DNA of 41,665 bases, taken from NCBI GenBank assembly GCA_030539515.1, contig JAUNXZ010000001.1, forward strand, positions 1-41,665, in the 5' to 3' direction. The stretch comes from Thermoplasmata archaeon (GTDB lineage: Archaea; Thermoplasmatota; Thermoplasmata; Methanomassiliicoccales; Methanomethylophilaceae). How positions within the stretch are numbered: position 1 is the stretch's first letter; the number at the start of each line of letters is the position of its first letter. Below the pieces are notes generated by a model. It was not told where the DNA came from. It saw only the letters and a list, made by a program, of their open reading frames with translations, and ran no database searches. The translations under genes and the position numbers were made by a program. Positions 1 to 41,665 of this stretch are shown here, piece by piece.

Positions 1-184
1 TGATGACGACGTCGCCGATCGTGTTGACCAGCATCTTGTCCATCCCCTTGGGTCCCAGGGTGGACCTGACCGCGTCGGCGACTGCCTTGGCGGCGCTGAT
101 GTTGTTGAACTGAGCCTCTTTGTCTTTGCTCCTCTCCGTGCCCTCTTTGAGCACGATGACGGGCTGGTTTCCAGAACCGTACAT
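1..184 (-). CDS. ths: Thermosome (group II chaperonin) subunit, 5' part; runs off the window
   Basis: Translates [53 protein letters not shown], with the hallmark [11 protein letters not shown] motif. SD-like AGGTGA upstream of the ATG. Confidence 0.95.
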
Positions 185-227
185 GGTAATTATCACCTGT
201 AGTTTGATTCCGACAATTTAGTTCTTC

Positions 228-234
228 TATAAAA
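228..234 (-). promoter_or_regulatory. TATA box of thermosome promoter
   Basis: TTTTATA on the minus strand about 45 nt upstream of the ths ATG, in an AT-rich intergenic stretch. Confidence 0.6.
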
Positions 235-277
235 GGATTGCTTAACATGCGGCCAAGGACGCGGAAGAACCAGTGCG

Positions 278-1075
278 TCGGTGGCGGTCGCCGTAGCAGT
301 CGGTGCCACGCACCCCGGCCTCGTCGCACAGCGCGTCCAGCACCTCCACCGCCTCGGGGGACGGGCGTATGCCCATGCGCTCCAGCCTGCGGGTGTCGAC
401 GAGCCTGAGGTTCAGCCCGTCGCGGTACACGGCGCGGATGCCCGCCGCGACGAGGGCGTCCACAAGCTCCGCCTCGGAGCCCTCCAGCGTGGACATGACC
501 GGGGCGACGAGCGCGTAGGTCTCGACGCCGGCGTCGAGCAGCCCCGTTATGGCCCGCAGCCTCGCCTCCGGCAGCGGCGCGCCGGGCTCGGTCATCTTGG
601 ACACCCGGTCGTCCACCGTGGTGACGGTCATGCCAACCACCGAGTCCATCCCCGAAAGCAGATCGAGGTCCCGCAGGATCAGGTCCGACTTGGTGTGGAT
701 GTGGACGCGCCTGCCCTTCGCGGAGAGGACCTCGAGGCACTGCCTGGTGAGCCTGAAGCGGCGCTCGGCGCCCTGGTACGGGTCGGTGACGGTGCCGATG
801 CCGATCGTCCCGTCCACGTACGGCAGCTCCCTGCAAAGCCTGTCGATGAGGTTCCTCTTGACCCTCACGACCCTCCACTCGGACAGCTCGGAGTGCGTGT
901 GCCCCGGCGCGTAGCAGTAGATGCACCCGTGCTCGCATCCCCCGTAGGGGTTGATCGCGTAGTCCATCTCCGGGAGCCCGGACGGCGAGAGCGCCCTGGA
1001 GCACTCGACGAGCCTGAACGGCCCGTCCCACTCCGGGGGCTCCCCGGTGAAATCGCCCAGCGTGGTGTCGGTAAT
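278..1075 (-). CDS. Radical SAM protein, spore photoproduct lyase-like / DNA-repair associated
   Basis: NPYGGCEHGCIYCYA (CxxxCxxC), GTVTDPYQ and HTKSDL motifs. The frame is open and family-like (CSRALSPSGLPEMDYAINPY) upstream of the first ATG (967) to about ATT at 1075, so the start is uncertain. End placed at CGA 278-280; standard TAA at 242-244. Confidence 0.8.
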
Positions 1076-2345
1076 AGTCCTCGATCCTCCTCTGGACGCG
1101 CCAGTCCCTCATCACGTCGGAGTTCGCGATCCACCCGTCGCGCTTGATGTCCATCATGGATTCGACCCTTGTCAGCACGTCGTCCATGGTCTCGAAGTGC
1201 TCCGGCTCCGTGCGGAGCGCGGCGCGCACGTTCTCCCTCACGTTCCACACGCCGACGGGCATCACGTAGCCCGGATGGGCCTCCCTCATTATGACCGCGC
1301 CCGCCGTGCGGCCCTCCTCGATGAGCAGCTCGTTGACGGCCATCCTCGACGCGTAGTAGCATCCGCCGATGTGGGCGTACTCCGTCCTCCCGTCGAAGAA
1401 CTCGGAGTCGTGGATGACGTCCACGGTCCTGCCGGAGGGGTTCCATGTGGTGTTCGGGTACCACGCCTCGATGAGCTCGAACCTCCAGGTGCAGGGCATC
1501 AGCATGATGGCCCACCTGTTGTCCAGCTCCTGCCAGGTGTAGAGGCGGAAGTCGTCGATGGTGGGGTTCCACTTGGTCGTCTTGAGGAGATCCTTCCCGA
1601 TGATGTCGTCCACGGCGGTGATGCTCCACCTGGTGGGGACGAAGCGCCTGCGCTTGTCCACGCCCATGGTCCCCACGGAGAAGGCCTTCTGGATCTCGGA
1701 GATCAGGGTGCCGTTGCGGTACGCGGAGACCACCGCGTCGGTGGCCTTCATGTCCACGTCGTAGAAGCTCCTCTCCAGGTTCCTCTCGAACCTGCCGTTG
1801 CCGAGGGTCATCTGCTCCATGCGCGCCGACGGCCCGAAGGGCTCCACGTTGTCGTCGAGGATGACGCGGCCCTTGGGCTTCTGGGCGAAGGAGGCCTCCA
1901 CGTCCACCGGGCGTTCCGTGAGCGCGAGCTCCTGCACGTTGTCCACGATGCGGCCGTACTTCCGGAAGTCGGTGGCGTCGATGCGGTACTTCCCGCGGAC
2001 CAGGCGGAACCTGAAGTCCACGATCTCGTCGATGCTCTTGCCGACCCAGCGCTCCGGGGTGCCCATGATGGAGGTGTCCCCGAACTCCGGCGGGAGAAGC
2101 GGTCCGATGTCCACCTTCGGGTAGCCGTACCTGCCGACGAAGACGGCGGGAGGGCTCGAGCCCGCCAGGTCCTTGGCGTCGATGAGCGGGCGGGCCTTCA
2201 TCTGGGAGTAGAACTTGATCATCAGGGGGCAGCGGTCCTTGCCGCAGAGCCTGTGGGCGCCCTTGCATATGGAGCACAGGCCGCTCTTGAGCTCGGCGCC
2301 GTTGTAGGCCGCCGACTGCTCGAAGAAACCCGTTGCCGTGACCGT
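1068..2345 (-). CDS. nreA: Nre (NreA) archaeal PCNA-interacting DNA repair protein
   Basis: Absent from the ORF track because it has no standard stop. N-terminal CSICKG..LCGKDRCP zinc finger, GSSPPAVFVGRYGYPKV, VPTRWSITAVDD, GGCYYASR, PVGVWNVRENVR, and C-terminal PIP-like QRRIEDYY followed by CGA (1068-1070). Start is non-canonical (ACG 2345/2339/2333 or frameshift). Confidence 0.9.
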
Positions 2346-2581
2346 CCCGACTCCCCCTCATCACGGGATGCCGAACGGGGATAAAAACAGTGAGCGGGAA
2401 GAGGTAAGCAGGAGCCGGTTCGGAATCTCTTCCGTTGCAAGGGGACCGGTCCCTGCTATGATTTCGGGATTCCCTCAGAGTTAAAATAACTTTTCGCGAA
2501 TCTCGGGTTAACGGCGTTGATATTCCTGAAAGCATGGGATTAAAGCCTGTTAATATAGTGCAATCAGGATATCTCCCGGAA

Positions 2582-4153
2582 TCATCTGGCCTTGGCGGGA
2601 ACGCGGCTCGCCGCCACTCCGGCGGATCCCTCGCGGGAGACCGGGACGAGGTCCATGCCGAACAGGCGCCTGAAGTCCGGGCGGAGCTTCTCCAGGCTCC
2701 AGATCTCCATGCTGGCGTCCTCGTCCGAGGACAGCTCCAGGACCACCGTGTCCTTCTCGACCCTGAGCCTCCCGCTGCGGACTGCGCCGTTCCTGTGCCT
2801 GTCCATGACGTCCGCCATCTTCAGCAGCATGGCGCACACGCGGACGGCGGCGGCCTCGTCCTTGGGCATCCCGTCGAACCTGGAATCCTTGGGGCCCGGG
2901 AACTTCTTGTGGTGGAACCTGACTATGAGGCCCATGTCGCGGGTCTCGTCGTAGGTGAACCCCTGGAGGTCCGCCTTCTCAATTATGACCTGGGAGAGCA
3001 CGCTGTGGTTCTGGTAGCTGATGAGCTCGCCGATGTCGTGCAGGATCGCGGAGCAGGACAGCAGGCTCCTCCACTGGGCGTCCAGCGAGTGGAGCCCGAG
3101 CTCCCTGGACTGGTCGAACAGCGAGAGCGCGTTCCTCTCCACGTTCTCCGCGTGCCTCCTGTCGTACTGGCAGCGGTACGCCAGCGACCGGACGGAGGAC
3201 TGGCGCGCGCTGAACGAGGTGAACCCGCGGGAGAGCTGGTGGTCCAGCATCATGCCCTGCTTCAGGCCGTTGGGGCTGACCTCGATGCGCTGGATCCCGA
3301 ACTGGAACATGAGCTCCTCGGCGATGGCCCCGCCGGGTATGATGATGTCCGCGCGGCTCTTGCCCATCCCGGGAACGGCCAGCCTCTGCTTGGCGGTCAT
3401 CTGGCGGAGCTCCTGCATCAGGGGGTGGAGCTCGTCGAGGGTGAAGTACGACGCGTCCCTGTCGGCGCGGCGGGCGGCGCACATCTCGGCGAGGGACAGC
3501 ATGGTCCCCGAGGAGCCCATGGCGCGTTTGAATCCTATGGAGCGGACCTTGCTGACCGCGCGGTAGGACGAGATGTCCACGCTGCGGAGCATGTACTCGT
3601 AGTCGCCCTGGGAGACGGGGCCGGAGCAGTCGATGTCCAGGCCGAAGGCGTAGCGCACCGCGCCCATGCTGAGGCTGTCGATGAAGATGTCCTCGCCCTT
3701 CTCGCGGATGATTACCTCGGTGCTGCCCCCGCCGATGTCGAGCTCGATGGTGCGCTCGTCGGGCCCCCTGTCGCCGAAGACGCCGAGGGCGATGAGCCTG
3801 GCCTCCTCCGGGCCGGGGATGACCTTGAGCTCGACGACTCCCTCCAGGGCGTCGACGATCTCCTGGCGGTTCTCCGCCTCGCGGGCGGCGCAGGTCGCGA
3901 AGGCGACCACGCGCTCCGCGCCCAGGTCCCTGGAGATCTGGGCGAACCTGGAGATCACGAGCACCGTCTTGTCTATGGACGGGCGGTCGATCCTGCCGGT
4001 GCCGTAGAGGCTCCTCCCCAGGCGGACGGACTCCTTGTCCTGGTAGATGGCGGTGCCCGACGTGTCCGGGTAGAACCTGACCACCAGCAGGTGGATCGAG
4101 TTCGTGCCGACGTCGATGAACCCGACGGTCTCAGGACTCGTCTTCTCCGCCAT
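2582..4153 (-). CDS. ppx: Exopolyphosphatase Ppx/GppA family with HD domain
   Basis: IDVGTNSIHL, ATCAAREAEN, EEARL, DIGGGSTE, RADII and LHDIG motifs; overlaps ppk1 in an operon. Confidence 0.93.
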   Translation of the reverse strand: MAEKTSPETVGFIDVGTNSIHLLVVRFYPDTSGTAIYQDKESVRLGRSLYGTGRIDRPSIDKTVLVISRFAQISRDLGAERVVAFATCAAREAENRQEIVDALEGVVELKVIPGPEEARLIALGVFGDRGPDERTIELDIGGGSTEVIIREKGEDIFIDSLSMGAVRYAFGLDIDCSGPVSQGDYEYMLRSVDISSYRAVSKVRSIGFKRAMGSSGTMLSLAEMCAARRADRDASYFTLDELHPLMQELRQMTAKQRLAVPGMGKSRADIIIPGGAIAEELMFQFGIQRIEVSPNGLKQGMMLDHQLSRGFTSFSARQSSVRSLAYRCQYDRRHAENVERNALSLFDQSRELGLHSLDAQWRSLLSCSAILHDIGELISYQNHSVLSQVIIEKADLQGFTYDETRDMGLIVRFHHKKFPGPKDSRFDGMPKDEAAAVRVCAMLLKMADVMDRHRNGAVRSGRLRVEKDTVVLELSSDEDASMEIWSLEKLRPDFRRLFGMDLVPVSREGSAGVAASRVPAKAR

Positions 4154-6245
4154 GCCAGCATCCCCTGTGGTCGATGAACCACTTCTGGGACCTCAGCTTC
4201 TTCTCGCCGGACTTCCTCTCGACGAGCCTGTACGTCCCGTCCGGGAGCAGCTCCCTGGCCTTCACGTTGTCCGCCAGGTGGATCTTCAGGATGTCCTCGC
4301 GGATGTGCTCGAGCATCTCCCTGTCCAGCACAGGGAAGAGCACCTCGACCCTGGCCAGAAGGTTCCTGGGCATCATGTCCGACGAGCCCATGTACATCTC
4401 GGGGTTCCCGCCGTTCTCGAAGTAGTAGATCCTGGAGTGCTCCAGGAAGCGGTCGACGATGCTGGTGACCCTGATGTTCTCCGACACTCCGGGTATCCCG
4501 GGGCGGAGGCAGCAGAGGCCGCGGATGTTGAGGTCGACCTTCACGCCGGCGATGGACGCCTTGTAGAGCGTGGCGATGATGTCCGAGTCGATGAGGCCGT
4601 TGGCCTTCATGGCGATGTACCCGTGGCCGGTGAGCTTGCAGACGTCGATCTCCCTCTCGATCTTCTCGATCAGGGAGCTCTTGAGCGTTAGCGGGGCGAC
4701 GAGCAGCCTGGAGTACATCCTGGGCCCGAAGTACCCGGTCAGCGCGTTGAACAGCTCCCCCACGTCCTCCCCTATCTCGGGGTTGACGGTGAGGAACGAG
4801 ATGTCCCCGTACTGGCGGGCGGTGGATGTGTTGTAGTTCCCGGAGCTCATGTGCGTGTAGCGCACCAGCCTGTCGCCCTCGAGGCGCACGACCTGCAGGA
4901 GCTTGGAGTGCACCTTCAGGTTCACCGGGCCGTAGACGACGTGGACGCCGATCTTCTCCATCTCCCTGGCCCAGAGGATGTTGTTGCTCTCGTCGAACTT
5001 GGCGCGGAGCTCCATCAGGACGGAGACGGTCTTCCCGTTCTCCTTGGCGCGCATAAGCGCCTTGACCAGCGAGGGGTCCTTCCCGATCCTGTACAGGCAG
5101 ATCTTGATGCTCTGGACGTAGGGGTCCTCCGCCGCCGTGGAGACGAAGCGGACCACGGACTGGAAGGACTCGTAGGGATGGAACAGGATCCAGTCCCTCT
5201 CCTTGATGGCCTCGAAGATGTCCATGCCCTCCGCGAGCTCGGGAGGGGTGTAGGGGTCGAAGGGCTTGTCCTTCAGCTTGGGGCGGTCCAGGCCGACGAT
5301 CTCCCACAGGTCCCCGAGGCTGATGGCGTCGGTCCTGTGGACCTGCAGGTCGCTGAGCTTCAGGTTCCTGGCGAACAGCTTGACCATGTCGGGGGGCATG
5401 CTCCTCTCCACGGCCATCCTCACCGGGAAGCCGATGTCCCTGTCCTCCAGGGACTCCTCGACCGCGGTCATGAAATCGCAGGCCTCGTCGATCGTGACCT
5501 TCACGTCGGCGTTCCTGGTGACGCGGAACATGTACGCGCCCACCACGTCGAGGCCGGGGAACAGGGAGGAGATGTGCTTCTCCAGGATGTCCTCCAGCAG
5601 GACGTACTGCTCGCCCTTGGACGACGGGACGAGCACGAACCTCGAGAGGGTGCCGACAGGCACCTTCACGCGGGCGAAGAGCTGCTCGTGGTTGCGGTCG
5701 TACATCCTGACCGCGATGTTCAGCGAGTTGTTGCTGATGAACGGGAAGGGGTGGCTGACGTCCAGCGCCAGGGGCGTGAGCAGGGGGTGGACCCTCTGCT
5801 TGTAGAAGTTGGCCACCCAGGCCTGCTGGTCCGGCGTCAGCTCGTCGACCTTGCTGATGATGATGTCGGACTTCGCGAGCTCGGCGCGGAGCGCGTTCCA
5901 GCACTCGGAGTACTCTGCGACCAGGCCCTGGACGGTGTCCGAGACCTGCTGCATCAGGCTGTTGTAGTTGACCGTGAGGTAGTCGGGGCCGGGTATGGGG
6001 GTCTTGGAGATGATCCCCGGGACGCGGATCATGTAGAACTCGTCCAGGTTCCCGTAGCAGATGGCCAGGAACTTGACCCTCTCGAGGAGGGGGTTCGTGG
6101 CGTCCTCGGCCTCCTCCAGGCAGCGCCTGTTGAACTCCAGCCAGGACAGCTCGCGGTTGATGTAGTACTTGGAATCGTAGAGGTCGGGAGCCGCCGGCGT
6201 TTCGGCGGAGTCCGTCTTCTTCCGGCGGGCGACCATGTCACTCAT
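4131..6245 (-). CDS. ppk1: Polyphosphate kinase 1
   Basis: YINRELSWLEFNRR, NLDEFYMIRV, HPFPFISN, HPYESF, ELRAKFDESNN, LKVHSK, RFLEHSRIY, SSDMMPRN. Confidence 0.97.
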   Translation of the reverse strand: MSDMVARRKKTDSAETPAAPDLYDSKYYINRELSWLEFNRRCLEEAEDATNPLLERVKFLAICYGNLDEFYMIRVPGIISKTPIPGPDYLTVNYNSLMQQVSDTVQGLVAEYSECWNALRAELAKSDIIISKVDELTPDQQAWVANFYKQRVHPLLTPLALDVSHPFPFISNNSLNIAVRMYDRNHEQLFARVKVPVGTLSRFVLVPSSKGEQYVLLEDILEKHISSLFPGLDVVGAYMFRVTRNADVKVTIDEACDFMTAVEESLEDRDIGFPVRMAVERSMPPDMVKLFARNLKLSDLQVHRTDAISLGDLWEIVGLDRPKLKDKPFDPYTPPELAEGMDIFEAIKERDWILFHPYESFQSVVRFVSTAAEDPYVQSIKICLYRIGKDPSLVKALMRAKENGKTVSVLMELRAKFDESNNILWAREMEKIGVHVVYGPVNLKVHSKLLQVVRLEGDRLVRYTHMSSGNYNTSTARQYGDISFLTVNPEIGEDVGELFNALTGYFGPRMYSRLLVAPLTLKSSLIEKIEREIDVCKLTGHGYIAMKANGLIDSDIIATLYKASIAGVKVDLNIRGLCCLRPGIPGVSENIRVTSIVDRFLEHSRIYYFENGGNPEMYMGSSDMMPRNLLARVEVLFPVLDREMLEHIREDILKIHLADNVKARELLPDGTYRLVERKSGEKKLRSQKWFIDHRGCWHGGEDES

Positions 6246-7494
6246 CCTCCGGCATCCTGACCCTGACGGATTCGCAGTGCGCGTGGAGCCCCTCCGCGGT
6301 GGCGAGGGTCTCGATGGTCCCCGCCAGGGCGGCGAGGCCCTCCTGCGAGAGCATCTGGACGGTGGAGGTCTTCATGAAGTGGGAGACGTTCAGGCCGGAG
6401 CACGTGGCCGCGTGGCCGGACGTGGGGAGCACGTGGTTGGTCCCCGACGCGTAGTCGCCGGCGGCGACGGGCGTGTAGGGTCCGACGAAGATGGAGCCGC
6501 CGTTCCTGACCTTGCCCAAGACGTCCAGCGGGTCCTTGACCTGGATGGACAGGTGCTCGGGTGCGATGCCGTTCATGATCTCGATAGCGAGGTCCATGTC
6601 CTCGGCGATGATGTACCCCGAGTTCGCCAGGGCCTTGTCGATGATCTCCTTCCTGGGAGCCTTGGCGATCATGGGCTCCATCTCCGCCCAGACGCGGTCG
6701 GGCAGGTCGGGGTCGCAGGTCACCAGCAGGCTGGCGGAGGACGGGTCGTGCTCGGCCTGGGCGATGAGGTCCGCCGCCAGGAAGGCGGGCACGGCGGACT
6801 CGTCGGCGAGGACGCCGATCTCCGAGGGGCCGGCGGGGAAGTCGATCTCCACCTTGTTGCGGAGCATCATCTTCGCTCCGGTGACGAACACGTTGCCGGG
6901 CCCGACGATCTTCTGGACGGGCTCGATCGATTCGGTCCCGAGGGCCATGGCCGCGATGGCCTGGGCGCCTCCGGACTTGTAGATCTCGTCCACGCCGGCG
7001 ATGTCGGCCGCGACGAGGGTGAGGGGATTGATGGGGGCGGGGGTGCACATGATGACCTCGTCCACGCCGGCGACCTTGGCCGGGATGGCGGTCATGAGCA
7101 CCGTGCTCGGGTAGGAGGCCCTGCCACCGGGGATGTAGCATCCGACCCTCTCGAGGGGGGTGGACTTCACGCCGAGGGTCACACCGGGCTCGACCTCCCT
7201 CAGCCAGAGGCCGGGGGGCATCTGCATCTCGTGGAACCTCTGGATGTTGTAGGCGGCGTTCTCGAGCTCCTCGACCAGCTCCTGGCTGACGTGCTCGTAG
7301 GCCTCCTCTATCTCCTCGCGGGAGACCGCGATGTCGCCGAGGTCGACCTTGTCGAACTTCTTGGCGAGGTCGCGCAGCGCCTTGTCGCCCTCTTCGCGGA
7401 CCTGGTCGATGATACCGCGGACGGTGTCCTCCACCTGTCCGACCTTGGACTCGCGGTTCTCCTTCCAGAAGTCTTCGCTTACCTGTTGCCACAT
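6238..7494 (-). CDS. hisD: Histidinol dehydrogenase
   Basis: GCYIPGG, GGAQAIAAMA, KIVGPGNVFV, AGPSE, QAEHD, APEHL, GDYASGTNHVLPT, EGLHAH. Confidence 0.97.
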   Translation of the reverse strand: MWQQVSEDFWKENRESKVGQVEDTVRGIIDQVREEGDKALRDLAKKFDKVDLGDIAVSREEIEEAYEHVSQELVEELENAAYNIQRFHEMQMPPGLWLREVEPGVTLGVKSTPLERVGCYIPGGRASYPSTVLMTAIPAKVAGVDEVIMCTPAPINPLTLVAADIAGVDEIYKSGGAQAIAAMALGTESIEPVQKIVGPGNVFVTGAKMMLRNKVEIDFPAGPSEIGVLADESAVPAFLAADLIAQAEHDPSSASLLVTCDPDLPDRVWAEMEPMIAKAPRKEIIDKALANSGYIIAEDMDLAIEIMNGIAPEHLSIQVKDPLDVLGKVRNGGSIFVGPYTPVAAGDYASGTNHVLPTSGHAATCSGLNVSHFMKTSTVQMLSQEGLAALAGTIETLATAEGLHAHCESVRVRMPEDE

Positions 7495-7676
7495 GAAGCC
7501 TGGGAGTCCGCTATGTCGATAAATATGATTGGGTAAGAGATTACATAGGCTATATAGAGGCCCGAACCGCGGATACGGTGCCCGGAGGGGATGCCAGACG
7601 TCCCGGGGGCGTCCGCGCCGGCGCCGGAGGCGGGTCCTGGAAACAGATATATCCGTTCATTCCGTCGGGCGGGCCG

Positions 7677-9029
7677 ATGAAGGTCATCATCATCGGTGCC
7701 GGCGACGTCGGTTTCGTCTGCGCCGAGACCATCTCGGACGTCCACGACGTCCTGGTCGTCGAAGAGGACGAGGACATAGCGGACACGCTCAAAGGGCGCC
7801 TCAACGTCTCCGTCCTGAGGGAGGACGGCACGAACCCCCGCATCCTGCGCTACGCCATAGAGACGCAGAACGCGGACGTCCTCGTGTCCACGCTCCATTC
7901 GGACTCGGACAACCTGTTCGTGTGCATGATGGCCAAGAGGATCAAGCCGTCCATCCGCACCGTCGCGACGGTGGACAGCCCCGACTTCATGATAGAGACC
8001 ACCGGCGAGGGCGTGCCGGGCGTCGACGACATCATCTCCCCCAACCTGGTCACGGCCGAGAAGATGTACAGGCTGTGCGTCCTGGAGAACGTCGTCGAGT
8101 ACGAGGCGCTCAAGCAGATGGGCGTCTGCGTCGCCGTTTTCAGGGTCGAGGGGAACCACCAGATCGTCGGCCGCGTGGTCATGCACCTGCCGATACCCAA
8201 GGACTGCACCATATTCGCGGTCTACCGCGACGGCGACATAATCACCACCCCGGAGATCCTGGAGATCCACAGCGGGGACAGGATATGCGTCTTCGGGAGC
8301 GAGCAGGCCATAATCGCGTTCAACGACCTCATGGGCGTCGAGGAGGTGGCCAGGGAGTTCTGCATCCTGGGAGGGTCCATCGTGGGCCTCAACCTGGCGA
8401 AGATGCTCTCCGAAGACGAGCGCAAGCGCTACGTCAAGATCATCGAGAGGGACCCGGAGGTGTGCAAGCACCTGTCCAGGGAGCTGAGCGGCGTCGTGGT
8501 GATAAACGCCGACTACACCGACCCCGACATCCAGTACGACGAGAACATCTTCCGCGTCGACTCCACCATATCCACGTCGAGCCGCGACGAGACGAACCTG
8601 CTCATCTGCATGTCCGCCAAGAGGCACAGCGCCCGCAAGGTCATCGCCCGGTTCTTCATGCGCGAGTACGAGGACATCTTCAGGTACACCGACCTGCAGA
8701 CCATCATCGGCTTCGACCGCATCATTTCGAACGAGATCATCAAGTGCGTCCTGTCGGACGAGCTGGCCATCGCCAGGATGCAGAGTTCCGAGGGCGTCTT
8801 CTTCACGCACATCGTCGACTCTGAGTCGAGGCTCAGGAACCGCTTCGTCGGCGACGCCAACATGCCCGAGGGCCTGCGCATCGTCGCGATCCGCAGGGAC
8901 GGCGGGCTCATCTACCCCCTGCTGGACACCGAGATGAGGGACGGCGACGCCGTCATCATGTTCTCGGACGGCAGGAAGGAGTCCGAGCTGATCAAGGTCC
9001 TGGGCAAGGGCACCACGCTGGGGTTGTGA
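7677..9029 (+). CDS. trkA: Trk potassium uptake NAD-binding subunit TrkA
   Basis: MKVIIIGAGDVG Rossmann start, two RCK N/C repeats, directly upstream of trkH. Start moved from 7578 to the ATG at 7677. Confidence 0.92.
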   Translation: MKVIIIGAGDVGFVCAETISDVHDVLVVEEDEDIADTLKGRLNVSVLREDGTNPRILRYAIETQNADVLVSTLHSDSDNLFVCMMAKRIKPSIRTVATVDSPDFMIETTGEGVPGVDDIISPNLVTAEKMYRLCVLENVVEYEALKQMGVCVAVFRVEGNHQIVGRVVMHLPIPKDCTIFAVYRDGDIITTPEILEIHSGDRICVFGSEQAIIAFNDLMGVEEVAREFCILGGSIVGLNLAKMLSEDERKRYVKIIERDPEVCKHLSRELSGVVVINADYTDPDIQYDENIFRVDSTISTSSRDETNLLICMSAKRHSARKVIARFFMREYEDIFRYTDLQTIIGFDRIISNEIIKCVLSDELAIARMQSSEGVFFTHIVDSESRLRNRFVGDANMPEGLRIVAIRRDGGLIYPLLDTEMRDGDAVIMFSDGRKESELIKVLGKGTTLGL

Positions 9030-9030
9030 G

Positions 9031-10578
9031 ATGCGGTGGAAGGACATCCACGAGCGCTGCATCCGGTGGGAGAACACCACCGTGAAGATCCTCGGCCTCG
9101 TGGAGATGATGTTCGCGCTGCTCCTCCTGGTGCCTGCCGCGTTCACCCTGTACTACGGCGAGGACCCCCTGCCGTTCCTGGCGCCCATACCGCCGCTGAT
9201 GGTGCTCGGGTTCCTGCAGTACATGACCTGCATCGAGTCCAAGAACTTCCGCACCGTGAACGGCATCATCCTGGTGGCGCTGGTGTGGATGCTCATGTTC
9301 GCGATCTGCACCGTGCCGTACATCCTGTCCGGCATCGCCCCCGTCGACGCTGTGTTCGAGGCGGTGAGCGGCGTGACCACCACCGGCATCTCGGCGCTCG
9401 GTGAGATCGACTCGCTGGACACGAGCCTCATGATCTGGCGCTCCATGACGCAGTGGATCGGAGGTATCACCGTCGTCATCATCTTCCTGTACTTCCTGCC
9501 GATGGTGGGGTTCGGCCGCAGCCTCTTCCAGAACGAGCTGGCCGGGTCGGGGACGTCGAGCTTCACCCAGAGGACCAGCAAGGCCGCCAAGTCCTTCATC
9601 TTCATCTACATGCTCCTGAGCCTGGCGAACTTCGCCATACTCCTGGTCCTCGGCGTGAACTTCGTCGAGGCGCTGTGCCTCATGTTCACGACGATCTCGA
9701 CCGGCGGGCTGCTCATCATCAACTCCAGCATGGCCGTGTACTCGGACGCGGTCCAGTGGGTGACCATGCTGTTCATGTTCCTGGGAGGAACCAACTTCTA
9801 CCTGCACTACAGGATGATCTACCTCCGCGAGCGCAGGGTCTACCGCACCAACTCCGAGTTCCGCGTGATGATCGCCTGGTTCCTCGCGATCTCCGTCATC
9901 CTGTTCCTGTTCATGGTCCAGACCATGATGGCAGACGGCACCGACCTCACCCTGGAGAACTGCTACGTGACGTTCAAGAACGTCCTGTTCACCACCGTGT
10001 CCCTGGGGACCACCACCGGCTTCTACGTCGACGACTTCACGCTGTGGCCCTCCCAGTGCATGATCCTGCTGATGCTCGTGGCGGTCATCGGAGCGTCCAC
10101 CAGCTCCACCAGCGGAGGTATCAAGTTCAGCAGGCTGAGGATCATCTACGAGTACATCAAGAACGGATTCAGGGGGATCGTCCACACCAACGCCGTCTAC
10201 GCGGTGAAGATGGACGGGAAGACCGTGGACGACTCGCTCATCCAGTCCACCCTGGTGGTCTTCATGATGTACATGATGACCCTGACCATCGCCGCCGTGG
10301 TGTTCATGATCTACGGCTACGACATCGTGGACTCGTTCGGGCTGTCCATATCGGCGGTGTCCAACGGGGGCATGGGGTTCGGGAACTTCGGGCCCACCGG
10401 CAACTACCACGACCTGAGCACCGACCTGAAGGCCATCCTCATCGCCCTGATGTGGATCGGCCGTCTGGAGGTGGTCACCGCGGTCGTCATGTTCACGCCC
10501 GGGTTCTGGAAGGACGTGTGGCTGAACAGCCGGTCCAGGCGCATGGCCAAGCGCTACAGGGACAGGCAGGGACTCTGA
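9031..10578 (+). CDS. trkH: Trk potassium uptake membrane subunit TrkH
   Basis: FEAVSGVTTTG, WRSMTQWIGG, TISTGG, TTTGF, STSGGIK and LMWIGRLE motifs; multi-pass membrane protein. Confidence 0.95.
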   Translation: MRWKDIHERCIRWENTTVKILGLVEMMFALLLLVPAAFTLYYGEDPLPFLAPIPPLMVLGFLQYMTCIESKNFRTVNGIILVALVWMLMFAICTVPYILSGIAPVDAVFEAVSGVTTTGISALGEIDSLDTSLMIWRSMTQWIGGITVVIIFLYFLPMVGFGRSLFQNELAGSGTSSFTQRTSKAAKSFIFIYMLLSLANFAILLVLGVNFVEALCLMFTTISTGGLLIINSSMAVYSDAVQWVTMLFMFLGGTNFYLHYRMIYLRERRVYRTNSEFRVMIAWFLAISVILFLFMVQTMMADGTDLTLENCYVTFKNVLFTTVSLGTTTGFYVDDFTLWPSQCMILLMLVAVIGASTSSTSGGIKFSRLRIIYEYIKNGFRGIVHTNAVYAVKMDGKTVDDSLIQSTLVVFMMYMMTLTIAAVVFMIYGYDIVDSFGLSISAVSNGGMGFGNFGPTGNYHDLSTDLKAILIALMWIGRLEVVTAVVMFTPGFWKDVWLNSRSRRMAKRYRDRQGL

Positions 10579-10584
10579 GAGGGT

Positions 10585-11418
10585 TCAGTTGCCCTTGCAG
10601 TACGAGAGAACGTTGAGGGCCGCGCGGCTTCCCGGCGACGCCTCGTTAATCGCGCCGGCGACGATGCGGGCCTTGTCGTACTCGCCCCTCTCGGCCAGGC
10701 AGATCCCGAGGGTCTCCATGGCGCTGACGTTCTTGGGGTCGAGCTTGATCGCCCTGGTTGCGTACCCGGCGGCGGCCTTGTCGTTGCCGGACACGCGCAT
10801 GGCGTAGGCGGCGAGCGCGTTGGACGCGGCGGACTTGTCCTTGAGGCATCCCCTGACGTACTTCACGGCGTCCTTGTCGCGGCCGGCGAGCATCATCGAC
10901 GCGACGTACGCGCGGCGGACGTCGAAGTCGTCCGGCATCTCCTCCAGGAGGGCGGACGCGACGTCCACGGACGCGGAGTGGTTGCCCAGGGCGCTGAGCA
11001 CCTCGGACAGCATGACGCGGTCGAAGGGCTTCATGTCCTCGATCGAGCGTACCGCGTCCAGGGCCATCTCGTACTCGTCCATGTCCTCCAGGCACATGCA
11101 GGACAGGCGGCGCACGGAGTCGTCCGCCTCCATGCCGTTCAGGATGGCGTAGGCGCTGGACGGGTAGTCGAGCCCGCGGAGGGACCCGGCGACCTGGATG
11201 AGGTCGGACCTTTCGGACGGCAGCTCGGACATGAGGGACCTGAGGATCTCCTGGGAGACCTCCGTCTCGTCGAGGACCTTCAGGAGCGAGAGGCACTTGA
11301 TGCGGACGAACGGGTCGCTGCCCGAATCCGCTATCTCCTTCACCCTGCCGATCGCCTCGGGACCGCGCCCCTTGGCTATGAGCGTGCGTACCTCGTCGAA
11401 AGCTGCGTCTGCGTCCAT
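10585..11418 (-). CDS. Tetratricopeptide-repeat-like helical protein
   Basis: Ala/Leu-rich helical repeats, e.g. AAGYATRAIKLDPKNVSAMETLGICLAERGEYDKA; codon usage like neighbouring genes. Confidence 0.75.
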   Translation of the reverse strand: MDADAAFDEVRTLIAKGRGPEAIGRVKEIADSGSDPFVRIKCLSLLKVLDETEVSQEILRSLMSELPSERSDLIQVAGSLRGLDYPSSAYAILNGMEADDSVRRLSCMCLEDMDEYEMALDAVRSIEDMKPFDRVMLSEVLSALGNHSASVDVASALLEEMPDDFDVRRAYVASMMLAGRDKDAVKYVRGCLKDKSAASNALAAYAMRVSGNDKAAAGYATRAIKLDPKNVSAMETLGICLAERGEYDKARIVAGAINEASPGSRAALNVLSYCKGN

Positions 11419-11489
11419 CGGCCTCCCCGATGCACCACCTGGTTAAAAATCGCTGTGTTAAATACAGCAAAGGGCATTTCGGGACGACC

Positions 11490-12530
11490 ATGAAGATCAA
11501 GTCCATACACGTCTCGAAGCTGTTCAACGAGTACGACTACGACCTCGACCTGTGCGAGGGCCTCACGTTCGTCCACTCGCCGAACGGGATGGGCAAGAGC
11601 ACCCTCATGAGGATGGTCTACGCGGCTCTCCGCGGGGACGTCGGGTACCTGAGGGACACGCCCTTCGAGAGGATGGACATCGGGTTCGACGAGGGCTCCG
11701 TGCTCATCATCGAGAACTACCCCGGCAGCATGCTCGTCCAGATGAGGAGGAGCGAGGTCGACACGCCCATGTCCCCCTCGGACATGTCGCAGATCTGCGA
11801 GGCGGTGTACATCGCCCCGGACAGGATGCTCATGAAGAGGAAGGACGGCCACCTGGCGCCCACCCTCGAGGTGTTCGCCCAGGAGCTCCTGGAGACCATC
11901 AGGTACGCCAAGGAGCACAGGGAGCTGGAGCCCCACCCCAGGGACGACGTCCCGGACATGCCGGACGGGGACCTGGAGTTCTGGTGCAAGGACCTGAAGG
12001 CCAAGCTGGACTTCATCAAGGACGCCGGCTTCGAGCCGGACATACCCGCGGGCAAGAAGTTCCCGCCGTCCAGGTACGAGATCGGCAAGGACCGCGCCGG
12101 GTACGAGGAGCTGGCCTGCTCCGTTGCCGACTACGTCGAGCGCAACTACCTGCTCGCCGAGTCCATCATCATCTACAAGGACGTGGTCAACGAGATCTTC
12201 ATCAACAAGACCATCACCGTCTCCGACACCGGGAAGATCGGGGTCAGCATGAACAACGGCACAGCGCTCCAGGTCCAGAAGCTCTCCTCGGGGGAGAAGC
12301 AGATCCTGGTGCTCTTCTACGCGCTGCTGTTCCACGCCCCGCAGGGCTCCGTCGTGATCCTCGACGAGCCCGAGATCTCGCTGCACGTGAGCTGGCAGCA
12401 GAAGCTCGGGGACTACTTCCGCGACATCTGCCGCGTCCGCGGCATCCAGATGATCGTCGCGACGCACTCGCCCCAGATCATCCACGACAAGTGGGACTCC
12501 GCCAGGGAGCTGAGGCCGTCCGATGCGTGA
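11490..12530 (+). CDS. ABC-type ATPase (AAA_15/AAA_21-like; AriA/OLD-like)
   Basis: Walker A HSPNGMGKST, signature LSSGEKQ, Walker B ILDEPEISLH, H-loop ATHSP; no adjacent permease. Confidence 0.88.
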   Translation: MKIKSIHVSKLFNEYDYDLDLCEGLTFVHSPNGMGKSTLMRMVYAALRGDVGYLRDTPFERMDIGFDEGSVLIIENYPGSMLVQMRRSEVDTPMSPSDMSQICEAVYIAPDRMLMKRKDGHLAPTLEVFAQELLETIRYAKEHRELEPHPRDDVPDMPDGDLEFWCKDLKAKLDFIKDAGFEPDIPAGKKFPPSRYEIGKDRAGYEELACSVADYVERNYLLAESIIIYKDVVNEIFINKTITVSDTGKIGVSMNNGTALQVQKLSSGEKQILVLFYALLFHAPQGSVVILDEPEISLHVSWQQKLGDYFRDICRVRGIQMIVATHSPQIIHDKWDSARELRPSDA

Positions 12531-13386
12531 GTACCTCACGTCGGAGGACATCTGCAACCAGCTCTGCATGGAGAGGACCGTCTTCGACGGCGTGTTCCTC
12601 GTGGTGGAGGGCATAACGGACAGCAGGCTGTTCGGGAAGTTCGCCGACAGGGACGGCGTGCAGATACACATCGCCCACTCCAAGGACAACGTGCGCAACG
12701 TGGTCCGCGAGATGTCCGGAAAGCGCAGGGACGACCGCACCATGGGCATCGTCGACCCGGACCTGGAGAGGCTCCGCGGCCGGTCCGCCAAGCCGCCCAT
12801 GTTCTACACCGACTGCCGCGACATGGAGATGATGATCATCCGGAGCAACGCGCTGGACGACGTCATCGACGAGTACGGGGACAGGGAGAAGGTCGAGAGG
12901 TTCGAGGAGCGCGTGGGCCCGATCAGGGATGCGCTGATCTCGGCCAGCTACCCCGTCGGGATGCTGATGTACGTTTCGCAGACAAGGGGGCTCAACCTGA
13001 GCTTCAAGGACCTGGACTTCTCCAGGTTCATCAACGCCCAGACCCTGAGCCTGGACGCGTCCGCGATGGTCAACGAGGTGCTGGCCAACTCGCGCTCGGT
13101 CCGCGTAGGGAGGAAGGAGATCCTCAGGACGCTGGACATGGAGTGCGGCCAGCTGGACGACATGTGGAAGGCCGCCAGGGGCCACGACACCGTGGACATC
13201 CTGCTGATCGGCCTGCGCCGCGGTTTCGGCGGGTTCAACGCCTCCGGGCTGAACGAGGGCGAGCTGGGCGGTGCGCTCAGGCTCGCGTTCTCCGACGCGT
13301 GCTTCGCGGAGACGGACCTCTACAAAGACACCGACGCCTGGGCCGCGGAGGCCGGCGTGGTCCTCTGGACGCTCAATCGGAGCCGA
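12523..13386 (+). CDS. DUF4435-like TOPRIM-fold protein (AriB-like)
   Basis: TOPRIM-type VVEGITD and GIVDPD, plus RDMEMM and RGHD; coupled to the ATPase by overlap. End at CGA 13384-13386; standard TGA at 13396-13398. Confidence 0.75.
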
Positions 13387-13624
13387 AGTCCTCGGTGACC
13401 GGGCCGTCGGCGGTCTCGATTATCTTCTGTATGCGTCTCTGGCCGTCGTCGAGGATGGCCTTGCAGTGCTGCCTCAGCACCACCGCCCTCTCGTAGATCT
13501 CCAGGCTCCTGTCGAGGTCGGTCCCTCCGGCCTCGAGCTCCTGCACCAGGTCCTCGAGCGCCTTTATGGCGACCTCGAAGCTCATCTGCGAGACCTCCTC
13601 CCTGAACTGCTCCATGTCTGTCAT
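13373..13624 (-). CDS. xseB: Exodeoxyribonuclease VII small subunit
   Basis: MSFEVAIKALEDLVQELEAGGTDLDRSLEIYERAVVLRQHCKAILDDGQRRI; ATGA overlap with xseA. Confidence 0.9.
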   Translation of the reverse strand: MTDMEQFREEVSQMSFEVAIKALEDLVQELEAGGTDLDRSLEIYERAVVLRQHCKAILDDGQRRIQKIIETADGPVTEDFGSD

Positions 13625-15027
13625 CTCCTCTCCTCCCTGATCTCCCTGACCGATGTCCTTGCCGTCCCGTCCCTGAGGCGGACGTCCAGCCTCTGGCCGA
13701 CTATTATCCCGGACACGGACGTGACGGCCCTGCCGTCCGGCCCGATGACTATCCCGTAGCCGCGCTCCATGACCCTGGTGGGGTTGAGCGACTCCAGGCT
13801 GACGGACGCGCGCGAGAGCCTGCCGTCCGCGGATGCCAGCGCCGCCTCGGAGGCGTGCGCGGTGGATGTGAAGAGCTTTTCGGCGGAGGCCCTCCTGAGG
13901 TCGATGTCCCTCAGCGCAGACTGGGGCGAAAGCCTCCCGTAGACGGACTCGAGGCGCGATTCCAGCGCGTCCAGGTCCCTGACGGCCGCGGACGGCGATA
14001 TCCTCGCGTCGGCGAGGGCGAAGCGGCCGCGCATTGCCTCCAATTGGGACTCCAGCGCCCTCGTGGCCCTGGCGGAAAGCTCCTCGAGCGTCATGGACCT
14101 CATGTCCATGTCCCTGGAGGCGCTCTCCGGCGAGAGCCTGGCGTCCAGCACCTCGAACCTCGACCGCATCCTGTCCATCACGGCGTTCAGCGCCTTCGCC
14201 GCCGATGCGGCGTAGCGGTCGAGCTGCGAGCGGATCTCCGCCCTGTCCCTCAGTATGAGCGCGGCCGCGCCGGTGGGCGTGGGCGCCCTGGCGTCGGCGA
14301 CGAAGTCCGCTATGGTGAAGTCCGTCTCGTGCCCAACGGCGGAGACCACGGGCGTGCGGCACTCCGCTATGGCGCGTGCCACGGGCTCCTCGTTGAAGGG
14401 CCACAGGTCCTCCAGGGACCCGCCTCCCCTCCCGACTATGATAACGTCCACCCCGTAGGAGTCCAGCAGGCGGATCCCGGCGACGATGGTAGCCGCGGCG
14501 CCCTCCCCCTGGACCTTCGCCGGAGCGAGGATTATGTCCGCCGGGAACCTGGACGCGGACGTGGTGATGATGTCGTGTATCACCGCCCCGGACTCCGATG
14601 TGACCACGCCGATCCTCCCCGGATAAGCGGGCAGGGGCCTCTTCCTCGACTGGTCGAAGAGCCCCTCGGCCTGCAGCCTGGCCTTGAGCTCGGCGAACTG
14701 CTGGTAGAGCTCGCCGATGCCGGACTGCCTCATGGTCTCGACCTTGAACTGGTACGAGCCGCGCTGGACGTAGATGTCCAGGCTGCCGAAGGCCTGGACC
14801 TTCATGTTCTCCGCCGGCTCGAAGGACATCCTGGCGCGGGATCCCGCGAAGAGCACGGCGTTGACCTGGCTCCCGGCGTCCTTCAGGACGAAGTAGTAGT
14901 GGCCGGAAGCGTACCTCTTGAGGTTCGAGATCTCCCCGACCACCCACACGTCGTTGAGGTCCGGCGACCTCTTGAGGACGCCCTGGGCCTTCGTGTTCAG
15001 CTGGGTGACGGTCAGCGGCTCCTCCAT
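13621..15027 (-). CDS. xseA: Exodeoxyribonuclease VII large subunit
   Basis: VWVVGEISN, SGHYYFVLKD, GRGGGSLEDLWPFNEE, SAVGHETD, RAPTPTGAA, LNPTRVMERGY. Confidence 0.96.
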   Translation of the reverse strand: MEEPLTVTQLNTKAQGVLKRSPDLNDVWVVGEISNLKRYASGHYYFVLKDAGSQVNAVLFAGSRARMSFEPAENMKVQAFGSLDIYVQRGSYQFKVETMRQSGIGELYQQFAELKARLQAEGLFDQSRKRPLPAYPGRIGVVTSESGAVIHDIITTSASRFPADIILAPAKVQGEGAAATIVAGIRLLDSYGVDVIIVGRGGGSLEDLWPFNEEPVARAIAECRTPVVSAVGHETDFTIADFVADARAPTPTGAAALILRDRAEIRSQLDRYAASAAKALNAVMDRMRSRFEVLDARLSPESASRDMDMRSMTLEELSARATRALESQLEAMRGRFALADARISPSAAVRDLDALESRLESVYGRLSPQSALRDIDLRRASAEKLFTSTAHASEAALASADGRLSRASVSLESLNPTRVMERGYGIVIGPDGRAVTSVSGIIVGQRLDVRLRDGTARTSVREIREERR

Positions 15028-15156
15028 GCACGGGCGATGCGCGAGGGGCTATTTGCCACCTCGTCCGCCCTCCCACACGGTGCGATGCCGCGCCGGCCGC
15101 GGAGGCCGAGCCCGGACTGCGAAAGTGCTTAAACCATGCGATGCATCGGAGCCATC

Positions 15157-15588
15157 ATGGACAGGGATGCCATCCTAGCGAGGATGTCCGACGACGCGAA
15201 GCCGTACATAGACGCCATAGTGGACATGTACGAGGCCCCGTTCGCCAGGTACATCGGCATAGAGATCGAGTCCCTGGAGAAGGACAGGGCCGTCTGCTCC
15301 CTGGAGCTCCGCCCGGAGCTCATGAACAGCATGGGCAGGGGCCACGGCGGCGCGGTCTACGCGCTGATCGACCACACCTTCGCCATAGCCTGCAACATGT
15401 CGCACCCCTCCACCGGCCAGTCCAACAACGTGGTGTTCTACCGCCCCGCGTCCGGCAAGCTGACCGCCGTGTGCGTGCCGATCAACCGCTCCAGGTCGCT
15501 GGAGATGTACGACGTCCGCGTCCTGAACGGGGAGGGCAAGCTCGTCGCGTCCTCGACGTGCACCGCGTTCGTCCTCAGGAGCGAGTGA
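15157..15588 (+). CDS. PaaI family hotdog-fold thioesterase
   Basis: NSMGRGHGGAVYALID motif. The upstream ATG at 15136 is followed immediately by CGA, so the start is placed at 15157. Confidence 0.85.
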   Translation: MDRDAILARMSDDAKPYIDAIVDMYEAPFARYIGIEIESLEKDRAVCSLELRPELMNSMGRGHGGAVYALIDHTFAIACNMSHPSTGQSNNVVFYRPASGKLTAVCVPINRSRSLEMYDVRVLNGEGKLVASSTCTAFVLRSE

Positions 15589-15589
15589 C

Positions 15590-16018
15590 ATGGCCGACAG
15601 GCGCTGCCCCAACTGCGGCGAGCTGGTGCCGTCCAACAGCATCACCTGCCCCAAGTGCTTCAAGAAGATCCCGGTGGAGCCCGAGCCCATCCGCGAGGAG
15701 AGGTCCTCCGGGTCCGGCAAGCGCAGGGTGCCCTGGACGCCGAACATCAAGATCGCGTTCATCCTGGACATCGTCCTGGGATTCTTCGGGCTCCTCGGCG
15801 TGGGACAGCTCTACTGCGGGAAGCGCCGCGGGTTCGTGTTCCTGGTGCTGGGGCTGCTGTTCTTCGTGTGCGGGGCGCTGCTCATCTGGGTGATCCCGCC
15901 GTTCTCGCTCATCCTGGCGATGCCGTTCATGATCCTGTACGTGATCCTGTACCTCGGCGCGCTGGCGGACCTATTCTTAGGTTCTGCGGACATCCGCTTC
16001 TCGGCGCTGTCACGCTAA
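15590..16018 (+). CDS. Zinc-ribbon membrane protein (TM2-like C-terminus)
   Basis: CPNCG..CPKC followed by hydrophobic helices with GLLGVGQLYCG. Confidence 0.8.
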   Translation: MADRRCPNCGELVPSNSITCPKCFKKIPVEPEPIREERSSGSGKRRVPWTPNIKIAFILDIVLGFFGLLGVGQLYCGKRRGFVFLVLGLLFFVCGALLIWVIPPFSLILAMPFMILYVILYLGALADLFLGSADIRFSALSR

Positions 16019-16561
16019 GCCGTTCCGCCTGAGCACCATAAGGACCGACGCGGACATCTGCGCCAGGTGGATGGCCCTGCGGCCGTCGCCGACCTCGGCG
16101 GGGTCCCCCGGGCACAACGTTTGGTAAGCGGAGCGGATGAGCTCGTGGTCCCTCTCCTGGGGCCCCCTCAGCTCCTGCGGCAGGCGCATGGATATCGACG
16201 GGAGCAGCGTCAGGTTCCTGGCCGCGTCCCAGGGCTCGAAGCTGAGGAACCTCCCGAATGTGAACCCCACGTTGTACGCGGTACACTCCCTGCCGAAGAG
16301 GAGGTTCTGGAAGTCGGACACCACGCGGGCCGGGTCGCTCCCGGCGTAGAGGTCCTCCGGCTCGATGCCGTAGCACTCCTGCATGTAGTCCAGGGGCTCC
16401 TTGCCGAGGTCCCTGGGGTCGAGCGCGATGCCGTCGCAGTACACGGTGTCGAAGTCCGACCCGTCCGCCAGGACGCGGCAGACGGCGATCTCCGCAACCG
16501 CATCCTCCGGTACCCCCCTGGGCCCGGTCACGGCAACCTCCACCACGTACGCGTCGTCCAT
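16010..16561 (-). CDS. Degenerate DEDD 3'-5' exonuclease-like protein (paralogue of 25331-25990)
   Basis: Aligns by eye with the intact paralogue (YVVEVAVTG vs YVLDTETTG; TAYNVGFTFGRFL vs TAYNTGYDFGKFL; RRAIHLA vs HRALSDA), but the acidic catalytic residues are replaced. Confidence 0.7.
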   Translation of the reverse strand: MDDAYVVEVAVTGPRGVPEDAVAEIAVCRVLADGSDFDTVYCDGIALDPRDLGKEPLDYMQECYGIEPEDLYAGSDPARVVSDFQNLLFGRECTAYNVGFTFGRFLSFEPWDAARNLTLLPSISMRLPQELRGPQERDHELIRSAYQTLCPGDPAEVGDGRRAIHLAQMSASVLMVLRRNGLA

Positions 16562-16703
16562 GCCGGGTGGATGGGCGAACGCCGATATGGGGTTTTGTCC
16601 GATGGATAACAGAGATTACCCGGATAACAGCCAGCAGTTCATGTACTCCGGACGCGTGGGGTGACTGCTCATAAGACATGAGGGCATACGGGGGAACGTT
16701 AGC

Positions 16704-19358
16704 ATGCGGCGGCTCAAGACCATAGACGAGATCTACGAGGAGGTCAGGGGATGCGGACTGGTCATAACCAACGACATCTCGCTGGAGACCGCACTCAACT
16801 CGAGGATATCCGAGCCGCGCATCGGACCGCTGGCGAAGACGCCCATGCACATCGCGCAGATCCTGGCGCCCGCGATACTCGGAAGGTCCACCATGACAGA
16901 CCTGGAGCTCATCGCCGCTGTGTCCGAGGAGACAGGCTACGGCTTCCGCCACGTGTACAGCGAGATCCTGAACATCCGCGAGATCCGCAGGCACACCGAG
17001 GACGTCGCCGGGGCGCTCACCGGCCGCTCGGCCAGGAACATCTGGGAGTCGTACTCGAGGATGCCCACCCTGGAGAACGCCATGGCCGCCCTGGACGTGG
17101 AGGACCCCCGTGTCTCGTGGTACTTCGAGAAGCCCGGCGGCGTCGCCGTGGTCGGGCTCGACCTTTTCAACGACCTGGACAAGCACTGCGTGCCCTTCGA
17201 CTTCCAGGACGTGGACATCTTCACCGACGGCGAGTTCGAGATGGGGGAGATCCGCATCGTCGGCAACGACCGCCTGCTCGCCGAGAACGCCGTGGACCTC
17301 GTCGACCGGGAGCACGCGTCCGACTACGCCATTGTGATGAGCTCCTCGTCGCCCATAGCGGACGCCGTCCGCTCGGCGCTGTACAGGCGCCGGCTCCCGT
17401 TCGTAAACTCGCTGACGGTCAGGGACCTGGCCCCGATAAGGGACTACCTGAGCTTCCTGACCCTGTCGCTCTCCTACAGCACCCTGCGCGTGAAGGCCGT
17501 CAAGGAGCTGTTCTCCACCTACGGCGGAACGTTCTCGCCCAGGCGCGACGGCTACCTGCTGAGCAGGCAGACCGACGAGGACATGCGCGAGCGCTCGGCG
17601 CAGCTGCGCAACGTCATGCGCTCCGTGGCCGAGGACGGCATGACCTTCGGGGAGGTGGCCGACGAGATCGTCTCCAACAAGGACCGCGGCCTCCTGAGCA
17701 TGCTGCTCGACGAGCTGGACGTCGGGGACAGGATAGTCACCCCCGAGCGCGTCTCCGAGGTCAGGTTCGCCGTGGACAACGTCCAGGAGCTCAAGCACAA
17801 CGAGCAGATCCCGGACGACGAGAAGACCGGCGTGCTGCTAGCGGACTGCAGGAACTCGGTGTTCGTGGACAAGCCCGTGGTGATATACCTCGGACTGGGC
17901 CAAGACTGGACCATCCCGGTGGTCGGGAGGCGCTACATCGACGCCGAGCGCGAGTCCGAGGTCAACGCCATGAGGCTGGAGGCCCTCGTCCAGCAGGGCC
18001 AGAGGCGCGTCTACTGCGCCAACGCCGTCAAGGCGGGGAAGCCCGCGGCGCCCTGCATGACGTTCGACACCCTGGTCGGGAGGCCGGTCGAGAGGTTCGA
18101 GGACCTGGCCCCGTCCGTGATCCGCGGCAGGTGGGCACCCGCCCGCGAGGAGGCCGTCCACGGCGTGGACGCCGCGGCCTCGGACAGGCCCGCGGACATA
18201 CTGTTCACCAAATCCAGCTTCAACGCCTACGCGGCCTGCCCGCGCAGGTTCCTGTTCCACCTGACGCTGAAGACCCCGGACCGCACCTACACCGAGTTCG
18301 GGAACCTGGTCCACGAGTTCGCGGAGCTGTACGCCTGCTATCCAGACCTCGTGAGGGAGAGGGGCGTGGACGACTTCGTCAACATGGTCTCGGACCGCTA
18401 CTCCGGGCTGTCGACGCCGCTGATGGAGAAGCTGGACTCCGAGAGGATCCGCGTGGCCATGGTCAACACCATGCGCTACCTGGACATGGCCGGGGTCCGC
18501 GCTCCCCTGAACGTGCCGTGCGCTTCCAAGAGCCACCCCAACCGCTTCATGCAGGAGCTGGGGCTGGAGATGACCAGTGACGTCTGCGAGGGCGACCACC
18601 GCTCCTCCAGGCACCCGATGCACGGGATTTTCGACCTGCTGTGGAACGGCGACGTCACCGACTACAAGACCGGGAAGGCCAAGGACGGGAAGAGGATGGC
18701 CGCGGCAATGAGCCTGGACGAGGTGGACGACTACTCCGAGTTCCAGCCCATGATCTACCTGGCGCTCGCGTCGGAGGCCGAGGGCGCCAGCCCCGTGTTC
18801 AGGCAGTTCTACGCCCTGGACAACGACATCGTGTCCTCCGACGAGTCCTTCGACGTCTCCAGGAACGTCCGCACCGTGTCCCTGTGCGCGGGCGGGCTGG
18901 AGGACGCCCTCTCCTCGCCCAGGTTCCTGGAGTTCTACGAATCCAAGCTCCCTAAGGCGATGAAGGGCCGCGCGAAGGCCATCGTCGACGCGCTCACCCC
19001 GATCCCGCCGAACCCTGACGGGTGGAAGGACGACCCCGTCCTCCAGCTGTGCGTGCTGCAGGCCTGCGGCATGGGGGACAACAAGACCAACAGGACCGCA
19101 GCGTCCGGCGCCCTGAGGAACCTGGCGCTGCTCGTGAAGGGCGGGATGACGTTCTCCGATTCCGACGTGTGCATACCCGTGGGGATGCTCGACAGGTTCC
19201 TGGACGAGCTGGACGGGATGCACGCCGAGATGGTGGAGCGTATGGAGACCGGCCTGCCGGCCGTCCCGAACGGGAAGGTCAACTGCATGAACTGCACCTA
19301 CTTCCAGGCGTGCACACGCAGCTCCGAGGCCGCGGAGGAGGGCGGGGACGATGAGTGA
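16704..19358 (+). CDS. AddB/RexB-like subunit: inactive helicase-like region plus PD-(D/E)XK nuclease with Fe-S staple
   Basis: SSFNAYAACPRRF, FGNLVHE, HGIFDLL..DYKTG and C-terminal CMNCTYFQAC; precedes a UvrD-like gene. Confidence 0.8.
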   Translation: MRRLKTIDEIYEEVRGCGLVITNDISLETALNSRISEPRIGPLAKTPMHIAQILAPAILGRSTMTDLELIAAVSEETGYGFRHVYSEILNIREIRRHTEDVAGALTGRSARNIWESYSRMPTLENAMAALDVEDPRVSWYFEKPGGVAVVGLDLFNDLDKHCVPFDFQDVDIFTDGEFEMGEIRIVGNDRLLAENAVDLVDREHASDYAIVMSSSSPIADAVRSALYRRRLPFVNSLTVRDLAPIRDYLSFLTLSLSYSTLRVKAVKELFSTYGGTFSPRRDGYLLSRQTDEDMRERSAQLRNVMRSVAEDGMTFGEVADEIVSNKDRGLLSMLLDELDVGDRIVTPERVSEVRFAVDNVQELKHNEQIPDDEKTGVLLADCRNSVFVDKPVVIYLGLGQDWTIPVVGRRYIDAERESEVNAMRLEALVQQGQRRVYCANAVKAGKPAAPCMTFDTLVGRPVERFEDLAPSVIRGRWAPAREEAVHGVDAAASDRPADILFTKSSFNAYAACPRRFLFHLTLKTPDRTYTEFGNLVHEFAELYACYPDLVRERGVDDFVNMVSDRYSGLSTPLMEKLDSERIRVAMVNTMRYLDMAGVRAPLNVPCASKSHPNRFMQELGLEMTSDVCEGDHRSSRHPMHGIFDLLWNGDVTDYKTGKAKDGKRMAAAMSLDEVDDYSEFQPMIYLALASEAEGASPVFRQFYALDNDIVSSDESFDVSRNVRTVSLCAGGLEDALSSPRFLEFYESKLPKAMKGRAKAIVDALTPIPPNPDGWKDDPVLQLCVLQACGMGDNKTNRTAASGALRNLALLVKGGMTFSDSDVCIPVGMLDRFLDELDGMHAEMVERMETGLPAVPNGKVNCMNCTYFQACTRSSEAAEEGGDDE

Positions 19359-22293
19359 CCTCAACCCCTCCCAGGAGGCCATCGCGACCACCCTGGACGG
19401 GATGGTCGTCGTGGATGCCGGGCCCGGCACCGGGAAGACGCACACCATCGTCCAGCGCTACATCAACCTCATAACGAGGGACACGGGGGACGAACCTGCG
19501 GTCACCCCGCGGGACGTGCTCCTCCTGACCTTCACGCGCAACGCCGCGGCGGAGATGGAGGAGCGCATCAAGCGCGAGATGTCGAAGGAGGGTATGGCCG
19601 AGGAGGCCAAGCTCGTCCAGGTGCTCACGTTCGACGCGTTCTGCCTCTCCGTGGTGATGGAGTCCCCGTACGACGCCGGGAGGCTCTTCGGCATAGACGA
19701 GAGGCTCACCCACTCGGTGCGCCTGGTGGAGAACGACACCCTCAACAGGAACCACTTCACCTCGTTCCTCGAGGTGTTCCTCGACTCCCGCGGCGAGGAC
19801 TACGGCGACAGCGCAATAGTCTGCTCCCAGATCCCTGGGGACCTCTACGCGTTGATCGGCCGCCTCATGTCCCGCGGCATCTTCCCGCTGAAGCGCGGGG
19901 GATGGTTCGGCGGCAGCGACGGCAAAGAGCTCGTCGGGGATACCGCGGAGCTGCTGGCGAGGATGAGGTCCCGCAACGAGGTCTCCGGGAGGGCGAAGTC
20001 GTCCGACATGCGCAAGGCCCTGGCCTCGCTGAAGCCCCTGGACTGCGACCCGCTCCCCGAGATCGGGGAGGACGCATGCCTCGACGACTCGATACTCGTG
20101 TCGGCGGCGGAGGACGACCGCTCCGAGCTGCTCCGCCTCGTCCACGACGTGTACTGGGAGTACATCCGCTCGTCGATGGCCGACGACCGCCTCACGTTCG
20201 GTCTGAACGCGATGCTGGCGTTCTCGGTCCTCTACAGCAACCCCGGCGTCAGGAAGCTCAACTCGTACCGCTACGTGATGATAGACGAGTTCCAGGACAC
20301 CAACGCCAGCCAGCTCATGATGGCCCTGATGATGCTGAAGGAGCCCAACCTCTGCGTGGTTGGCGACTGGAAGCAGGGCATCTACGGGTTCAGGTTCGTC
20401 TCCATCGAGAACATAACGGAGTTCGAGAGGAGGACGGTGGAGCTCAGGAGGGTGCTCAACGACGACCTGGTCAGGGTCGAGTTCTCCCTCCCGGAGGCCG
20501 TACGCCTCCATCTCGACATGAACTACCGCTCCTCGCAGCTCATCGTGGACCACGCGTTCAGGTGCCTGCGCCTCAAGGGCAACAAGCAGGACGAGCCGGA
20601 CCATGCGAAGCTGGACAGGACGGTGAAGCTGATCACCGCCGCCAGGGACCCGGACATAGCCGGCGACACCCGCGTCCGCTTCGTGAAGGCCGCGTCCAGG
20701 GATGACGAGGCCATCGAGGTCGCCAGGTGCGTCAGGGACTACGTCGGATCCGGGAACTACACGGTGCACGCCAGGGACGGCGCCCGCCCCCTGGGGTACG
20801 GCGACATCGCCGTGCTCTGCAGGACCACCCAGGGGTGCAGGAACGTGGTGGAGCGGCTGGCCCAGGAGGGCATACCCGCCTTCCTCCAGGGCGACGTGGA
20901 GATCATGGCCACCCGCGAGGGGAAGCTGCTGCTCGCCTGGATGCGCTACGTGAGCAACGAGAGGGACGCCTGGGGCTACGCTCCGATACTCGCCGACCTC
21001 GGCTACCCCCCGTCCTTCATCGACCGCGTCTGCAAGGGCGAGGCGGCGATGCCCGCGGAGATCGCCTCCCAGAGGGAGTACCTGTTCAGGAAGAGGCGCC
21101 GCGTCACCGAGATGATGACCTCGGTCTACGACTGGTACGGCCTGGACAACGACGTGACGCAGGCGATAGTGAACGTGCTGTCCGCCGCGCACAGGGACTC
21201 CCTGCTCACCATATCCGACCTCATCGCCATGATCGACGGCGACCTGTCCTCCGGGAGGAGGACCGTCTACCCCGTGGACGCGGAGCTGGACGGCGAGGCC
21301 GTCATAGTCACCACCATGCACAAGGCCAAGGGCCTGGAGTTCCCCGCGGTCATCATCCCCTACGTGGACACCCGCGTCATGCCGTCCTCCGGGACGGACA
21401 CGTCGGACATCTGGTTCGACTCCGTCGCCGGGGTACGCTGCTCGAGGACCGTCGGCAGGTTCGAGGGGTACTCCAAGCTGTGCAGGTCCTGGAGGACCGC
21501 CCTCGTCAGATCCACGGTGGAGAGCGACTACGACGAGGAGCGCAGGCTCATGTTCGTCGCCATGTCCCGCGCCATGCAGTACGAGACCGTGATCTGCGGG
21601 CCCAAGCCCTCCCAGTTCATGGTCGGGCTCTCAAACGACCTGTACGAGGCGATCCCGGACGCCGAGGCCCCGCCCGCATCCGTGAGCGACGGCACCGCGC
21701 CGAGGCCGGACCTTTCCGGCTACACCGTCAGGAAGCAGAACGTGGGCGTCCACTCCGTGATGCGCTTCGACGAGCAGACCGTGATAGACCAGGAGTCCGG
21801 GTCGGACGAGATCTGCGGCAAGGGGAAGGAGTACGGCACCGCGGTGCACGAGGAGGCCCAGGCCATGGACCACGGCGTGCCCCCGTCGGGGAGGTACCCC
21901 GAGGCGGAGTACATCCGCGACAGCGTGCTGTCCAGGAAGTCCCTGGACGGCTTCCTCCGCTCGTACTCGGAGATAGAATGCACCCTGCCGGTGCGCCCGT
22001 CCGGCGTCTGCCTGAAGGGCGTCATAGACCTGATGCTCCTGTACGAGGACCGCGTCGAGATCCACGACTACAAGACCGACGTGTCGGACAGGTTCCAGCC
22101 CGAGTACGTGCTCCAGCTGTCGGTGTACGCGCACGCCGCCGCGGGGTACTACGGCGGGAGGCTGCCGGTCAGGTGCTACATCGACTACGTGTCCCAGGGC
22201 AGGACGGTGGAATTCGACCCCATGCCCCTGGAGGACGTGGAGACCCTGGTCGGAGGCCGCCTTTCCTCCCAGAATACCGTCGCGAACCTGCGA
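19351..22293 (+). CDS. AddA/UvrD-like SF1 helicase with C-terminal PD-(D/E)XK nuclease (980 aa)
   Basis: AGPGTGKT, LLTFTRNAA, IDEFQDT, VGDWKQGIYGFR, NYRSS, TMHKAKGLEF, EERRLMFVAMSRA, GVIDL..HDYKT..QLSVY. End at CGA 22291-22293; standard code runs to 23193. Confidence 0.9.
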
Positions 22294-22327
22294 ACGGCTC
22301 ATATACGACACTTGAATACGCGCGCAT

Positions 22328-24925
22328 ATGAAGGGACTGACCTCGGCGGAGGTTGCGGAGCGCAAGGCCCAGGGCCTTGTGAACGACTCCGAGGTGAAGA
22401 CCAGCAGGACTTACACCGATATCTTCCTGAAGAACCTGCTGACGCCGTTCAACATCGTGCTGTTCATACTGGGCATCCTGCTCCTGATCTGCCAGGAGCC
22501 CATCAGCGCGGTATCCGCCACTGGGATCATCATCGTGAACATCCTGATCTCCACCGTCCAGGAGATGCGCGCGAAGCGCCGCCTGGACAAGATCTCCCTG
22601 CTCACCAGGCCGAAGGTCAAGGTGTTCAGGGACGGCGCAGAGGCCGAGGTGGACCAGTCCGAGGTCGTGAAGGACGACGTCGTCATCCTCCGCGCCGGGG
22701 ACCAGGCCGTCGTGGACGGCGTCATAGAGGAGTGCAGGTCGCTGGAGATGGACGAGTCCCTCCTCACCGGCGAGTCCAGCACCGTCAGGAAGAAGGCCGG
22801 CGAGCCCATCTACTCGGGCGCGAACTGCGTCACCGGAGAGGCGTACTACACCGTCACCGGCTTCGGGGCCGACTCGTACGCGTCCCAGATGCTCAGCAGC
22901 GCCAAGAAGTTCACCTCCAAGAAGACGCCGCTGGAGATGGAGACCGGCACCGTCACCAAGATGCTGATGGCGATCGCGGCCATCCTGTTCATCATCACGA
23001 TATTCAAGTCGGTGTTCGTCACCCACGAGAGCTTCTCGCAGACCCTCCAGGTCTTCGTGCTGTGCCTCGACGTGGTGCCCATCGCGCTGTTCCTGCTCAT
23101 AACGCTGACCTACATGATCGCCGCCGTTCGCATGGCCGACTCCGGGGTGCTCCTCCAGAGGACCAACTCCGTCGAGTCGATCAGCCACGTTGACGTCGTC
23201 TGCATGGACAAGACCGGGACGATCACCACCAACAAGCTCCGCTATGAGAACTCGTGGGACCTGGTGTCCCCCGTGGAGGCGGAGCACCTCATCGCGGTGT
23301 TCGCGTCGACCACCGGGAGCAGGAACCGCACCGTGGACGCCCTGGCGAACAGGTACGGCACCGCGGACGCGGAGCTCCTGGAGGAGATCCAGTTCTCGTC
23401 CGAGCGGAAGTACAGCGCCGTCCGCGTGAGGGACGGGGGGAACGAGTACAACCTCTACCTCGGGGCCCTTACGTCCCTGAAGGACCACATGGACACCGAC
23501 CAGGACATCGCCACCCACGTCGACGCCGAGTCCCGCAAGGGCCTCAGGACCGTCCTGATCTGCAGGGGCCCCGCCGTCCCGCTCCACGATGCGGACGACG
23601 AGCCGGTCATCGGCAGGATGGAGCCCGTCTCCGTCGTGTCCATACGCGACGAGGTCAGGCCGGACTGCAGGGAGACCATCCAGGTCTTCATGGACAACGG
23701 CATGCAGCTGAAGGTCATCTCCGGGGACGACCCCGTCACCGTGGACTCGCTGTTCACCATCGCCGGCATCCCCGGCGAGAGGAAGATCGTCTCCGGCCCC
23801 GAGCTCGACGCGATGAGCGAGGCGGAGTTCACCAAGGCCGCCCTCGAGTGCAACATCTTCGGCAGGATGAAGCCGGAGAACAAGGAGCACGTGATCGAGG
23901 CCCTCAAGAACAACGGCCACTACGTGGCCATGATCGGGGACGGCGTCAACGACGTCAAGTCCCTGAAGACCGCCCAGGTGGGCGTGTCCCTGGAGTCCGG
24001 CGCGGGAGCCGCGCGCGGGGTGGCGGACATGATCCTGGTGGGCGACAACTTCTCGGCCCTGCCGAAGGCCCTGGTTGAGGGCCGCAGGACCGTCTCGGGC
24101 ATGAGGGACATCCTCAAGCTCTACCTCACCCGCAACTTCTGCCTGGCGCTGCTGTTCGTGGCGATATTCGTGCTCTTCGGGAACATCCCGATGATCCCGA
24201 TCCAGAACACGTTCTACGCGTTCATCTCGGTGTCCATCATGGCGTTCTTCATGACGCTGTTCGCCAAGCCGGACGAGAACAAGGAGCTGATCCTGCCGGA
24301 CGTGCTGCGGTACTGCGTCCCATCGTCGATAATGATCGCTGCCTTCGGCCTGCTGGTCTACGGGCTCGCCTGGTACGGCGTCTCCCACGGGACCCTGGTC
24401 GTGGACTGGGCGGCGATGGTCGAGACCATCGGCTACAGCGGGACCGCCGAGCAGCTCATCGCCTCGCTCTCCTGGAACGGATCCGGGGAGGCCGAGATCG
24501 TCGCCAGGACCTGCATGGTGCTGTTCGTGACGTTCGCCGGGCTCTTCCAGATATTCATCATCTGCCCCAGGTGGAAGATCTTCTCCGTGGACGGCAGGAC
24601 CAACAAGAGCCTGGTGCCCTTCGTGATCACACTGCTGATCATCGGGCTCGTCATGGCGATGTACCTCTACTTCCCGAAGCTCGCGGTGGAGTTCATCGGC
24701 TTCGCGCTGCTCCCCGGCTACTGCTACGCCGCCATACTCGGCTTCGTGGTAGTGCTGATGGTGCTGGAGCTGCTGGTCCTCAGGACCAACCTCTTCAAGC
24801 ACGTCATCGAGAGGTTCGAGGAGTACTACATGAGGAAGCTGGACGAGGAGTACAGCGAGGGCGACGTGAGGGAGGAGACGGGGGTCAAGGTGAAGATCCC
24901 CCTGGACAAGTTCCCTCGTCCCTGA
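22328..24925 (+). CDS. P-type ATPase (CtpE-like architecture)
   Basis: DESLLTGES, DKTGTIT, FSSERKYS, VISGD, GDGVND; about 10 TM helices. Confidence 0.93.
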   Translation: MKGLTSAEVAERKAQGLVNDSEVKTSRTYTDIFLKNLLTPFNIVLFILGILLLICQEPISAVSATGIIIVNILISTVQEMRAKRRLDKISLLTRPKVKVFRDGAEAEVDQSEVVKDDVVILRAGDQAVVDGVIEECRSLEMDESLLTGESSTVRKKAGEPIYSGANCVTGEAYYTVTGFGADSYASQMLSSAKKFTSKKTPLEMETGTVTKMLMAIAAILFIITIFKSVFVTHESFSQTLQVFVLCLDVVPIALFLLITLTYMIAAVRMADSGVLLQRTNSVESISHVDVVCMDKTGTITTNKLRYENSWDLVSPVEAEHLIAVFASTTGSRNRTVDALANRYGTADAELLEEIQFSSERKYSAVRVRDGGNEYNLYLGALTSLKDHMDTDQDIATHVDAESRKGLRTVLICRGPAVPLHDADDEPVIGRMEPVSVVSIRDEVRPDCRETIQVFMDNGMQLKVISGDDPVTVDSLFTIAGIPGERKIVSGPELDAMSEAEFTKAALECNIFGRMKPENKEHVIEALKNNGHYVAMIGDGVNDVKSLKTAQVGVSLESGAGAARGVADMILVGDNFSALPKALVEGRRTVSGMRDILKLYLTRNFCLALLFVAIFVLFGNIPMIPIQNTFYAFISVSIMAFFMTLFAKPDENKELILPDVLRYCVPSSIMIAAFGLLVYGLAWYGVSHGTLVVDWAAMVETIGYSGTAEQLIASLSWNGSGEAEIVARTCMVLFVTFAGLFQIFIICPRWKIFSVDGRTNKSLVPFVITLLIIGLVMAMYLYFPKLAVEFIGFALLPGYCYAAILGFVVVLMVLELLVLRTNLFKHVIERFEEYYMRKLDEEYSEGDVREETGVKVKIPLDKFPRP

Positions 24926-25248
24926 TCGGCCATCTCCGAGGCTATGGTCCCCCTGAGCTCGGCCATGCTCTGCAGAGCGTCGAGCTTGTCGGATATCTCG
25001 TCGACCATCGCCTCGGGCATGTCCCCGCGGGTGTCCCTCAGGTTAAGGTCGTCCAGCAGGGGCCTCAGCTCCCGCAGGGCGTCCCTCATGCGCGCGATGG
25101 CCCCGACCGCGTCCTCCGCCGCGTCGCGGACCTCCATGGCCCTCCCGGCCGGGTCGGGGTAGCCGGAAATGGACCTCCGGATCCACATCGCCTCCTCGTC
25201 CCTCAGCCTCGATTCGCGCTCGGCCGTTCCTTCTGCCGTACCGTACAT
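24916..25248 (-). CDS. Hypothetical helical protein
   Basis: ATG after GGAG, codon usage like neighbours. End at CGA 24916-24918, overlapping the ATPase stop region; standard code would overlap the ATPase by 100 nt. Confidence 0.6.
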
Positions 25249-25330
25249 TGGCTAATCTCCGTGCTTAACAGCATAGAACGGAGACCGCGGGAGGATTTAG
25301 TAGATGTGTCAAGCGGACGTAGACGTGTTC

Positions 25331-25990
25331 TCAGGGCCGGTACTGCCCGTTGCGGCTCATGGCGATCATGAGATGCGACGCCATGCGCGCGTCGGAAAGG
25401 GCGCGGTGGTCCTGGACGCCGTGGATCCCTGCCGGGTCCCCGTCCACGATCTTGGCGTAGGCGTAGTCCAGCTTGGGGAACTTGTACTGGCGGCCGTAGT
25501 ACTCGCTGGGGACCTTGCAAACGGGCGTGGCGGCGACCATGATGTCGGCGCACTCCACGAACCAGCCGCGCATGTTCCAGGGCTCCTCGTACAGGAACTT
25601 GCCGAAGTCGTAGCCCGTGTTGTAGGCGGTGACGGGCTTCCCGCGGAGTATCCTGCGGACGTCGTCGATGACGGTCAGCGCCGGAGGGGCCTCCTCAACC
25701 ATCTCGAGGGTCATGTCGGTGTTCTGGAAGATCCACGCCTCGCGGAGGTAGTCGTCCCACTCGTCGGTCTCGTAGCCGAGGACCGACGAGTACACGTCAT
25801 CCACGGTGCCCTCGGATAACGACACCCTGCAGATCCCGACGTCCACCACGAGGTCCCTGGGGGCCCCCTGGAGGCCGGTGGTCTCGGTGTCCAGCACGTA
25901 GATCTCGTCCGCGGACAGAGACTCCCCGACGGTGCGGAAGGCGTCTCCCCTGGGGGTCTTCACCCTCTCGTACGTCATGAACCCGTCCAT
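25331..25990 (-). CDS. DEDDh 3'-5' exonuclease (DnaQ-like)
   Basis: LDTETTG (ExoI), AYNTGYD (ExoII), HRALSDA (ExoIII). Confidence 0.9.
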   Translation of the reverse strand: MDGFMTYERVKTPRGDAFRTVGESLSADEIYVLDTETTGLQGAPRDLVVDVGICRVSLSEGTVDDVYSSVLGYETDEWDDYLREAWIFQNTDMTLEMVEEAPPALTVIDDVRRILRGKPVTAYNTGYDFGKFLYEEPWNMRGWFVECADIMVAATPVCKVPSEYYGRQYKFPKLDYAYAKIVDGDPAGIHGVQDHRALSDARMASHLMIAMSRNGQYRP

Positions 25991-26044
25991 GCGGGTGCAT
26001 CGCCGAGGGGCAAAAAACAATTTGCCCGACGCGATGCGGGCGGT

Positions 26045-26734
26045 ATGCGCTACGCGTGGACGAAGGAGGCGGAATTCGTCTCGAGGCCCAACAGGTTCGT
26101 CGCGGAGGTCATCCTCGACGGAGTACGGGAGAAGGTCCACGTGAAGAACACCGGCAGGTGCAGGGAGATACTCGTGCCCGGGACCCGCGTCGTTCTGTCC
26201 GATTCCCGGAACCCGGGCAGGAAGTACCGCTACGACCTGATAGCCGCATGGAAGGGCGACCTGCTGATCAACATAGACTCCCAGGCCCCCAACAGGGCGT
26301 TCCACGAGCACATCCTCCGCGGGGAGGTGTTCGGGCCGCCTTCGGTCGTTCACCCGGAATGCACCCACGGGGACTCCAGGTTCGACTTCTACGTCGAGTC
26401 GGGGGACCGCAGGATATTCGCCGAGGTGAAGGGCGTGACGCTGGAGCACGACGGGGTGTGCAGGTTCCCGGACGCTCCGACGGAACGCGGTCTGAAGCAC
26501 GTCAGGGGGCTCGCGGAGTGCGTGACCGAGGGCTATGAGGCCTACGCCGTGTTCGTGGTCCAGATGGGACGCATGACGCTGTTCGAGCCCAACGCCGACA
26601 CCGACCCGGACTTCGCCCGGGGGCTGGCGGAGGCCGAGGACGCGGGCGTGAGGGTGCTGTGCCTCGGATGCGACGTGGAGCCGGACTCGATGGACATCTC
26701 GTACGGGATACCGCACAGACTCACTCGTAGTCGA
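26045..26734 (+). CDS. sfsA: DNA/RNA nuclease SfsA
   Basis: RPNRF, HVKNTGRCRE, SRFDF, EVKGVTL, FPDAPTERGLKH. End at CGA 26732-26734; standard TGA at 26785. Confidence 0.93.
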
Positions 26735-27668
26735 CGGTCTCCCTCTTCATGTAGCCGCTGGTGTCCTGCTCCTGCAGGGCCTTGATCATCCTGAGGTAGT
26801 CCGCCACGGCGGTCTCCTGGTCGTTGATGAGCTGGTGGACCAGGTAGATGTTCTTCATCGTCGGGTTGGCGGCCATGAAGGTGCCGTCCTCGGGCTCCTC
26901 CCTGATCATGGCGACCACCATGGTCTTCATCGACTTGGTTCCGGCGCGGGAGTCCTCGTAGCTGATGACAGCCTCGAGGGCGGCCTCGCCGTAGGAGGTG
27001 GCGTTCAGGTAGCGCATGGCCGCGTCGGCGATCTCCGGGTAGAAGGTGAAGTCCACGCTCTGGACGAGCCCCTCGAAGTGGTCGCGGAGCACGCCCTGGT
27101 AGTGGGCGTACCTGCGGATCTTGGAGATCCCCACGTCGGATACGAGCTCGGAGGAGCCGTACATGTCGCGCATGTCCTGGACGGTGAAGTCGGAGTCGAC
27201 CTGGAACTTCTTGACGGTCTTCCCGTTGGGGGTGATGACCATGTTCTTCCTGACCAGGTACATGTCGATCTCCGGGCTGATGAGGCGGTTGTACCTCAGG
27301 ATCTTCCTGGCCTCCTCCCTCTGGAGACGTGAGTCCCTGTTGCGGTTCACCAGGGTGTCCAGGCAGAGGACGACGACGAACAGCGCCAGGATGTTGCAGG
27401 CCATGTTGTAGAAGAAGTCCCTCCATGTCCAGTCGCCGTCGCAGAACGCCCATCCGATGAAGAAGAACACTGCGCTGGAGACGATGATGACCGCGAACGA
27501 GATCCACATGACGGAGAACTCGTGGTGCTTCTCCACCTTGCTGGCGCGGGTCCTCTTGAAGTCCGTGTCGAGGACGCGGGCCGACGTGTCGACGGTGTCC
27601 TTGAGCCTCGACGCGGCGTCCTTGAGGATGCCCAGGGCGGCCGCGCCCTTGGAGCCCTCGTCGGTCAT
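26721..27668 (-). CDS. Hypothetical membrane protein (two N-terminal TM helices, soluble C-domain)
   Basis: ATGA overlap with the upstream gene, two hydrophobic segments, typical codon usage. Confidence 0.75.
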   Translation of the reverse strand: MTDEGSKGAAALGILKDAASRLKDTVDTSARVLDTDFKRTRASKVEKHHEFSVMWISFAVIIVSSAVFFFIGWAFCDGDWTWRDFFYNMACNILALFVVVLCLDTLVNRNRDSRLQREEARKILRYNRLISPEIDMYLVRKNMVITPNGKTVKKFQVDSDFTVQDMRDMYGSSELVSDVGISKIRRYAHYQGVLRDHFEGLVQSVDFTFYPEIADAAMRYLNATSYGEAALEAVISYEDSRAGTKSMKTMVVAMIREEPEDGTFMAANPTMKNIYLVHQLINDQETAVADYLRMIKALQEQDTSGYMKRETVDYE

Positions 27669-28615
27669 GCGCCGCACCTCTCCCTGAGGACCTCGCGGAT
27701 GGCTGCCTGCGTCTGCTCCGCGGTGCCGGTGGTGTTGACCATGAAGGTCTCGCACTCGGTCAGGTACCTGCGGAAGAAGGCCTCCCTGCGCGCCATGCGC
27801 GCCTCGTCCCTGAGGAGCTGGTGCGGGTTGCAGTAGTCGTGCGACTTCAGGTACTCGAGCGCGTCGTCGGGCTCCATCCTCGTTACCACGGAGGGATCGT
27901 CGTGGTCCCTCTTGAGCAGGAACACGTACCTCATGCCGGTGCCCCTTATCACGGAGCCCTCGCCGGCCACCCAGCGGACGTTGCCGATGCCGCGGCCCTT
28001 GTTGTCGAAGCGGACCTCGCTGACCAGGGGGCGGTACTCCTCCCAGACGTCGCCGATGTCTGCGTCGATGTAGCAGTTCCTCTCCGATCCCTCGACGCGC
28101 GGCCTCCCGCATCCGAACGAGACGAAATACCAGTCGTCGGTGATCAGGTGGGAGTTCTCCGCCCTGAGGAGCCCCCAGGACTGGGTGGTCTTCCCGGTCT
28201 TGGAAGGCGCGATGAGGGTAACGCCGGAGCCGTCGATGTCCAGGGCGGCGCCGTGGACCGAGTAGATCGAGTGGGCGTCCTCCAGGATGTTCCCCGCGAG
28301 TCCGAGGGCGATGCTCTTGACCCACCCGTAGTAGTCGAAGTTGAACAGGAACATGGTGCGGTTGCCCACGTCGTACTCGGCGTGGAGGTCGGTGTCCGGG
28401 TCGGTGAGGCAGTAGATCCTCGCGTGGGACCTGACGCTGTCCGACATGTGGTAGAAGTTGTCGGACCACATGTCCGCGTAGGTCTTGTTCTCCGTGAACA
28501 GCTGGACGCAGACCCCGTTGATGTCCGCCTTGGCGGAGTAGTTGTTCAGCGCGGAGCAGCGCCTGGTGAGCTCGCAGGAGCGTCCGTCCCCGATTTCGAC
28601 GAGCCTGTATGCCAT
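27665..28615 (-). CDS. HPr kinase/PEPCK-like P-loop protein
   Basis: VHGAAL, LIAPSKTGKTT, LITDDW. Start at MAYRL; an in-frame CGA lies three codons upstream. Confidence 0.75.
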   Translation of the reverse strand: MAYRLVEIGDGRSCELTRRCSALNNYSAKADINGVCVQLFTENKTYADMWSDNFYHMSDSVRSHARIYCLTDPDTDLHAEYDVGNRTMFLFNFDYYGWVKSIALGLAGNILEDAHSIYSVHGAALDIDGSGVTLIAPSKTGKTTQSWGLLRAENSHLITDDWYFVSFGCGRPRVEGSERNCYIDADIGDVWEEYRPLVSEVRFDNKGRGIGNVRWVAGEGSVIRGTGMRYVFLLKRDHDDPSVVTRMEPDDALEYLKSHDYCNPHQLLRDEARMARREAFFRRYLTECETFMVNTTGTAEQTQAAIREVLRERCGA

Positions 28616-28676
28616 GTTCGATCGTCCCGCGTATGCGCGATTCCCTTCATATACCCGCGCAACATCGCCGTAGGCG

Positions 28677-29078
28677 ATGCCCGGATACACGGAGCTGACG
28701 GTCCGCACGGCGGAGAGCGAGATGGTCGACATCACCGAGCGGGTGCGCCGCGTCGTCCGCGAGAGCGGCGTGACCGAGGGCTACGTCTTCGTGTTCTCCG
28801 AGCACACCACGGCCGGGCTGACCATCAACGAGAACGCGGACCCCGATGTGAAGACGGACATGCTGTACGGACTCGAGAAGGCGTTCCCCGTGAGGCCGGA
28901 GTACCGGCACGCCGAGGGGAACTCCCACGCCCACCTGCGCACGTCCTGCGTCGGGCCGTCCGTGACCGTGATAGTCTCCGGCGGCGAGCTGGTCCTCGGG
29001 ACCTGGCAGGGCATCTACTTATGCGAGTTCGACGGACCCCGCACCCGCACGGTTGCGGTCAAGGTCACAATGGGTCGA
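28677..29078 (+). CDS. yjbQ: YjbQ/UPF0047 family protein (133 aa)
   Basis: HTTAGLTINENADPDV, HAEGNSHAH, LGTWQGIYLCEFDGPRTRTVAVKVTMG, then CGA at 29076-29078. Confidence 0.92.
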
Positions 29079-29468
29079 CACCGCGCTCGGCACGATGACC
29101 TGCACCATCTGGTGGTGCGCGCCCCACTCGCCCAGCGCCTTCAGCACCGGGAGGATGGACGTGCCCTTGTCGGTGAGCGCGTAGGTCACCTTCAGCTTGC
29201 GGTCCGAACCGACGGTGCGGGTGATCATCCCGTCCGCCTCCAGCTCCTTCAGCTGCTTCGAGAGGATCCTCGACGTGACCTCGCCGATGCGCTTCTCCAG
29301 CTCCGAGAACCTCTGGGGCCCGTTCATGAACAGCATGCACAGGATGGTCCCCTTCCAGCGCCCCTCGATAACGGACATCGCCGCGTCGACGCAGCAGTTG
29401 TACCTGGCGAAGTTCTTCTGGACGGCCTCCTGCCTGAGCTCCTCTATGTCCCCGTCGTACGTGCTCAT
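29019..29468 (-). CDS. HxlR family winged-helix transcriptional regulator
   Basis: CCVDAAMSVIEGRWKGTIL, RFSEL, LSKQLKELEADGMI, VTYALTDKG; divergent from a flavodoxin operon. Confidence 0.9.
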   Translation of the reverse strand: MSTYDGDIEELRQEAVQKNFARYNCCVDAAMSVIEGRWKGTILCMLFMNGPQRFSELEKRIGEVTSRILSKQLKELEADGMITRTVGSDRKLKVTYALTDKGTSILPVLKALGEWGAHHQMVQVIVPSAVSTHCDLDRNRAGAGSVELA

Positions 29469-29554
29469 AGGTGTAGGTATCATTAGGATGTTTAATAACA
29501 TTTTGTAGGCATATACTTATATAGAAACGCTGTACGGAGTTCTGGGCAAGTCTC

Positions 29555-30112
29555 ATGGCAGATGTAACAGCAATCATAGCATCACCCAGGAAGGGCGGCA
29601 ACTGCGCCGCCATCGTGAACATGATGGTCGACGTCCTCACGGCGGAGGGCAAGACCGTCGACGTGTACAGGCTCAACGATATCGAGGGCAAGGGATGCCA
29701 GGCGTGCTACGCGTGCAAGAAGGCCGGGAAGTGCGTCAGGAAGGACGGGTTCACACCCGTGCTCGAGTCCATCGCCCAGAGCGGGTCCCTGATCCTGGCC
29801 ACCCCCGACTACTTCGGTCAGGCGTGCGCCCAGTACAGGCTCCTGGAGGACCGCATGTACGGATACGTCGGGATGGACGCCGAGGGCAACTTCACCGCGA
29901 ACATCCCCGCGGGCAAGAAGGTCGCCGTCGTGGTGACCTCCGGATCCGGCGCCGGCGCCGACAACATCGTCAACGGCATCAAGGGCGTCATGGGCGGATT
30001 CCTCAAGTGCGACGTTGTCGGAGAGATAAACTACAAGGAGGGCCCTTCGGGACCTGCAGCCGAGAACGCGGAGGCCATGGCGGAAGCCGAGGCCCTCGCC
30101 AAGAAGCTCTGA
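29555..30112 (+). CDS. Iron-sulfur flavoprotein / NADPH-dependent FMN reductase family
   Basis: ASPRKGGN, CQACYACKKAGKC (Isf-type Cys motif), ATPDYFG. Confidence 0.9.
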   Translation: MADVTAIIASPRKGGNCAAIVNMMVDVLTAEGKTVDVYRLNDIEGKGCQACYACKKAGKCVRKDGFTPVLESIAQSGSLILATPDYFGQACAQYRLLEDRMYGYVGMDAEGNFTANIPAGKKVAVVVTSGSGAGADNIVNGIKGVMGGFLKCDVVGEINYKEGPSGPAAENAEAMAEAEALAKKL

Positions 30113-30135
30113 GCAAGAGAAAGGAGTGATGGGAA

Positions 30136-30537
30136 ATGAGCAAGGCAGTCATCTACGCAACCGGGATCACGAAGAACACCAAAGCGTTCGCCGACTACAT
30201 CGCGAAGCAGACAGGCGCGGACGTCTTCAACCTGAAGGACCTGAGCAAGATCGACATCAGCGGGTACGACACGATCGTCTTCGGCACCGGCATCCACGCC
30301 GGCAAGCCCTACAAGCCCGTGGTGGAGTTCCTCGAGGCCAACAGGGACGCGCTGGCCGGCAAGAAGCAGTACCTCTTCATCGACTGCATGTACAGCGGCG
30401 AGAAGGGCGACGCCCAGTGCAAGAAGGTCTCCGAGCAGCTCGGCATCCCCGACGCGGTCTACTTCAACAAGAAGGGCGAGGAGATGAACGAGGCCGGGTT
30501 CCCCAAGGCCGTCGACGAGTTCATCGCGAGGCTCTGA
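30136..30537 (+). CDS. Flavodoxin-like protein
   Basis: AVIYATGITKNTKAFADYIA, YDTIVFGTGIHAG. Confidence 0.85.
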   Translation: MSKAVIYATGITKNTKAFADYIAKQTGADVFNLKDLSKIDISGYDTIVFGTGIHAGKPYKPVVEFLEANRDALAGKKQYLFIDCMYSGEKGDAQCKKVSEQLGIPDAVYFNKKGEEMNEAGFPKAVDEFIARL

Positions 30538-30542
30538 TCCCG

Positions 30543-30824
30543 ATGGTGACGATTGCCACCTCGACGATCCTGCTGGTCTACGTGATAGTGAACGCGGTCG
30601 TCTTCGGGATGTACCTGCTGGACAAGTACAAGGCGAAGAACGACAAGTGGCGCACCCCGGAGTCCACGCTCCTCATCGGAGCCCTGCTCGGGCCATGGGG
30701 CGCCGCCATCGGCATGAAGGTGGCCCACCACAAGACGCGCAAGCCCAAGTTCAAGCTGGTGTACGTCTTCCTGGTGCTCCACATCGCCGTCATCGCGTAC
30801 CTTCTGGGCAGCGGAACGCTGTGA
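30543..30824 (+). CDS. DUF1294 family membrane protein
   Basis: DKYKA..WRTPESTLL, HHKTRKPKF. Confidence 0.88.
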   Translation: MVTIATSTILLVYVIVNAVVFGMYLLDKYKAKNDKWRTPESTLLIGALLGPWGAAIGMKVAHHKTRKPKFKLVYVFLVLHIAVIAYLLGSGTL

Positions 30825-30830
30825 AACAAC

Positions 30831-30858
30831 GGCCCTCCGGGGCCTTTTCCCTTCTTTT
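30831..30858 (+). terminator. Hairpin plus pyrimidine-tract terminator
   Basis: GGCCC-TCCG-GGGCC followed by TTTTCCCTTCTTTT, just after the DUF1294 stop. Confidence 0.7.
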
Positions 30859-30935
30859 AAGTTTAGCCTAAATAAGTGACACCGTGTCGTTAACTTGATA
30901 TACGACACCGCCGTGGTCATCAACGGGCATATCTC

Positions 30936-31487
30936 ATGGCAGATGTAACAGCAATCATTGCGACTCCGAGGAAGAACGGCAACTGCGTCGCGATCGTGAA
31001 CAGGATGGTCGAGACCCTCCGGGCCGAGGGGAAGACCGTCGACGTGTTCAACCTCAGGGACGTCCAGGGAAGCGGATGCGTCGCGTGCTACGCGTGCAAG
31101 AAGGCCGGGAAGTGCGTCAGGAAGGACGGCATCACCCCCATCCTTGACTCCATCGCGCAGAGCGGCTCGCTCATCATGGCCGTCCCCGACTACTTCGGGC
31201 AGCCCTGCTCCCAGTACAGGGTCCTGGAGGACCGCCTCTACGGGTTCGTCGGCATGAACGAGAACGGGTTCTTCAGCACCGTCCCCGGCAAGAAGGCCGC
31301 CGTCGTGGTGACCTCCGGGTCCGGCGTAGAGTCCGACGACGTCATCAGGAGCGTCTCCAAGGTCCTGACCAACTACCTCCAGGCGGAGGTCGTGGGCACC
31401 ATGCACTACCAGGAGAGGCCGGACGGCCCCGCCGCCGAGAACCCCGGGGCCCTCGACGAGGCTTCCGCCCTCGCGAAGAAGCTCTGA
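30936..31487 (+). CDS. Iron-sulfur flavoprotein / FMN reductase family (paralogue of 29555-30112)
   Basis: ATPRKNGN, CVACYACKKAGKC, AVPDYFG. Confidence 0.9.
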   Translation: MADVTAIIATPRKNGNCVAIVNRMVETLRAEGKTVDVFNLRDVQGSGCVACYACKKAGKCVRKDGITPILDSIAQSGSLIMAVPDYFGQPCSQYRVLEDRLYGFVGMNENGFFSTVPGKKAAVVVTSGSGVESDDVIRSVSKVLTNYLQAEVVGTMHYQERPDGPAAENPGALDEASALAKKL

Positions 31488-31496
31488 GAACCAAAA

Positions 31497-31528
31497 GGTC
31501 CCCTCCGGGGGACCGCCTTTCCCTTCTC
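31497..31528 (+). terminator. Hairpin plus pyrimidine-tract terminator (between convergent genes)
   Basis: GGTCCCC-TCCG-GGGGACC followed by GCCTTTCCCTTCTC. Confidence 0.7.
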
Positions 31529-32470
31529 TCAATCCAGGTCGTGGAGCTTCCGGACGTCGGTCTCCATGCCGGGCTGCCCGAGGAGCACCACGCGGCTGTC
31601 CTCGCGCTCGTTTATGATCGACATCCCTATGCGGTCGCCCAGCTGCCTGGAGAAGTCCTTGACCTCGGCGAAGGACGGCATGCAGTCTATGGTGAGCCTG
31701 GTGCGGGAGCCTCCGACGAACACGTACCCCTTGGGCTCGACGAGGTCCGGGTCGGCGATCCTGTCGAGGGCAGCGTACTCGTCCAGCCACCCGAAGTTCT
31801 CGTTCTTAACGAGGGTGTGGCGGATGACGGTGCGGGTGTCGAGCGACGGGAGCATCTCCAGCGTGCGCATGATGCGCTCCCACCCGTCCTTTATCTTGGG
31901 CCTGCACACCCGGGTGTAGACCTGCGGGTTGGGGGCGGCGACGGTGACGTAGAGCTGCATGGGGAGCACGTCGAGCTCCTCGAGGCGCTCGGGGTACGTC
32001 CCGTTGGTGACCATGAACGTGGTCATGCCCCTGGAATGGCACTCCCTGAGGAAATCGGACAGATACGGGTAGGTGATGGGCTCCCCGGCCAGCGAGATCG
32101 CGACCTGGTTGGGGTTCCTGGCCTCCTCGAAGCGGTCGAGGTCGCACCTCGGGTCCCCCTTGAACCCGGAGACTAGCTTCCTCTGCTGCTCTATGAGGTT
32201 GTCCAGCATCTCCTTGGGCTCCGCCCAGTCCCTGACCTCGAAGTCGTGCTCCTGGACCCTCCAGCAGAAGGTGCAGCGGTGGCTGCACTCGTTGATCGCC
32301 GGGGTCATCTGGAGGCACCTGTGCGAGTCGATGCCGTAGAAGTCCTGCTTGTAGCAGTGCCTCCCGCGGAGCATGCTCTCCTTCATCCAGTGGCAGAGCT
32401 TGACCGCGGAGTGGTCGTTGTACAGCCTGTACTGCTGCTTGATCAGGAGGTCGCGGTATCCGTCGTCCAT
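31529..32470 (-). CDS. taw1: tRNA 4-demethylwyosine synthase Taw1 (TYW1, radical SAM)
   Basis: HSAVKLCHW, CYKQDFYGIDSHRCLQMTP, CSHRCTFCWR, AISLAGEP, VTNG. Confidence 0.95.
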   Translation of the reverse strand: MDDGYRDLLIKQQYRLYNDHSAVKLCHWMKESMLRGRHCYKQDFYGIDSHRCLQMTPAINECSHRCTFCWRVQEHDFEVRDWAEPKEMLDNLIEQQRKLVSGFKGDPRCDLDRFEEARNPNQVAISLAGEPITYPYLSDFLRECHSRGMTTFMVTNGTYPERLEELDVLPMQLYVTVAAPNPQVYTRVCRPKIKDGWERIMRTLEMLPSLDTRTVIRHTLVKNENFGWLDEYAALDRIADPDLVEPKGYVFVGGSRTRLTIDCMPSFAEVKDFSRQLGDRIGMSIINEREDSRVVLLGQPGMETDVRKLHDLD

Positions 32471-32477
32471 GCTATCA

Positions 32478-33947
32478 TCGGAAATCGAATAGGCTGCGCT
32501 GGTTCTTCGGCCTAGCAGGAGGCTCGGGAGCAGGCTTGGGAGGCTCCGGGACGGCCTTCGGGGGCTCGGGGGCCACGGGGGCATCGATGCTCGCCGGAGC
32601 CGCCCTCGGCGCCTCGGAGCGGGCCTTCTCGGCGCGCTCCTCCATGAACTTCTCGGCGGCGGCCATCGCGGTCTTGACGTCCTTGGAGTCAGGCTTCTTC
32701 CTTATGAGCATCGCCAGCTCGTCCTCGTCCAGGCAGAGGTCCGCCACGAGCCCGGGGCGGACCTTGGGATCCGCGGACGCAAGCATGGACAGCATCGGGA
32801 TCACGTCGGAGTCGGCGCGGTCCGGCGTCGTGTGCATGGCGACGGCGATCTTGTACGAGAGCGTCCCGCGGGTGCCGCGGACGCCCCTGCTGCGGGACAT
32901 CCTCATCATGTAGGACGGGAAGCGCATCCTCTCGCGGCCGCAGCGGTCAGACATGCGTGCGGTTACGAGACCGAAGGACATGAGGTCCGACGCGTAGGAC
33001 CAGAAGCCGTAGTACTGGCGCCTGCTCACGCGTCCGAGGTACATCGCCGAGCGGGAGAGCTTCTCGTACCCGCGGACCAGGTCCCCGGGGTCCACGTACT
33101 CCGTAGGCAGGTTCTCGTCTATCCACAGCAGCTTGGTGGCCGGGTCCTCGTCCACCTCCGCCAGCGCCCTGCGGGCGACGGCGGGGTCCCTGCTGCGGAA
33201 CACGGCGGAGAGCATCGAGAACAGGTCGGTGCGCACGTCCCTGTGGGACAGGCCGTCGGACATGTCCTTGGTGACTGAGGACTCGCCGATCGCCATGGAC
33301 TCCAGGTTGCGGACCGCCGCGCGCATGTCGCCGGAGGCGTTCTCCGCTATTGCCTTCATCGCTTCGGGGTCAACCTCCACGCCCTCGCGGTCCGCTATGA
33401 GGTAGAGGGCCTTGGCGATGGTGGCGGACTGCGGCTTCTTGAAGACGATCTGCAGCGTCTTGTTCTTGATGGCGCTGCTCTTCCTGCTCACGGCGTAGAA
33501 GTCGTTGACTATGAGTATGACCGGCTGGAGCGTCGATGTGATGAGCTCGTTCACCACGGGCATGGCGCCGCGGTCGCTGTTGCCGAAGAAGTTGTCCGCC
33601 TCGTCGAGGACGATGAGCTTCCTGCCGCCGGAGGACGCGTCCCCGTAGGAGCCGTCGCTCCCGAAGGTGTTGAACCTGGAGCCGCGGAGGGCGATCCCCT
33701 CGATGGCGGAGGCCTTCCTCTGGTCGGAGGCGTTCATCTCCACGATGTCCCACCCCATCTCGCGGGCGAGCGCCTCCGCGGAGGTGGTCTTCCCGACCCC
33801 GGGCGGCCCGATGAGCACCACCGCGCGCATCTCCGGTATCCCGGACTCCCAGGCCTTCGCCCAGGCGCGCAGGGTGTTGACCGCGCTGGGGTTCCCGACG
33901 ACGCCGTCCAGCGTCCTGGGGCGGTACTTCTCCGTCCAGTCGCTCAT
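32478..33947 (-). CDS. rfcL: Replication factor C large subunit
   Basis: WTEKYRP, GPPGVGKTT, EMNASDQR, LDEAD, GDMRAAV, WIDEN, Pro/Ala linker and C-terminal PIP box QRSLFDF followed by CGA-TGA-TAG. Confidence 0.96.
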
Positions 33948-34423
33948 CGGTCCTCCGGGGAGTAGGCGTAGCGCAGGATGTCCATGCACTGGTAGAAGTA
34001 CACCGCCACGTCGAGGAACATGGTGAAGACGGTCTGGGCGCGCCAGGACCAGTCGTTGAGGTACCAGATCACGACGGTCATCACGAGGAACATCGCCCCG
34101 CGGGCGTACTGCTTGAGCACGAAGTGCCCCAGGCCGAATATGTTGAAGAAGCCCGGCAGCAGCGCCAGGCCGATGGCCAGCGTCCCGTTCTTCCGGAGGT
34201 TCGGGACCATCATCGGCATCGGGGCGCTGTCGGGGAGGGCCGTCCCGCAGGTGCCGCAGAAGCGGTCGCCCGGGTGGTACGGCTCGCCGCACGCGGGGCA
34301 GGCGTTGCTCACGTAGCCCTTGTCGTCGAATAGGAACGCCTTGTCCTTCATGCAGCCGCAGTGGGGGCAGAAGTCCATGTCCCCGTCTATCTCGTTGCCG
34401 CACTCGGAGCAGACGTACCTCAC
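33947..34423 (-). CDS. Double zinc-ribbon membrane protein
   Basis: GTG start overlapping the ABC gene stop; CSECG..CPHCG..CPACG..CGTCG, TM segments with GLGHF; ends CGA-TGA overlapping the rfcL ATG. Confidence 0.8.
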
Positions 34424-35223
34424 TCTATCACCGAATCCGCCTGGTGCATGCGGTAGATCCCGCCGCTGCACTCGACAACGATGTCCTCGCCGAAAAGCTC
34501 CGAGACGCGTGCGCTGGTGAGCAGCTCCTCCTTGGGGCCGTTGGCGAAGATCCTCCCGTCCTTCACCATGACTACGCGGCTGACGGACGCGGGGATATCG
34601 GTGAGCTCGTGGGTGATCATGACGATGCTGACGCCGGCCTCGATGAGGATGTCGAACATTGCGCGGAACTTGGACTTCATGACGATGTCCAGCCCGGTCA
34701 TGGGCTCGTCGAGCACCAGCAGGTCCGGCCCGGTGACCAGGGCCCTGGCGATGAGGGCGCGCCTCATCTCCCCGAGCGAGAGGTTCTCGATCGGGCGGTC
34801 CATGAGGTCCTCGATGCCCATGGCAGTCGCGGAGCGCACCGCGGCGGCCTCCATCTCCGGCGTGAGGGAATGGTTCCTGAAGACGTCCAGGCTGTTGAAG
34901 AACCCGGAGCAGACCACCTCCCGCACCGTGGTGTCGGAGCGGAACATGGACTGCAGGTCCATGGAGACCACGCCCATGCGCCCGCGGACCTCGAACAGGT
35001 TCCACCTGTCCTGGCCGAAGATGCGCATGACGGCGGGGTGCTCCTCGTCGTAGTAGGGGTGTATGTCGCCCCTCAGAAGCTTGATCAGGGTGGTCTTGCC
35101 GGAGCCGTTGGGCCCTATGACGGCGAGGTTCTCGCCCTTGTAGATGTCGAGGTCCACGGAGTCCAGGATGCGGATGCCGCCCCTGACCACCGATACGTCC
35201 CTCAGCTCCAGCGCCTTCTCCAT
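34420..35223 (-). CDS. ABC transporter ATP-binding protein (ModF/YlmA-like)
   Basis: GPNGSGKTT, LSLGE, LVLDEP, ITH. Confidence 0.9.
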   Translation of the reverse strand: MEKALELRDVSVVRGGIRILDSVDLDIYKGENLAVIGPNGSGKTTLIKLLRGDIHPYYDEEHPAVMRIFGQDRWNLFEVRGRMGVVSMDLQSMFRSDTTVREVVCSGFFNSLDVFRNHSLTPEMEAAAVRSATAMGIEDLMDRPIENLSLGEMRRALIARALVTGPDLLVLDEPMTGLDIVMKSKFRAMFDILIEAGVSIVMITHELTDIPASVSRVVMVKDGRIFANGPKEELLTSARVSELFGEDIVVECSGGIYRMHQADSVIE

Positions 35224-35255
35224 GATGATGCGATGCGCGCGAGGTATTAATGCCC

Positions 35256-35549
35256 TCGCGCGGGCTTCGCATTCTTGACGCACTTGTCGATGGCGATGAG
35301 CAGGCTGGCGACCTGCTCGCCCGCGGGCGTGAGCGTCACTATGGTGGAGCGGGTCACCACGTCCATCTCCTGCTCGAGGAGGCCCAGCTCCTCGAGCAGG
35401 TTGAGCTTGTCCGGCATCCTGGGATTCGAAGACACGCCGTCGTAGATGTCGATCTTCCTGCTGGGGCCGTTGGCCGACAGGAATGTGAGGATCGAAATCA
35501 TGTGCTTCTCCTCGAGAGCCGTCACGCTGGCGGTGTCCTTGCGATTCAT
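35256..35549 (-). CDS. Small winged-helix DNA-binding protein
   Basis: LEEKHMISILTFL..KLNLLEELGLL..VTLTPAGEQVA pattern. End at CGA 35256-35258; standard TAA at 35247. Confidence 0.75.
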
Positions 35550-35645
35550 TGTGTCACCCTGCGTACACACATAGTGCGATACGCAGTTGCCACTATGCGA
35601 CGAACTATTTAAGCTCTGTTCACTGCCAGAACATAATAGTCGAAA

Positions 35646-37289
35646 TCAGCAAGCCTCCGGGTCGGAATTATCCGCCTTTCTGAAGTACAGCAGCGCCACG
35701 GCCATGGTTATGATGGACAGGGGCAGGGCTATCACGAGCGGGTCGGTGCTGGCCAGGAACGAGTCTGGGAACAGGACCTTCTGCCCGGTCAGCACGTTGC
35801 AGATCGGGAGGAACACGCTGGTGCCGGTGTTGATGAACAGCGCCAGGAAGAGGTACGAGACCGTCCCCACGGAGATGCTGGCCAGGGCCGCCTTCCTGCA
35901 GGGGTTCTTCGAGTACAGCGCGTGGAAGTACGCGGGGAGCAGCGCCGCGGCGGTCATGCCCATGAAGACGGACGTGGCCTTGGCGATGATGTCGCTGGGC
36001 ATCAGGTAGCAGTACACGACCAGGAGCACCATGATCAGCACGATGCAGATCCTGTTGAGCCTGACGTTCTGGGAGTCGCCCTCCATCCTGCCCTTCTTGT
36101 TCTGCCAGAGGGTGTAGAGGTCGTATCCGCCGGCTGCGCCGATCGTGTGGAGCAGGGCGCTGATCGTCGAGATGGCCGCGCAGACGAGCGAGAGCAGGAA
36201 CAGGGAGACGAAGACGTCGCCGAAGGTCATGCCGCTGAAGATCTCGAGGATGAACTGCGGGATGATGAAGTCCGTGCCGAGCCCGAGGCTGCCGATGTAG
36301 GTGTAGGCGATGGTGCCGTGCTCGTTGAAGAAGTAGACGTTCGACAGGGCGCCGACGGTGTAGGCGGACCCGACGATGACGATCATGAATATGGACCCGA
36401 TGAGCAGGGACTTGTTGAGGTCCTTGTCGGACTTGGCGGACATGAACCTGACCGCCAGCTGGGGCTGGGTGAGGGCCCCGATCCCGACTCCGAGCAGGAA
36501 CGTCGTGACGACGGTGAGCCACTCCGTGGACCCGAAGTCCGAGAAGTTCGTCCATCCGTTGAATCCAGACTGCGTTCCGGCGATGGAGCCCATCTGGGAG
36601 AACTCGGTGTCCCACAGGTTCACGAGGGCGCTGTTCCCGGCGGTGATGCCCCCGAAGTAGGAGTAGGTGACGATCAGGATGACCGCCATGCCGATGAACA
36701 TGATGGCCGCCTGGAACGCGTCGTTGTACATGACGGCGATGATTCCGCCGTAGACCACGTACACGGCGACGATGATCGCCAGGAGGATGAGGATGAGGTC
36801 GTAGTACTCGTTGAGGCCGGTGATGGTCGCAAGCGAGTTGACGCCCCCCTTCAGGACGGCGGCGGCGTAGATGGGCATCATCACGATGATGAGTATCGCG
36901 GTGAAGGCGCGGATGCCCTTGGACTTGTAGATCTTGCCGAGCAGGTCGGCGTAGGTGGAGGCGCCGAGCTCGCGGCCCTTGCGCCTGGTGGGTCCGCCGA
37001 ACACGAGGAACGCGACGATCAGTCCCACGAAGAGGTTGAGGAAGCACAGCCATATCAGCGACATACCGTGGACGGCGGCCTGGCCGCCGAAACCTATGAC
37101 CGCCGACGCGGAGAGGAAGGTGGAGCCGTATGACAGCGCGATGATCATGGGGCTGGCCTTGCTCCTTCCGAGCAGGAACTCCTGGTTGTCCTTGGTGTTC
37201 CTGTACCCGTACCATCCGAGGAGCAGTGTGATGACCACGAACACGGCCACCATGACGCCGAACACGACGAGGTCGACTCCCTCAGTCAT
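35646..37289 (-). CDS. Sodium:solute symporter family protein
   Basis: ALSYGSTFLSASAVIGFGG, YVVYGG..AVMYNDAFQ, QPQLAVRFM; about 13 TM helices. Confidence 0.93.
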   Translation of the reverse strand: MTEGVDLVVFGVMVAVFVVITLLLGWYGYRNTKDNQEFLLGRSKASPMIIALSYGSTFLSASAVIGFGGQAAVHGMSLIWLCFLNLFVGLIVAFLVFGGPTRRKGRELGASTYADLLGKIYKSKGIRAFTAILIIVMMPIYAAAVLKGGVNSLATITGLNEYYDLILILLAIIVAVYVVYGGIIAVMYNDAFQAAIMFIGMAVILIVTYSYFGGITAGNSALVNLWDTEFSQMGSIAGTQSGFNGWTNFSDFGSTEWLTVVTTFLLGVGIGALTQPQLAVRFMSAKSDKDLNKSLLIGSIFMIVIVGSAYTVGALSNVYFFNEHGTIAYTYIGSLGLGTDFIIPQFILEIFSGMTFGDVFVSLFLLSLVCAAISTISALLHTIGAAGGYDLYTLWQNKKGRMEGDSQNVRLNRICIVLIMVLLVVYCYLMPSDIIAKATSVFMGMTAAALLPAYFHALYSKNPCRKAALASISVGTVSYLFLALFINTGTSVFLPICNVLTGQKVLFPDSFLASTDPLVIALPLSIITMAVALLYFRKADNSDPEAC

Positions 37290-37410
37290 CTTCCTCGTCC
37301 TCCGCCTTTATGCCTTTCAGGTACGCGTACGCACAGCAGAACACGACGCTGAGGATGCTCAGCGCGTATCCGCCAATGATCCAGGGATCCGAGAGTCCGA
37401 AAATCTCCAT
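37282..37410 (-). CDS. Small single-TM symporter accessory protein (42 aa)
   Basis: MEIFGLSDPWIIGGYALSILSVVFCCAYAYLKGIKAEDEEDD; GGTGA SD; stop overlaps the symporter start. Below the ORF-track size cut-off. Confidence 0.8.
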   Translation of the reverse strand: MEIFGLSDPWIIGGYALSILSVVFCCAYAYLKGIKAEDEEDD

Positions 37411-37576
37411 GAATGTCACCGATGTGTTCCGTGCTAGCAATTAGCACGCTTACGCGCTCATGACCTGTCGCGTACTTAAAATATATCGTCCGCTCGGGGG
37501 GCCGGAGGGCCGCCTGAGGCCGGATACCCCCTGCGGGTAGAGGAATCGCGCCTGTTCCGAGTCGGAACGGGCAATG

Positions 37577-37584
37577 TATTATTA
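37577..37584 (+). promoter_or_regulatory. TATA-like box for SRP RNA
   Basis: TATTATTA about 22 nt upstream of the predicted 5' end of the SRP RNA. Confidence 0.55.
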
Positions 37585-37605
37585 GGTTGAGTGAAATCAG
37601 GGGTC

Positions 37606-37914
37606 CGTCTGGCTTGACCGGGGCGCTTGGCGTGCCCTATACCCGAAATCGTCAATACGCGGGGGTGACAGCAGGGGACGGCCCCGCTGAACATCACAAG
37701 CCCACAGAGCGACAATGAAATCTTGTCCTGCAGAGTCGGAGTTTGCGCCGAATGCGACCGGAGGGCCGCAGTTCACGCATCAACCGGGGGAACCGGGTCA
37801 GGTCCTGACGGGAGCAGCCTCACCTCGGACTACTGACGTTTGCGGGATCGCAGGGTCGAGGAGCGAAGTGGCAAACTTGTGGTCGGATGCAGGGACAACC
37901 CCTGTGGCCAGGCG
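37606..37914 (+). ncRNA. ffs: Archaeal signal recognition particle RNA (7S)
   Basis: Terminal helix CGTCTGGC/GCCAGGCG; Alu domain with complementary loops TTGGCG/CGTCAA; helix 6 GCGACC-GGAG-GGCCGC; helix 8 TCAGGTCC-TGAC-GGGAGCAGCC; about 310 nt. Ends approximate. Confidence 0.92.
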
Positions 37915-37923
37915 CTTCTCCGC

Positions 37924-38904
37924 TCAATGAGCGTTTGGCCTGCAGCCCGTTATGATCTCGGTGCCGAAGTCGAAGACCGTGGCGGTCTCCTTCCCATCCG
38001 TTATCTTGAGAACCGATGTGTCGTCCACCTTCCCGACCACTGCGCCCCTGCAGGAGACCTCCTCGAAGATGTCGATGATCTCCTGGGAGTTCTCCGGGGG
38101 GCATGCGAAGCAGAACCCGCATCCCTGGTAGGCGAGCACCCATCTGACCGGGTCCGCGTTCTCGGGCGAGGGTATCCTGGTGACGTCGACGGTGGCGCCG
38201 ACTCCCGAGGACTCGAGCATCATGCCTAGGGTCCCGATGCTGCCGGGGTTGCTCATGTCCTTGCACGAGTGGGCCAGGTGCCTCTCGCCGACCACGGCGG
38301 CGGCCTCCATCTGCGCCCTCACGAGCTCGTCGGGCTTGTCGACCGTGGTGACGAACGCGTAGGGCAGGTGGTCCGGGTAGAATCCGTCGGTGTCTATCAC
38401 GAACACGATGTCGTCGCCGGGCCGGGCGGTGCTGCTCCTTAAGAGCGCGTCCTTGGCGACCTTGCCGACGATGGAGATGTCGATGGCGTTGTAGTGGCAG
38501 TCCGGGTGCACGTGGCCTCCCACGATCGGCACTCCGAACTTGCGGATGCCGTCCTGCATCCCGCGGATGATCTCCCTGCACACGTTGCCGTGGACGATGG
38601 ACATGACGTCCACCATGCCGAGGGCGCGACCTCCCATGGCGGCGATGTCGTTGACGTTGACGAGAACGGCGAAGTACCCCGCGTAGTAGGGGTCGGTGCT
38701 CACGAGGGACTCCATGATGCCGTCCGCCGCGAACAGGATGTACTGGTCGCCCACGTCGATGGCCGCCGCGTCCTCGCCCTCTGCGGCCGCAACCTGCGGG
38801 AACCCCGTGGTCGGCAGCAGGTCCACGATCTTGTGGATGGCGTGCTTCCTGGTCACGCCGGGGTAGGTGCGGATGGCCTCCGCGATCTCTCCGATCGACG
38901 CCAC
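37924..38904 (-). CDS. Methanogenesis marker 2 protein (AIR synthase/PurM-like)
   Basis: YPGVTRK, GEDAAAI, LVNVNDIAAMGG, VGGHVHPD, KDMSNPG. GTG start with AGGAGG upstream. Confidence 0.85.
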   Translation of the reverse strand: MASIGEIAEAIRTYPGVTRKHAIHKIVDLLPTTGFPQVAAAEGEDAAAIDVGDQYILFAADGIMESLVSTDPYYAGYFAVLVNVNDIAAMGGRALGMVDVMSIVHGNVCREIIRGMQDGIRKFGVPIVGGHVHPDCHYNAIDISIVGKVAKDALLRSSTARPGDDIVFVIDTDGFYPDHLPYAFVTTVDKPDELVRAQMEAAAVVGERHLAHSCKDMSNPGSIGTLGMMLESSGVGATVDVTRIPSPENADPVRWVLAYQGCGFCFACPPENSQEIIDIFEEVSCRGAVVGKVDDTSVLKITDGKETATVFDFGTEIITGCRPNAH

Positions 38905-39839
38905 AGGCCCTTCCTCCTGAGGCCCCATATGGACAGGGCGCACAACGCGACCATGGCCACCAGAAGCACCACGTACATGTACTCGTAGTGCTCGCCGGGA
39001 AGGCTCACGTTCATGCCGTAGAAGCTCGCCAGCATCGTGGGTATGGCGATGATTAGAGTGATCGACGTCAGGAACTTCATGACCAGCGCGAGGGAGTTGT
39101 TCAGGTCCGCTTCCACGAGCTGCCTGGTACCCTTGATGATCTGGCTGTACGTCATGGTCATCTCCAGAGCCTGGTTCGTCTCGATTATCACGTCGTCCAT
39201 GAGGTCCCTGTCCTCAGGCGTGGAGACGAAGCGGGACTGCTTGCTCATCCTCTCGATGATCGAGGCGTTCACGGACAGCGACGTCTTGAAGTAGACCAGG
39301 TTGGACTCCAGCTCGTGCAGCTCGAAGAGGTCGTCCCTGCGGGTCGCCTTGCGTATGGACTCCTCGATGGCCATCCTCTTGACCTCGATGTACTTGAGGT
39401 CCGTCTGGTAGTTTATCGCGATCCTGAACAGGATCTGGAGCACGAACCTGGCGCGGTTCGACACGTCGAAGACGCTCTTGCTCTTGCTCTTGCCCGAGGT
39501 TATGTTGGTGAGGGCGAAGAGCTCCTGCAGGCACACGGTCACGATGGCCGTGTCGGTGACGGTGATGGATACCGGGTACGTGGTGAACTCCTCGCGGCTG
39601 TTCCTCCACTCCCTCGTGGGCGCGTCGACGAGGATCAGGGTGTAGTCCTTGGAGACCTCGGTCCTGGATCCCTCCTCGTCGTCCAGAGCGGACGTCAGCG
39701 CCTCGCGGTCTATGCCGAGGAACCCCTGCACCAGGTCTATCTCCTCGGAGGTCGGCGCGACCAGGTTGATCCAGACGTCCTCCTTTATCTCGTCCGTGCG
39801 GACGGGGCGGCCGTCCACCATCTCGTAGATCTCCATCAT
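38895..39839 (-). CDS. corA: CorA family Mg2+/Co2+ transporter
   Basis: WINLVAPT, ALDDEE, MKFLTSIT, FYGMNV signature, two C-terminal TMs ending LRRKGLWR then CGA (38895-38897); standard TGA at 38853. Confidence 0.93.
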
Positions 39840-39854
39840 TCCCTTCTCACCTCC

Positions 39855-41465
39855 TCACACAACCATTGCGAGTATGACCAGCAGGAACAGGAACAGCACC
39901 ACCGTGGAGACGCTCCCGGCTATGCTGTCGGTGAGCTTCCTGCGGCGCTCCTCGTCCCCGATCCTGAGCTTCTCGAGGAACCAGTTGACTCCTCCCGCGA
40001 ATATGAAACCTCCGTCCAGGACGTAGGTCGGCAGGGCGTTGGATATCGCCAGCAGGATGTCCAGCCAGAATATCCAGTACATCAGCTTGATGAACACCCA
40101 CGTGAGGTCGCCACCGGGGGCGTCGTACCACCACTTCACCTCGTCGGAGATGGGGTCCATGCCGTTGAACGGCCCCGAGAGGTAGGAGAACAGCGACGTG
40201 ACATAGGAGTACGGGGTGCTGACGTTGTAGAACGGGTTGACCGCCGCCTCCATCAGGAGGTCGGGGGTCGTGAACGTGAGTCCGGACATCGTCGTGGTCA
40301 CTCCGAGGAACCCGATGGAGTTCCTGGTGCTCAGCGTGACGTCGTAGTCCGTGGTCGTGTACGTGCCCTCGGAGTCCATCACGGACACGGTGGTGACGAC
40401 GATCTGCTCGCCTCCGGACGTGGAGGACATGAGGTCGGTGAACGTCTGGTAGCCGTCGATCTTCGTGGTGGTGCCGTTGATCGTGATGGAGTAGATGAAC
40501 GACCCCGCGGTGATGCCGGCGTTGTTCGCTCCGGAACCGCTGGTGACGGCCTTGATGTACAGTCCGAGCTGCACCAGCCCGGATTGGTGGGTCCCGTCCT
40601 CCAGCATGTACGTGACGTAGTACCGTTGGGTCGGGTCCAATGGGTAGTCTATATAAGCGGCGCTCCCGGAGGTCACCGTGCTCAGGGTTCCGTTCTGGTT
40701 CCCGTTGACATCGGTCCCGACGAGCAGGTTCCCGTCGGCGTCGGATATCCCGATTATGAGCGCGGATGCGGGGATGCCGGCGTCGTAGGCCGGGGAGTCC
40801 GCGTCCACGTAGTAGACGCCCGCGCTGTCCCCGTAGTCGGAGGACACGAAGCTGCAGGCGAACACCATGAGGATGATGCTGATGACCGCGAACACGGTGT
40901 TCACGGTGATCCCCGCGGCGTAGACGTCTATCTGCGCCTTGCGGGGCTTGGTGGCCATCTCCTCCTCGTTGGGCTCGACGAAGGCTCCGAGGGGCACCAC
41001 GCCGTAGAGAAGACCGGAGGAGTCGACGTGAATGCCGTTGACCCTGGCCTGGATCCCGTGGCCCAGCTCGTGGACCACCATGGCGAAGAACAGCGCGACC
41101 ACGCCGTAGCTCAGCGGCATGATGGGGTTGAACCCGGGGATCGCCAGCGCGTACTCGATGCCGATCGAGGATCCGGACGCCAGCCTGCTGGGGATGGCTA
41201 TGACGGCCACGATGAGCATGTACATCATGAGCAGGAACAGGACCGCCGAGATCAGCTTCGAGCAGAAGCCGAACGCGTGCCAGAACCGGGGGTACCGGGC
41301 GAAGCGGTCCATGGTCTTCATGCCCAGCTGCGTCTTGATCATGATGCAGGGGCCGTACTTCTGGAGGTGCCACCTGGCGGCCCTCTCGGGATTGCGCCAG
41401 ACCCACACCCAGATCGGAATGTAGACGATGAGCAGTATCAGCAGTACAAGATAGGCGGTGCTCAT
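39855..41465 (-). CDS. Site-2 protease (M50) with PDZ-like domains
   Basis: HELGH zinc motif, GAFVEP, AGITVN, NALPTYVLDGG. Confidence 0.92.
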   Translation of the reverse strand: MSTAYLVLLILLIVYIPIWVWVWRNPERAARWHLQKYGPCIMIKTQLGMKTMDRFARYPRFWHAFGFCSKLISAVLFLLMMYMLIVAVIAIPSRLASGSSIGIEYALAIPGFNPIMPLSYGVVALFFAMVVHELGHGIQARVNGIHVDSSGLLYGVVPLGAFVEPNEEEMATKPRKAQIDVYAAGITVNTVFAVISIILMVFACSFVSSDYGDSAGVYYVDADSPAYDAGIPASALIIGISDADGNLLVGTDVNGNQNGTLSTVTSGSAAYIDYPLDPTQRYYVTYMLEDGTHQSGLVQLGLYIKAVTSGSGANNAGITAGSFIYSITINGTTTKIDGYQTFTDLMSSTSGGEQIVVTTVSVMDSEGTYTTTDYDVTLSTRNSIGFLGVTTTMSGLTFTTPDLLMEAAVNPFYNVSTPYSYVTSLFSYLSGPFNGMDPISDEVKWWYDAPGGDLTWVFIKLMYWIFWLDILLAISNALPTYVLDGGFIFAGGVNWFLEKLRIGDEERRRKLTDSIAGSVSTVVLFLFLLVILAMVV

Positions 41466-41531
41466 CGTTTCTCCCCGAGCCGTGTGATGCCCTTATCCTA
41501 TAAAACAGGGTTGTGGCTCCGCTCAACTGTG

Positions 41532-41665
41532 TCGGGGACGCACCACTTCGAGGCCGACCAGCATCCCGATTATCTCCTCCGCCCAGCGGAGCTTGCGGAG
41601 CTTCACCGACGGGTCGGAGCCCTCCTTGGGCGTGGGGTTCAGGAAGTCGAACCCCTCCAGGACGA
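41532..41665 (-). CDS. 3' end of an unidentified CDS entering from beyond the window
   Basis: Open frame ...VLEGFDFLNPTPKEGSDPSVKLRKLRWAEEIIGMLVGLEVVRP, then CGA (41532-41534); TGA three codons later. Confidence 0.6.

Follow-up and report, generated by a model that had tools for sequence, protein, structure and literature searches.

Does CGA, an arginine codon in the standard code, end genes in this archaeon? The question is raised by the window, the 41,665-nucleotide stretch of contig JAUNXZ010000001.1 analysed here, in which an earlier note had placed an in-frame CGA at the expected end of 12 genes and had proposed that translation terminates there. We give a probability of about 0.7 to the reading that CGA is a fourth, leaky stop codon, putatively recognised by aRF1 in competition with a retained and presumably weak tRNA-Arg(UCG).

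Terminal CGA codons in the window

All 12 CGA triplets lie where they had been reported (Table 1). When a codon-usage gene model was split at CGA, 11 of the 38 modelled genes of the window ended at these sites; the twelfth CGA (41532) closes the partial last CDS. Gene names are those of the earlier note, and orthology was assigned by tblastn, not by family search. At 11 of the 12 sites an orthologue from the same genus (genome G012) has TGA, TAA or CGA within three codons. A canonical TGA or TAA stands within three codons of the column at seven sites (radical SAM, nre, DUF4435, AddA-like, yjbQ, rfcL and the last CDS), and CGA within two codons at four (sfsA, zinc-ribbon, wHTH and corA). For the hypothetical gene at 24916, tblastn found no orthologue in the stretches of G012, G017, G060 or G131. 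The radical SAM gene of G017 has a CGA two codons earlier, a position estimated by extending the alignment beyond its end, and the stop column of nre is CGA in six same-genus loci (L001, L002, L011, L012, L013 and L027). The CGA of the zinc-ribbon gene shares its A with the start codon of rfcL in a CGATG overlap.

Table 1. Terminal CGA codons of the window and the corresponding gene ends in relatives
Gene	Span	CGA	Strand	Comparison
Radical SAM	278-967	278..280	-	G012 TAA about 3 codons earlier
nre	1068-2222	1068..1070	-	TGA/TAA at same column in most of 30 loci
DUF4435	12523-13386	13384..13386	+	G012 TGA two codons earlier
AddA-like	19351-22293	22291..22293	+	G012 TGA two codons earlier
Hypothetical		24916..24918	-	Gene model only
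sfsA	26045-26734	26732..26734	+	G012 CGA two codons earlier
yjbQ	28677-29078	29076..29078	+	G012 TGA, same column
rfcL	32478-33947	32478..32480, then TGA	-	G012 TGA, same column
Zinc-ribbon		33947..33949	-	G012 CGA, same column, TG after it too
wHTH		35256..35258	-	G012 CGA two codons later
corA	38895-39839	38895..38897	-	G012 CGA, same column, protein 92% identical
Partial last CDS		41532..41534	-	G012 TGA, same column

Read with translation table 11, nre would extend by about 355 codons up to the contig end, the AddA-like gene by 300 codons overlapping the next gene, yjbQ by 136 codons, and the last CDS by 560 codons across the next gene. The DUF4435 site is weak evidence alone because a canonical stop comes four codons later. 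Nearby canonical stops are also found elsewhere in the window: TGA directly follows CGA in rfcL and the zinc-ribbon gene, and in wHTH, as in DUF4435, a canonical stop lies three to four codons on; singly these sites carry little weight.

CGA across the genome

The genome, an archaeal chromosome of about 1,600 genes and 64% GC, is represented by an 82%-complete assembly of 186 contigs. Throughout it, CGA ends 301 of 1,482 complete modelled genes, and in 37 of the 301 it overlaps the next start as CGATG. The suggestion that sequence after these codons ceases to be gene-like was borne out genome-wide: of 274 in-frame CGAs, 8 were followed by coding-like sequence, as were 42 of 1,072 TGAs. Codons had at first been counted directly in long ORFs, with 686 CGAs turning up among 167 of the 571 seeds, but this tally was rejected because antisense shadow frames contaminated it, and the windowed model and homology counts were used in its place.

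With proteins of G131, the one independent standard-code reference, CGA occupied none of 4,260 aligned Arg codons in 231 genes and stood at 29 of 189 gene ends. It lay within three codons of the reference stop in 22 of these 29 cases, compared with 124 of 150 for TGA, and the next canonical stop was a median of 19 codons further. When the proteins of this genome (G000) served as references, CGA made up 0 of 5,295 aligned Arg codons in G012 and 0 of 3,875 in G060, a relative of another genus, against 211 of 3,788 in G131. Thirty-six CGA-ended genes of this genome could be aligned to their end in G012, where the corresponding codon was TGA in 16, CGA in 8, TAA in 1 and another codon in 11. The earlier claim that CGA is missing from gene interiors agrees with the aligned Arg codons; it is qualified by five internal candidates genome-wide. 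The proposal that CGA terminates translation gains support from codon positions throughout the genome and the clade.

Release factor, tRNA and a proposed leak

Seventy-seven loci were assigned to the recoded class on genes other than that of the release factor aRF1. A single CGA is present in the aRF1 of 74 of them, and 75 carry CGA in its N-domain; none has one beyond the N-domain, and seven different columns are used. By comparison, 31 standard loci hold 62 aRF1 CGAs spread along the gene. The reading frame stays open across the CGA, which sits at Arg columns. In this genome only a C-terminal piece of aRF1 was assembled and the full gene was not found, so that its internal CGA is predicted from close relatives. 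It is because aRF1 itself carries this single CGA that recognition by aRF1 is favoured, in line with the earlier suggestion that the factor accepts C at the first position; the loss of CGA decoding suggested alongside it was not borne out.

Alignment of aRF1 revealed NIKS, GT and Y-x-C motifs that are essentially alike in recoded and standard relatives, and no residue tracks the trait perfectly. The best-tracking one, an Ala aligned with human T122 (74/77 recoded loci, 2/31 standard), was not significant with four independent pairs, nor was any other tested column among those listed. At the L123 position the recoded aRF1s have Arg, as do standard relatives. An Arg-to-Met/Leu change at NIKS+7 was also considered as the cause and was rejected, as standard-like genera have the same change.

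Decoding of CGA has probably not been lost. The tRNA-Arg(UCG) gene is present here (C133:1324-1398) and in most relatives, although this tRNA is predicted to decode weakly. All 17 matched same-genus copies, read by eye, look damaged, with a 31-39 mismatch in 12 and C33 in 5; in the outgroup families 16 of 16, likewise read by eye, have neither. The anticodon arm looks intact in recoded G060-G062, G064, G055 and G058, so tRNA damage is not a general cause. Position 37 was tried as a group marker and failed to separate the groups. The corrected tRNA search pattern overlooks tRNAs that a shorter pattern matched (G060-G062 and G064), and a miss is therefore not equivalent to absence.

A second conserved internal CGA lies in the linker of a NifH-NifD-like fusion. 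Of the 12 best orthologues, 11 carry it, as do 14 of the 20 stretches retrieved and three paralogues of this genome. Since tRNA-Arg(UCG) is kept and the conserved CGAs of aRF1 and the linker must be read through, the term leaky, or dual, stop seems to suit CGA best. Another two internal CGAs of this genome, on C29 and C143, and a few in relatives fall outside this account. From the positions and conservation of these codons, and the presence and shape of the tRNA, we infer that the default outcome of a ribosome at CGA would be termination, which would account for the purging of internal CGAs and the free exchange of TGA and CGA at gene ends, while in the minority of cases Arg would be inserted. 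This leak is apparently exploited by the cell at chosen sites. In aRF1, full-length protein would be made only when aRF1 is scarce, giving negative feedback; in the linker, the leak may yield free NifH together with a lesser amount of the fusion protein.

In another view, ribosomes stall at CGA, starved by the weak tRNA, and the protein is freed by drop-off or by rescue through pelota, aEF1alpha and peptidyl-tRNA hydrolase. This suits the internal purging, the terminal CGAs, the damaged same-genus tRNAs and the lack of clear change in the stop-reading motifs of aRF1. However, it offers no reason why aRF1 alone should keep one early CGA, moved among seven columns, and it does not fit the intact tRNA arms of other recoded genera. 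Rescue for one gene in five, 37 of them in CGATG couplings, would also presumably be costly. We regard stalling as unlikely.

Distribution in the Methanomethylophilaceae

The CGA pattern extends over a large clade of Methanomethylophilaceae, with dozens of relatives and apparent reversals, and is present in complete genomes. The apparent revertants are g23, G085 and L234, and G122, L189 and G080 look intermediate. Taking the first stop-like codon as the end at each locus, CGA stood at 71 of 918 ends in recoded loci and 10 of 333 in standard loci, the latter setting a background of about 3% for this rule. The count of 5 CGAs in 17,031 Arg codons of the recoded class is circular, because the class is defined by that very count. 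G043 appears recoded, yet has no CGA in aRF1. In G091, CGA closes 7 of 12 genes, the aRF1 CGA is missing and the NifH-NifD-like linker has TAG; a search for its tRNA-Arg(UCG) gave no match in a genome that is 87% complete, so the tRNA may be unassembled.

We lean, with some reservation, towards the wider reading that this clade has a new code, in which aRF1 would read CGA as a fourth stop and the Arg meaning would survive as programmed readthrough that sets the level of aRF1 and the ratio of NifH to fusion. Its sisters would then show standard, ambiguous and reverted states, and G091 may have finished the change through tRNA loss, its linker leak having moved to a pyrrolysine TAG.

Alternative explanations

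CGA could be a true stop whose specificity comes from elsewhere, whether a ribosomal change, a lost modification of tRNA U34, low tRNA expression or an accessory factor, so that an unchanged aRF1 wins by default. That no aRF1 residue tracks perfectly is consistent with this, as is the weak recognition of CGA reported, in the text available, for wild-type yeast eRF1 (PMC7379694). The recoded and standard states switch at least four times on the tree, which would suit a tunable balance. On the other hand, the idea overlaps our preferred reading, differing just in the site of the change, and no specific factor is supported; we consider it improbable.

Editing of C to U in mRNA, also suggested in the earlier note, would turn terminal CGA into UGA and would fit the interchange of CGA with TGA at shared columns. 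Contigs from RNA libraries of three studies, aligned to G060 with every difference listed, tend to speak against it: C was kept at 3/3 sites, namely the aRF1 CGA (X2) and the terminal CGAs at L069:11536 (X2, X3) and L069:19402 (X5), although these contigs give the majority base only, at depth 4-22, with possible DNA carry-over. Run X1 was excluded since its flat depth and 16-kb contigs may indicate DNA. Nor is out-of-frame CGA avoided, with 9,089 in frame 2 and 33,101 in frame 3, and with A following NCG in 21-23% of cases compared to 25-28% after NCC. We consider editing very unlikely.

Could CGA be merely a strongly avoided Arg codon, its proteins carrying C-terminal extensions? The presence of tRNA-Arg(UCG) would allow this, and a canonical stop follows within five codons in 75 of the 301 genes that end at CGA. 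But table 11 would lengthen 105 of the 301 by over 50 codons, and CGA falls on the stop column of relatives. Across eleven sense codons scored, sequence downstream was coding-like in 50-86% of cases, with about half for rare codons such as TTA, against 3% for CGA. We hold this reading to be highly improbable. An assembly or base-calling artefact that misreads TGA as CGA, which the fragmented and incomplete assembly might invite, is scarcely credible, as CGA recurs at the same columns in independent genomes and the pattern in complete ones, and such an artefact could not remove internal CGAs.

Relation to known systems

Sense codons have become stops in organelles: AGA and AGG in vertebrate mitochondria, UCA in Scenedesmus and UUA in Thraustochytrium. 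As there, a standard sense codon ends genes here and is absent from conserved coding regions, lying at homologues' stop columns where it exchanges with canonical stops. The differences are that this is an archaeal chromosome, the codon is CGA, a few internal sites are left and the cognate tRNA is kept, with G091 a possible exception. The context-dependent stops of ciliates and Blastocrithidia are sense by default and act as stops only near the mRNA end, whereas CGA has been purged from gene interiors here, and stop would therefore be its default meaning.

Literature searches, which returned mostly listings and the beginnings of abstracts, gave no report of a CGA stop in these archaea. What was found in print is a one-line possibility of a CGA stop in two unrelated archaeal assemblies, from Njordarchaeales, in which conserved domains have no CGA (Melnykov, bioRxiv 10.64898/2026.04.02.715157). 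That case, in the text available, concerns another order, with tRNA-UCG absent, CGG reassigned to Trp and gene ends not tested; the string "Methano" does not occur in it. Codetta identified reassignments of Arg codons in bacteria, CGA included, all sense-to-sense, and its method as stated cannot detect new stop codons (PMC8629427). Judging from the available text, two large genetic-code screens were by design unable to detect a sense-to-stop change, and in the literature reached by our searches no such change is established for any prokaryotic chromosome. If true, the present case would break the first-position U rule for class I release factors, and the present-day lineages in which the codon is ambiguous, whose sisters are standard or seem to have reverted, would offer a test ground for code change.

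Bacterial RF2 is autoregulated through an internal UGA that is bypassed by a +1 frameshift. Recoded aRF1 loci likewise have one conserved early candidate terminator, and an early in-frame terminator is also present in an eRF1-like factor of Mimivirus and Megavirus, in a report whose available text states such autoregulation to be absent from archaeal and eukaryotic homologues (PMC3521657). Unlike these, the putative aRF1 terminator is a former sense codon, the frame is continuous over it, and bypass would occur in frame through its own tRNA. If this is so, it would be an archaeal case of release-factor autoregulation. With yeast eRF1/eRF3, termination at CGA competes with tRNA-Arg and is enhanced by L123R (Wada and Ito, PMC7379694); as far as the available text goes, this is a low-level error on reporters, whereas the use of CGA here is genome-wide at gene ends.

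Annotation with table 11 would place false C-terminal extensions on about 20% of the proteins of this genome and on a smaller share in its relatives, among them the genus from which a pyrrolysyl-tRNA synthetase in wide use derives. Incoming foreign genes would be cut short at an internal CGA, which might hinder viruses and gene transfer. Genetic code 34, described in the same family of organisms, also alters the set of stops through competition between aRF1 and a tRNA, but in the opposite, stop-to-sense direction, with TAG read as pyrrolysine (Kivenson et al., bioRxiv 10.1101/2024.09.30.615893, where "CGA" appears 0 times in the main text available). Two features of that code are seen in this genome as well: pylS scored above the cut-off at C37:11133-11804, and TAG was the first stop-like codon at only 3 of the 189 G131-referenced ends.

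CGA at gene ends

All twelve of the CGAs that the earlier note had placed at gene ends in the window are present. In G012, a genome of the same genus, seven of the twelve counterparts end in TGA or TAA and four in CGA, none more than three codons away from the matching column, while one gene has no orthologue there. A canonical stop follows within four codons of the CGA in four of the twelve, sites that carry little weight alone. A table 11 reading would take four of the twelve genes on into others, for 136 to 560 codons. The nre stop column is TGA or TAA in most of 30 loci and CGA in six, all same-genus, one of the six overlapping the next gene's start as CGATG. A radical SAM frame appears to start within the 3' end of nre (L001-L013), with a conserved D-T-T-L-x-D/E-F stretch where the two appear to overlap, and that frame reads Thr whether the nre stop is TGA or CGA. 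Two tandem copies of nre occur in each of G016, G020, G023 and G010 (L004-L007).

The window corresponds to contig C73 of the archaeal assembly G000 (1.68 Mb, GC 64%, completeness 82%), which encodes PylRS. Its in-frame codons were compared by scoring the 30 codons after each test codon that was preceded by 60 coding-like codons, with CGA and the stops neutral. Coding signal was kept after 8 of 274 CGAs versus 42 of 1,072 TGAs, and after about 50-86% of eleven sense codons, rare ones included (AGT 49%); the loss of gene-like sequence past CGA described earlier extends to the whole genome. By model, 1,114 genes end in TGA, 301 in CGA and 67 in TAA, and 109 are cut by a contig end. Overlaps with the next start take the form CGATG in 37 of the CGA-ended genes, and ATGA (161) or TGATG (15) in the TGA-ended ones. 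The base following a terminal CGA is A in 20 of 301 cases versus 223 of 1,114 for TGA.

A non-circular reference was provided by 400 kb of G131, a standard-code genome of the same family in which CGA makes up 211 of 3,788 Arg codons. Aligned with it, 231 G000 genes have no CGA among 4,260 Arg codons, nor is there any in the 2,377 columns that are Arg in both genomes, which upholds the claim that CGA is missing inside genes, with few internal exceptions elsewhere. CGA ends 29 of 189 aligned genes, 22 of them no more than three codons away from the reference stop; the figure for TGA ends is 124 of 150. With G000 proteins as references, CGA was absent from 5,295 Arg codons of G012 (454 kb) and from 3,875 of G060 (400 kb), a recoded relative in another genus; when G131 proteins served instead, a single internal CGA turned up in either genome. 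The CGA observation is real and clade-wide, and we put the probability that CGA ends proteins at somewhat above nine in ten.

Coordinates of individual features
Feature	Location	Strand	Observation
Radical SAM frame	window 967-1100	minus	Apparent overlap with nre end
G060 gene, 138-aa protein	G060:C1:4142-4507		Internal CGA near codon 31; column Arg in G131
Terminal CGA, G060 locus	L069:11536		Unaltered in RNA-library contig sets X2, X3
Terminal CGA, G060 locus	L069:19402		Unaltered in RNA-library contig set X5
Internal CGA, G000	C143:2919	minus	Coding-like sequence past it; between two sugar-pathway-like domains
Internal CGA, G000	C29:6466	minus	Shortly upstream of gene end; coding-like sequence past it
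ARAGORN tRNA, G000	C54:4907-5034		Intron-containing, TCA anticodon; likely spurious

Distribution and earlier reports

The survey covered 140 loci, nearly all around aRF1, and because related genomes are not independent its counts are descriptive and not tests. Internal CGA is used in all outgroup loci looked at (15 loci, six other families) and also in basal Methanomethylophilaceae genera. Loci without it fall in one clade (support 1.00), which also nests CGA-using lineages (g23, G085, L234, L226) and four intermediates. A tree from which aRF1 was left out shows at least four state changes among 108 rows, which might represent a single gain followed by three reversals, or several gains. When eight proteins from the aRF1 neighbourhood are used for a tree, the same-genus relatives of G000 form one clade that includes a record titled Candidatus Methanoprimaticola sp. 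(L214), with records titled Methanomethylophilus (L177, L179) and Methanogranum (L185, L189, L246) in adjacent clades. This places G000 in the Methanomethylophilaceae, within the order Methanomassiliicoccales. The first stop-like codon is TAG at 4 of 918 ends for recoded loci and at 56 of 333 for standard ones. L180 differs from its relatives in having CGG as its leading Arg codon (160 of 285), and internal CGA is absent from it. Twelve records holding archaeal aRF1 loci carry bacterial titles that mismatch their DNA (L202, L209, L212, L215-L217, L219, L221, L240, L243, L244, L247).

Organellar codes with a sense-to-stop change exist; the archaeal CGA would work alike but is not a member of that class, as the tRNA is retained here. 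The literature searched, with subscription journals and bioRxiv supplements beyond reach, yielded no description of a CGA stop codon in these archaea. Codetta (PMC8629427) and KACI (bioRxiv 10.64898/2026.04.02.715157) are by their own accounts unable to infer stops, the latter preprint suggesting that CGA might be a stop in two Njordarchaeales assemblies, and the main text of the code-34 preprint never mentions CGA (bioRxiv 10.1101/2024.09.30.615893).

aRF1, tRNA and mechanism

Recoded loci, classed by genes other than aRF1, numbered 77 after de-duplication (15 twins and loci with fewer than 90 Arg codons dropped). Their aRF1 contains exactly one CGA in 74, two in one and none in two, always within the N-domain and at seven columns, most commonly 20 after the NIKS motif (38), 33 before it (28) and 47 before it (6). 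The CGAs of 31 standard loci lie dispersed along the gene. The region is unassembled in G000, and its closest relatives (G017, G105, G012) carry the CGA. If aRF1 itself stops at CGA, negative feedback would predict just such a lone early CGA, kept but shifted among Arg columns. The same-genus context is always GCT/TCT-CGA-CTN, possibly one for readthrough. RF2 is regulated by frameshifting; the archaeal case would work alike but is not a member, the bypass here being in frame.

It is probable, judging from the sequences, that aRF1 reads CGA in competition with tRNA-Arg(UCG), with programmed leaks; readthrough would then be a minority event, exploited at few sites. The earlier proposal of an aRF1 accepting C at position 1 fits the single N-domain CGA, but NIKS is unchanged in recoded loci and no residue is firmly tied to the change. 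Yeast eRF1 is reported to terminate weakly at CGA, and Arg at L123 to boost this (PMC7379694); recoded aRF1s have Arg at that position, as do standard relatives. The best-tracking column has Ala at the human T122 position (numbered from the Y-x-C motif, not by alignment to the human protein) in 74 of 77 recoded versus 2 of 31 standard loci. The position lies in a stretch reported to alter stop specificity (PMC3384315), and with four independent pairs the Ala may be taken as a lead only.

The alternative of C-to-U editing of CGA to UGA in mRNA, also suggested earlier, is disfavoured, as CGA is common out of frame in G000 and C is kept at three sites of the G060 locus L069, namely two gene ends and the aRF1 CGA (X2), in RNA-library contigs from three studies (depth 4-22; difference table complete).

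Loss of CGA decoding by tRNA-Arg(UCG) had been suggested too; the gene is present in G000 and was matched in 63 of 80 genomes by a strict pattern and in 28 of 30 by a looser one, which gives a few matches by chance. CGA is not fully reassigned. All 17 matched same-genus copies are altered, 12 by a 31-39 mismatch (G000 included) and five by C33, neither of which was seen in 16 from other families, and the tRNA looks intact in other recoded genera. The C33 subgroup is nearly without CGG as well, at 0-2 of 95-224 Arg codons (L083, L084, L094, L095, L099, L100, L101). tRNA-Arg(GCG) was not found in G000, in which contigs C89 and C90 share an identical tRNA-Trp and tRNA-Arg(TCT) pair, indicating a duplicated contig or strain mix.

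Internal CGAs outside aRF1

Three G000 paralogues have a CGA between NifH (PF00142, residues 3-270) and nitrogenase component 1 (PF00148, 304-663). This linker, itself poorly conserved, has CGA in 11 of the 12 best orthologues and, over all 20 stretches retrieved, in 14. The codon is missing from the linker in standard-code G141 and G030 and was not seen in three more distant homologues, for which a 241-base stretch may not reach the site. The twelfth orthologue, in G091, has TAG instead. The aRF1 of G091 is without CGA, 7 of 12 gene ends are CGA, and no tRNA-Arg(UCG) was matched in its 87% complete assembly; such a combination would be expected of a finished reassignment, with the caveat of that completeness. 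One in-frame TAG occurs in each of four such fusions (G091:C18, G014:C1, G063:C1, G018:C7), located only for G091. All three G000 linker CGAs are followed by A, possibly a readthrough context.

The gene for a winged-helix-like regulator of about 350 aa, close to aRF1, contains a single internal CGA in L094 (G007), L095 (G018) and L231, genomes otherwise CGA-free. The domains flanking the C143 CGA we take, by motifs, to be GmhA and GmhB, and the C29 gene is presumably, by motif, a SpoIIE-like phosphatase; both CGAs could reflect programmed fusion, recent transfer or a broken gene.

Follow-up and report, generated by a model that had tools for sequence, protein, structure and literature searches.

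CGA in the stop position of nre points to a probable leaky arginine/stop codon in a lineage of Methanomethylophilaceae

Introduction

Changes that turn a sense codon into a stop codon have been described for organelles (PMC12574857). For instance, AGA and AGG terminate translation in vertebrate mitochondria, UUA and UUG in the mitochondria of the Marsupiomonadales, and UUA and UCA in pedinophyte-derived dinoflagellate plastids, a case that in 2025 was called the first sense-to-stop change outside mitochondria (PMC12574857). In these organelles, the former sense codon stands at gene ends opposite the stops of the homologues and has been lost from gene interiors; moreover, the organelles lack the cognate tRNA, and their release factors have undergone matching changes (PMC12574857). 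In archaea, CGA has been suspected to be a stop codon in two Njordarchaeales assemblies, in which CGG is read as tryptophan, no tRNA-UCG is present and CGA is missing from conserved domains (Melnykov, bioRxiv 10.64898/2026.04.02.715157). The possibility was raised from the absence of the codon only, and stop codons are stated there to lie beyond what the method can infer. The sole change of CGA given in the Codetta study is one of sense, in bacteria (PMC8629427).

Termination at CGA is also known from Saccharomyces cerevisiae, whose eRF1 releases at this codon in competition with a poor tRNA and does so more when arginine occupies position 123 (PMC7379694). Moreover, some release factors read a codon located early in their own gene, as in the autoregulation of bacterial RF2 (prfB) and in the eRF1 genes of giant viruses that contain internal stops; such feedback was called absent from archaeal and eukaryotic factors in 2012 (PMC3521657). 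Finally, a change in the reverse direction, from stop to sense, has been described in the archaeal family treated here, where Methanomethylophilus alvi uses TAG for pyrrolysine, an assignment designated 'Genetic Code 34' (bioRxiv 10.1101/2024.09.30.615893).

Here, we describe a stretch of 41,665 nucleotides (the window) whose nre gene has CGA in the stop position, together with the genome that contains it (G000) and relatives of this genome, which belong to the Methanomethylophilaceae. As in the organellar reassignments, the former sense codon stands at gene ends opposite homologue stops and has been lost from interiors. In contrast to them, a whole cellular genome is concerned, the tRNA gene is kept, a few conserved internal CGAs are present and no change in the archaeal release factor aRF1 tracks the trait. 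Thus, the remaining interior CGAs and the kept tRNA gene set the case apart from a complete sense-to-stop reassignment. With the Njordarchaeales it shares the codon, the domain Archaea and the absence of CGA from conserved domains, but here CGG encodes arginine, the tRNA is present, the terminal CGAs are anchored by orthologues and the organisms belong to another order. The yeast case is alike in that the factor is of class I and from the same family, the codon is CGA, and release would compete with a poor tRNA; however, termination at CGA is a minor effect in yeast, detected with reporters, whereas here it has apparently become fixed as the usual ending of about one in seven genes. The position of a CGA early in the aRF1 gene recalls RF2 and the viral eRF1 genes. 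Unlike in RF2, the aRF1 frame is continuous without a frameshift and the codon, which aRF1 would have to read, is an arginine codon. As to pyrrolysine, pylS is present in the window's genome and TAG ends are scarce, and the TAG-to-pyrrolysine and CGA changes may be linked.

No report of a CGA stop in this lineage was found in the literature searched, most subscription titles lying outside its scope, and no sense-to-stop change established for a cell's own genome was found there either. CGA is absent from the text of the preprint on the pyrrolysine code (bioRxiv 10.1101/2024.09.30.615893) and of a review on archaeal recoding (PMC8211752), and the organism names could not be matched in the supplements of the Codetta paper (PMC8629427). 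The dataset and supplements of the Njordarchaeales preprint may bear on novelty.

The end of nre in the window

The region around the end of nre comprises the following features.

1068..2345, minus strand: nre (Nre_N and Nre_C), 425 codons plus CGA, from Pfam and the translation
1071..1094, minus strand: PIP box QRRIEDYY (QxxhxxAA), C-terminal in NreA, from the sequence and the motif definition (PMC4929162)
1068..1070, minus strand: CGA in the stop position of nre, from the orthologue ends
1053..1055, minus strand: second in-frame CGA, five codons past the first, within the overlapping radical SAM gene
278..1075, minus strand: radical SAM gene in the -1 frame relative to nre, whose end it overlaps; predicted end CGA at 280-278
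1..184, minus strand: 5' end of the thermosome gene, Pfam Cpn60_TCP1 (E 7e-8)

The minus strand encodes Q-R-R-I-E-D-Y-Y at 1094-1068, followed by CGA (1070-1068), in agreement with the initial annotation, which had described nre as a gene without a standard stop whose PIP box runs straight into CGA. It had also stated that the standard-code frame stays open for more than 1 kb to the window edge; indeed, with table 11 355 further codons (1,065 nt) remain open, and neither TAA nor TAG nor TGA occurs in this part of the frame, which holds 24 further CGA codons. In a listing of open reading frames, the gene appears solely as a frame open at its 3' end. Read-through would cross the radical SAM gene and enter the thermosome gene. 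The resulting tail of 356 codons matches no Pfam family at E<=0.1, and the Pfam profile Nre_C reaches its last position (110/110) at residue 428 of 429, one residue before the CGA. Both Nre_N and Nre_C score above their cut-offs (E 1e-98 and 1e-36), and the NCBIfam model NreA matches below its cut-off. None of the 39 arginine codons of nre is CGA. It is very likely that nre ends at the CGA right after the PIP box.

The gene product resembles the described NreA in the combination of Nre_N and Nre_C, the Cys4 motif, the C-terminal PIP box and the neighbouring SplB-like radical SAM gene (PMC4929162), so that the protein looks ordinary and only its terminating codon unusual. The start of nre is probably ACG (2345-2343); the aligned codon of the G017 orthologue is ATG, and the nre frame has its first ATG at 2222, downstream of the Cys4 motif. 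The second CGA, which is also found five codons on in nre of G017, may serve as a backup for a leaky first CGA. The radical SAM gene has its probable start at ATT (1075-1073). Twelve codons past its predicted CGA end a standard TAA follows (244-242), and the orthologue in G012 stops three codons earlier than the CGA of the window. A programmed frameshift fusion of Nre and the radical SAM protein was considered and is unnecessary, since TGA-ended orthologues share the same overlap. The thermosome piece comprises 61 residues and its Cpn60_TCP1 score lies slightly below the cut-off; arginine read-through of nre would overrun this gene out of frame.

Orthologues of nre

Nre was located in 37 of 41 genomes, and from 30 loci a total of 34 Nre ends was parsed. 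The initial annotation had named a C-terminal PIP motif for Nre proteins and had proposed to examine the codon behind it in orthologues. The motif is indeed the usual end of the protein (PMC4929162): the next codon is TGA in 22 and TAA in 5 cases, i.e. a standard stop in 27 of 34, CGA in 6 and GAA in 1, the latter being followed by TGA two codons later. The CGA ends are confined to the window's genus (6/22 versus 0/12 outside) and are spread over at least three distinct positions of a FastTree phylogeny. Neither of the refuting outcomes named earlier, reads with TGA at this site or orthologues with long C-terminal extensions, appeared; the CGA recurs at this codon in other assemblies, and the tails that read-through would add to the six CGA-ended genes vary (21, 60, 73, 82, 358 and >355 codons). 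Comparison of nre with six relatives gave dN of 0.08-0.16 against dS of 0.67-1.19, which indicates purifying selection. A pattern scan of metagenomes recovered a single nre locus, ending with TGA, which is too small a sample for use.

Other CGA-ended genes in the window

The gene finder of this analysis called nine CGA ends in the window, nre among them. Apart from nre and the radical SAM gene they are as follows.

22291..22293, plus strand: CGA end of a UvrD-like helicase/nuclease gene that begins at 19351
29076..29078, plus strand: CGA end of a UPF0047 gene, next standard stop 136 codons on
38895..38897, minus strand: CGA end of a CorA-like gene, next standard stop 14 codons on
26732..26734, plus strand: CGA end of an SfsA gene, next standard stop 17 codons on
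13384..13386, plus strand: CGA end of a DUF4435 gene (weak case), next standard stop 4 codons on
33947..33949, minus strand: CGA end of a double zinc ribbon gene, TGA directly next
35256..35258, minus strand: CGA end of a 104-codon gene without Pfam match, standard stop 3 codons on (weak case)

Read-through of the UvrD-like gene would add 300 codons and run over the P-type ATPase gene at 22328; its orthologue in G012 has a standard stop a few codons earlier. In the UPF0047 gene, G012 has TGA at the exact CGA codon, and the Pfam model is complete at residue 130 of 133. The CorA-like gene has CGA at the same codon in G012 and TGA one codon earlier in G046. For SfsA, the G012 orthologue carries CGA two codons earlier, and the double zinc ribbon gene of G012 has CGA at the same codon and a standard stop 23 codons on.

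Genome-wide use of CGA

The window's genome is an 82%-complete assembly of 1.68 Mb in 186 contigs with 64% GC, and its closest relatives by Nre identity group with Ca. Methanoprimaticola sp. MG2 in the aRF1 tree. Using a gene finder in which CGA was scored neutral, 35 interior CGAs were counted in 415,674 codons (25,115 for arginine), whereas the outgroup genome G031 has 261 in 94,602 codons (5,298 for arginine). In relatives, sampled in part (120-400 kb each), the counts were 6 in 100,189 codons (G008), 5 in 47,555 (G012), 1 in 31,534 (G017) and 1 in 31,769 (G004). The depletion is frame-specific: in G000, 31 CGAs are in frame, and the two alternative frames hold 2,220 and 8,371. When 14 of the 35 interior CGAs were inspected, they mostly turned out to be gene ends or in-frame gene junctions.

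The ends were anchored with 314 genes of G000 for which an orthologue has a standard stop at the end of the alignment, applying a best-frame filter against antisense shadow frames. In 289 of them the first terminator lies within three codons of the partner's stop, and it is TGA in 243, CGA in 39, TAG in 4 and TAA in 3 cases; in the remaining 25 it lies farther away. The codon exactly opposite the orthologue's stop is TGA 187 times and CGA 22 times, followed by GAG (7). Of the 22 CGAs in this exact position, 21 are opposite TGA. Among ends called without homology, CGA accounts for 230 of 1,294, which is an upper figure, and TAG for 11. A standard stop follows within 8 codons in 87 of the 230 terminal CGAs and lies more than 20 codons on in 102, i.e. 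in 102 of the 1,294 called ends. In 77 of the 230, the read-through tail would share more than 60 nt with another coding segment. Standard stops within the next three codons are found behind 23% of the terminal CGAs as compared to 9% of the TGAs. Codon bias is weaker in CGA-ended genes (0.43 versus 0.48), which fits lower expression and may in part be an artefact of end calling.

With a local coding filter, terminal CGA was counted in 10 of 72 ends in G017, 10 of 88 in G012 and 5 of 59 in G004, as well as in 2 of 93 in G046 and 2 of 26 in G041. It is uncommon in part of the genus, as G008 (8/225) is near the outgroup G031 (2/88). Thus, interior loss is broad, and heavy terminal use of CGA is found in the GC-richer genomes; the genomes are related and some were taken twice, so that these counts are not independent.

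CGA is still read as arginine

The gene for tRNA-Arg(UCG) is kept in G000 and in 19 relatives from the genus, and the anticodon arm is abnormal in all 20 genus copies recovered: the 31:39 pair is broken in 15, and C33 occurs together with a broken 27:43 pair in 5. Judged from general knowledge of tRNAs, these changes would weaken decoding. The gene is intact in 6 of 6 outgroup copies, which were located by BLAST, and in G041, G044 and G045, three genomes of the family that still use CGA. It was not found in G042, G043, G047, G048 and G049. G046 is CGA-poor and yet has an intact tRNA-Arg(UCG), so that damage to the tRNA is not needed for depletion.

Ribosomal protein eL18 has a CGA inside its gene at 15 of the 16 loci from the genus and at 13 of 13 from the outgroup (28 of 29 parsed; 1 of 30 was unparsed). 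Since the outgroups share it, this CGA is ancestral and the codon is still read as arginine; for the same reason, eL18 was rejected as a candidate for a clade-specific control element. Given eL18, read-through at CGA must be efficient in some contexts. Thus, CGA is no pure stop, and the distribution described here suggests a dual arginine/stop codon that is apparently used for regulation.

The release factor gene

In the 82%-complete assembly of G000, aRF1 was not found with TIGR03676 or tblastn, and a match to eRF1_1 was rejected because it is Pelota. All statements on aRF1 therefore rest on 111 loci of relatives (96 from the family and 15 from the outgroup), of which some genomes are represented twice and the kin are not independent. 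An internal CGA is present in 93 of the 96 family loci, and exactly one in 86. The flanks were long enough to measure the background in 69 family loci, of which 56 are CGA-poor, with 16 CGAs among 15,229 arginine codons outside aRF1. All 56 carry CGA in aRF1, as compared to an expected 2%, and it is often the sole interior CGA in 20 kb. The codon is located at position 78 in 59-60 loci and at 25 in 16; the others are at 11, 123, 50 and 9. Hence, its presence is conserved more than its place, which shifts between clades. As all 15 outgroup genes hold 1-4 CGAs, some of the positions are inherited.

Codon 78 aligns with a conserved arginine (human R81), the frame is continuous without a +1 frameshift, and GCT or TCT precedes the codon in 54 of 60 loci. 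The position of human R68, which packs against I62 of the NIKS motif and whose alanine mutant loses activity (PMC3632111), is occupied by Met or Leu in 96 of 96 family aRF1s and by Arg (12) or Gln (3) in the outgroup. However, Met/Leu is also present in family members that use CGA freely, NIKS is standard, and no alignment column separates the CGA-poor from the other family loci. The equivalent of yeast eRF1 position 123 is arginine in family and outgroup alike. The assembled part of the pelota gene in G000 contains no CGA.

CGA at fusion junctions and its sequence context

Three paralogues in G000 consist of a NifH-like domain fused to a nitrogenase component-1-like (NifDK-like) domain according to Pfam, and reach neither the CfbC nor the NifH cut-off of NCBIfam. 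Each has one CGA, located in the linker. The set covered 27 of 30 loci plus two G000 paralogues, leaving out three NifH-only loci and further paralogues. In 25 of 26 genus fusions, exactly one CGA is present among 43-68 arginine codons, always in the linker, whereas none of 3 outgroup fusions shows this pattern. The sequence around the linker codon is not conserved.

A second fusion joins GmhA-like and GmhB-like domains, with CGA at codon 180, where the GmhA models end and the GmhB models start. Among the 24 of 28 loci examined, the junction codon of the 20 genus loci is CGA in 10, AGA in 2, TAG in 2 and TAA with split genes in 4, and 2 loci have CGA at 179/186; the outgroup has AAA (3) or CCA (1).

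The base following a clear terminal CGA (n=102) is T in 42 and A in 6 cases, whereas TGA ends (n=1,002) are followed by T in 234 and by A in 206 (p ~1e-4 each); A follows about 15 of 25 NifH-linker CGAs.

Proposed mechanism and alternative explanations

The sequences themselves show that CGA stands at gene ends, that it has been lost from interiors, that the tRNA is abnormal, and that single CGAs are conserved within aRF1 and at domain junctions of two kinds. With good confidence, we suggest that CGA is a leaky stop at which aRF1 would release the chain in competition with the kept, probably weakened tRNA-Arg(UCG), with feedback as in RF2 and programmed fusions as consequences. The CGA in the aRF1 gene would provide negative feedback resembling that of bacterial RF2: plenty of aRF1 would truncate its own synthesis, and too little would let the tRNA read through the codon in the aRF1 message. 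At the junctions, a single gene would yield the free N-terminal protein as well as the full fusion. Flanking bases may tune the leak, U after CGA favouring the stop and A favouring arginine, and once termination was possible, GC-ward TGA-to-CGA transitions could have spread the codon at gene ends. The earlier proposal that CGA terminates nre is supported by the orthologue ends, the purifying selection and the genome-wide pattern; the idea of a clean stop is not, as conserved internal arginine sites and the tRNA gene persist. The view of nre as the strongest single case has also to be modified: it is a good case, but the CGAs in aRF1 and at the fusion junctions say more on the mechanism.

The main rival is that CGA has become a starved arginine codon, which aRF1 does not read. 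Ribosomes would stall there, Pelota, aEF1A and ABCE1 would split them, and peptidyl-tRNA hydrolase would free the chain, as is known for stall rescue. The abnormal tRNA in 20 of 20 genus genomes, the presence of Pelota in G000 and the lack of an aRF1 residue that tracks the trait are in line with this explanation. It does not account for the lone CGA kept in aRF1 (56/56), while the assembled pelota part has none, for the replacement of stops by CGA only, the one-transition neighbour of TGA, or for G046 with its intact tRNA, and we regard it as unlikely.

CGA could also be a full stop codon, with local recoding signals like those for selenocysteine at UGA, instead of a general leak, accounting for its few internal copies. 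This would explain conserved contexts such as the T at the end of aRF1 codon 77 in 54 of the 60 loci with CGA78, the A after the linker CGAs that is rare after terminal ones, and the efficient read-through that eL18 requires. However, the aRF1 codon occupies at least six different positions, the linker sequence is unconserved, and the extra standard stops soon after terminal CGAs suggest a leak there too, which makes local recoding quite improbable.

Less probable again is that CGA is merely a slow arginine codon, with translation continuing to the next standard stop and the linker CGAs acting as folding pauses. Although the tRNA gene is kept, the internal CGAs align with arginine, and a standard stop follows 87 of the 230 terminal CGAs within 8 codons, Nre would gain more than 355 residues across two genes without any Pfam match, a third of the read-throughs (77/230) would overlap another coding segment, and the tails differ between orthologues. 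Moreover, loss of stops should also yield TGG, TGC, AGA and GGA, and only CGA is enriched. At the GmhA/GmhB junction, CGA is exchanged with TAG and TAA, a swap expected of a leaky stop but not of a folding pause.

C-to-U editing enzymes act on mRNA in plant organelles, and editing of this kind would turn CGA into UGA. It would suit the 21 of 22 exact CGAs that face TGA and the probable ACG start of nre where G017 has ATG. This explanation is unlikely, even more so than a slow codon, as the depletion is reading-frame-specific, CGG aligns with Arg in 33, Lys in 6 and Trp in none of 43 cases and does not appear in the top eight of codons opposite Trp (TGG 268), ACG stands opposite a start ATG in just 4 of 286 genes, and the 15 codons most frequent opposite stops do not include CAA. 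Finally, a sequencing or assembly error at the CGA or an nre pseudogene, as might be suspected in a 186-contig assembly, is practically ruled out by the same-codon CGA in five other genomes, the purifying selection on nre and the genome-wide and clade-wide pattern.

Significance

For annotation, the leaky-stop reading of CGA means that table 11 over-extends or drops genes in these methanogens, whose family also comprises the organism behind a commonly used pyrrolysyl-tRNA synthetase pair. It also bears on how eRF1 and aRF1 discriminate U from C at the first stop position. If true, a sense-to-stop change in a cellular genome would have been caught in an ambiguous state, making the 'ambiguous intermediate' route directly testable, and a release-factor feedback loop would exist in archaea.

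With more reserve, we slightly favour the further reading that aRF1 sets its own level via CGA and thereby the ratio of free to fused nitrogenase-like and heptose-pathway enzymes, so that CGA would be a tunable fourth stop. In that event, the family would have kept all the stages of a sense-to-stop reassignment, beside the opposite change of TAG to pyrrolysine, and a free-living archaeal lineage would have turned an arginine codon into such a stop and built regulation upon it.

Translation starts and PIP-like motifs around nre

The nre gene probably starts at an ACG codon (window 2345-2343, reverse strand), whereas the aligned codon in the nre gene of the related genome G017 is ATG. The start of the radical SAM gene overlapping nre is probably ATT (window 1075-1073, reverse strand), and ATG is also absent from this position in the relatives G017, G012, G004, G015, G036 and G040. 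Genome-wide, non-AUG starts are uncommon, with 10 out of 286 genes lacking ATG, GTG or TTG near the start of the partner gene.

The N-terminus of the radical SAM protein (window 1075-1050, reverse strand) carries a short T-L-x-D-F-like stretch that is common to many relatives and that we take to resemble a degenerate PIP box. Two further proteins encoded on contigs C137 and C93 of G000, the genome containing the window, have PIP-like C-termini (…KLSDFF and …RRLDDFF), which are directly followed by CGA, as in nre. Tandem pairs of nre paralogues are present in the loci L004, L005, L006 and L008 (G016, G020, G023 and G010), and in these pairs the second copy starts just past the stop of the first.

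tRNA genes and contig assignment

G000 possesses two identical copies each of the genes for tRNA-Arg(UCU) (C89:6672-6749 and C90:4956-5033) and tRNA-Gly(UCC) (C53:953-1026 and C150:2904-2977), and tRNA-Arg(GCG) was not found in the 82%-complete assembly. In the locus L151, CGG accounts for 182 of the 333 arginine codons, which is far above its tree neighbours.

Methanomethylophilaceae-type aRF1 was also encountered on contigs whose titles name gut bacteria, among them Ruminococcus, Prevotella and Dialister; these are most likely mis-binned archaeal contigs:
aRF1 on bacteria-titled contigs: loci L094, L095, L097, L110, L112, L113, L114 and L133

In-frame CGA codons

A HAMP/SpoIIE phosphatase gene of G000 (L269:1321-3378, reverse strand; contig C29) contains a single CGA, which lies within the SpoIIE domain about 50 codons upstream of the gene end. 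Around the eL18 CGA, the Trp-Arg-Asp codons are near-invariant across the order (28 of 29 loci; the G000 copy is L243 on contig C143), and this near-invariance suggests an RNA-level element predating the code change. At the GmhA/GmhB junction, the codon is an in-frame TAG in L328 and L334 (G016 and G020), so that pyrrolysine read-through may replace the role that CGA has in the sister genomes.

What the first reader, a model, noticed from the sequence alone, without database searches (positions are those of the whole stretch)
2320..2364. nre 5' end: no canonical start; a 13-codon uORF ends in TTT-CTT-CGA, resembling a +1 shifty stop
Seen: the Nre frame is closed by TGA at 2358-2360 and has no ATG/GTG/TTG before the zinc finger (first ATG at 2222 is after it). 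An out-of-frame ATG (2361) reads MRGSRDGHGNGFL and hits CGA at 2320-2322 in the context GGG TTT CTT CGA G. The +1 frame there (TTC TTC GAG) is the Nre frame. Known: bacterial prfB shifts +1 at CTT-TGA. Inference, two options: (a) programmed +1 frameshifting at a weak CGA stop controls Nre synthesis; (b) initiation at ACG (2345, 5 nt after GGGGAG, the same spacing as the M50 gene SD), which would also fit CpG-context C-to-U editing. A homopolymer error in the G5 run (2353-2357) is a third, trivial explanation.
Basis: partly seen in the sequence, partly recalled or inferred. Interest (0 to 1): 0.75.

Follow-up and report, generated by a model that had tools for sequence, protein, structure and literature searches.

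The report
ACG start codon, not a frameshift
This archaeal DNA-repair gene has ACG exactly where its relatives have the normal ATG start, behind a well-placed ribosome-binding site, so it likely starts there directly; the proposed frameshift signal is a common by-product of the protein's own codons.

Summary
The sequence facts hold; the frameshift reading does not. ACG at 2345-2343 sits where relatives have ATG. A sister species (G071, 89.6% DNA identity) keeps the ACG behind a stronger Shine-Dalgarno (SD) site, but has no uORF ATG and no G5 run. CTT-CGA is the off-frame reading of conserved Phe-Phe-Glu codons: it occurs 1,051 times in this genome's coding segments and in 70 of 124 nre 5' ends, only 13 with an upstream ATG. 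Seven of 8 nre genes lacking ATG have a strong SD, against 4 of 116 with ATG. Other genes swap ATG for ACG, CTG, ATA, ATC or ATT at the aligned start; C-to-U editing cannot repair most of these. Best reading: likely SD-anchored initiation at a near-cognate codon, used by about 1% of genes here. No reads or RNA were available. The CGA-stop premise is supported, and this scan noted it before in other genomes. Side find: an unclassified covarying RNA hairpin at 2458-2406.

The parts
2478..2495 (-). BRE/TATA-like archaeal promoter element, predicted; would start the transcript near 2460
   Evidence: Read by eye from sequence; AT-rich box at a similar distance before the hairpin in most of the 10 loci printed. 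No TSS data.
2406..2458 (-). Conserved RNA hairpin (12-bp lower stem, one-sided CCCUUGC bulge at 2444-2436, short upper stem-loop); 5' leader element or small RNA; no Rfam family
   Evidence: 63 sequences: 86.3% of cells paired, 14 of 16 pairs with two-sided changes, slid controls 39-47%; 31 of 36 genus genomes, 0 of 24 from other families; Rfam scan gave only two chance-level hits
2320..2361 (-). Out-of-frame 13-codon uORF (ATG 2361 to CGA 2322-2320), weak SD; not conserved
   Evidence: same ORF in G012 and G077, stopped after 3 codons in G017, no ATG in G071 or G081
2358..2363 (-). TGA TGA closing the nre frame upstream
2351..2357 (-). Shine-Dalgarno-like GGGGGAG, offset 12 from the ACG (genome mode 12-13)
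   Evidence: 16S 3' end of three relatives carries the usual anti-SD
2343..2345 (-). ACG, likely start codon of nre
   Evidence: 23 codons before the first Cys, as the ATG of G017, G077, G081, G080, G033, G036 and G061; ACG also in G071 and G012
2319..2327 (-). TTC TTC GAG (Phe-Phe-Glu of Nre); its off-frame reading is the supposed CTT-CGA slip site
2226..2276 (-). Cys4 metal-binding motif of Nre, upstream of the first ATG (2222)
   Evidence: conserved in the nre loci; described for Nre proteins in PMC4929162 (passages)
1068..2345 (-). nre coding sequence, 425 codons plus CGA
   Evidence: Pfam Nre_N 1.1e-98 and Nre_C 9.5e-37; dN/dS 0.083 against G071
1068..1094 (-). C-terminal PIP-type motif QRRIEDYY followed by CGA (1070-1068) where relatives have TGA
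   Evidence: CGA in 7 and TGA in 15 of 22 full-length genus loci
278..1081 (-). Downstream radical SAM gene; AGG at 1081-1079 (or ATT at 1075) in place of an ATG; predicted to end at CGA
   Evidence: AGG in 19, ATG in 9, AAG in 1, other in 3 of 32 loci at that position; Pfam Radical_SAM

Best explanation
The nre gene carries ACG at the position where relatives carry ATG, and ribosomes likely initiate there directly, held in place by an SD site at the optimal distance, to make a normal 425-residue Nre with its Cys4 motif that likely ends at a CGA stop. Shown: position, conservation, SD spacing, intact and constrained ORF, and the same ATG-to-near-cognate swaps in other genes. Inferred: that initiator Met-tRNA reads ACG with a middle-position mismatch, that output is lower than from AUG, and that the strong SD makes up part of the loss. 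The uORF and CTT-CGA are incidental; at most the weak upstream ATG diverts a few ribosomes in G000 and G012.
For: G071 has the same ACG, an SD score of 12 at offset 12, no ATG in the uORF frame and a TGA in it. The two changes between G000 and G071 in codons 2-9 are silent in the nre frame but change the uORF (N to D, F to I). dN/dS is 0.083 over 425 codons. Of 124 distinct nre 5' ends, 116 have ATG (median SD 5.0; 4 with SD of 9 or more); of the 8 without, 7 score 9 or more (ACG x3, ATT x3, GCG x1). GmhA: ACG in 5 of 40 genomes, all with GGAGGT. HTH gene: CTG 16, ATG 9, TTG 3, GTG 1, ATA 1 of 30 genus loci, and ATT in 2 of 24 from other families, both with the best SD of that set. In G000, among 29 of 1,223 genes without a canonical start, 9 of 32 near-cognate codons sit at an SD against 7 of 273 other codons (Fisher p 3e-6). 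ACG initiation with N-terminal Met is shown in E. coli (10.1101/063800, passages).
Against: No RNA, ribosome or protein data. Two of the three ACG genomes (G000, G012) do carry the 13-codon uORF. G012 has GTG one codon after its ACG, and the three ATT loci have an in-frame ATG 9 codons on, so only G000, G071 and G062 strictly need a non-canonical start. G071 has one in-frame ATG 30 codons further up, inside the hairpin and before an in-frame CGA. Near-cognates are not enriched at SD sites over all genes (ACG 10 against 9.5 expected), so the use is rare. Untargeted comparisons with G030 and G012 recovered no ACG start under strict filters. The SD score is my own, and kin are not independent: the ACG group may be one origin or two (the clade test did not finish). 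In E. coli ACG gives only 0.1-1% of AUG output.
Confidence: 0.8

Rival explanations
1. Ribosomes start at ATG 2361, pause at the leaky CGA stop and slip +1 from CUU to UUC into the nre frame (prfB-like), as the main route to Nre.
For: The geometry permits re-pairing. CGA behaves as a stop, and tRNA-Arg(UCG) has an irregular anticodon stem. The same 13-codon ORF exists in G012 (ACG) and G077.
Against: Absent in sister G071, which also lacks a canonical start. Stopped after 3 codons in G017. G077 has it beside a normal ATG. Only 13 of 70 CTT-CGA-bearing 5' ends have any upstream ATG in that frame, at lengths of 10-25 codons and SD 2-6.5. Conservation upstream of the site is in the nre frame. The motif occurs 1,051 times off-frame.
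Confidence: 0.05
2. Site-specific C-to-U editing converts ACG to AUG (and CGA to UGA, GCG to GUG) in mRNA.
For: ACG starts, CGA stops and two GCG codons at aligned start positions (G062 nre, G015 UPF0179) are all C-before-G versions of canonical signals. No RNA was available to exclude it.
Against: CTG, ATA, ATT, ATC and AGG at aligned starts cannot be repaired by C-to-U. In 33,314 aligned codons, CGG was not among the codons listed opposite Trp, nor CGC opposite Cys, nor ACG opposite Met, and ACG faces Thr in 391 of 521 cases. ATT starts occur in another family. Only one PF00383 deaminase match per genome in 5 of 5 genomes.
Confidence: 0.05
3. Translation starts at ATG 2222 and makes an Nre without the Cys4 motif, or the gene is barely expressed after losing its ATG.
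For: Haloarchaeal NreA lacks the Cys4 domain and works (PMC4929162, passages). The Pfam Nre_N match begins at residue 33.
Against: The first 120 residues from ACG are 98% identical to G071 while synonymous divergence over the gene is 0.45; all four Cys are kept; the SD is kept at the ACG.
Confidence: 0.06
4. The G5 run at 2357-2353 is an assembly error; with one G fewer, ATG 2361 would be in frame.
For: The 16-nt distance is one base off frame; no reads could be checked.
Against: The same 16-nt distance occurs in G017, G077 and G012; G071 has ACG with no such run or ATG; the in-frame product would carry 5 extra residues and have a weak SD (score 4).
Confidence: 0.03

Closest known systems
Native near-cognate starts of E. 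coli infC and pcnB (AUU), and initiation measured from all 64 codons (10.1101/063800, passages)
   Same: A conserved gene begins at a codon one base from AUG behind an SD; ACG gives an N-terminal Met at low level.
   Different: Here the codon is ACG in an archaeon, and it swaps with ATG among sister species rather than being fixed; no link to initiation-factor autoregulation was found (aIF1 has ATG in the 30 loci read).
SD compensation of weak start codons in prokaryotes (Belinky, Rogozin, Koonin 2017; PMC5622118, passages)
   Same: Weaker start codons go with stronger SD sites.
   Different: That study covers GUG and UUG, found 2 AUG-to-CUG and 1 AUG-to-AUU switches in 61,358 starts, and 'ACG' does not occur in its main text. 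Here CTG, ACG, ATA, ATC and ATT recur at aligned starts.
Near-cognate initiation sites in Haloferax volcanii ribosome profiling (PMC7261190, passages) and CTG small ORFs in Methanosarcina mazei (PMC11456600, passages)
   Same: Archaeal ribosomes do initiate at near-cognates (about 30% of putative alternative sites in H. volcanii).
   Different: Those are alternative or small-ORF sites, set aside by the H. volcanii authors as possible false positives; here they are the only start of conserved genes. Their Supplementary Figure S8 was not seen and may list ACG.
prfB (RF2) +1 frameshift at CUU-UGA (recalled, not looked up)
   Same: CUU before a stop-like codon, with UUC available in the +1 frame.
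   Different: No conserved upstream ORF, no conserved site independent of the protein motif, no feedback logic.
Archaeal NreA/NreB PCNA-binding repair proteins beside SplB-like radical SAM genes (PMC4929162, passages)
   Same: About 400 aa, N-terminal Cys4 motif, C-terminal PIP motif, radical SAM neighbour.
   Different: ACG start, CGA end, and an upstream hairpin not in Rfam.

Membership tests
prfB-type programmed +1 frameshift | Initiating upstream ORF conserved across relatives | tested here: not met
   13 of 70 CTT-CGA-bearing 5' ends have an upstream ATG, at variable lengths; absent in G071
prfB-type programmed +1 frameshift | No in-frame start in relatives, so that the shift is required | tested here: not met
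   116 of 124 nre 5' ends have an in-frame ATG
prfB-type programmed +1 frameshift | P-site codon able to re-pair in +1, next to a slow stop | tested here: met
   CUU to UUC before CGA; CGA is stop-like; but the motif is common by chance
prfB-type programmed +1 frameshift | Amino-acid constraint switches frame at the site | tested here: not met
   Changes upstream of the site are silent in the nre frame, not the uORF frame
SD-anchored near-cognate initiation | Near-cognate codon aligned with the AUG of orthologues | tested here: met
SD-anchored near-cognate initiation | SD at the organism's usual spacing, with a matching anti-SD | tested here: met
   offset 12, mode 12-13; 16S 3' ends of G030, G008 and G014; the 16S of G000 itself was not found in the assembly
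SD-anchored near-cognate initiation | No canonical in-frame start upstream of the conserved N-terminus | tested here: met
   G000 and G062 have none; G071 has only an ATG before an in-frame CGA; G012 and the ATT loci have alternatives
SD-anchored near-cognate initiation | Protein N-terminus or initiation footprint at the codon | not testable with these tools
   needs proteomics or ribosome profiling
C-to-U mRNA editing of start and stop codons | cDNA differs from DNA at the C | not testable with these tools
   no run was listed
C-to-U mRNA editing of start and stop codons | Aberrant codons restricted to C-for-T forms, including internal Trp, Cys and Met sites | tested here: not met
Archaeal Nre family | Nre_N and Nre_C domains, Cys4 motif, C-terminal PIP motif | tested here: met
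   QRRIEDYY at the end
Archaeal H/ACA guide RNA (for the upstream hairpin) | Two-sided pocket, K-turn or K-loop, and a 3' ACA box (features recalled) | tested here: not met
   one-sided bulge and no conserved ACA in the 63-sequence alignment; no Rfam match

The most novel reading that the evidence does not exclude
This lineage edits mRNA at C-before-G positions of translation signals, turning ACG into AUG, GCG into GUG and CGA into UGA, which would be mRNA editing in an archaeon and would explain both the ACG starts and the CGA stops. It is not excluded because no RNA could be examined, but it leaves the CTG, ATA, ATT and ATC starts unexplained.
Probability: 0.05. Interest if true: 0.9.

Novelty: new variant of a known kind. 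Interest (0 to 1): 0.38.

Why it matters
If true, these methanogens start about one gene in a hundred at codons that gene callers ignore (ACG is not even an alternative start in table 11; recalled), so conserved proteins such as Nre are annotated short and lose whole motifs. Sister species differing only in ATG versus ACG or CTG, with matched SD changes, give a natural series for measuring how strictly archaeal aIF1/aIF2 select the start codon on leadered mRNAs. The result also removes a false lead: CTT-CGA next to a CGA-stop code is not evidence of frameshifting. The upstream hairpin is a separate, unclassified RNA candidate worth its own study.

Tried and rejected
Read check and RNA check: no run was listed. 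Untargeted start comparisons with 400 kb of G030 and 573 kb of G012 were underpowered: (loose filter) was noisy but showed the nre ACG opposite ATG; (strict) anchored 35 and 65 starts and showed no ACG. Loss of aIF1 as a cause: not found in G000 (82% complete) but present in 41 of 41 high-quality relatives, with ordinary sequence and ATG start in the 30 loci read; the initiator tRNA of G000 looks ordinary. Start candidates dropped: C32 (coding continues upstream), C37 (orthologue too distant); C145, C169, C45, C115, C148, C71 and C123 were not compared with relatives (8 of 16 candidates were searched; the GmhB row was examined as a junction). Genome censuses of G012, G030 and G060 used only part of each genome and found 0, 1 and 0 near-cognate cases, too few to compare lineages. 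The one-clade test for the ACG genomes did not finish. A second promoter at the T-tract 2387-2381 was considered; the better promoter-like box lies before the hairpin, and in some relatives the hairpin is too close to the start for a second promoter. Targets for the hairpin bulge: 7-nt complements exist in 23S rRNA, in the tRNA-Leu(CAG) 5' end and in the nre Cys-Lys-Gly codons, all post hoc and near chance; not accepted. The bacterial promoter scan and the tRNA search added nothing. Paper searches for CGA stops or non-canonical starts in this group, ACG starts in archaea and archaeal mRNA editing listed nothing describing them; the library lacks most subscription papers.

Full report
Setting. 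The window is contig C73 of G000 (1.68 Mb, 82% complete, 64% GC). No call names the organism. From gene content (corrinoid proteins, TAG-interrupted genes) and an earlier scan note I infer a Methanomethylophilaceae-type methanogen. The gene is nre on the minus strand (Pfam Nre_N and Nre_C), between ppx and a radical SAM gene.

Observation. The nre frame is closed by TGA TGA at 2363-2358, has no canonical start before the Cys4 motif at 2276, and its first ATG is 2222. ATG 2361 reads 13 codons to CGA 2322-2320. ACG 2345 lies 5 nt behind GGGGAG, as does the ATG of the M50 gene.

The CGA premise. CGA is the rarest sense codon in coding cores (40 of 389,697) and is the first codon after the coding segment in 29 of 109 long-tailed genes, against 4.0 expected; 16 control codons gave 0-2. 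With CGA allowed, 219 of 1,155 well-defined gene ends are CGA. Against G012, own CGA faces TGA 8 times, CGA 7 times and TAA once among 77 anchored ends. nre itself ends at CGA right after its PIP-type motif, where 15 of 22 full-length genus loci have TGA and 7 have CGA. A tRNA-Arg(UCG) with an irregular anticodon stem remains. Earlier scan notes report the same in other genomes, so this part is not new to the scan.

The frameshift idea fails. Phe is TTC in 4,680 of 4,703 codons, so any Phe-Glu/Asp pair reads CTT CGA off-frame; there are 1,051 such sites in 1,384 coding segments. Nre has a conserved F-F-E/D near its N-terminus. Of 124 distinct nre 5' ends (genus genomes, other families, paralogues and metagenome loci), 70 carry the motif, and 13 of those have an ATG upstream in that frame, at 10-25 codons and with weak SD scores. 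The sister species G071 (89.6% DNA, 95% protein identity) has no canonical start near the conserved N-terminus either, yet has no uORF ATG and has a TGA in that frame. Against my reading: G012, the other ACG genome, and G077, an ATG genome, do have the same 13-codon ORF; G017 has the ATG but stops after 3 codons. A minor role for the uORF in G000 cannot be excluded.

The ACG. It lies 23 codons before the first Cys, exactly where G017, G077, G081, G080, G033, G036 and G061 have ATG (MVTAT.FFE). G071 has the same ACG with GGGGTGAG at offset 12; G012 has ACG with GGAGGTG at offset 13. The genome's modal offset is 12-13, and relatives' 16S rRNA ends in the usual anti-SD. The ORF is under purifying selection (dN/dS 0.083 against G071), and the two G000/G071 differences in codons 2-9 are silent in the nre frame but not in the uORF frame. 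ATG-started nre genes have weak SDs (median 5.0, 4 of 116 at 9 or more); 7 of the 8 without ATG score 9-13. Caveats: G012 has a GTG next to its ACG, the three ATT loci have an ATG 9 codons on, and G071 has a far-upstream ATG before an in-frame CGA. On the tree G000 and G071 pair (support 91), G012 groups with ATG-bearing G017 and G077 (93), and the ATT loci form a separate clade; whether ACG arose once or twice is unresolved (114 rows).

The G-run error. [quoted passage not shown] Reads were not available.

It is not confined to nre. Of 1,223 G000 genes scored, 29 lack a canonical start nearby; in these, 9 of 32 near-cognate codons but 7 of 273 other codons sit at an SD. Checked in relatives: GmhA has ACG in 5 of 20 loci, all with GGAGGT, and ATG in the other 15 and in 20 further genomes; an HTH gene has CTG 16, ATG 9, TTG 3, GTG 1, ATA 1 of 30; an MFS gene has ATA or ATC in 4 of 5 relative loci; a sodium symporter has CTG in G000 and G071; UPF0179 has ACG only in G000 (28 ATG, 1 GCG of 30); a corrinoid gene has ATA only in G000. 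Outside the family the HTH gene has ATT in 2 of 24, with the strongest SDs of that set. Over all genes near-cognates are not enriched at SD sites, so this is a tolerance used by roughly 1% of genes, not a new rule.

Editing. CTG, ATA, ATT, ATC and AGG cannot be repaired by C-to-U. In 175 orthologue pairs (33,314 codons) CGG, CGC and ACG behave as Arg, Arg and Thr and were not among the codons listed opposite Trp, Cys and Met (the lists show the 14 commonest). One PF00383 deaminase match per genome was found. Two GCG codons at aligned starts and the lack of RNA data keep a site-specific version barely alive.

Mechanism. Shown: codon position, conservation, SD spacing, constraint. Inferred: the 30S is anchored by the SD, initiator tRNA accepts ACG, and Nre is made at reduced level with Met at position 1. 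In E. coli ACG gives Met-initiated protein in the 0.1-1% class (10.1101/063800, passages). A review states that aIF1 rejects AUU in a Sulfolobus system and that archaea allow GUG and UUG (PMC4705826, passages); aIF1 is ordinary in these relatives, so no cause for the tolerance was found. Whether the weak start is selected to keep Nre low or is a tolerated drift offset by the SD is open; its patchy spread favours tolerated drift.

Surroundings. A promoter-like box at 2495-2478 precedes a hairpin at 2458-2406 with strong covariation and an invariant CCCUUGC bulge (the 63 rows were selected by that motif, so its invariance within the alignment is by construction). G-U pairs and folding favour the nre strand. 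A model of it finds 31 of 36 genus genomes (one copy in 29, two matches in 2) and 0 of 24 from other families under strict filters. In G009 nre is missing from the locus and the hairpin remains before the radical SAM gene. The radical SAM gene also lacks a canonical start in G000: AGG stands where 9 of 32 loci have ATG.

Comparison and verdict. It works like infC/pcnB-type near-cognate initiation with SD compensation (PMC5622118, passages), already glimpsed in archaeal ribosome profiling (PMC7261190 and PMC11456600, passages). It is not a prfB-type frameshift. A conserved native ACG start in this group was not found in the searches made. New variant of a known kind; interest 0.38.

Noticed in passing
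window 2458-2406 (minus strand); alignment A2, model R1: Covarying RNA hairpin with a conserved one-sided CCCUUGC bulge right behind a promoter-like box, upstream of nre in 31 of 36 genus genomes, none in 24 from other families, no Rfam family; kept in G009 where nre is missing from the locus. Candidate leader element or small RNA; probably the most promising lead at this locus.
   Followed up: partly
G000:C143:2443-3477 (L142); L293-L312, L467-L486: gmhA and gmhB are in one frame joined by CGA in all 20 loci of the first set. In 20 further genomes the junction is CGA in 7, in-frame TAG in 4, TAA with gmhB in another frame in 7, and AAG or AGA in 2. Fits a leaky CGA stop; an earlier scan note reports the CGA junction.
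   Followed up: partly
window 1081-1068: The radical SAM start overlaps the nre PIP box: Asp-Asp codons give ATG, Glu-Asp codons give AGG at the same place (19 AGG, 9 ATG, 1 AAG of 32 loci). An AGG or ATT start, or re-initiation after the CGA/TGA of nre.
   Followed up: partly
L261 (G062 nre) and L278 (G015 UPF0179): GCG stands at the aligned start behind an SD at offset 12; G062 has no canonical start upstream of the Cys4 motif at all.
   Followed up: partly
G000 contig C133, 1324-1398: tRNA-Arg(UCG) has an A-A mismatch at the base of the anticodon stem and a short D arm, possibly a weak decoder of CGA.
   Followed up: no
G000:C115:1568, C145:17979, C169:1526, C45:12739, C148:1463, C71:10098, C123:319: Further genes with ATC, CTG or ATA near the start and no canonical start close by, six of the seven with an SD at offset 12-13; not compared with relatives.
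   Followed up: no
G000 contigs C37 (about 2190, plus strand) and C40 (minus strand): Two genes have an ATG followed within 3 codons by an in-frame TGA or TAA and then a long coding segment: pseudogenes, errors or readthrough.
   Followed up: no
L007, L009, L012, L262: Several genus genomes have two nre paralogues in tandem; where the hairpin was recovered it precedes only the first.
   Followed up: partly
window 13386, 22293, 24916, 26734, 29078, 32478, 33947, 35256, 38895, 278: Ten more genes of this window are predicted to end at CGA.
   Followed up: no
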